Part shown: piece after piece, positions 1-20,000 of the stretch | Numbering within the stretch: position 1 is the first letter of the stretch | Layout of the letters: every line of letters starts with the position of its first letter | IMG/VR virus record: IMGVR_UViG_3300024298_000009 | Direction: 5' to 3' (one strand) | DNA length: 20,000 nt | Source: an uncultured virus (IMG/VR IMGVR_UViG_3300024298_000009) | Taxonomy: Duplodnaviria; Heunggongvirae; Uroviricota; Caudoviricetes | Position numbers and translations under genes: made by a program | Notes under the pieces: generated by a model | What the model was told of the DNA's origin: nothing | Database searches by the model: none | The model's input: the letters and a program-made list of their open reading frames with translations, nothing else

Positions 1-1
1 T

Positions 2-91
2 GCAGAAGTTAAATCAGAGTTAGCTAAGTTAGATAAGAAAAGTAAAAAGCGTATCATGGGCTTCTTACAAAAACAATTAGGAACTGCTTAA
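2..91 (+). CDS. 3' end of an upstream gene (partial), sharing a motif with the 93..1202 protein
   Basis: Frame 2 reads AEVKSELAKLDKKSKKRIMGFLQKQLGTA* and stops at TAA 89-91, one base before the next ATG. It resembles AQVKAKIAKLDKKGKQRILAGLQKELGA in the next ORF. Confidence 0.8.
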   Translation, partial: AEVKSELAKLDKKSKKRIMGFLQKQLGTA

Positions 92-92
92 A

Positions 93-1202
93 ATGAGATT
101 AAATGAATTCATAACCGAAGATAAAGAACTTGCCGAAGGCCCATTGATGAATAAAATTGGTAGTGCAGTTGGCAAAGCTGTAGGAACTGCTGCCAAAGGC
201 GTTGGCGCAGTTGCAGGTGGTATAGCTGGACTTGGTGCAGCCGCTAAAAAAGGATTTGCCGCAGGTAAAAGTACGGTAGCAGGTGCAGGAGATGACGAAG
301 AGCCCGCACAAGGTCAAGCAGCAGGTGGTCAACAAGCAGCAGGTGGTGCCGGTGGTCAACAAGCAGCAGGTGGTCAAGGAGGCATAACTAAACGTCAAGT
401 TGCTCAAGATATGTGGAAAAAAGGAAAGATTGGTCAAAATAATCCTTTCCTTAATGCAGCCAAGAAAGCAGGAATGCAAGATACAGATCAAGAAGAACCC
501 GCACAAGGTCAAGCAGGAGGCCAACAACCGGCCGCTAGCGGACAACCAGCACCTGCAAAAGGAAAACCAGCAGCAGGCGGAGCAGCACAACCTGATGCAT
601 CTGGAAGAATTGAACCAACTATGGAACCCGCACAAGGTCAAGCAGCAGGTGGTCAAGGACAAGATCAAGCTCAACAAGGCACGCCTTATGCACAGGTTAA
701 AGCTAAGATTGCTAAACTAGATAAAAAAGGTAAACAACGAATCCTTGCAGGACTACAAAAAGAATTAGGCGCACAACCAGCAGCACAAGAAAAACCAGCA
801 GCAGGCGGAGGTGCATTTGGACAAATGGCAGCAAACTTAGCCGGCGAACCAAATCCGGCAGTAAGCACTGGAACAAGCTCAACTGGTGGAACAACATCAA
901 AGGTTGGTGGAACAACAACCCATACAGCAAATCCAAACAATCCTAATATGCAACAACAACCAGCACCGGAACAGCCAGCTGCAACACAAGAACCCGCAGT
1001 TGAACCTACAATGCAGACAAAGAAACGTGCTCCGAGAAAATCAAGAGCTAAGGCTCCTGCTCAGCCTTCGGTGCAAGCCGCTGGCAAAGTTAACACAGGT
1101 AATCCTTTGGCAGAAGCACTTGAAAGAAAAATTGAAGAACACAAAAAGAAATTGTTCACCGAAAATGTTAAATCAGGTGCAACAAGTATTTTTAAAAAGT
1201 AA
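93..1202 (+). CDS. Low-complexity Gly/Ala/Gln/Pro-rich protein, putative internal head (ejected) protein
   Basis: 369-aa ORF. The N-terminus MRLNEFITE..LAE resembles the T4 capsid-targeting sequence with (I/L)xE prohead-protease sites. It has internal EPAQGQAAGGQ repeats. The function is inferred. Confidence 0.6.
   Translation: MRLNEFITEDKELAEGPLMNKIGSAVGKAVGTAAKGVGAVAGGIAGLGAAAKKGFAAGKSTVAGAGDDEEPAQGQAAGGQQAAGGAGGQQAAGGQGGITKRQVAQDMWKKGKIGQNNPFLNAAKKAGMQDTDQEEPAQGQAGGQQPAASGQPAPAKGKPAAGGAAQPDASGRIEPTMEPAQGQAAGGQGQDQAQQGTPYAQVKAKIAKLDKKGKQRILAGLQKELGAQPAAQEKPAAGGGAFGQMAANLAGEPNPAVSTGTSSTGGTTSKVGGTTTHTANPNNPNMQQQPAPEQPAATQEPAVEPTMQTKKRAPRKSRAKAPAQPSVQAAGKVNTGNPLAEALERKIEEHKKKLFTENVKSGATSIFKK
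303..660 (+). repeat. Intragenic direct repeats encoding EPAQGQAAGGQ / QAAGG
   Basis: cccgcacaaggtcaagcag starts at 303, 498 and 627. caagcagcaggtggt occurs three times within 315-375. aaaaccagcagcaggcggag occurs at about 563 and again at about 791. Confidence 0.9.
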
Positions 1203-1430
1203 TTAAAAGAATGGGAGGCCGCTTTTCTTAGTGGTCTCTAAATTATCTTTGATAATCTCGCCAATAATTTGGCGCTCTTCATAACTTAGATTCATACCTT
1301 CACTATAAGAAAGTCCTCGCATATACCAACAAGCCTTGAGGACATCCTTTTTAATCTCCCTAGCCTCTTTTTCTAATTTTGAAACAAGATGTAAGATCTC
1401 CGGCCTTGGGAGGTTTAAGACCTTACTGCG
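1203..1430 (-). CDS. Start-less -1 frame extension of the gp26-like gene (gp51/tail-chaperone-GT-like C-terminal part), 75 codons
   Basis: Open frame RSKVLNLPRPEILHLVSKLEKEAREIKKDVLKACWYMRGLSYSEGMNLSYEERQIIGEIIKDNLETTKKSGLPFF*. Its stop (1203-1205) directly abuts the stop of the convergent gene (1200-1202). The first ATG/GTG/TTG is at 1322, mid-frame. It is not in the supplied ORF track. Confidence 0.75.
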   Translation of the reverse strand, partial: RSKVLNLPRPEILHLVSKLEKEAREIKKDVLKACWYMRGLSYSEGMNLSYEERQIIGEIIKDNLETTKKSGLPFF

Positions 1431-1439
1431 AAAAAATTT
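1391..1439 (-). promoter_or_regulatory. Candidate -1 programmed ribosomal frameshift signal: slippery A_AAT_TTT_TTC plus downstream stem-loop
   Basis: Minus strand 1439-1430 reads A AAT TTT TTC, giving two overlapping X_XXY_YYZ heptamers in the correct frame. GTAAGGTCTT (1426-1417) pairs with GAGATCTTAC (1400-1391) as 10 bp with 2 G-U pairs, starting 6 nt after A_AAT_TTT. Confidence 0.7.
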
Positions 1440-2275
1440 GATTGATCCATTACTAAGTTAATAGTATATTGATGATGACATTCTGTACACTCGACTTCTT
1501 GAGTCTGTAGATCAATTCTACCTTTCATTTCTGTTACATGTTTATTAATTGTATTAAACACATCAGTTGATGCATTGTTAATAAATTCTTTAATCATAAC
1601 AGAATCAGTTACGGTAGCTTCTGGCGTAGTAATACTAGTGATACATCCTGCAATAACATCTACGGTTAATTCGGTTAATTTAATAAAACTTTCGCCAAAT
1701 TGCTCTAATTTTTCTTCATCTGACAATGAATCGTTAGTAACAACGTTTAATACTTTTTGTTGTTCTAATGCTTTAATACTAGCCTTAGTAATTTCTTGAT
1801 ATGAATAAGGTCTAATAGTAATAGTTAACGGTGGAACTTCAAGTTGATCTACATATCTAAAATTATTAAGTTTATCAAGATAACTCACAAGATTAATTTC
1901 AAATGTACTTCGATTACTGCATTCAGGGCAATCCGCATCAACTTCCATCATTTCACCGTAGGTTGCTGTTCTAATAGCAATTAAAACAGCATCTAAATCT
2001 AAACTTGGCATTTTCCAAGGATCTTTAATAGCAGGCACACAGCTTTTTATTAGTTCAACGGTTGCTTGACCATTCATTAACGCATCGGGAGTTTTAAACA
2101 TAAGTTCGTCCTTAGCGGTCATAGCATAGACAGCGTATTCGCCATTCTCACTCTGATCCAATACTCCCGGCGGATAATATTTGCCGTGACTTGGTAAAGT
2201 TACATATAACTTTGGTTGTCTAAAAAACGCTGCCAACGGATTTGTTGGTTTAGCAATTGATGGATTTTCTACCAT
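1415..2275 (-). CDS. T4 gp26/gp51-family baseplate hub / tail assembly protein
   Basis: 286 aa. It has the motifs LPSxGKYYP, V(Y)AMTAKDEL..KTPDAL.NG, DLDAVLIAIR.ATYG, two CxxC pairs (CPEC, CTEC) and a C-terminal NFF, typical of T4_baseplate-like proteins. It lies next to the tape measure gene. Confidence 0.75.
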   Translation of the reverse strand: MVENPSIAKPTNPLAAFFRQPKLYVTLPSHGKYYPPGVLDQSENGEYAVYAMTAKDELMFKTPDALMNGQATVELIKSCVPAIKDPWKMPSLDLDAVLIAIRTATYGEMMEVDADCPECSNRSTFEINLVSYLDKLNNFRYVDQLEVPPLTITIRPYSYQEITKASIKALEQQKVLNVVTNDSLSDEEKLEQFGESFIKLTELTVDVIAGCITSITTPEATVTDSVMIKEFINNASTDVFNTINKHVTEMKGRIDLQTQEVECTECHHQYTINLVMDQSNFFAVRS

Positions 2276-2287
2276 TTTTTAACCCCG

Positions 2288-2294
2288 ATAAATA
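2288..2294 (+). promoter_or_regulatory. T4-late-like promoter box ATAAATA driving the tape measure/head operon
   Basis: ATAAATA in the divergent intergenic gap. It matches the T4 late consensus TATAAATA, and the motif recurs upstream of other late genes. Confidence 0.6.
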
Positions 2295-2309
2295 AAAAGT
2301 AATCATACG

Positions 2310-2316
2310 TATTTAT
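2310..2316 (-). promoter_or_regulatory. T4-late-like promoter box ATAAATA driving the minus-strand gp26-like gene
   Basis: Plus-strand TATTTAT equals ATAAATA on the minus strand, 35 nt upstream of the ATG at 2275. Confidence 0.6.
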
Positions 2317-2343
2317 GTACGCACTTTTCTGGGATTTTGAATA

Positions 2344-5300
2344 ATGGCAGAAGTAACCGGTGATCTAGGCGGTCAACCAATTGAATTAAACAACGCGGCT
2401 ACCGAAGCCACCCTCAAGGAACTTGTCCGTGCTGTTGCTCTGTTGGCTGCTAAACAAGGCAAAGACGGCAAATCTGAAAAACAAATTGCAGAGTCGATGA
2501 AAAAATTCTACAAGCAACTTGAAGAATCATCGGACGGATTTAAAAAATTAACCAAACTGCAAAAAGAAAAGATAAAACAAGACGAAGAAGAAAACAAAGC
2601 TCAAAAAGAAAAGATAAAACAATATCAAGAAGAACTTAGAGCCCAGGAAAAATTTATTGAAGGGACAAAATTAGTTGCTTCTGGATTTACAAAAGTTGCT
2701 AGTAGTGCCAGTGCATTAGGATCATCATTCTTTGGGTTAATGAATGATCTTGCCAATATGGGAAACAACATCAATGCTGTTGGCGGCATTATTGGCAAGA
2801 TTCCAATTTTTGGTGGAGTTCTTGGGTCGGCCTTTGGTGCTGTAGCAGGCGCTGCTACAAAAACTTATGAATCGTTTAACAAAGCAGCAAGTGTTGGTGC
2901 AAACTTCGGAGGAAGCATTCAAGAAATGCAACGTCAAGTTTCGGCAACAGGGCTAACACTTGACCAGTACACAAGCATTATTAAAAATAACAGCGAGAAC
3001 TTAGCATTATTTGGCGGTAGTGTAACTCAAGGTGCAAAACGTTTAAGTGAAATGTCTCAGAAGATTAGAAATAGTCAACTTGGAGACGAACTTGCAAGAT
3101 TGGGTTATTCAACTGAAGATATTAATAATGGCATTGCTAGATATTCAGCAATAGTCACAAAGAGCGCCGGCGGAGTAAGAGTTTCAAACGAAGAGTTAGT
3201 TAAAGATACGGGTGACTATCTAAGAAATTTAGATGCTGTTTCAAAACTTACTGGTAAGAATAAAGAAATACTTCAAAGAGAACAAGAAGCAAGACAAGCC
3301 GATGCGCAGTTTAGAATATTACAGGCTAAAGTTGGAAAAGAAGGTGCTAAAAATTTAAACATGCTAATGGATAGCATGAGTGAATCTGAAAAACAAGCAG
3401 CACAAACTATTTTAGCCACAGGATCATTAAACAGCGAAGCAGCTCAGCAATTAATGATTACAAATCCGCAGGCCGCAAAAGCATTGCTACAGGCTTCTCG
3501 TGATATTAGACAATCAGGAACAATGACTAGAGAAGGAGCATTTAAGATTGACGAAGCATTCAATGCTGGTGCTATTGCTAGTCAAAAAAATGCTGCTCAA
3601 GTAACGTTGGCCACGTATGATGCTGAAAAATGGGGCAAGGGTATTGTTTCTAATTTAGATCGAGCCAACAGGGCAGAAAAAGATAACGGAAGTCTAAGAG
3701 CACAAGCGGCACAACAAGAATTAGACAGACAAAAACAATTAACAGAAGGCGCCAAAGGTCTTGATCCTGCTAAAATGAAAAGTAACATGGAAAAGTTAGC
3801 TGACCTTTCAAATAAATTTATGGCAGCATTGGCTAATAGTCCGTTGTTAGATAAAATGTTGCAGTCATTTACAGCGGCCATAGAAGAACTAACTCCTATA
3901 TTAATTGAAGGATTGACTTGGGTGGCAGACCATGCAAAAGAAGTAGCTATAGGAATGGGAATACTAGGTGGACTTATAGTAGTTTCAAGCGCCATTACTG
4001 CTGCTGCAAATTTAGTTCAAGCAGTTAATGTTTTAGGTTTAACAGCACTGGCATCAGCAGTATGGGCAACCGTAGCTCCTGTACTAGCGGCCGCAGCGCC
4101 ATTTATTGCAGTAGCGGCAGCGGTTGCAGGTGTTGTTTATCTCTTTAAGAAATTATATGATAGTGGTTGGACATTTGGAACAATTATTGATGCTTTAAAA
4201 GATAATTTCCAACGTTTATGGATGACTTTGCAAGATTGGATGGATTCTTTATTAGAGAAAATACCAAATGCAATTGGTGGTATTAGTAAAGCAGAAGCTG
4301 ATAGACGTAGAGCCTTAAGGGATGACCAACGTAAAGAACTTGACGCTAAAGAAAAAGATAGAGACGATAAGAGAAAACAAAAAGCAATAGAACGTGGAAC
4401 TTACGAGGAAGATAAGAAAGCTACTCAAGAACATACTAAAACAACACAAGCTGCTACCGCTGCGGCTCAAGAGGCAACTAAAACAACAGAAGCTCAAGTA
4501 GAAGCACAGAAGAAAATTAATTACACAAGTCCTGAAGAAACATTTAAAGCCTTTAAAGAAAGAAAAACTATGGGAGGAGGAGCTCCTTCACCTGCCACAC
4601 CTGCTACTGCACCCGCTGCACCAACAGGAGGACCGGCCCCAGGAGCTGCTGGACCGTTAAATCAAGATCAACAGAAAAACATGGCTCTAGTTGAAGCAGC
4701 TCTTAAAAAACAAGGAATTACTGATCCTGCTTATGTTGCTGCTGTCAAAGGCAACATAATGAAAGAAACTGGCGGTAAGAGTATTTCTGAAAATATGAAT
4801 TATGCTAATACATCTAACGATCGTATTAGAAAAATATTTGGTAGTAGGGCTGCTGGAAAATCCGATGCAGAACTAAATGCTATCAAAGGCGACCAGCAAA
4901 AAATGGGCGAAATGATGTATGGTTCCGGCACAGCAATGGGTCGTCAAATGGGGAATACGGAACCCGGAGATGGATGGAAATATAGAGGCAGAGGTTTTAT
5001 TCAGTTAACTGGTAAAAATAATTATGCCGCTGCATCAAAAGCCATCTACGGTGATGATAGATTAGTTAAAAATCCAGATTTAGTTAACGATCCACAGGTT
5101 GCTGCGGAAGTTAGTGCTTGGTATATGAAAAAAGGTCAAGCCGGAATGGCTAGCAAACTTGGTATGGGCACTTCTGGATTATCTCAAGAACAAGCAAACT
5201 TGTTAGCAACAAGCCAAATTGCCGGTGGAGACATAAGACGAAAAGGCGCAATTGGAGAAGAAATTTTAGGAAAAGTAAATTCTTATTCTGGACAATTTGC

Positions 5301-5577
5301 CAAAGGTGGCAGCGTAACTCCATCGACCTCAACAGCTCAAACTAGTGTATCACAACAACCAGCAGCGCCAGCACCAGCGGCAGCAACTGCTCAACCAAGA
5401 ACTGGTGCAACAACACCTACACCCGCTAAGGCAACTCAAGAAACAGCTGAATCGCAGTTATCGCTATTAAATACTAAGATGGATCTATTAGTTATGATAA
5501 ATCGAAAATTATTAGAAGTTAACGACAAGCAGCTTACTACACAAAAGTCTATGACGGGCAATGTATATTCTGCTTAA
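2344..5577 (+). CDS. Tape measure-like protein with C-terminal glycoside hydrolase family 19 (lysozyme/chitinase-like) domain
   Basis: 1077 aa with long helical Ala/Gln/Lys-rich regions and a hydrophobic stretch (about nt 3943-4146). A Pro/Ala linker leads to NIMKETGG and the GH19 signature GDGWKYRGRGFIQLTGKNNY (4966-5025). Confidence 0.85.
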   Translation: MAEVTGDLGGQPIELNNAATEATLKELVRAVALLAAKQGKDGKSEKQIAESMKKFYKQLEESSDGFKKLTKLQKEKIKQDEEENKAQKEKIKQYQEELRAQEKFIEGTKLVASGFTKVASSASALGSSFFGLMNDLANMGNNINAVGGIIGKIPIFGGVLGSAFGAVAGAATKTYESFNKAASVGANFGGSIQEMQRQVSATGLTLDQYTSIIKNNSENLALFGGSVTQGAKRLSEMSQKIRNSQLGDELARLGYSTEDINNGIARYSAIVTKSAGGVRVSNEELVKDTGDYLRNLDAVSKLTGKNKEILQREQEARQADAQFRILQAKVGKEGAKNLNMLMDSMSESEKQAAQTILATGSLNSEAAQQLMITNPQAAKALLQASRDIRQSGTMTREGAFKIDEAFNAGAIASQKNAAQVTLATYDAEKWGKGIVSNLDRANRAEKDNGSLRAQAAQQELDRQKQLTEGAKGLDPAKMKSNMEKLADLSNKFMAALANSPLLDKMLQSFTAAIEELTPILIEGLTWVADHAKEVAIGMGILGGLIVVSSAITAAANLVQAVNVLGLTALASAVWATVAPVLAAAAPFIAVAAAVAGVVYLFKKLYDSGWTFGTIIDALKDNFQRLWMTLQDWMDSLLEKIPNAIGGISKAEADRRRALRDDQRKELDAKEKDRDDKRKQKAIERGTYEEDKKATQEHTKTTQAATAAAQEATKTTEAQVEAQKKINYTSPEETFKAFKERKTMGGGAPSPATPATAPAAPTGGPAPGAAGPLNQDQQKNMALVEAALKKQGITDPAYVAAVKGNIMKETGGKSISENMNYANTSNDRIRKIFGSRAAGKSDAELNAIKGDQQKMGEMMYGSGTAMGRQMGNTEPGDGWKYRGRGFIQLTGKNNYAAASKAIYGDDRLVKNPDLVNDPQVAAEVSAWYMKKGQAGMASKLGMGTSGLSQEQANLLATSQIAGGDIRRKGAIGEEILGKVNSYSGQFAKGGSVTPSTSTAQTSVSQQPAAPAPAAATAQPRTGATTPTPAKATQETAESQLSLLNTKMDLLVMINRKLLEVNDKQLTTQKSMTGNVYSA

Positions 5578-5591
5578 GGATCATTAATTAA

Positions 5592-7289
5592 ATGAGTTGG
5601 AAAAAATATTTTACTCCTGTCAACATCGATAACCAACAAGGAACAATGAGTCCTATTGGCAGTAGAGGGCGACCAGGACCTGCAAGAACTAATTATTCAT
5701 CATTCTTGCCTGACGTATATGCAGGTAATCCAAATCGTGTCGAACGATATATGCAATATGACACTATGGATATGGACAGCGAAGTTAACGCAGCTCTAGA
5801 TATCTTAGCTGAATTTTGTACACAAAAAGATAGAGAAAATGGAACAGCGTTTCAACTATCATTTAAAGGCAAACCAACCGGAACCGAAGTTAAGTTAATT
5901 AAAGAAAGCCTACAGAAGTGGGCAAAACAAAATCAATTTGACACAAGAATTTTTCGTATAGTTCGAAATTCTTTCAAATACGGAGATTGTTTCTTTGTTA
6001 GAGATCCAGAAACTAAAAAATGGTTGTATGTTGATCCTGCTAAGGTTACAAAAATTATCGTTAACGAAAGCGAAGGAAAAATTCCCGAGCAATATGTTTT
6101 AAAAGATATTAATTTTAACTTTGCAAATCTAATTGCAACAACTCCTCATGCTACATCAAATACACAACCTAGTGGTACTGGTAGTTATACCGTATCGGGC
6201 GGTGGATTTGGTAGAGGATTTGTTGGGGATGCAGCAAGACCTCCTGGCACTAGATTTCACAATCAAGTAAACGAAATAACGGTTGATGCAAAAAATGTTG
6301 TGCATATTAGTTTAAGCGAAGGATTAGACAACAATTATCCTTTTGGCAATTCAATTTTAGAATCTGTATTCAAAGTCTACAAGCAAAAAGAATTGCTTGA
6401 AGATGCTATTATTATCTATCGTATACAACGTGCTCCAGAAAGACGTATTTTCTATGTAGACGTTGGAAATATGCCAGCACACATGGCTATGAGCTTTGTT
6501 GAACGTGTTAAAAACGAAATCCAACAAAGACGTATTCCTAGCGCCAGCGGTGGTGGCAATAATTTAGTTGACGCTAGTTATAATCCACTAAGTGTAAACG
6601 AAGATTACTTCTTCCCACAAACTGCTGAAGGTCGTGGTTCTAAAGTTGAAACACTACCGGGTGGTACTAATCTAGGTGAAATTACAGATTTACGATTCTT
6701 TACAAACAAACTTTTCCGTGCTTTAAGAATACCAGCAGCATACTTGCCAACAGGTATTGAAGAAGCAAGTAATACTATTGCCGACGGAAAAGTTGGAACG
6801 GCATATATTCAAGAATTACGATTTAATGAATATTGCAAACGTTTACAATCAATGATAGCGCAAACATTTGATGTTGAATTTAAACTTTGGATGGCTGCGC
6901 AGGGCGTAAACATTGACAATAGTTTATTTGAATTAAAATTTAATACTCCACAAAACTTTGCTGCTTATCGTCAATCAGAACTTGACACAGCAAGAGCAGC
7001 AACATATTCACAAGTTTCACAAATTCCTCATCTAAGCAAACGTTTTGCACTAAAACGCTTCTTAGGATTAACTGAAGAAGAAATTAAAGAAAATGAATCA
7101 TTATGGCGCGAAGAAAATGGTTCTAACCTAACACCTACGGATGATGCTGCTGGAGACTTAAGATCGGCTGGCGTAACACCGGGAGGTATGGCGGCAGAAG
7201 CGGGTGGACAAGACGCAGAAGCACCCGACGATTTAGCAGCACAAGCAGCTGAACCAGGGGCTGAACCTGAAGCTGCTCCAGCAGCCTAA
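5592..7289 (+). CDS. gp20: Portal protein, T4 gp20-like
   Basis: 565 aa with the motifs LLEDAIIIYRIQRAPERRIFYVDVGNMP, EDYFFP..EGRGSKVETLPGG.NLGEI.D and LFRALRIP, characteristic of T4-like portals. Confidence 0.95.
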   Translation: MSWKKYFTPVNIDNQQGTMSPIGSRGRPGPARTNYSSFLPDVYAGNPNRVERYMQYDTMDMDSEVNAALDILAEFCTQKDRENGTAFQLSFKGKPTGTEVKLIKESLQKWAKQNQFDTRIFRIVRNSFKYGDCFFVRDPETKKWLYVDPAKVTKIIVNESEGKIPEQYVLKDINFNFANLIATTPHATSNTQPSGTGSYTVSGGGFGRGFVGDAARPPGTRFHNQVNEITVDAKNVVHISLSEGLDNNYPFGNSILESVFKVYKQKELLEDAIIIYRIQRAPERRIFYVDVGNMPAHMAMSFVERVKNEIQQRRIPSASGGGNNLVDASYNPLSVNEDYFFPQTAEGRGSKVETLPGGTNLGEITDLRFFTNKLFRALRIPAAYLPTGIEEASNTIADGKVGTAYIQELRFNEYCKRLQSMIAQTFDVEFKLWMAAQGVNIDNSLFELKFNTPQNFAAYRQSELDTARAATYSQVSQIPHLSKRFALKRFLGLTEEEIKENESLWREENGSNLTPTDDAAGDLRSAGVTPGGMAAEAGGQDAEAPDDLAAQAAEPGAEPEAAPAA

Positions 7290-7295
7290 CTTAGG

Positions 7296-7301
7296 TAAAT
7301 A
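7296..7301 (+). promoter_or_regulatory. Late promoter box TAAATA, 5 nt before ATG (probable leaderless transcript)
   Basis: TAAATA-ttatt-ATG with no room for a Shine-Dalgarno sequence between box and start. Confidence 0.55.
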
Positions 7302-7306
7302 TTATT

Positions 7307-7555
7307 ATGCTTCTACGTGAATTTTTCTATTTTAACGACAATACAAACGACTTTGGAAACGATCAAAGATATGACGCTTCCAGAGATAGTTCTGTCTTAA
7401 AAAAATCAGATACTCGTAAAATTCGATTAACTTTACGACAAATCAACCAACTGCGCCAACAAAGCGAAGCTCATGAAATGGAAGAACAATCAGAGCGTTC
7501 GTTTATACAACAGATGTACGGTACTCCAGTTGAAGCACAGCAACCCGCGGAATGA
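7307..7555 (+). CDS. Small hypothetical head-module protein
   Basis: 82-aa ORF right after the portal gene. The MLLREF N-terminus resembles the capsid-targeting-like start of the ORF at 93. It contains the motif RKIRLTLRQINQLR. Confidence 0.75.
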   Translation: MLLREFFYFNDNTNDFGNDQRYDASRDSSVLKKSDTRKIRLTLRQINQLRQQSEAHEMEEQSERSFIQQMYGTPVEAQQPAE

Positions 7556-8171
7556 ACCAGCTTTCGTACTTGGTAATGGGCGTAGCAGACTAAGATTAAA
7601 TCATGCTGCCCTGCCAGAATACGGCACTACATTTGGTTGTAACGCACTTTACAGAGAATTTGAACCCGATTTTTTAATTGCAGTTGACGTAAAAATGGTC
7701 AACGAAATTATAGCCAGCGGGTATCACAGAACACATTCTGTATGGACAAATCCAAACAAAGGAGTTAATACTAAGTCCGGAGTTAACTTTTTCCATCCGC
7801 ATAGGGGATGGAGTAGCGGTCCAACAGCTCTTTATTTTGCTTGCGATTGCGGCCACAAAGACATATATATTTTTGGATTTGATTATGAAGGCATAGAAGG
7901 TAAATTTAACAATGTTTATGCCGATACATATAACTATAAAAAGAGTTTTGAACCGCCCACTTACCACGGTAATTGGCTAAGTCAAACAGAAAAAACGATT
8001 AGAGATTGGAGAGGTAATCAGTTTTACAGAGTAGTAGAATCGGGATCATTTATTCCAGAAAAACTTGGCCCTACATTACCAAATTTAAAACATATAAGTT
8101 TTGAAGAATTTGAAAAAAAGTTCCCCGGAACTATATATTCTGACCAAACGAATCAAAAAAACGTCATTTAA
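7530..8171 (+). CDS. Maf/MptE(DUF115)-like Rossmann-fold protein, possible glycosyltransferase (GT29/GT42-like)
   Basis: Motifs AFVLGNGxSR, FGCNALYR..PDFLIAVD, GWSSGPTAL and IYIFGFDY. The start is uncertain (TTG 7530 or ATG 7473) and both options overlap the upstream gene. Confidence 0.65.
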   Translation: MKHSNPRNEPAFVLGNGRSRLRLNHAALPEYGTTFGCNALYREFEPDFLIAVDVKMVNEIIASGYHRTHSVWTNPNKGVNTKSGVNFFHPHRGWSSGPTALYFACDCGHKDIYIFGFDYEGIEGKFNNVYADTYNYKKSFEPPTYHGNWLSQTEKTIRDWRGNQFYRVVESGSFIPEKLGPTLPNLKHISFEEFEKKFPGTIYSDQTNQKNVI

Positions 8172-8193
8172 CCCCTTTTTTTAATCTACGCAG

Positions 8194-8199
8194 TAAATA
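8194..8199 (+). promoter_or_regulatory. Late promoter box TAAATA upstream of the core/protease/scaffold/capsid genes
   Basis: Intergenic TAAATA, followed by SD AAGGAGA (8224-8230) and ATG 8238. Confidence 0.6.
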
Positions 8200-8237
8200 A
8201 AAACACAGCCTAACCATACCTTGAAGGAGAATTTAAC

Positions 8238-9128
8238 ATGGCAGATAAGAATTTATTAAGCCAAATGCTAGAGCATTTGGTTAACGACGATCAAGCAAAA
8301 GCTGATGAGCTTTTCCACGAATACGTAGTACAAGCATCACGCGAAATCTACGAAAATTTAATTGAATCTGAAATCGCAGAAGAAGAAGATAAAGAAGACG
8401 AAGACATGGACGAAGCTGCACAAGATGATGATGCAGAAGAAGACAAAGTTGACGAAGCTTCCGAAGAAGATAGCGACGAAGATGATCTAGATGAAAACTT
8501 CGAAGATGTTGCTTTTGAAGGTGGCGACGAGCCTGAAATGGGCGGTGATCCAACAGACGACCTAGAAGGTGACCTAGAAATGGGTGACGAAGAAGGCGGC
8601 GAGCAATCTGAAGAAGAAATTATGCAAGATTTAGAGTCTATTGTTGACGAACTACAAGCTAAATTTGCGCAGCTAAAAGGCGAAGAAGAAGCCCAAGGCG
8701 AGTTTGGTGACGAAGAAGGCAGTGACGATATGCCTGAAGAAGAAGGTTTTGATTTAGAAACCGTTCGTGAATATGTAGAAAAAGTTCCAGCAGGTCACGG
8801 TGCTGAAAAGAAAGGTGCTGCTGAAAAATCTGACAACACAAAGTCTACAATCGACAACATGAAGAATGATATGGGCGGTACAACTGCTAACATCCTTTCT
8901 TCTAAAGAAGATGCAGCTACTTACGCTAACCAAGGCGCATTAAAAGGCAATGGTCTTGAAAAAGGTAAGGTAAGCGACAATCCAGATGCTAAAGGCAACG
9001 TGAATGTACCAGGCGGTAACGCTGGTAAAACTGGTTTCAAATCAAAAGAACCAGGTCATGGTGCTGAGAAAAAAGGTTCCGGCGAAAGCGCCGATAACAA
9101 GCAAAGCCTTTTCCGTGGTCGTAGATAA
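8238..9128 (+). CDS. Highly acidic prohead core protein (positional analogue of T4 gp67/gp68)
   Basis: 296 aa with an Asp/Glu-rich N-terminal part containing several (I/L/V)xE motifs and a Gly/Lys-rich C-terminal part. It has a strong SD and lies between portal and protease. Confidence 0.7.
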   Translation: MADKNLLSQMLEHLVNDDQAKADELFHEYVVQASREIYENLIESEIAEEEDKEDEDMDEAAQDDDAEEDKVDEASEEDSDEDDLDENFEDVAFEGGDEPEMGGDPTDDLEGDLEMGDEEGGEQSEEEIMQDLESIVDELQAKFAQLKGEEEAQGEFGDEEGSDDMPEEEGFDLETVREYVEKVPAGHGAEKKGAAEKSDNTKSTIDNMKNDMGGTTANILSSKEDAATYANQGALKGNGLEKGKVSDNPDAKGNVNVPGGNAGKTGFKSKEPGHGAEKKGSGESADNKQSLFRGRR

Positions 9129-9142
9129 TTGAGGACAAATAG

Positions 9143-9769
9143 GTGAAAACTACCTTAGCAGAACATCTGAGTTTTGACCAGGCTAAGATTGTCTTAGAGA
9201 GCGAAGGTGAGGGCGACAAAAAGTCGCTCTTCCTAAACGGGATTTGCATCCAGGGCGATATCCGAAATGCAAATCAGCGTGTTTATTCTTCTCAAGAAAT
9301 TGGCAGGGCTGTCAAGACGCTCAACGAACAAATCTCTGGCGGATACTCCGTGCTAGGGGAAGTTGATCATCCTCAGGATTTACGTATCAACCTCGACCGT
9401 GTATCACACATGATTACTAAAATGTGGATGGACGGCCCTAACGGCTACGGAAAACTAAAAATTCTTCCTACTCCAATGGGTCAATTAGTTAAGACTATGT
9501 TGGAGTCGGGAGTTAAACTTGGAGTTTCAAGTCGTGGATCTGGAGAAGTTGATAACAGCGGAAACGTTCAAGGATTTGAAATTATTACGGTTGATGTAGT
9601 AGCACAACCAAGCGCACCAGGCGCTTATCCAACACCAGTTTATGAACACTTGATGAACAATACAGGTGGATATCAGGCTTATAGAATAGCACAAGAAGTT
9701 AAAGGCGACCCAAAGGCACAGAAATACTTAGCAGAGAGCCTAAAGCGAATAATCGCAAGGCTCAAATAA
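9143..9769 (+). CDS. gp21: Prohead core protease, T4 gp21-like
   Basis: GTG start with SD GAGGA. Motifs NxNxRVY, LGEVDHP, RVSH, LGVSSRGSG and DVVAQPSAPGAYP. Confidence 0.95.
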   Translation: MKTTLAEHLSFDQAKIVLESEGEGDKKSLFLNGICIQGDIRNANQRVYSSQEIGRAVKTLNEQISGGYSVLGEVDHPQDLRINLDRVSHMITKMWMDGPNGYGKLKILPTPMGQLVKTMLESGVKLGVSSRGSGEVDNSGNVQGFEIITVDVVAQPSAPGAYPTPVYEHLMNNTGGYQAYRIAQEVKGDPKAQKYLAESLKRIIARLK

Positions 9770-9785
9770 CCAGTAGGAGAATCAC

Positions 9786-10883
9786 ATGCTAGATATCGTA
9801 AAACAATTGTTTGAGAACAATGTGATTTCCGAAGAAATTAAATCGGAAATTGAAGCTGCTTGGGATAGCAGAATTCAAGAAAACCGTGAACAAGTCACTG
9901 CTGCACTACGTGAAGAGTTTGCTCAAAAATATGAGCATGACAAGTCCGCAATGGTTGAAGCCGTTGAATCGATGTTAGTTGATCGTTTACAAGCTGAGTT
10001 ATCAGAACTTGCAGAAGATCGTCAAGGATTGATTGAAGCTAAAGCCAAGTACGTTAAGAAAATGACTACTGATGCGAAAGCATTTGAGTCATTTATTTTT
10101 AACAATCTACAAAAGGAAGTGTCAGAACTACACGCAGATCGCAAGTCAGTTGCAGAAAATGTCTCTAAATTAGAATCATTTATCGTTGATGCTCTAGCAA
10201 AGGAAATTGCAGAATTCCATCAAGATAAGAAAGATCTTGCAGAAACTAAAGTTAAACTAGTCCGCGAAAGCAAGGCTAAGTTTGAACAAGTTCGCAAGGA
10301 ATTTATTGCACGTTCAGCTAAAATCATTGAAGAAACCGTAAGCAAAGGCCTACGTTCTGAAATGACTCAGTTACGTGAAGACATCGAAGCAGCCCGCAAG
10401 AATGACTTTGGTCGCAGAATTTTTGAAAGTTTTGCTAGCGAATTTGCAACGAGCTATCTCAATGAGAAATCAGAGACAGCTAAACTTCTAAAAGTTGTTG
10501 AACAAAAAACTAAAGAAGTTGAAGAAGCAGCTAAAGTTGTTGCAGAATCACAAAAACTAGTAGAGAGCAAAGAAGCACAAATTGCTAAAATCGTTAATGA
10601 AGCTAAACGCAAGGACGTTATGAGCGAATTGCTTGGCCCATTATCAGGTGATAAGCGAGAAGTTATGCGCGAACTACTAGAATCAGTTCAAACTGAGAAA
10701 TTACATGGAGCTTTCGACAAGTATCTACCAGCCGTTATGGATGGTGGAGCACCGGCGAAGAAAGCACTCACAGAGGCTAAAGAAGTTACAGGCAATAAAG
10801 AAAAGGCACAATCAATCAGCGGAAGCGAAGAGAAAACCGCTGAAATATTTGACATCCGCAGGCTTGCGGGACTAAAAGTTTAA
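9786..10883 (+). CDS. gp22: Prohead scaffolding protein, T4 gp22-like
   Basis: 365-aa coiled-coil Glu/Lys/Ala-rich protein between protease and capsid genes. It has SD AGGAGA and the motif GRRIFESFASEF. Confidence 0.85.
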   Translation: MLDIVKQLFENNVISEEIKSEIEAAWDSRIQENREQVTAALREEFAQKYEHDKSAMVEAVESMLVDRLQAELSELAEDRQGLIEAKAKYVKKMTTDAKAFESFIFNNLQKEVSELHADRKSVAENVSKLESFIVDALAKEIAEFHQDKKDLAETKVKLVRESKAKFEQVRKEFIARSAKIIEETVSKGLRSEMTQLREDIEAARKNDFGRRIFESFASEFATSYLNEKSETAKLLKVVEQKTKEVEEAAKVVAESQKLVESKEAQIAKIVNEAKRKDVMSELLGPLSGDKREVMRELLESVQTEKLHGAFDKYLPAVMDGGAPAKKALTEAKEVTGNKEKAQSISGSEEKTAEIFDIRRLAGLKV

Positions 10884-10893
10884 GGAGAACTAT

Positions 10894-12063
10894 ATGTCAC
10901 AACTACTCGAGTCACGCTGGTCGGAAACCAAAGAGGCACTATTAGAAGGCCTACAAGGTAACAAGCGTACCGTTATGGCAACTACTCTAGAAAATACTCG
11001 CAAGTATCTAGCAGAAAGTGCTACAGCTGGTGCTACTTCCGCCGGTAACGTTGCAACACTAAATCGCGTCATTCTTCCAGTAATCAGACGTGTTATGCCA
11101 ACCGTTATTGCTAACGAGTTGGTAGGCGTACAGCCTATGACTGGACCAGTTGGTCAGATCCACACATTGCGTGTTCGCTATGCAGATAGCTTTAACAGCA
11201 CAAGTGGTACTGATATTACAGCCGGTGACGAAGCACTAAGCCCATTCAAGATTGCTGAAGGCTATTCTGGTGCAGCTAACGACAAGGCAGCTTCTACAGC
11301 AGCTCTTGAAGGCGTAGCTGGTAACAGACTAAGCATTCAAATCTTGAAACAAACCGTTGAAGCTAAAACTCGTAAGTTATCAGCTCGCTGGACTTTCGAA
11401 GCTGCACAAGATGCACAAGCTCAACAAGGTATTGATATCGAAGCAGAAATCATGGCCGCATTGGCACAAGAAATTACTGCTGAGATTGATCAAGAAGTTA
11501 TTGGTAGCTTAAACAGCCTAGCTGGTACCGTATTAACATACGATCAAAACAGCGTTTCTGGTACTGCTACATTCGTTGGTGACGAACACGCTGCTCTAGC
11601 TGTTCAAATCAACCGTGCTTCTAACCTAATCGCTCAGCGTACACGTCGTGGTGCTGGTAACTATGCAGTTGTTAGCCCAACAACATTGACACTTCTACAA
11701 AGTGCTACAACTTCTGCTTTCGCAAGAACAACAGAAGGTACATTCGAAGCACCTACAAACACTAAGTTTGTTGGTACATTGAACGGCGCAATGAGAGTGT
11801 TTGTTAACACATACGCTACAAGCGATGACGTTCTAATTGGTTACAAAGGTTCTAGCGAATCTGATGCTCCAGCATTCTACTGCCCATACATTCCATTGAT
11901 GAGCAGCGGTGTTGTATTGGATCCATCAACATTTGAACCAGTAGTTAGCTTCATGACACGTTATGGTTATGTAGAACTAACTAACACAGCTTCTTCTCTA
12001 GGTAATGCAGCTGACTACCTAGCTAAAGTTGCTGTTACAACAGCTAACTTGAAGTTTGCTTAA
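10894..12063 (+). CDS. gp23: Major capsid protein, T4 gp23-like
   Basis: 389 aa with the motifs ILPVIRRVMP..IANELVGVQPMTGP, VEAKTRKLSARWTFEAAQD, EITAEIDQE, FYCPYIPL and FMTRYG. It has SD AAGGAGA and strongly biased codons. Confidence 0.97.
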   Translation: MSQLLESRWSETKEALLEGLQGNKRTVMATTLENTRKYLAESATAGATSAGNVATLNRVILPVIRRVMPTVIANELVGVQPMTGPVGQIHTLRVRYADSFNSTSGTDITAGDEALSPFKIAEGYSGAANDKAASTAALEGVAGNRLSIQILKQTVEAKTRKLSARWTFEAAQDAQAQQGIDIEAEIMAALAQEITAEIDQEVIGSLNSLAGTVLTYDQNSVSGTATFVGDEHAALAVQINRASNLIAQRTRRGAGNYAVVSPTTLTLLQSATTSAFARTTEGTFEAPTNTKFVGTLNGAMRVFVNTYATSDDVLIGYKGSSESDAPAFYCPYIPLMSSGVVLDPSTFEPVVSFMTRYGYVELTNTASSLGNAADYLAKVAVTTANLKFA

Positions 12064-12087
12064 TTAGTAAATTTCATAAGCGAAATT

Positions 12088-12113
12088 CAAAAAGCCCCGC
12101 AAGGGGCTTTTTG
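12088..12113 (+). terminator. Rho-independent terminator after the major capsid gene (possibly bidirectional)
   Basis: CAAAAAGCCCC-GCAA-GGGGCTTTTTG is a perfect inverted repeat with a GNRA loop and a T-tract. Confidence 0.92.
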
Positions 12114-12120
12114 TTTGACT

Positions 12121-12126
12121 TAAATA
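12121..12126 (+). promoter_or_regulatory. Late promoter box TAAATA, 5 nt before ATG 12132 (probable leaderless transcript)
   Basis: TAAATA-ttggt-ATG immediately after the terminator, with the same spacing as at 7296. Confidence 0.55.
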
Positions 12127-12131
12127 TTGGT

Positions 12132-12398
12132 ATGCGAATTGAAGGAGAAAAAGATTTTTCTTTACTACGCAAGCATATTCAAGCATGGCGTAGTCGTTTT
12201 CCTATGTTTACTCATGATGTTAATCGAATCGAACAAATTATAGAAAATCACATACAAAATTTTGCAATTGCTGGAGTACACTATAGACAAACGCATCAAA
12301 GACAATATTTAGAAAGAGCGCAAGCAGAAATAGACGAAATTAACAGAGTAATCGAATTAGTAGAAAAATTAGAGCTAATGGCATTACTTGGTCGCTGA
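12132..12398 (+). CDS. Hypothetical protein (88 aa, helical)
   Basis: ORF MRIEGEKDFSLL...ALLGR. ATG 12132 is preferred over TTG 12111, which lies inside the terminator. Confidence 0.7.
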   Translation: MRIEGEKDFSLLRKHIQAWRSRFPMFTHDVNRIEQIIENHIQNFAIAGVHYRQTHQRQYLERAQAEIDEINRVIELVEKLELMALLGR

Positions 12399-12404
12399 TA
12401 AATA
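12398..12404 (+). promoter_or_regulatory. Late promoter box ATAAATA
   Basis: Overlaps the upstream TGA and precedes a structured leader and SD AGGAGA. Confidence 0.6.
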
Positions 12405-12413
12405 AAGTATCGT

Positions 12414-12456
12414 AATGATTTATGCGGTACCCACCGCGTAGACCCAGAACGTCATT
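12414..12456 (+). promoter_or_regulatory. Structured 5' leader (stem with asymmetric internal loop) upstream of the 12472 gene
   Basis: TATGCGGT-accc-ACCGCGTA forms 8 bp, enclosed by AATGAT/GTCATT (6 bp) with a 10-nt GACCCAGAAC bulge. It ends 3 nt before the SD. Confidence 0.5.
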
Positions 12457-12471
12457 CAAAGGAGAAAACAA

Positions 12472-12855
12472 ATGGGACGTCCATTAAGAAAAGATGTCAG
12501 AGGTACTGACGTAATTAACACACCAGTTAGCGATACTGGTATTACCGTAAAATTTCATGACGGTAGCTCATTAAGAACAGACGGAATCATCATTAAACAA
12601 CGTGGTGCAAAAACTTTTGTTGTTGCTAGAAGAGGTTCCCCAACAACTATCTATACTTGTGTTTTAACAAACGGAACACCAAGTGCAGGCGGTGAAATGC
12701 AAATCACTGGTTCAACATCTGGAATGTTAGATGCTAACCTAGTAAATTGCGCAAAAATTACTAAGCGTATTTTTACAGACTTTAGCGGCAATCGTTATAC
12801 ATGGTACTTAGAGTCTGATTCATCTGCAGATTATATTGTTCTAACAGCAGTTTAA
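12472..12855 (+). CDS. Hypothetical virion protein (possible head decoration)
   Basis: 127 aa with a strong SD, its own late promoter box and a position just downstream of the capsid gene. The function is inferred from context only. Confidence 0.6.
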   Translation: MGRPLRKDVRGTDVINTPVSDTGITVKFHDGSSLRTDGIIIKQRGAKTFVVARRGSPTTIYTCVLTNGTPSAGGEMQITGSTSGMLDANLVNCAKITKRIFTDFSGNRYTWYLESDSSADYIVLTAV

Positions 12856-12871
12856 TTTTTAGGAAGTATTC

Positions 12872-13888
12872 ATGGGTCAATATATCCAAGTCAACGGTGA
12901 CTATAATATAAAAACCAAAACTGGTGGGAAGGTAACTTTAAATACCGGACCGGGTGTGGGAGAAGTTAGGGTCACTGGAAACCTAGTAGTAGACGGAGAT
13001 ACATTAACCGTATCTGCAGAAAACTTGCAGGTTCAGGATAATTTGATCACATTAAACTATGGTGAAACTGGCGCAGGGGTGACCCTGCGCTATTCAGGCA
13101 TGGAAGTTGATAGAGGTACAGAAAACAAAACTGCTATTATCTATGACGAAAATGATGATACCTGGAACATTGGTAACGGAACACCCGAAAGTGGATATGA
13201 TTACAATGATAGCAGGTTAAGACTTAAAGAAGTTTTAACTAACGCTGACACTGATGATGGCGATTTAACATTAATTGGATTTGGAACAGGAGTTGTTAAA
13301 GTATTAGGTACTGACAACTATCGTTTACAAGTTACCGATCCAGATGACATTCCAAATAAAGATTATGTTGATTATGCAATTTTGAATAATCCAACATATC
13401 AATTAAGAAGAGATGATACTCGTGTTGTAGCATTTGATGCTAATGATCCGTTGATACCTTCTTTATCATTATCAAATTCTATCGGACCTTATATTTCACA
13501 GCCGAGCGAAAGTTTAGTTTCTATTTTAGTAGACGATTTTGAAGTTGCAGCATTTTCTAGATCACAAATTCGCTTTGCGGGTTTAAATTTCTTTACTGAA
13601 GACGCCGCCCCGGGAGCACCATTTGGTACAGCAGATGCCGCTGTTATTCAAACTACAAGTTCAAGTGGTAATATTAAATTAGAAACAAACAGCACAGGTA
13701 AAGTTGAAATTACCTATGCGTTGCAATTAGACGACAACGGAGTAACACCAGCTTCGGTTGATAATGCTACATTGCTATACGGCGGAACAATTGGAACAGG
13801 TAAAACAGGTTTATATTTTGTTAATACATCTACCACAGACGAATTAATAAGTAAAAGAAAAGCCTTTTTATACAGCGTAATATTTTAA
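12872..13888 (+). CDS. Fibre-like virion structural protein
   Basis: 338 aa, beta-rich, with VTGNLVVDG..TV....L.VQDNLITLN, G.EVDRGT and IPNKDYVD motifs seen in phage fibre proteins. The C-terminus KAFLYSVIF is hydrophobic. Confidence 0.65.
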   Translation: MGQYIQVNGDYNIKTKTGGKVTLNTGPGVGEVRVTGNLVVDGDTLTVSAENLQVQDNLITLNYGETGAGVTLRYSGMEVDRGTENKTAIIYDENDDTWNIGNGTPESGYDYNDSRLRLKEVLTNADTDDGDLTLIGFGTGVVKVLGTDNYRLQVTDPDDIPNKDYVDYAILNNPTYQLRRDDTRVVAFDANDPLIPSLSLSNSIGPYISQPSESLVSILVDDFEVAAFSRSQIRFAGLNFFTEDAAPGAPFGTADAAVIQTTSSSGNIKLETNSTGKVEITYALQLDDNGVTPASVDNATLLYGGTIGTGKTGLYFVNTSTTDELISKRKAFLYSVIF

Positions 13889-13901
13889 GAGATAGAAAAA
13901 C

Positions 13902-14270
13902 ATGATATATAGCACCAGACTAACAACAACTAGCGATACACTAGTATACACCAGTAGTACAACTGGGGCTCCAATTGCAGGTCCTGTATTAGGACAAGAA
14001 AATGCAGTTACATCGATTATCATCTGCAACACAGGGACTCCAAATTTAACAGACGAAACCGTCAATAGTTCTACAATAACAATTAATTTATGTGCAGGTG
14101 GCGGTAGTGCTTCTGATACTAATACAATTGTTAAAAATTTAATTATACCTGCAGGAGAAACCGTATTTTTCAGCGATGAAAAAATTGTTCTAGATGCAGG
14201 AGATACAATTAGAATGACTGCAAGCGCAGCAAATCTATTAAGTATAACCGTGAGCACATTGGCAGTATGA
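13902..14270 (+). CDS. Small beta-sandwich-like virion protein (paralog of 18043..18375)
   Basis: 122 aa with the pattern IIICN...IVKNLIIPAGETV...EKIVLDAGDTIR. Confidence 0.7.
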   Translation: MIYSTRLTTTSDTLVYTSSTTGAPIAGPVLGQENAVTSIIICNTGTPNLTDETVNSSTITINLCAGGGSASDTNTIVKNLIIPAGETVFFSDEKIVLDAGDTIRMTASAANLLSITVSTLAV

Positions 14271-14767
14271 GATTTCTTAAACAAAAAACTATTAGCAAAT
14301 ATAGTCCTAGTGATAACACTTTGTTTACTAATCACTATGGTCGTGCAGTTATGGATCTAACCGGTGGTCTTAGACTTCCTAAAGGAACAGAAGCTCAAAG
14401 ACCGCAAACATCTAGTGTAAGAAATCCGGAAGGAGCTGACGGATTTATTAGATATAACACAGACACAAATTCTATAGAAGCATTAATTAGCGGCGTTTGG
14501 GAAGTAGTTAGAGCGCCGGGCGCAACATCAATATACAAACAAACGTTAGGACCAGGCGACGATATTGAAACAACATTTGGCCCGCTGTATTCTATTCCTG
14601 CAGCCGATGATAATATTATTGTCCTAGTTGAAAACGTAATTCAAATTTCGGTAACAAACTACAATATATCCTATAATCACTTGGGTTCAGGAGATGCTTA
14701 TATTGTGTTTACTAGTGCAGTACCATTAGATAAGTCAATAACCATATATTTCGGTTTCGCAAACTAA
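14267..14767 (+). CDS. Virion structural protein with fibre-knob-like P.GT..QRP...G.IRYNT motif
   Basis: 166 aa, ATGA-coupled to the upstream gene. The motif LRLPKGTEAQRP...GFIRYNTDTNSIE is shared with the 15704 and 16980 proteins. Confidence 0.7.
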   Translation: MRFLKQKTISKYSPSDNTLFTNHYGRAVMDLTGGLRLPKGTEAQRPQTSSVRNPEGADGFIRYNTDTNSIEALISGVWEVVRAPGATSIYKQTLGPGDDIETTFGPLYSIPAADDNIIVLVENVIQISVTNYNISYNHLGSGDAYIVFTSAVPLDKSITIYFGFAN

Positions 14768-14779
14768 TATTAAAACGGT

Positions 14780-14785
14780 TAAATA
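14780..14785 (+). promoter_or_regulatory. Late promoter box TAAATA
   Basis: Intergenic TAAATA followed by GGAG SD-like motifs and ATG 14814. Confidence 0.55.
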
Positions 14786-14813
14786 TACGTATCAATGGAG
14801 CGGAGATACGTAA

Positions 14814-15701
14814 ATGGCTTTTGTTTTAGCAGATAGAGTTAAAGTTCGTTCACATAGCACAGGAACGGGTGATTTCATCTTGACCACAACTTATCCTGGT
14901 TTTCAGAGTTTTAATGATGCTATCGGTGACGGAAACGAAACTTATTATCTTATTATAGATAATGCAGGTAATTGGGAAGTAGGTCGCGGTACTTATTTTA
15001 CAATCACTTCTAGTCTAACACGAGATACGATTGTATCTTCATCTAACAATAATTCTTTAGTTAATTTTCCAGTAGGCGGCAAAAATGTTTCAGTGACATT
15101 TCCGTCAAGCCTTGCAGAAAGTTATCTTGTCGGTGGCGGGGGCAGCACCACTGACAGCTTCAAATACATAGCAGTATCAGGACAATCCACCGTTTCTGCT
15201 GACAGCTCAACCGATACATTAACTTTAATAGCCGGAACCGGAGTTAGTATAACAACTAATGCTGTTTCAGACTCTATTACAATTTCTAGCTCAGGACAAA
15301 GTGTAGAGCTTGCAAACAACGGACATACGTTTGCATTAGATACCTCTGGAAGATTAAATTTAGATTCCTCAATTAGTATCTCTAGCGAATATCAAACGGT
15401 AAATTCTGGAATTGAAACTAGTATATACAGCAGCAATGGAAGATACATTCGAGCAGTTAAATTAGTAGTATTTGTTGAATCTTTTAGTCCATATGCCTCG
15501 CAAGCAAATGATTTATTGGCTATCTACGATCAGTTAAGTGGTAATGTTTATGTAACGGCTTATGGATTAATTTATACTGGAGCAACCCCGTTGGCAACAT
15601 TTGATGGAAATTATGTTGCTGGAAGTATAGAAATTACAATAACATCAACGGTTAATGCTAATGTTCGAGTTAATGTATTAGAAATGTTTGGAACTGATTA
15701 A
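14814..15701 (+). CDS. Mosaic tail-fibre-like virion protein
   Basis: 295 aa. The N-terminal domain LADRVK...TGTG...GFQSF..IG.GN.TYY.I....WEVG.GTY...L.RDT is followed by an F..IAVSGQS.V.ADS.TDTLTL.AG.GV.ITT module. Ser/Thr-rich. Confidence 0.65.
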   Translation: MAFVLADRVKVRSHSTGTGDFILTTTYPGFQSFNDAIGDGNETYYLIIDNAGNWEVGRGTYFTITSSLTRDTIVSSSNNNSLVNFPVGGKNVSVTFPSSLAESYLVGGGGSTTDSFKYIAVSGQSTVSADSSTDTLTLIAGTGVSITTNAVSDSITISSSGQSVELANNGHTFALDTSGRLNLDSSISISSEYQTVNSGIETSIYSSNGRYIRAVKLVVFVESFSPYASQANDLLAIYDQLSGNVYVTAYGLIYTGATPLATFDGNYVAGSIEITITSTVNANVRVNVLEMFGTD

Positions 15702-15703
15702 TT

Positions 15704-16843
15704 ATGTCAGATATTATTTCAGATGGTGGATTTAGCGAAGGGTTTGGTGGCGATGAATATAATCCTGCCTCTGCCCTAGGGCGAATTAGTGGAAAATTAT
15801 TAAAAGAAAATCTTTTAAGAAACGGTGTAGATCTTACATTTAGAAATACATCAACCGATCCTGATCTTTTATATATTGATGTTAATAACAATAGGATTGG
15901 TATTAACAAAGAAAATCCAAATTTTGCACTTGAAGTTATTGGAAAAACTAAAGTTTCAGATAATTTTATAGCCAGCGGAACCACAGCTACATTTGATAAT
16001 ATTGTTTTTAATTCTACAGGCTCAATAACTTCTACCGTGGGTCCTATTATTATTGAACCTCAAGGTAGTAATCCGTATGTTGAATATGGAAAAGTTACAA
16101 ATCCTAAATTAGAATTAAAAGACAATTACATTAATGTTACAACTACAAATACAAGTTTAATATTAGATCCTCACGGAACAGGAATAGTTGATTTTCAGTC
16201 AAGTGTTAATATTAATAATAATTTGTCTGTAGGAGGAAATATCAGTGCCGCAGGTAATTTACAATTTAACGGTACACTAACCATTGGCGATAACGCTGTT
16301 GATACCGTTGTTGTATCTCCGGACTTTACACAAAGTATTATTCCTGGAGATAACAACCTGTACGATCTTGGAAAACCAAACAAACGCTGGGCAGAATTTT
16401 GGTTTTATGACGATCCGGGCGTTACAAGCATTAATACAACAAATTTAATTATTAGTGGGCAAACACTAATAACAGGACATACAATATCAACAATTCAAAG
16501 CAACGACGATCTTGTACTTGACTCAGCATCTGGGAATATAACATTAGAAAAGATTAATATAAACGCTGGTGTTATAACAAACTTAGAAAATACCCCAATT
16601 ACTATTACACAAACTGCCGCTGGATGGACAAAATTTAATACAGATACTGGTGTAGTTGTTCCTGTAGGTAATAATTCTCAGCGTCCATACATTGAAGAAG
16701 GTGACACTCGCTGGAATACCGAAAAAGGTTATTTAGAGTGTTTTGATGGTAATGTTTATACCGTAGCCACTGGTGGTGGCGTTGTAGTTACATTACCTAT
16801 CATGGAAGAGCTTACTAATCTTTGGGCCCTTGTAGTGGGTTAA
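15704..16843 (+). CDS. Fibre-like virion structural protein (paralog of 16980..18035)
   Basis: 379 aa with LGRISG.LLK.NL.R.GVDL.F, DLLY.DV.N..IGIN, YDLG...KRW and a C-terminal P.G...QRP...G.TRWNT motif. Confidence 0.75.
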   Translation: MSDIISDGGFSEGFGGDEYNPASALGRISGKLLKENLLRNGVDLTFRNTSTDPDLLYIDVNNNRIGINKENPNFALEVIGKTKVSDNFIASGTTATFDNIVFNSTGSITSTVGPIIIEPQGSNPYVEYGKVTNPKLELKDNYINVTTTNTSLILDPHGTGIVDFQSSVNINNNLSVGGNISAAGNLQFNGTLTIGDNAVDTVVVSPDFTQSIIPGDNNLYDLGKPNKRWAEFWFYDDPGVTSINTTNLIISGQTLITGHTISTIQSNDDLVLDSASGNITLEKININAGVITNLENTPITITQTAAGWTKFNTDTGVVVPVGNNSQRPYIEEGDTRWNTEKGYLECFDGNVYTVATGGGVVVTLPIMEELTNLWALVVG

Positions 16844-16857
16844 TTTTCCTATACGAC

Positions 16858-16863
16858 TAAATA
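16858..16863 (+). promoter_or_regulatory. Late promoter box TAAATA
   Basis: Intergenic TAAATA 116 nt upstream of ATG 16980. Confidence 0.55.
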
Positions 16864-16870
16864 CTACTAA

Positions 16871-16962
16871 TTGCAAGAGAAGACCAATTTTCTTGTAAAA
16901 TTAACCTGTGGTAAACCCGCATAGAGCGAACAGCTGAAAAAGTGGTTATCCGTGAAACACGG
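16871..16962 (+). ncRNA. Candidate structured cis-regulatory RNA leader (multi-hairpin)
   Basis: An 11-bp hairpin (16871-16898), a TAACC/GGTTA stem (16902-16906/16944-16948) enclosing TGTGG-taaac-CCGCA, and a CCGTG-aaa-CACGG hairpin (16950-16962) just before SD GGGGAGAG. Confidence 0.45.
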
Positions 16963-16979
16963 TGTCTAGGGGAGAGCGT

Positions 16980-18035
16980 ATGGCGATTGGTCGTATTTCC
17001 GGGCCGCTCTTAAAAGCCAATCTCATTAGAGATGGTGTGAATTTGGCTTTTGAGACCGACCTTCTGTATCTTGATGTAGTCAACTCCAAGATTGGCATAA
17101 ACTCTGCTGATCCACAATTCGCCCTAGACGTAGTAGGTACAACCAGAACAACAGATTTAGAAGTTACTAATCAATTTGATATTGGTAACTTTACCATTTC
17201 TGGTAACACAATCAACAGCACACTTCCAACTATTAGCTTTACCGCATCAGGCGGTGAGGCAACAGCATACCATTCTAGACTAATTGTTAATGATCTAGAA
17301 CTTAATAATAACACTATTTCAACAACCGTTTCTAATTCAAATTTAGAATTACGCCCTAACGGAACAGGAATAGTTGACATTCAAAGTTCTGCAAACATTA
17401 CAGGAAATGTTACAATTGGCGGAAACATAAATGCTACAGGAAATGTTACAATTGGCGGCAATTTAGTAATCGGTGATAGTTTATTCGATACCGTTACAAT
17501 TAACGCTAGTATTAAAAGCGACCTAGTACCAGAAACAGATAATACTTATGATATCGGTTCATCAGGAAATAGATGGAAAGATATCTATGCTAATAATTTT
17601 TATGCTAATACTTTAAATTTAAACACTTTTGATGTTGGAAGCATAACAATATTTGATAATACAATCACCACAACATCAGGGCAAGATTTAATTTTAGATC
17701 CAAACGGCTCTGGTGCGTTAAGAGTTGGTAATTTTTCTATTAGAGATAATGTAATTACAAATACGGTTTCAAATTCTGTTACTGAATTTGTACAATCTGG
17801 TGCAGGGTATTTTAAAATCACAGGAACAAATGCGTTTGTTCCACCTAAAGGAACTTCTGGACAAAGACCAGTAGCACCTTATCTAGAAGTTGGTATGACT
17901 CGTTATAATACTGACTCCAAGGCTTTAGAAATTTGGGACGGATTAGTTTGGGCCAGTCCGGCAGGTACCATTGGTGCTGTTTCTGAAGGTACAGCAAACG
18001 ACATTGCAATCAAATATGCATTGACATTAGGATAA
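16980..18035 (+). CDS. Fibre-like virion structural protein (paralog of 15704..16843)
   Basis: ATG 16980 follows SD GGGGAGAG and is preferred over GTG 16962. It starts MAIGRISGPLLKANLIRDG, has repeated N.I.T....L.L.PNG.G modules and ends AIKYALTLG. Confidence 0.8.
   Translation: MAIGRISGPLLKANLIRDGVNLAFETDLLYLDVVNSKIGINSADPQFALDVVGTTRTTDLEVTNQFDIGNFTISGNTINSTLPTISFTASGGEATAYHSRLIVNDLELNNNTISTTVSNSNLELRPNGTGIVDIQSSANITGNVTIGGNINATGNVTIGGNLVIGDSLFDTVTINASIKSDLVPETDNTYDIGSSGNRWKDIYANNFYANTLNLNTFDVGSITIFDNTITTTSGQDLILDPNGSGALRVGNFSIRDNVITNTVSNSVTEFVQSGAGYFKITGTNAFVPPKGTSGQRPVAPYLEVGMTRYNTDSKALEIWDGLVWASPAGTIGAVSEGTANDIAIKYALTLG
17399..17458 (+). repeat. Exact 24-nt direct repeat with 36-nt period (TGNVTIGG twice)
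   Basis: tacaggaaatgttacaattggcgg at 17399-17422 and 17435-17458. Confidence 0.9.
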
Positions 18036-18042
18036 GAATAAA

Positions 18043-18375
18043 ATGCCAACCACGTTTAAACATGCAGTTAACACAGGAATAGGAACATCACCAGTTGACG
18101 TATTACAAACCCCTATCGGTTATAGAATTACCGTGATCGGATGTAATCTAGCAAACACAACTGACTACGATGTTTGCGTTGTTGACGTTTATGTAGTTAG
18201 TGAGGATAGTGTTGAAGCAGTCTATATCAAAGGACTACCAATACCTCCAAACTCATCGGTAAAGTTAATTACTAACGGAGAAAAATTAATATTACCAGAA
18301 ACAGCAGGATTAAGAATTGTCAGCGATACCGAAACAAGCGTTGACGCAGTAGTAAGTTACGTTGAGATATCATAA
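18043..18375 (+). CDS. Small beta-sandwich-like virion protein (paralog of 13902..14270)
   Basis: 110 aa with the pattern VIGCNLAN...YIKGLPIPPNSSV...GEKLIL....LRIVS...VDAVVSYVEIS. Confidence 0.75.
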   Translation: MPTTFKHAVNTGIGTSPVDVLQTPIGYRITVIGCNLANTTDYDVCVVDVYVVSEDSVEAVYIKGLPIPPNSSVKLITNGEKLILPETAGLRIVSDTETSVDAVVSYVEIS

Positions 18376-18385
18376 GGAGTAGAAG

Positions 18386-18760
18386 ATGGCAGGCGGAAAT
18401 AATTATTATTTAGGCGATGATCCGGTATCACGCCTAGGCGACACTCCTAGATTTTTCTACGGACTAAGAAAAAATGAAAATGGAAGTTTATTTTTAGCTA
18501 GGGTTGACCAAGTTAAAGATAAAGGAATTATTACAATTAATAATCCAGGTTTAGAAGAAAATAATTACACAGATTTTGAAACTGGTGTAGATTTTTTTGA
18601 AGGCATAGATGTTAACCATAACCCTGTTTACGAAAATTTAAACTATACTCAGTATAGATGGGACGATCGTCCAATGTTCTATTATATTAATGAAGAAGGT
18701 GAATTAGTTGTTCGTGTTAATGAAGGTTATGTCTATGATAACGGATCATCAGAGGAATAA
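18386..18760 (+). CDS. Hypothetical virion-module protein
   Basis: 124 aa with SD AAGGAG. Motifs FFYGLR...G.L, Y.QYRWD and YYINEEGELVVRVN. Confidence 0.7.
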   Translation: MAGGNNYYLGDDPVSRLGDTPRFFYGLRKNENGSLFLARVDQVKDKGIITINNPGLEENNYTDFETGVDFFEGIDVNHNPVYENLNYTQYRWDDRPMFYYINEEGELVVRVNEGYVYDNGSSEE

Positions 18761-18766
18761 TAATAA

Positions 18767-20000
18767 ATGGCAGATTTTAAATTAAGTAGATTTAGATATA
18801 CTTGGCAGGGCGAATGGGCTCCTGCAACAAGATATAATCCTGATGACATTGTAAGTTACGGTGGAAAATCTTTCACCTGTTTAACAACACACGTTTCAAA
18901 TTTTGATTTTTATGCTGACTTAGAATTTTATAATAATGATATTCCTCCATTATTAGTTCCAAGATGGGAATTGGTAGCAGACGGTGTCAGCTGGTTAGGA
19001 GACTGGGAAACCGATACATATTATAAAGTTGGTGACCTTGTTAAGTTTGGCGGAACAACTTATCTATGCGTAGAAGGTCATACTTCTTCTGCCCCAGATC
19101 CTGAAAATCCAACTTCTGCAACTTTAGATTCATATTTTTCAGCAGATGCTGATAAATGGACAATTCAAATCACTTCAAAAAATTGGGCAGAAGATTGGGC
19201 ACCATCAACATATTATAAATTAAACGATGTAGTTCGTTATGGTGGTATTGCTTATCGTTGTAATTCCTCACACCTGTCAGCCGGATCATTTGAATCTGGT
19301 TTAGAAAATAGTCAAAGTTTTTGGGACGTAGTTAATGATTCTCTAGATTGGCAAGGAACTTGGACTATTAACACACGATATAAAGTAAATGATGTTGTCA
19401 AATATGGTGGTGTTACTTACAAATGTACCGTTGGTCATAAAGCAGCAGGTTCTGATACACTAGGGTTAAATGCTGATTACGGTAAATGGAGTATTTTACA
19501 TAACGGATACGAATATGTCGGTACATGGGAAGATAGCGTTACCTATAAACTTAATGATGTAGTAAAATACGGTTCTTATCTGTACTATTGCACAACATTT
19601 CATTTATCTGCTACAAATTTTGATATTAGTAATTGGTCTATATTTTGCCCTGGAGCAGAATACGATGTAAATTGGTCATCAACAACAAATTATCAACAAG
19701 GCGATATTGTTAGATACGGTGGAAACTTATATGTTGCATTGAGCAGTAGCGTAGTCGGACAAAACCCATCAACACAGACAACAGCATGGCAATTATTATT
19801 TCAAAGCACAAGAATTGCCGGAACATGGGATGCATTTATTCAATATAAAATTGGAGATGTTGTTCGAAGAGGCGGAAATTTATATCTAGCATTTTCAGAT
19901 AGCATTGGCCAAGATCCTGATATTCTTAATGACGGAAGCTCAACAAATTCTGCATATTGGGATTTAGTTATTCCCGGCTCTCGTTGGGTTGGTGTATGGA
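18767..20000 (+). CDS. Large virion protein with tandem CBM5/12 (ChiC-BD)-like Trp-rich repeats (partial, runs off the window)
   Basis: Not in the ORF track. Manual translation MADFKLSRFRYTWQGEWAPATRYNPDDIVSYGGKSFTC... stays open to the end. It has seven W....Y..(G/N/D)D(V/I/L)V.(Y/F/R)G(G/S)..Y/F repeats plus the start of an eighth. Confidence 0.85.
   Translation, partial: MADFKLSRFRYTWQGEWAPATRYNPDDIVSYGGKSFTCLTTHVSNFDFYADLEFYNNDIPPLLVPRWELVADGVSWLGDWETDTYYKVGDLVKFGGTTYLCVEGHTSSAPDPENPTSATLDSYFSADADKWTIQITSKNWAEDWAPSTYYKLNDVVRYGGIAYRCNSSHLSAGSFESGLENSQSFWDVVNDSLDWQGTWTINTRYKVNDVVKYGGVTYKCTVGHKAAGSDTLGLNADYGKWSILHNGYEYVGTWEDSVTYKLNDVVKYGSYLYYCTTFHLSATNFDISNWSIFCPGAEYDVNWSSTTNYQQGDIVRYGGNLYVALSSSVVGQNPSTQTTAWQLLFQSTRIAGTWDAFIQYKIGDVVRRGGNLYLAFSDSIGQDPDILNDGSSTNSAYWDLVIPGSRWVGVW

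Follow-up and report, generated by a model that had tools for sequence, protein, structure and literature searches.

The window analysed here, the whole stretch of 20,000 nucleotides (1..20000, both strands), carries a T4-like structural module and not a single ACWGT site. Its genes encode a baseplate hub, a lysin-domain protein, a portal protein, a prohead protease, a scaffold-like protein, a major capsid protein and a tail fibre. On the plus strand are found the portal gene (5592..7289; phrog_213, E 5e-109), the prohead protease gene (9143..9769; phrog_207), the major capsid protein gene (10894..12063; phrog_138, E 3e-101) and the start of the tail-fibre gene (18767..20000), the 1832-aa product of which continues past the window end. 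The window is contained in a 30,477-bp (30.5-kb) contig of a T4-like jumbo phage. Its genome type measures ~367 kb, of which 284,588 bp are same-species sequence and ~82 kb are bridged only by a relative of ~86% identity. Among 445 ORF translations spanning this genome type, no integrase family and no DNA methyltransferase was matched in Pfam (E <= 1e-5), and six-frame searches for PF01555, PF00145, PF02086 and PF02384 found none. From the T4-like structural and replication genes, and from the lack of integrase or DNA methyltransferase families, we infer a non-temperate, virulent-looking phage. A ClpB-like gene is also present; its matches reach only ~40-59% and are scattered across many phyla.

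The preliminary description of this DNA, made by eye, had claimed that ACWGT was wholly absent and ACSGT common. Exact counting gives 0 and 51 in the window, respectively. Dinucleotide-preserving shuffles (200 replicates) predict 41.70 ACWGT (sd 6.18) over both strands, matching the tens of sites that had been anticipated, and 19.89 ACSGT (sd 4.23), the observed 51 being reached in 0/200 shuffles. The plus strand holds 102 ACAG and 54 ACTG words, indeed well over 100, and T comes next in none. Other common sites are present as stated (GATC 61, GGCC 23, GAATTC 3, GGATCC 1, CCWGG 16, GCWGC 71). In the 30,477-bp contig, 0 ACWGT stands against 35.7 under a maximal-order Markov model (z = -7.5, the lowest among all 5-mers) and against ~65 under a dinucleotide model, where the motif ranks first among all degenerate 4-6-mers. 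Within-gene synonymous-codon shuffling (1000 replicates) yields 47.1 +/- 4.4 sites and never fewer than 35; under these shuffles, no outlier appears among the 15 remaining NNWNN palindromes. Thus, the depletion stands once 5-mers are set against Markov and codon-shuffled nulls. The absence extends beyond the contig: 0 versus 459 expected in a 219,444-bp record (G001, second-order Markov), 0 versus ~612 in the same-species union (base composition), and 0 in each of G008, G009, G003 and G007. It extends to the ~82 kb rest of the genome type, also with 0, as seen only in the relative of ~86% identity.

The avoided word is precisely delimited. In unbiased scans, ACWGT is the most depleted among all degenerate 4-7-mers. 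It is a 5-bp palindrome, both forms of which, ACAGT and ACTGT, are missing, and all of its one-mismatch neighbours (26/26) are normal or raised, at 0.89-1.74x expectation. The highest of them is ACSGT, with 739 occurrences for 424 expected (1.74x). This 1.7-fold excess arises because Thr-Val is always spelled ACC/ACG-GTN: Thr codons preceding Val are ACC or ACG in 41/41 cases in the contig, versus 43/213 before other codons starting with G. Twelve such Thr-Val positions had been listed in the preliminary description. All of them are ACSGT in codon frame 0 of an ORF, and two coordinates were off by one (11353 instead of 11354, 16304 instead of 16303). On the plus strand, ACC-GT is thus found at 6189 in the portal gene, at 8760 in the ORF 8238..9128, at 14058 and 14160 in the ORF 13902..14270, at 16304 in the ORF 15704..16843, at 17490 in the ORF 16962..18035 and at 18130 in the ORF 18043..18375; the prohead protease gene uses ACG-GT at 9587. 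In the major capsid protein gene, four Thr-Val pairs are written ACC-GTN (10969, 11101, 11353 and 11527), at positions where relatives with identical amino acids use ACA/ACT-GTN; a fifth ACSGT, at 11612, is out of frame. The same route is seen on a larger scale at 614 aligned sites where relatives have ACWGT and the amino acids are identical. There, frame 0 of this phage shows ACCGT (272) or ACGGT (84), and frames 1 and 2 show varied synonymous solutions. AAGCTT (7/100) and RCGCGY (0/46) are likewise avoided by this phage.

The distribution of the avoidance was followed through related loci. The portal gene, used as a query, gave 80 of them, and relatives of the tail-fibre gene led to the same-species records, to the ~86% lineage and to a second ACWGT-free lineage. 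Among 416 related loci fetched, 20 are devoid of ACWGT, the remainder having observed/expected ratios of at least 0.56. Comparison with related phages reveals a sharp boundary: all 15 of the 15 loci with at least 85% nucleotide identity lack the motif, whereas all those at or below 79.3% carry it, at ~2-4 sites per kb. Selection against ACWGT is still acting. Over 27.9 kb aligned with the ~86% relative (85.65% identity), lineage-specific ACWGT sites number 0, versus 15-152 gained or lost for each of 15 other NNWNN palindromes, so that no turnover has occurred since the split. Hence, the strong selection proposed in the preliminary description is borne out by an absence that is complete, specific to the motif and to the lineage, and achieved through synonymous codons.

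The second ACWGT-free lineage (G002, L094-96) is set apart on the tree by starred branches. A single clade of both ACWGT-free lineages is rejected by the AU test (p = 0.0008), on a quick LG+G4 analysis of seven structural proteins and 27 taxa (6 dropped for sparse data) that mosaicism could mislead. As judged from these sequences, the second lineage fits repeated exposure to the same putative agent. Other short palindromes have been purged, lineage by lineage, among the sister phages: CATG (0/61 and 0/56), CTAG (0/42), GTAC (0/42), GTSAC (0/19, L113), GCWGC (0/19, L136), AGCT (5/91) and GCGC (0/21). Many of these are classical Type II sites.

Restriction-site avoidance is textbook biology, and we consider it likely, with a probability of about 80%, that the absence of ACWGT reflects avoidance of a host Type II-like enzyme specific for this word. 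The sequences themselves show that the word is absent, how specific this is, that it is restricted by lineage, that the route is synonymous and that purifying selection goes on; from them we infer a host enzyme as the agent, as well as its type. Motif symmetry and the Type II palindromes purged by sister phages suggest that it would most likely be an orthodox, homodimeric Type IIP-like enzyme, and the host is probably an uncultured, Gram-negative bacterium. The following scenario may be envisaged. The host population would carry a putative restriction endonuclease recognizing ACWGT and telling a central A/T from G/C. Each ACWGT in incoming unmethylated phage DNA would represent a potential lethal cut, and each site lost would improve the chance of a successful infection. 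Selection would thereby have cleared the genome of the roughly 600-1,100 sites expected. In genes, the changes were synonymous: ACA/ACT-GTN became ACC/ACG-GTN, NAC-AGT/TGT turned into NAT- or into -AGC/TGC/TCN, and CAG/CTG into CAA/TTR/CTN. New ACWGT sites are still being eliminated. Since the searches described above found no DNA methyltransferase, protection would rely on avoidance rather than on self-methylation. The literature and supplementary specificity tables searched, REBASE not among them, yielded neither an enzyme nor a methyltransferase specific for ACWGT; the cognate system is therefore hypothetical.

Selection against a word does not by itself tell the mechanism that reads it. 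The host could use a non-orthodox ACWGT reader, such as a Type IIS/IIG or Type III enzyme, a BREX-, DISARM- or Dnd-like system, or a DNA-binding silencer, and that ACWGT is missing from the searched tables of known restriction-modification specificities would agree with this. Such a reader is nevertheless unlikely. ACWGT is a symmetric palindrome of only 5 bp, degenerate in the middle, and neither of its forms remains on either strand. Motifs built in this way, such as CCWGG, GCWGC, GGWCC and GTSAC, are the hallmark of homodimeric Type IIP enzymes; to our knowledge, BREX systems and Type I and Type III enzymes read asymmetric motifs. Moreover, Rusinov et al. (2018, PMC6286503) report that Type I and IIG sites are not avoided and that Type III sites are avoided only very rarely.

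The preliminary description had placed beside host defence another agent, a nuclease encoded by the phage that would cut host DNA at ACWGT and spare its own genome; such a nuclease might also act on competing phages, the phage escaping it by having lost the sites. The genome type does contain nuclease-fold genes (SegE-type GIY-YIG, TnsA-like PD-(D/E)xK, HNH, Endonuclease_NS and UvdE) together with many ORFs that match no family. GIY-YIG proteins are known among Type II enzymes, and restriction endonucleases, thinly covered by Pfam, are hard to recognize. However, four of these candidates are conserved in relatives having a normal ACWGT density. The GIY-YIG gene occurs in 19 loci with up to 95% identity and is kept in ACWGT-bearing relatives, as is the TnsA-like gene, which has 579 relatives (the best 80 of 579 at 79-100%). 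Ten ACWGT-bearing loci have the HNH gene at 80-92%, and the Endonuclease_NS gene is present at 83% and 72% in ACWGT-bearing relatives. Among these four, which represent ORFs with a family, none is confined to the site-free lineages. In addition, a phage cutter would offer no gradual route, since it would harm its own genome as long as any of the several hundred sites was left; against a host enzyme, by contrast, each lost site helps. The partner methyltransferase was not found in the searches above, and the mosaic of purged Type II palindromes across the clade argues for external, host-specific agents. A self-encoded nuclease is thus quite improbable. Between the two agents originally considered, host restriction is favoured by the sister-lineage palindromes, by the searches that found no methyltransferase and by the presence of the candidate nucleases in ACWGT-bearing phages.

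A compositional or mutational by-product, through codon-pair bias, shorter-word bias or methylation-driven decay, might be suspected because the 4-mer ACTG/CAGT is itself under-represented (154 versus 238). This explanation is refuted. None of the null models, whether maximal-order Markov, second-order Markov, dinucleotide or synonymous-codon shuffle, reproduces the absence, and therefore neither shorter-word nor codon-usage bias accounts for it. Furthermore, 2-4 sites per kb are found in relatives whose proteins are the same and whose G+C is similar, the replacements follow the synonymous options of each reading frame rather than a single mutation type, and the one-mismatch neighbours are undepleted; a mutational bias would not yield exactly 0 of several hundred. 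Finally, although some long-read assemblies have systematic miscalls at methylated motifs, and a W-to-S miscall could mimic the ACSGT enrichment, an error of sequencing, base calling or assembly at a modified motif is refuted by the agreement of at least six independently assembled records (99.98-100% identity), by frame 1 and 2 solutions that change several bases (AGT to TCA, for example), by coding frames that remain open and by contigs of one dataset prefix that differ from each other (L107 with 0 sites, L110 with 7 versus 10 expected).

Having returned to host restriction as the preferred reading, one may tentatively go further and propose that ACWGT is the site of a still-undescribed restriction or defence specificity in an uncultured Gram-negative bacterium, which may have been strong and lasting enough for two or more separate jumbo-phage lineages to lose, independently of each other, every one of ~1000 sites. 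If this were true, the motif would link these phages to their host as the fingerprint that the preliminary description suggested, and likewise any unrelated phage that lacks ACWGT, and the predicted specificity, distinguishing W from S, would make a useful new enzyme if it exists. The case is unusually clean and large, with several hundred to ~1000 expected copies gone and a sharp 85%/79% identity boundary. It offers a natural experiment on the speed and completeness with which selection rewrites a genome through synonymous change. More generally, the mosaic of words purged in the clade (ACWGT, CATG, CTAG, GTAC, GTSAC, GCWGC, AGCT and GCGC) would make each phage a readable record of the restriction-modification repertoire of its host. 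Combined with metagenomic methylomes, this mosaic could allow host assignment throughout a widespread uncultured phage group.

Among the closest known systems are the Type II enzymes specific for ACNGT, HpyCH4III, Tsp4CI, TaaI and Bst4CI, which share with ACWGT the outer AC..GT and the 5-bp palindromic architecture. As the preliminary description had already argued, they would also select against ACSGT and do not have the specificity of the agent, since ACSGT is here 1.74x enriched and not depleted. Therefore, the agent must distinguish W from S at the central position. Among Type IIP enzymes, those able to do so at the centre of a 5-bp site include EcoRII (CCWGG), TseI (GCWGC), AvaII (GGWCC) and Tsp45I (GTSAC). 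They follow the same NNWNN logic, and phages of the present clade have purged sites of this type (GCWGC in L136, GTSAC in L113). Unlike for these four, no ACWGT enzyme or methyltransferase appeared in the literature and tables searched. The Blow et al. 2016 supplements list both GCWGC and GTSAC as specificities. In the supplement of Rusinov et al. (2018, BMC Genomics 19:885; PMC6286503), the species/site table (file 4) holds 0 rows for ACWGT, 14 for ACNGT, with entries for Campylobacter species, and 16 for GTSAC. According to the same survey, it is mainly non-temperate dsDNA phages that avoid sites, and mainly orthodox Type II sites that are avoided, complete or near-complete elimination occurring in about a tenth of viral genomes and almost always at such sites. 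The present phage resembles the cases in that survey: a short palindrome is fully eliminated, in a lineage-specific manner, by a lytic-type dsDNA phage in which no methyltransferase of its own was found. It differs in that the sites were there matched to known enzymes and hosts, whereas ACWGT is read from the phage alone. It also differs in its unusual scale, with several hundred expected 5-bp sites eliminated from a genome of ~367 kb.

ACWGT (ACAGT and ACTGT) is absent from both strands of the window, where dinucleotide-preserving shuffles predict 41.7 ± 6.2 sites. The sister motif ACSGT (ACCGT or ACGGT) occurs 51 times against 19.9 ± 4.2 expected, a number reached in 0 of 200 shuffles. In a virus record of 30,477 bp (the contig), the window occupies 5335-25334 on the minus strand, and neither ACAGT nor ACTGT occurs anywhere in that record. 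The absence claimed in the preliminary description thus holds for both, and the counts made against Markov and codon-shuffle nulls agree with it. No 5-mer of the contig is more under-represented than ACAGT/ACTGT when a maximal-order Markov model is applied (0 vs 35.7 sites, z = -7.5), and when all degenerate 4-6-mers are scanned without bias against a dinucleotide model, ACWGT comes first (0 against about 65 sites). Within-gene shuffling of synonymous codons (1000 rounds), which preserves protein sequence and codon usage, gives an expectation of 47.1 ± 4.4 ACWGT in the contig, with a minimum of 35, where 0 is observed; under the same shuffles, ACSGT is raised (83 vs 38.7 ± 5.3). All four nulls therefore agree on the depletion. 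The other 15 palindromes of the NNWNN type (5 bp with a central A/T) were unremarkable in the codon shuffles, the strongest being CCWGG (z = -3.4), and the 26 one-mismatch neighbours of ACWGT all stand at 0.89-1.74 times expectation. The specificity of the depletion for ACWGT is exact.

The imprint is visible in codon choice. Each of the 12 Thr-Val positions that had been named by eye, two of them with an offset of one base, is an ACS-GTN codon pair in frame, and the other restriction sites listed at that stage are found in the window. Over the contig, Thr is encoded by ACC or ACG in 41 of 41 cases before Val. Where the next codon does not start with G, 454 of 528 Thr codons are ACA or ACT; where it starts with G but is not a Val codon, 170 of 213 are.

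The window encodes a T4-like structural module, with baseplate hub, portal, prohead protease, scaffold-like protein, major capsid protein and tail fibre, and in addition a protein of 1077 aa that has a lysozyme-like domain. Similarity to named phages is remote. For the portal, identity reaches 46-52% at best, with jumbo phages (287-490 kb) of Proteobacteria, and the sole DNA match to named phages is a 175-bp part of the capsid gene (79-81%), in Serratia, Erwinia and Yersinia jumbo phages of ~355 kb. Related uncultured contigs are abundant. A record of the same species (G001, 219,444 bp) includes the contig at 99.997% identity, a 96-kb record, also of that species (G006), adds 65,144 bp to it, and the stretch between the outer end of G006 and the opposite end of G001 is spanned by G008, a record of 129 kb from a lineage at ~86% identity. 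Thus, the genome type is closed at about 367 kb; the CheckV completeness of G001, 62%, implies a genome of about 354 kb. Giant fibre-like genes lie at 18767-20000 of the window and beyond, at L192:5277-18962 and in L545. A tail fibre of 1832 aa begins in the window, next to a 3071-aa protein with CBM_5_12 repeats; a 4561-aa fibre-like protein has FG-GAP and CBM_5_12 domains, and two fibre genes share a 60-bp repeat at 98.3% identity. In G008, the Mtd_N (major tropism determinant N-terminal) domain of a 504-aa protein (L554, G008:58594-60108) is a possible sign of a diversity-generating retroelement target. A rich set of auxiliary genes is found in the G006 extension (L527:74-4072, L526:18103-18336, L527:5469-7122, L527:10618-12696) and at L195:10591-13778. 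It comprises DnaK, DnaJ, a ClpB-like ATPase, ClpS, Hsp20, ribosomal protein S21, heme oxygenase with a ferredoxin-dependent bilin reductase, homologues of curli CsgF/CsgG and a CHASE2-adenylate/guanylate cyclase; ClpP is encoded in the part of G008 that fills the gap.

The absence of ACWGT is confirmed over this whole ~367-kb genome type. No site is present in G001, where a second-order Markov model predicts 459, nor in the same-species union of 284,588 bp, where 612 are expected from base composition and ACSGT reaches 739 vs 373.5. The same is true of G008 (128,727 bp, 276 expected), of G003 (27,898 bp, 60 expected), and of records G009 (65,105 bp, 139 expected) and G007 (29,138 bp, 62 expected). 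Since relatives carry about 2-4 ACWGT per kb, roughly 600-1,100 sites have been lost from the genome type.

Comparison with related phages, which the preliminary description had called for, was made on 416 loci fetched around six different genes, many of them from the same records and hence non-independent, and shows the absence to be lineage-specific. ACWGT is missing from 20 of the 416 (1/80 + 11/102 + 3/80 + 5/154, by fetch), and in every other locus the observed/expected ratio is at least 0.56, so that the trait is all-or-nothing. All 15 loci at ≥85% nucleotide identity to the phage are devoid of ACWGT, and all loci at ≤79.3% carry it, the nearest being L108 (79.3%) and L446 (77%). A dataset artefact is excluded because L107 and L110, which have a common dataset prefix, differ (0 sites in the first, 7 vs 10 expected in the second). 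In two loci (L010 and L075), it is ACSGT that is absent, with about 9 and 6 sites expected from base composition; as their Markov expectation is itself close to 0, the depletion in both concerns a shorter word that contains CG.

A second lineage is also free of ACWGT (record G002 and loci L094-L096; 0 vs 96 in 44.6 kb). It has 72-81% nucleotide identity to G001 where alignable, and 63% in the tail fibre. Seven structural proteins of 27 taxa were concatenated for a tree (IQ-TREE quick, LG+G4), after 6 of 33 taxa with sparse data had been removed. In this tree, starred branches part the pair formed by G000 and L086 from the L094-96 group, whose sister is the ACWGT-positive pair L089/L097. The trait must therefore have changed state at least twice, and a single ACWGT-free clade is rejected by the AU test (ΔlnL 79, p = 0.0008). 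A single purge with three complete reversions is a less parsimonious account than two independent purges, with the caveat of mosaicism in structural genes. Of 51 sites that are fully conserved, G001 and G002 have an identical 5-mer at 21; control Thr codons are identical at 292 of 685, synonymous sites being near saturation.

Two agents may be envisaged for such a purge, a restriction enzyme of the host, of the Type II kind, or a nuclease specific for ACWGT encoded by the phage itself. The second possibility is reduced by the gene content. A Pfam scan of 445 ORF translations, covering the contig, G001, the G006 extension and the G008 gap, with 17 boundary-straddling ORFs, retrieved no DNA methyltransferase family, the sole match of methyltransferase fold being a generic class-I SAM enzyme (L185:9138-9788). 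Six-frame searches gave no match in the phage to PF01555, PF00145, PF02086 or PF02384, for which named control genomes did match, and no TGT/DpdA transglycosylase. The search for R-M and nuclease genes in the rest of the genome, as had been suggested, thus finds no DNA methyltransferase, and each of the recognisable nucleases has conserved counterparts in ACWGT-bearing relatives. Among these relatives, the SegE-type GIY-YIG endonuclease is kept in 19 loci (up to 95%), HNH in 10 loci (80-92%) and Endonuclease_NS at 83% and 72%; the TnsA-like gene, which has 579 relatives, is conserved in ACWGT-bearing ones. In favour of a phage nuclease, this exclusion covers recognisable families, and other ORFs have no family. 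However, a self-encoded cutter would have no gradual route, since it would harm the phage as long as a single site remained, whereas against a host enzyme acting on ACWGT every lost site would aid the phage.

The SegE-type gene encodes a stand-alone 144-aa protein (L082:2024-2458, minus strand) and lies about 2 kb before window position 1. It keeps a fixed syntenic position, with up to 95% identity across the clade, unlike a sporadic homing endonuclease; a T4 EndoII-like role in the breakdown of host DNA is possible. Pieces of a preQ0/7-deazaguanine pathway also occur (FolE, L194:11611-12357; QueD/PTPS, L534:10438-10971; a weak QueC, L535:11986-12585), as do more than a dozen radical-SAM genes, with clusters at L533:5512-19456 and L193:15279-19268.

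The manner in which the sites were replaced also bears on their loss. In coding regions aligned to the contig, relatives have 1,565 ACWGT sites (counted per relative and non-independent), of which 30 fall in gaps, 921 where amino acids differ and 614 where they are identical. Among these 614, the phage reads ACCGT (272) or ACGGT (84) in frame 0; in frames 1 and 2, varied synonymous alternatives are found, some with several bases changed. Base-calling error and any single mutational process are excluded by these varied, multi-base synonymous replacements. Selection against ACWGT continues today: between G001 and G003, aligned over 27.9 kb at 85.65%, the 15 remaining NNWNN palindromes each show 15-152 sites that only one of the genomes possesses, and ACWGT is found in neither. 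The view that selection acts against an ACWGT-specific activity is supported, in its host-restriction form.

The host would be Gram-negative, as suggested by an Rz1/LysC-like spanin match (28.3 bits), the CsgG/CsgF homologues and the proteobacterial hosts of named relatives. Compared with one genome per species, the ClpB-like gene has its top matches, at 53-59%, on short MAG contigs, and matches of ~40-48% spread over many phyla. We know of no enzyme specific for ACWGT; HpyCH4III and Tsp4CI are enzymes for ACNGT. Among the matches listed in a literature search, the string ACWGT belonged to degenerate primers; combined with methyltransferase or restriction, it had no match as a separate word and, as part of longer strings, was not an R-M specificity in any of the papers listed. 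In the species/site table of Rusinov et al. (2018; PMC6286503), ACWGT has 0 rows, ACNGT 14 and GTSAC 16. It is also absent from the methyltransferase and motif tables of Blow et al. (2016), from the supplements of a marine metaepigenome survey (Hiraoka, 2022; PMC8919816) and, for a freshwater survey (Hiraoka, 2019; PMC6329791), from the supplements other than file 1, control motifs being present in all three. The purge indicates a restriction specificity not found described in the literature searched; that it is undescribed as such is unproven.

Site avoidance is general among these phages, and the word concerned differs from lineage to lineage. In observed/expected counts, related loci lack CATG (L027, 0/61; L044, 0/56), CTAG (L059, 0/42), GTAC (L111, 0/42), GTSAC (L113, 0/19), GCWGC (L136, 0/19, together with AGCT and RCATGY), GCGC (L155, 0/21, with TGCA at 16/84) or RTTAAY (L088, 0/28), and AGCT is at 5/91 in L089. 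RCATGY (0/18) and GTWAC (6/35) are also in the purged set, whose loci include L014 and L164. G001 also strongly avoids AAGCTT (7/99.5), RCGCGY (0/46), GCRYGC (12/81) and MGCGCK (9/48); since several ACWGT-positive relatives show the same avoidances, these may reflect an older or broader R-M pressure from hosts. To our knowledge, RTTAAY is not a known specificity, and most of the other words are classical Type II sites. The loss of ACWGT adds a very clean example to a known and classical phenomenon, the avoidance of restriction sites.
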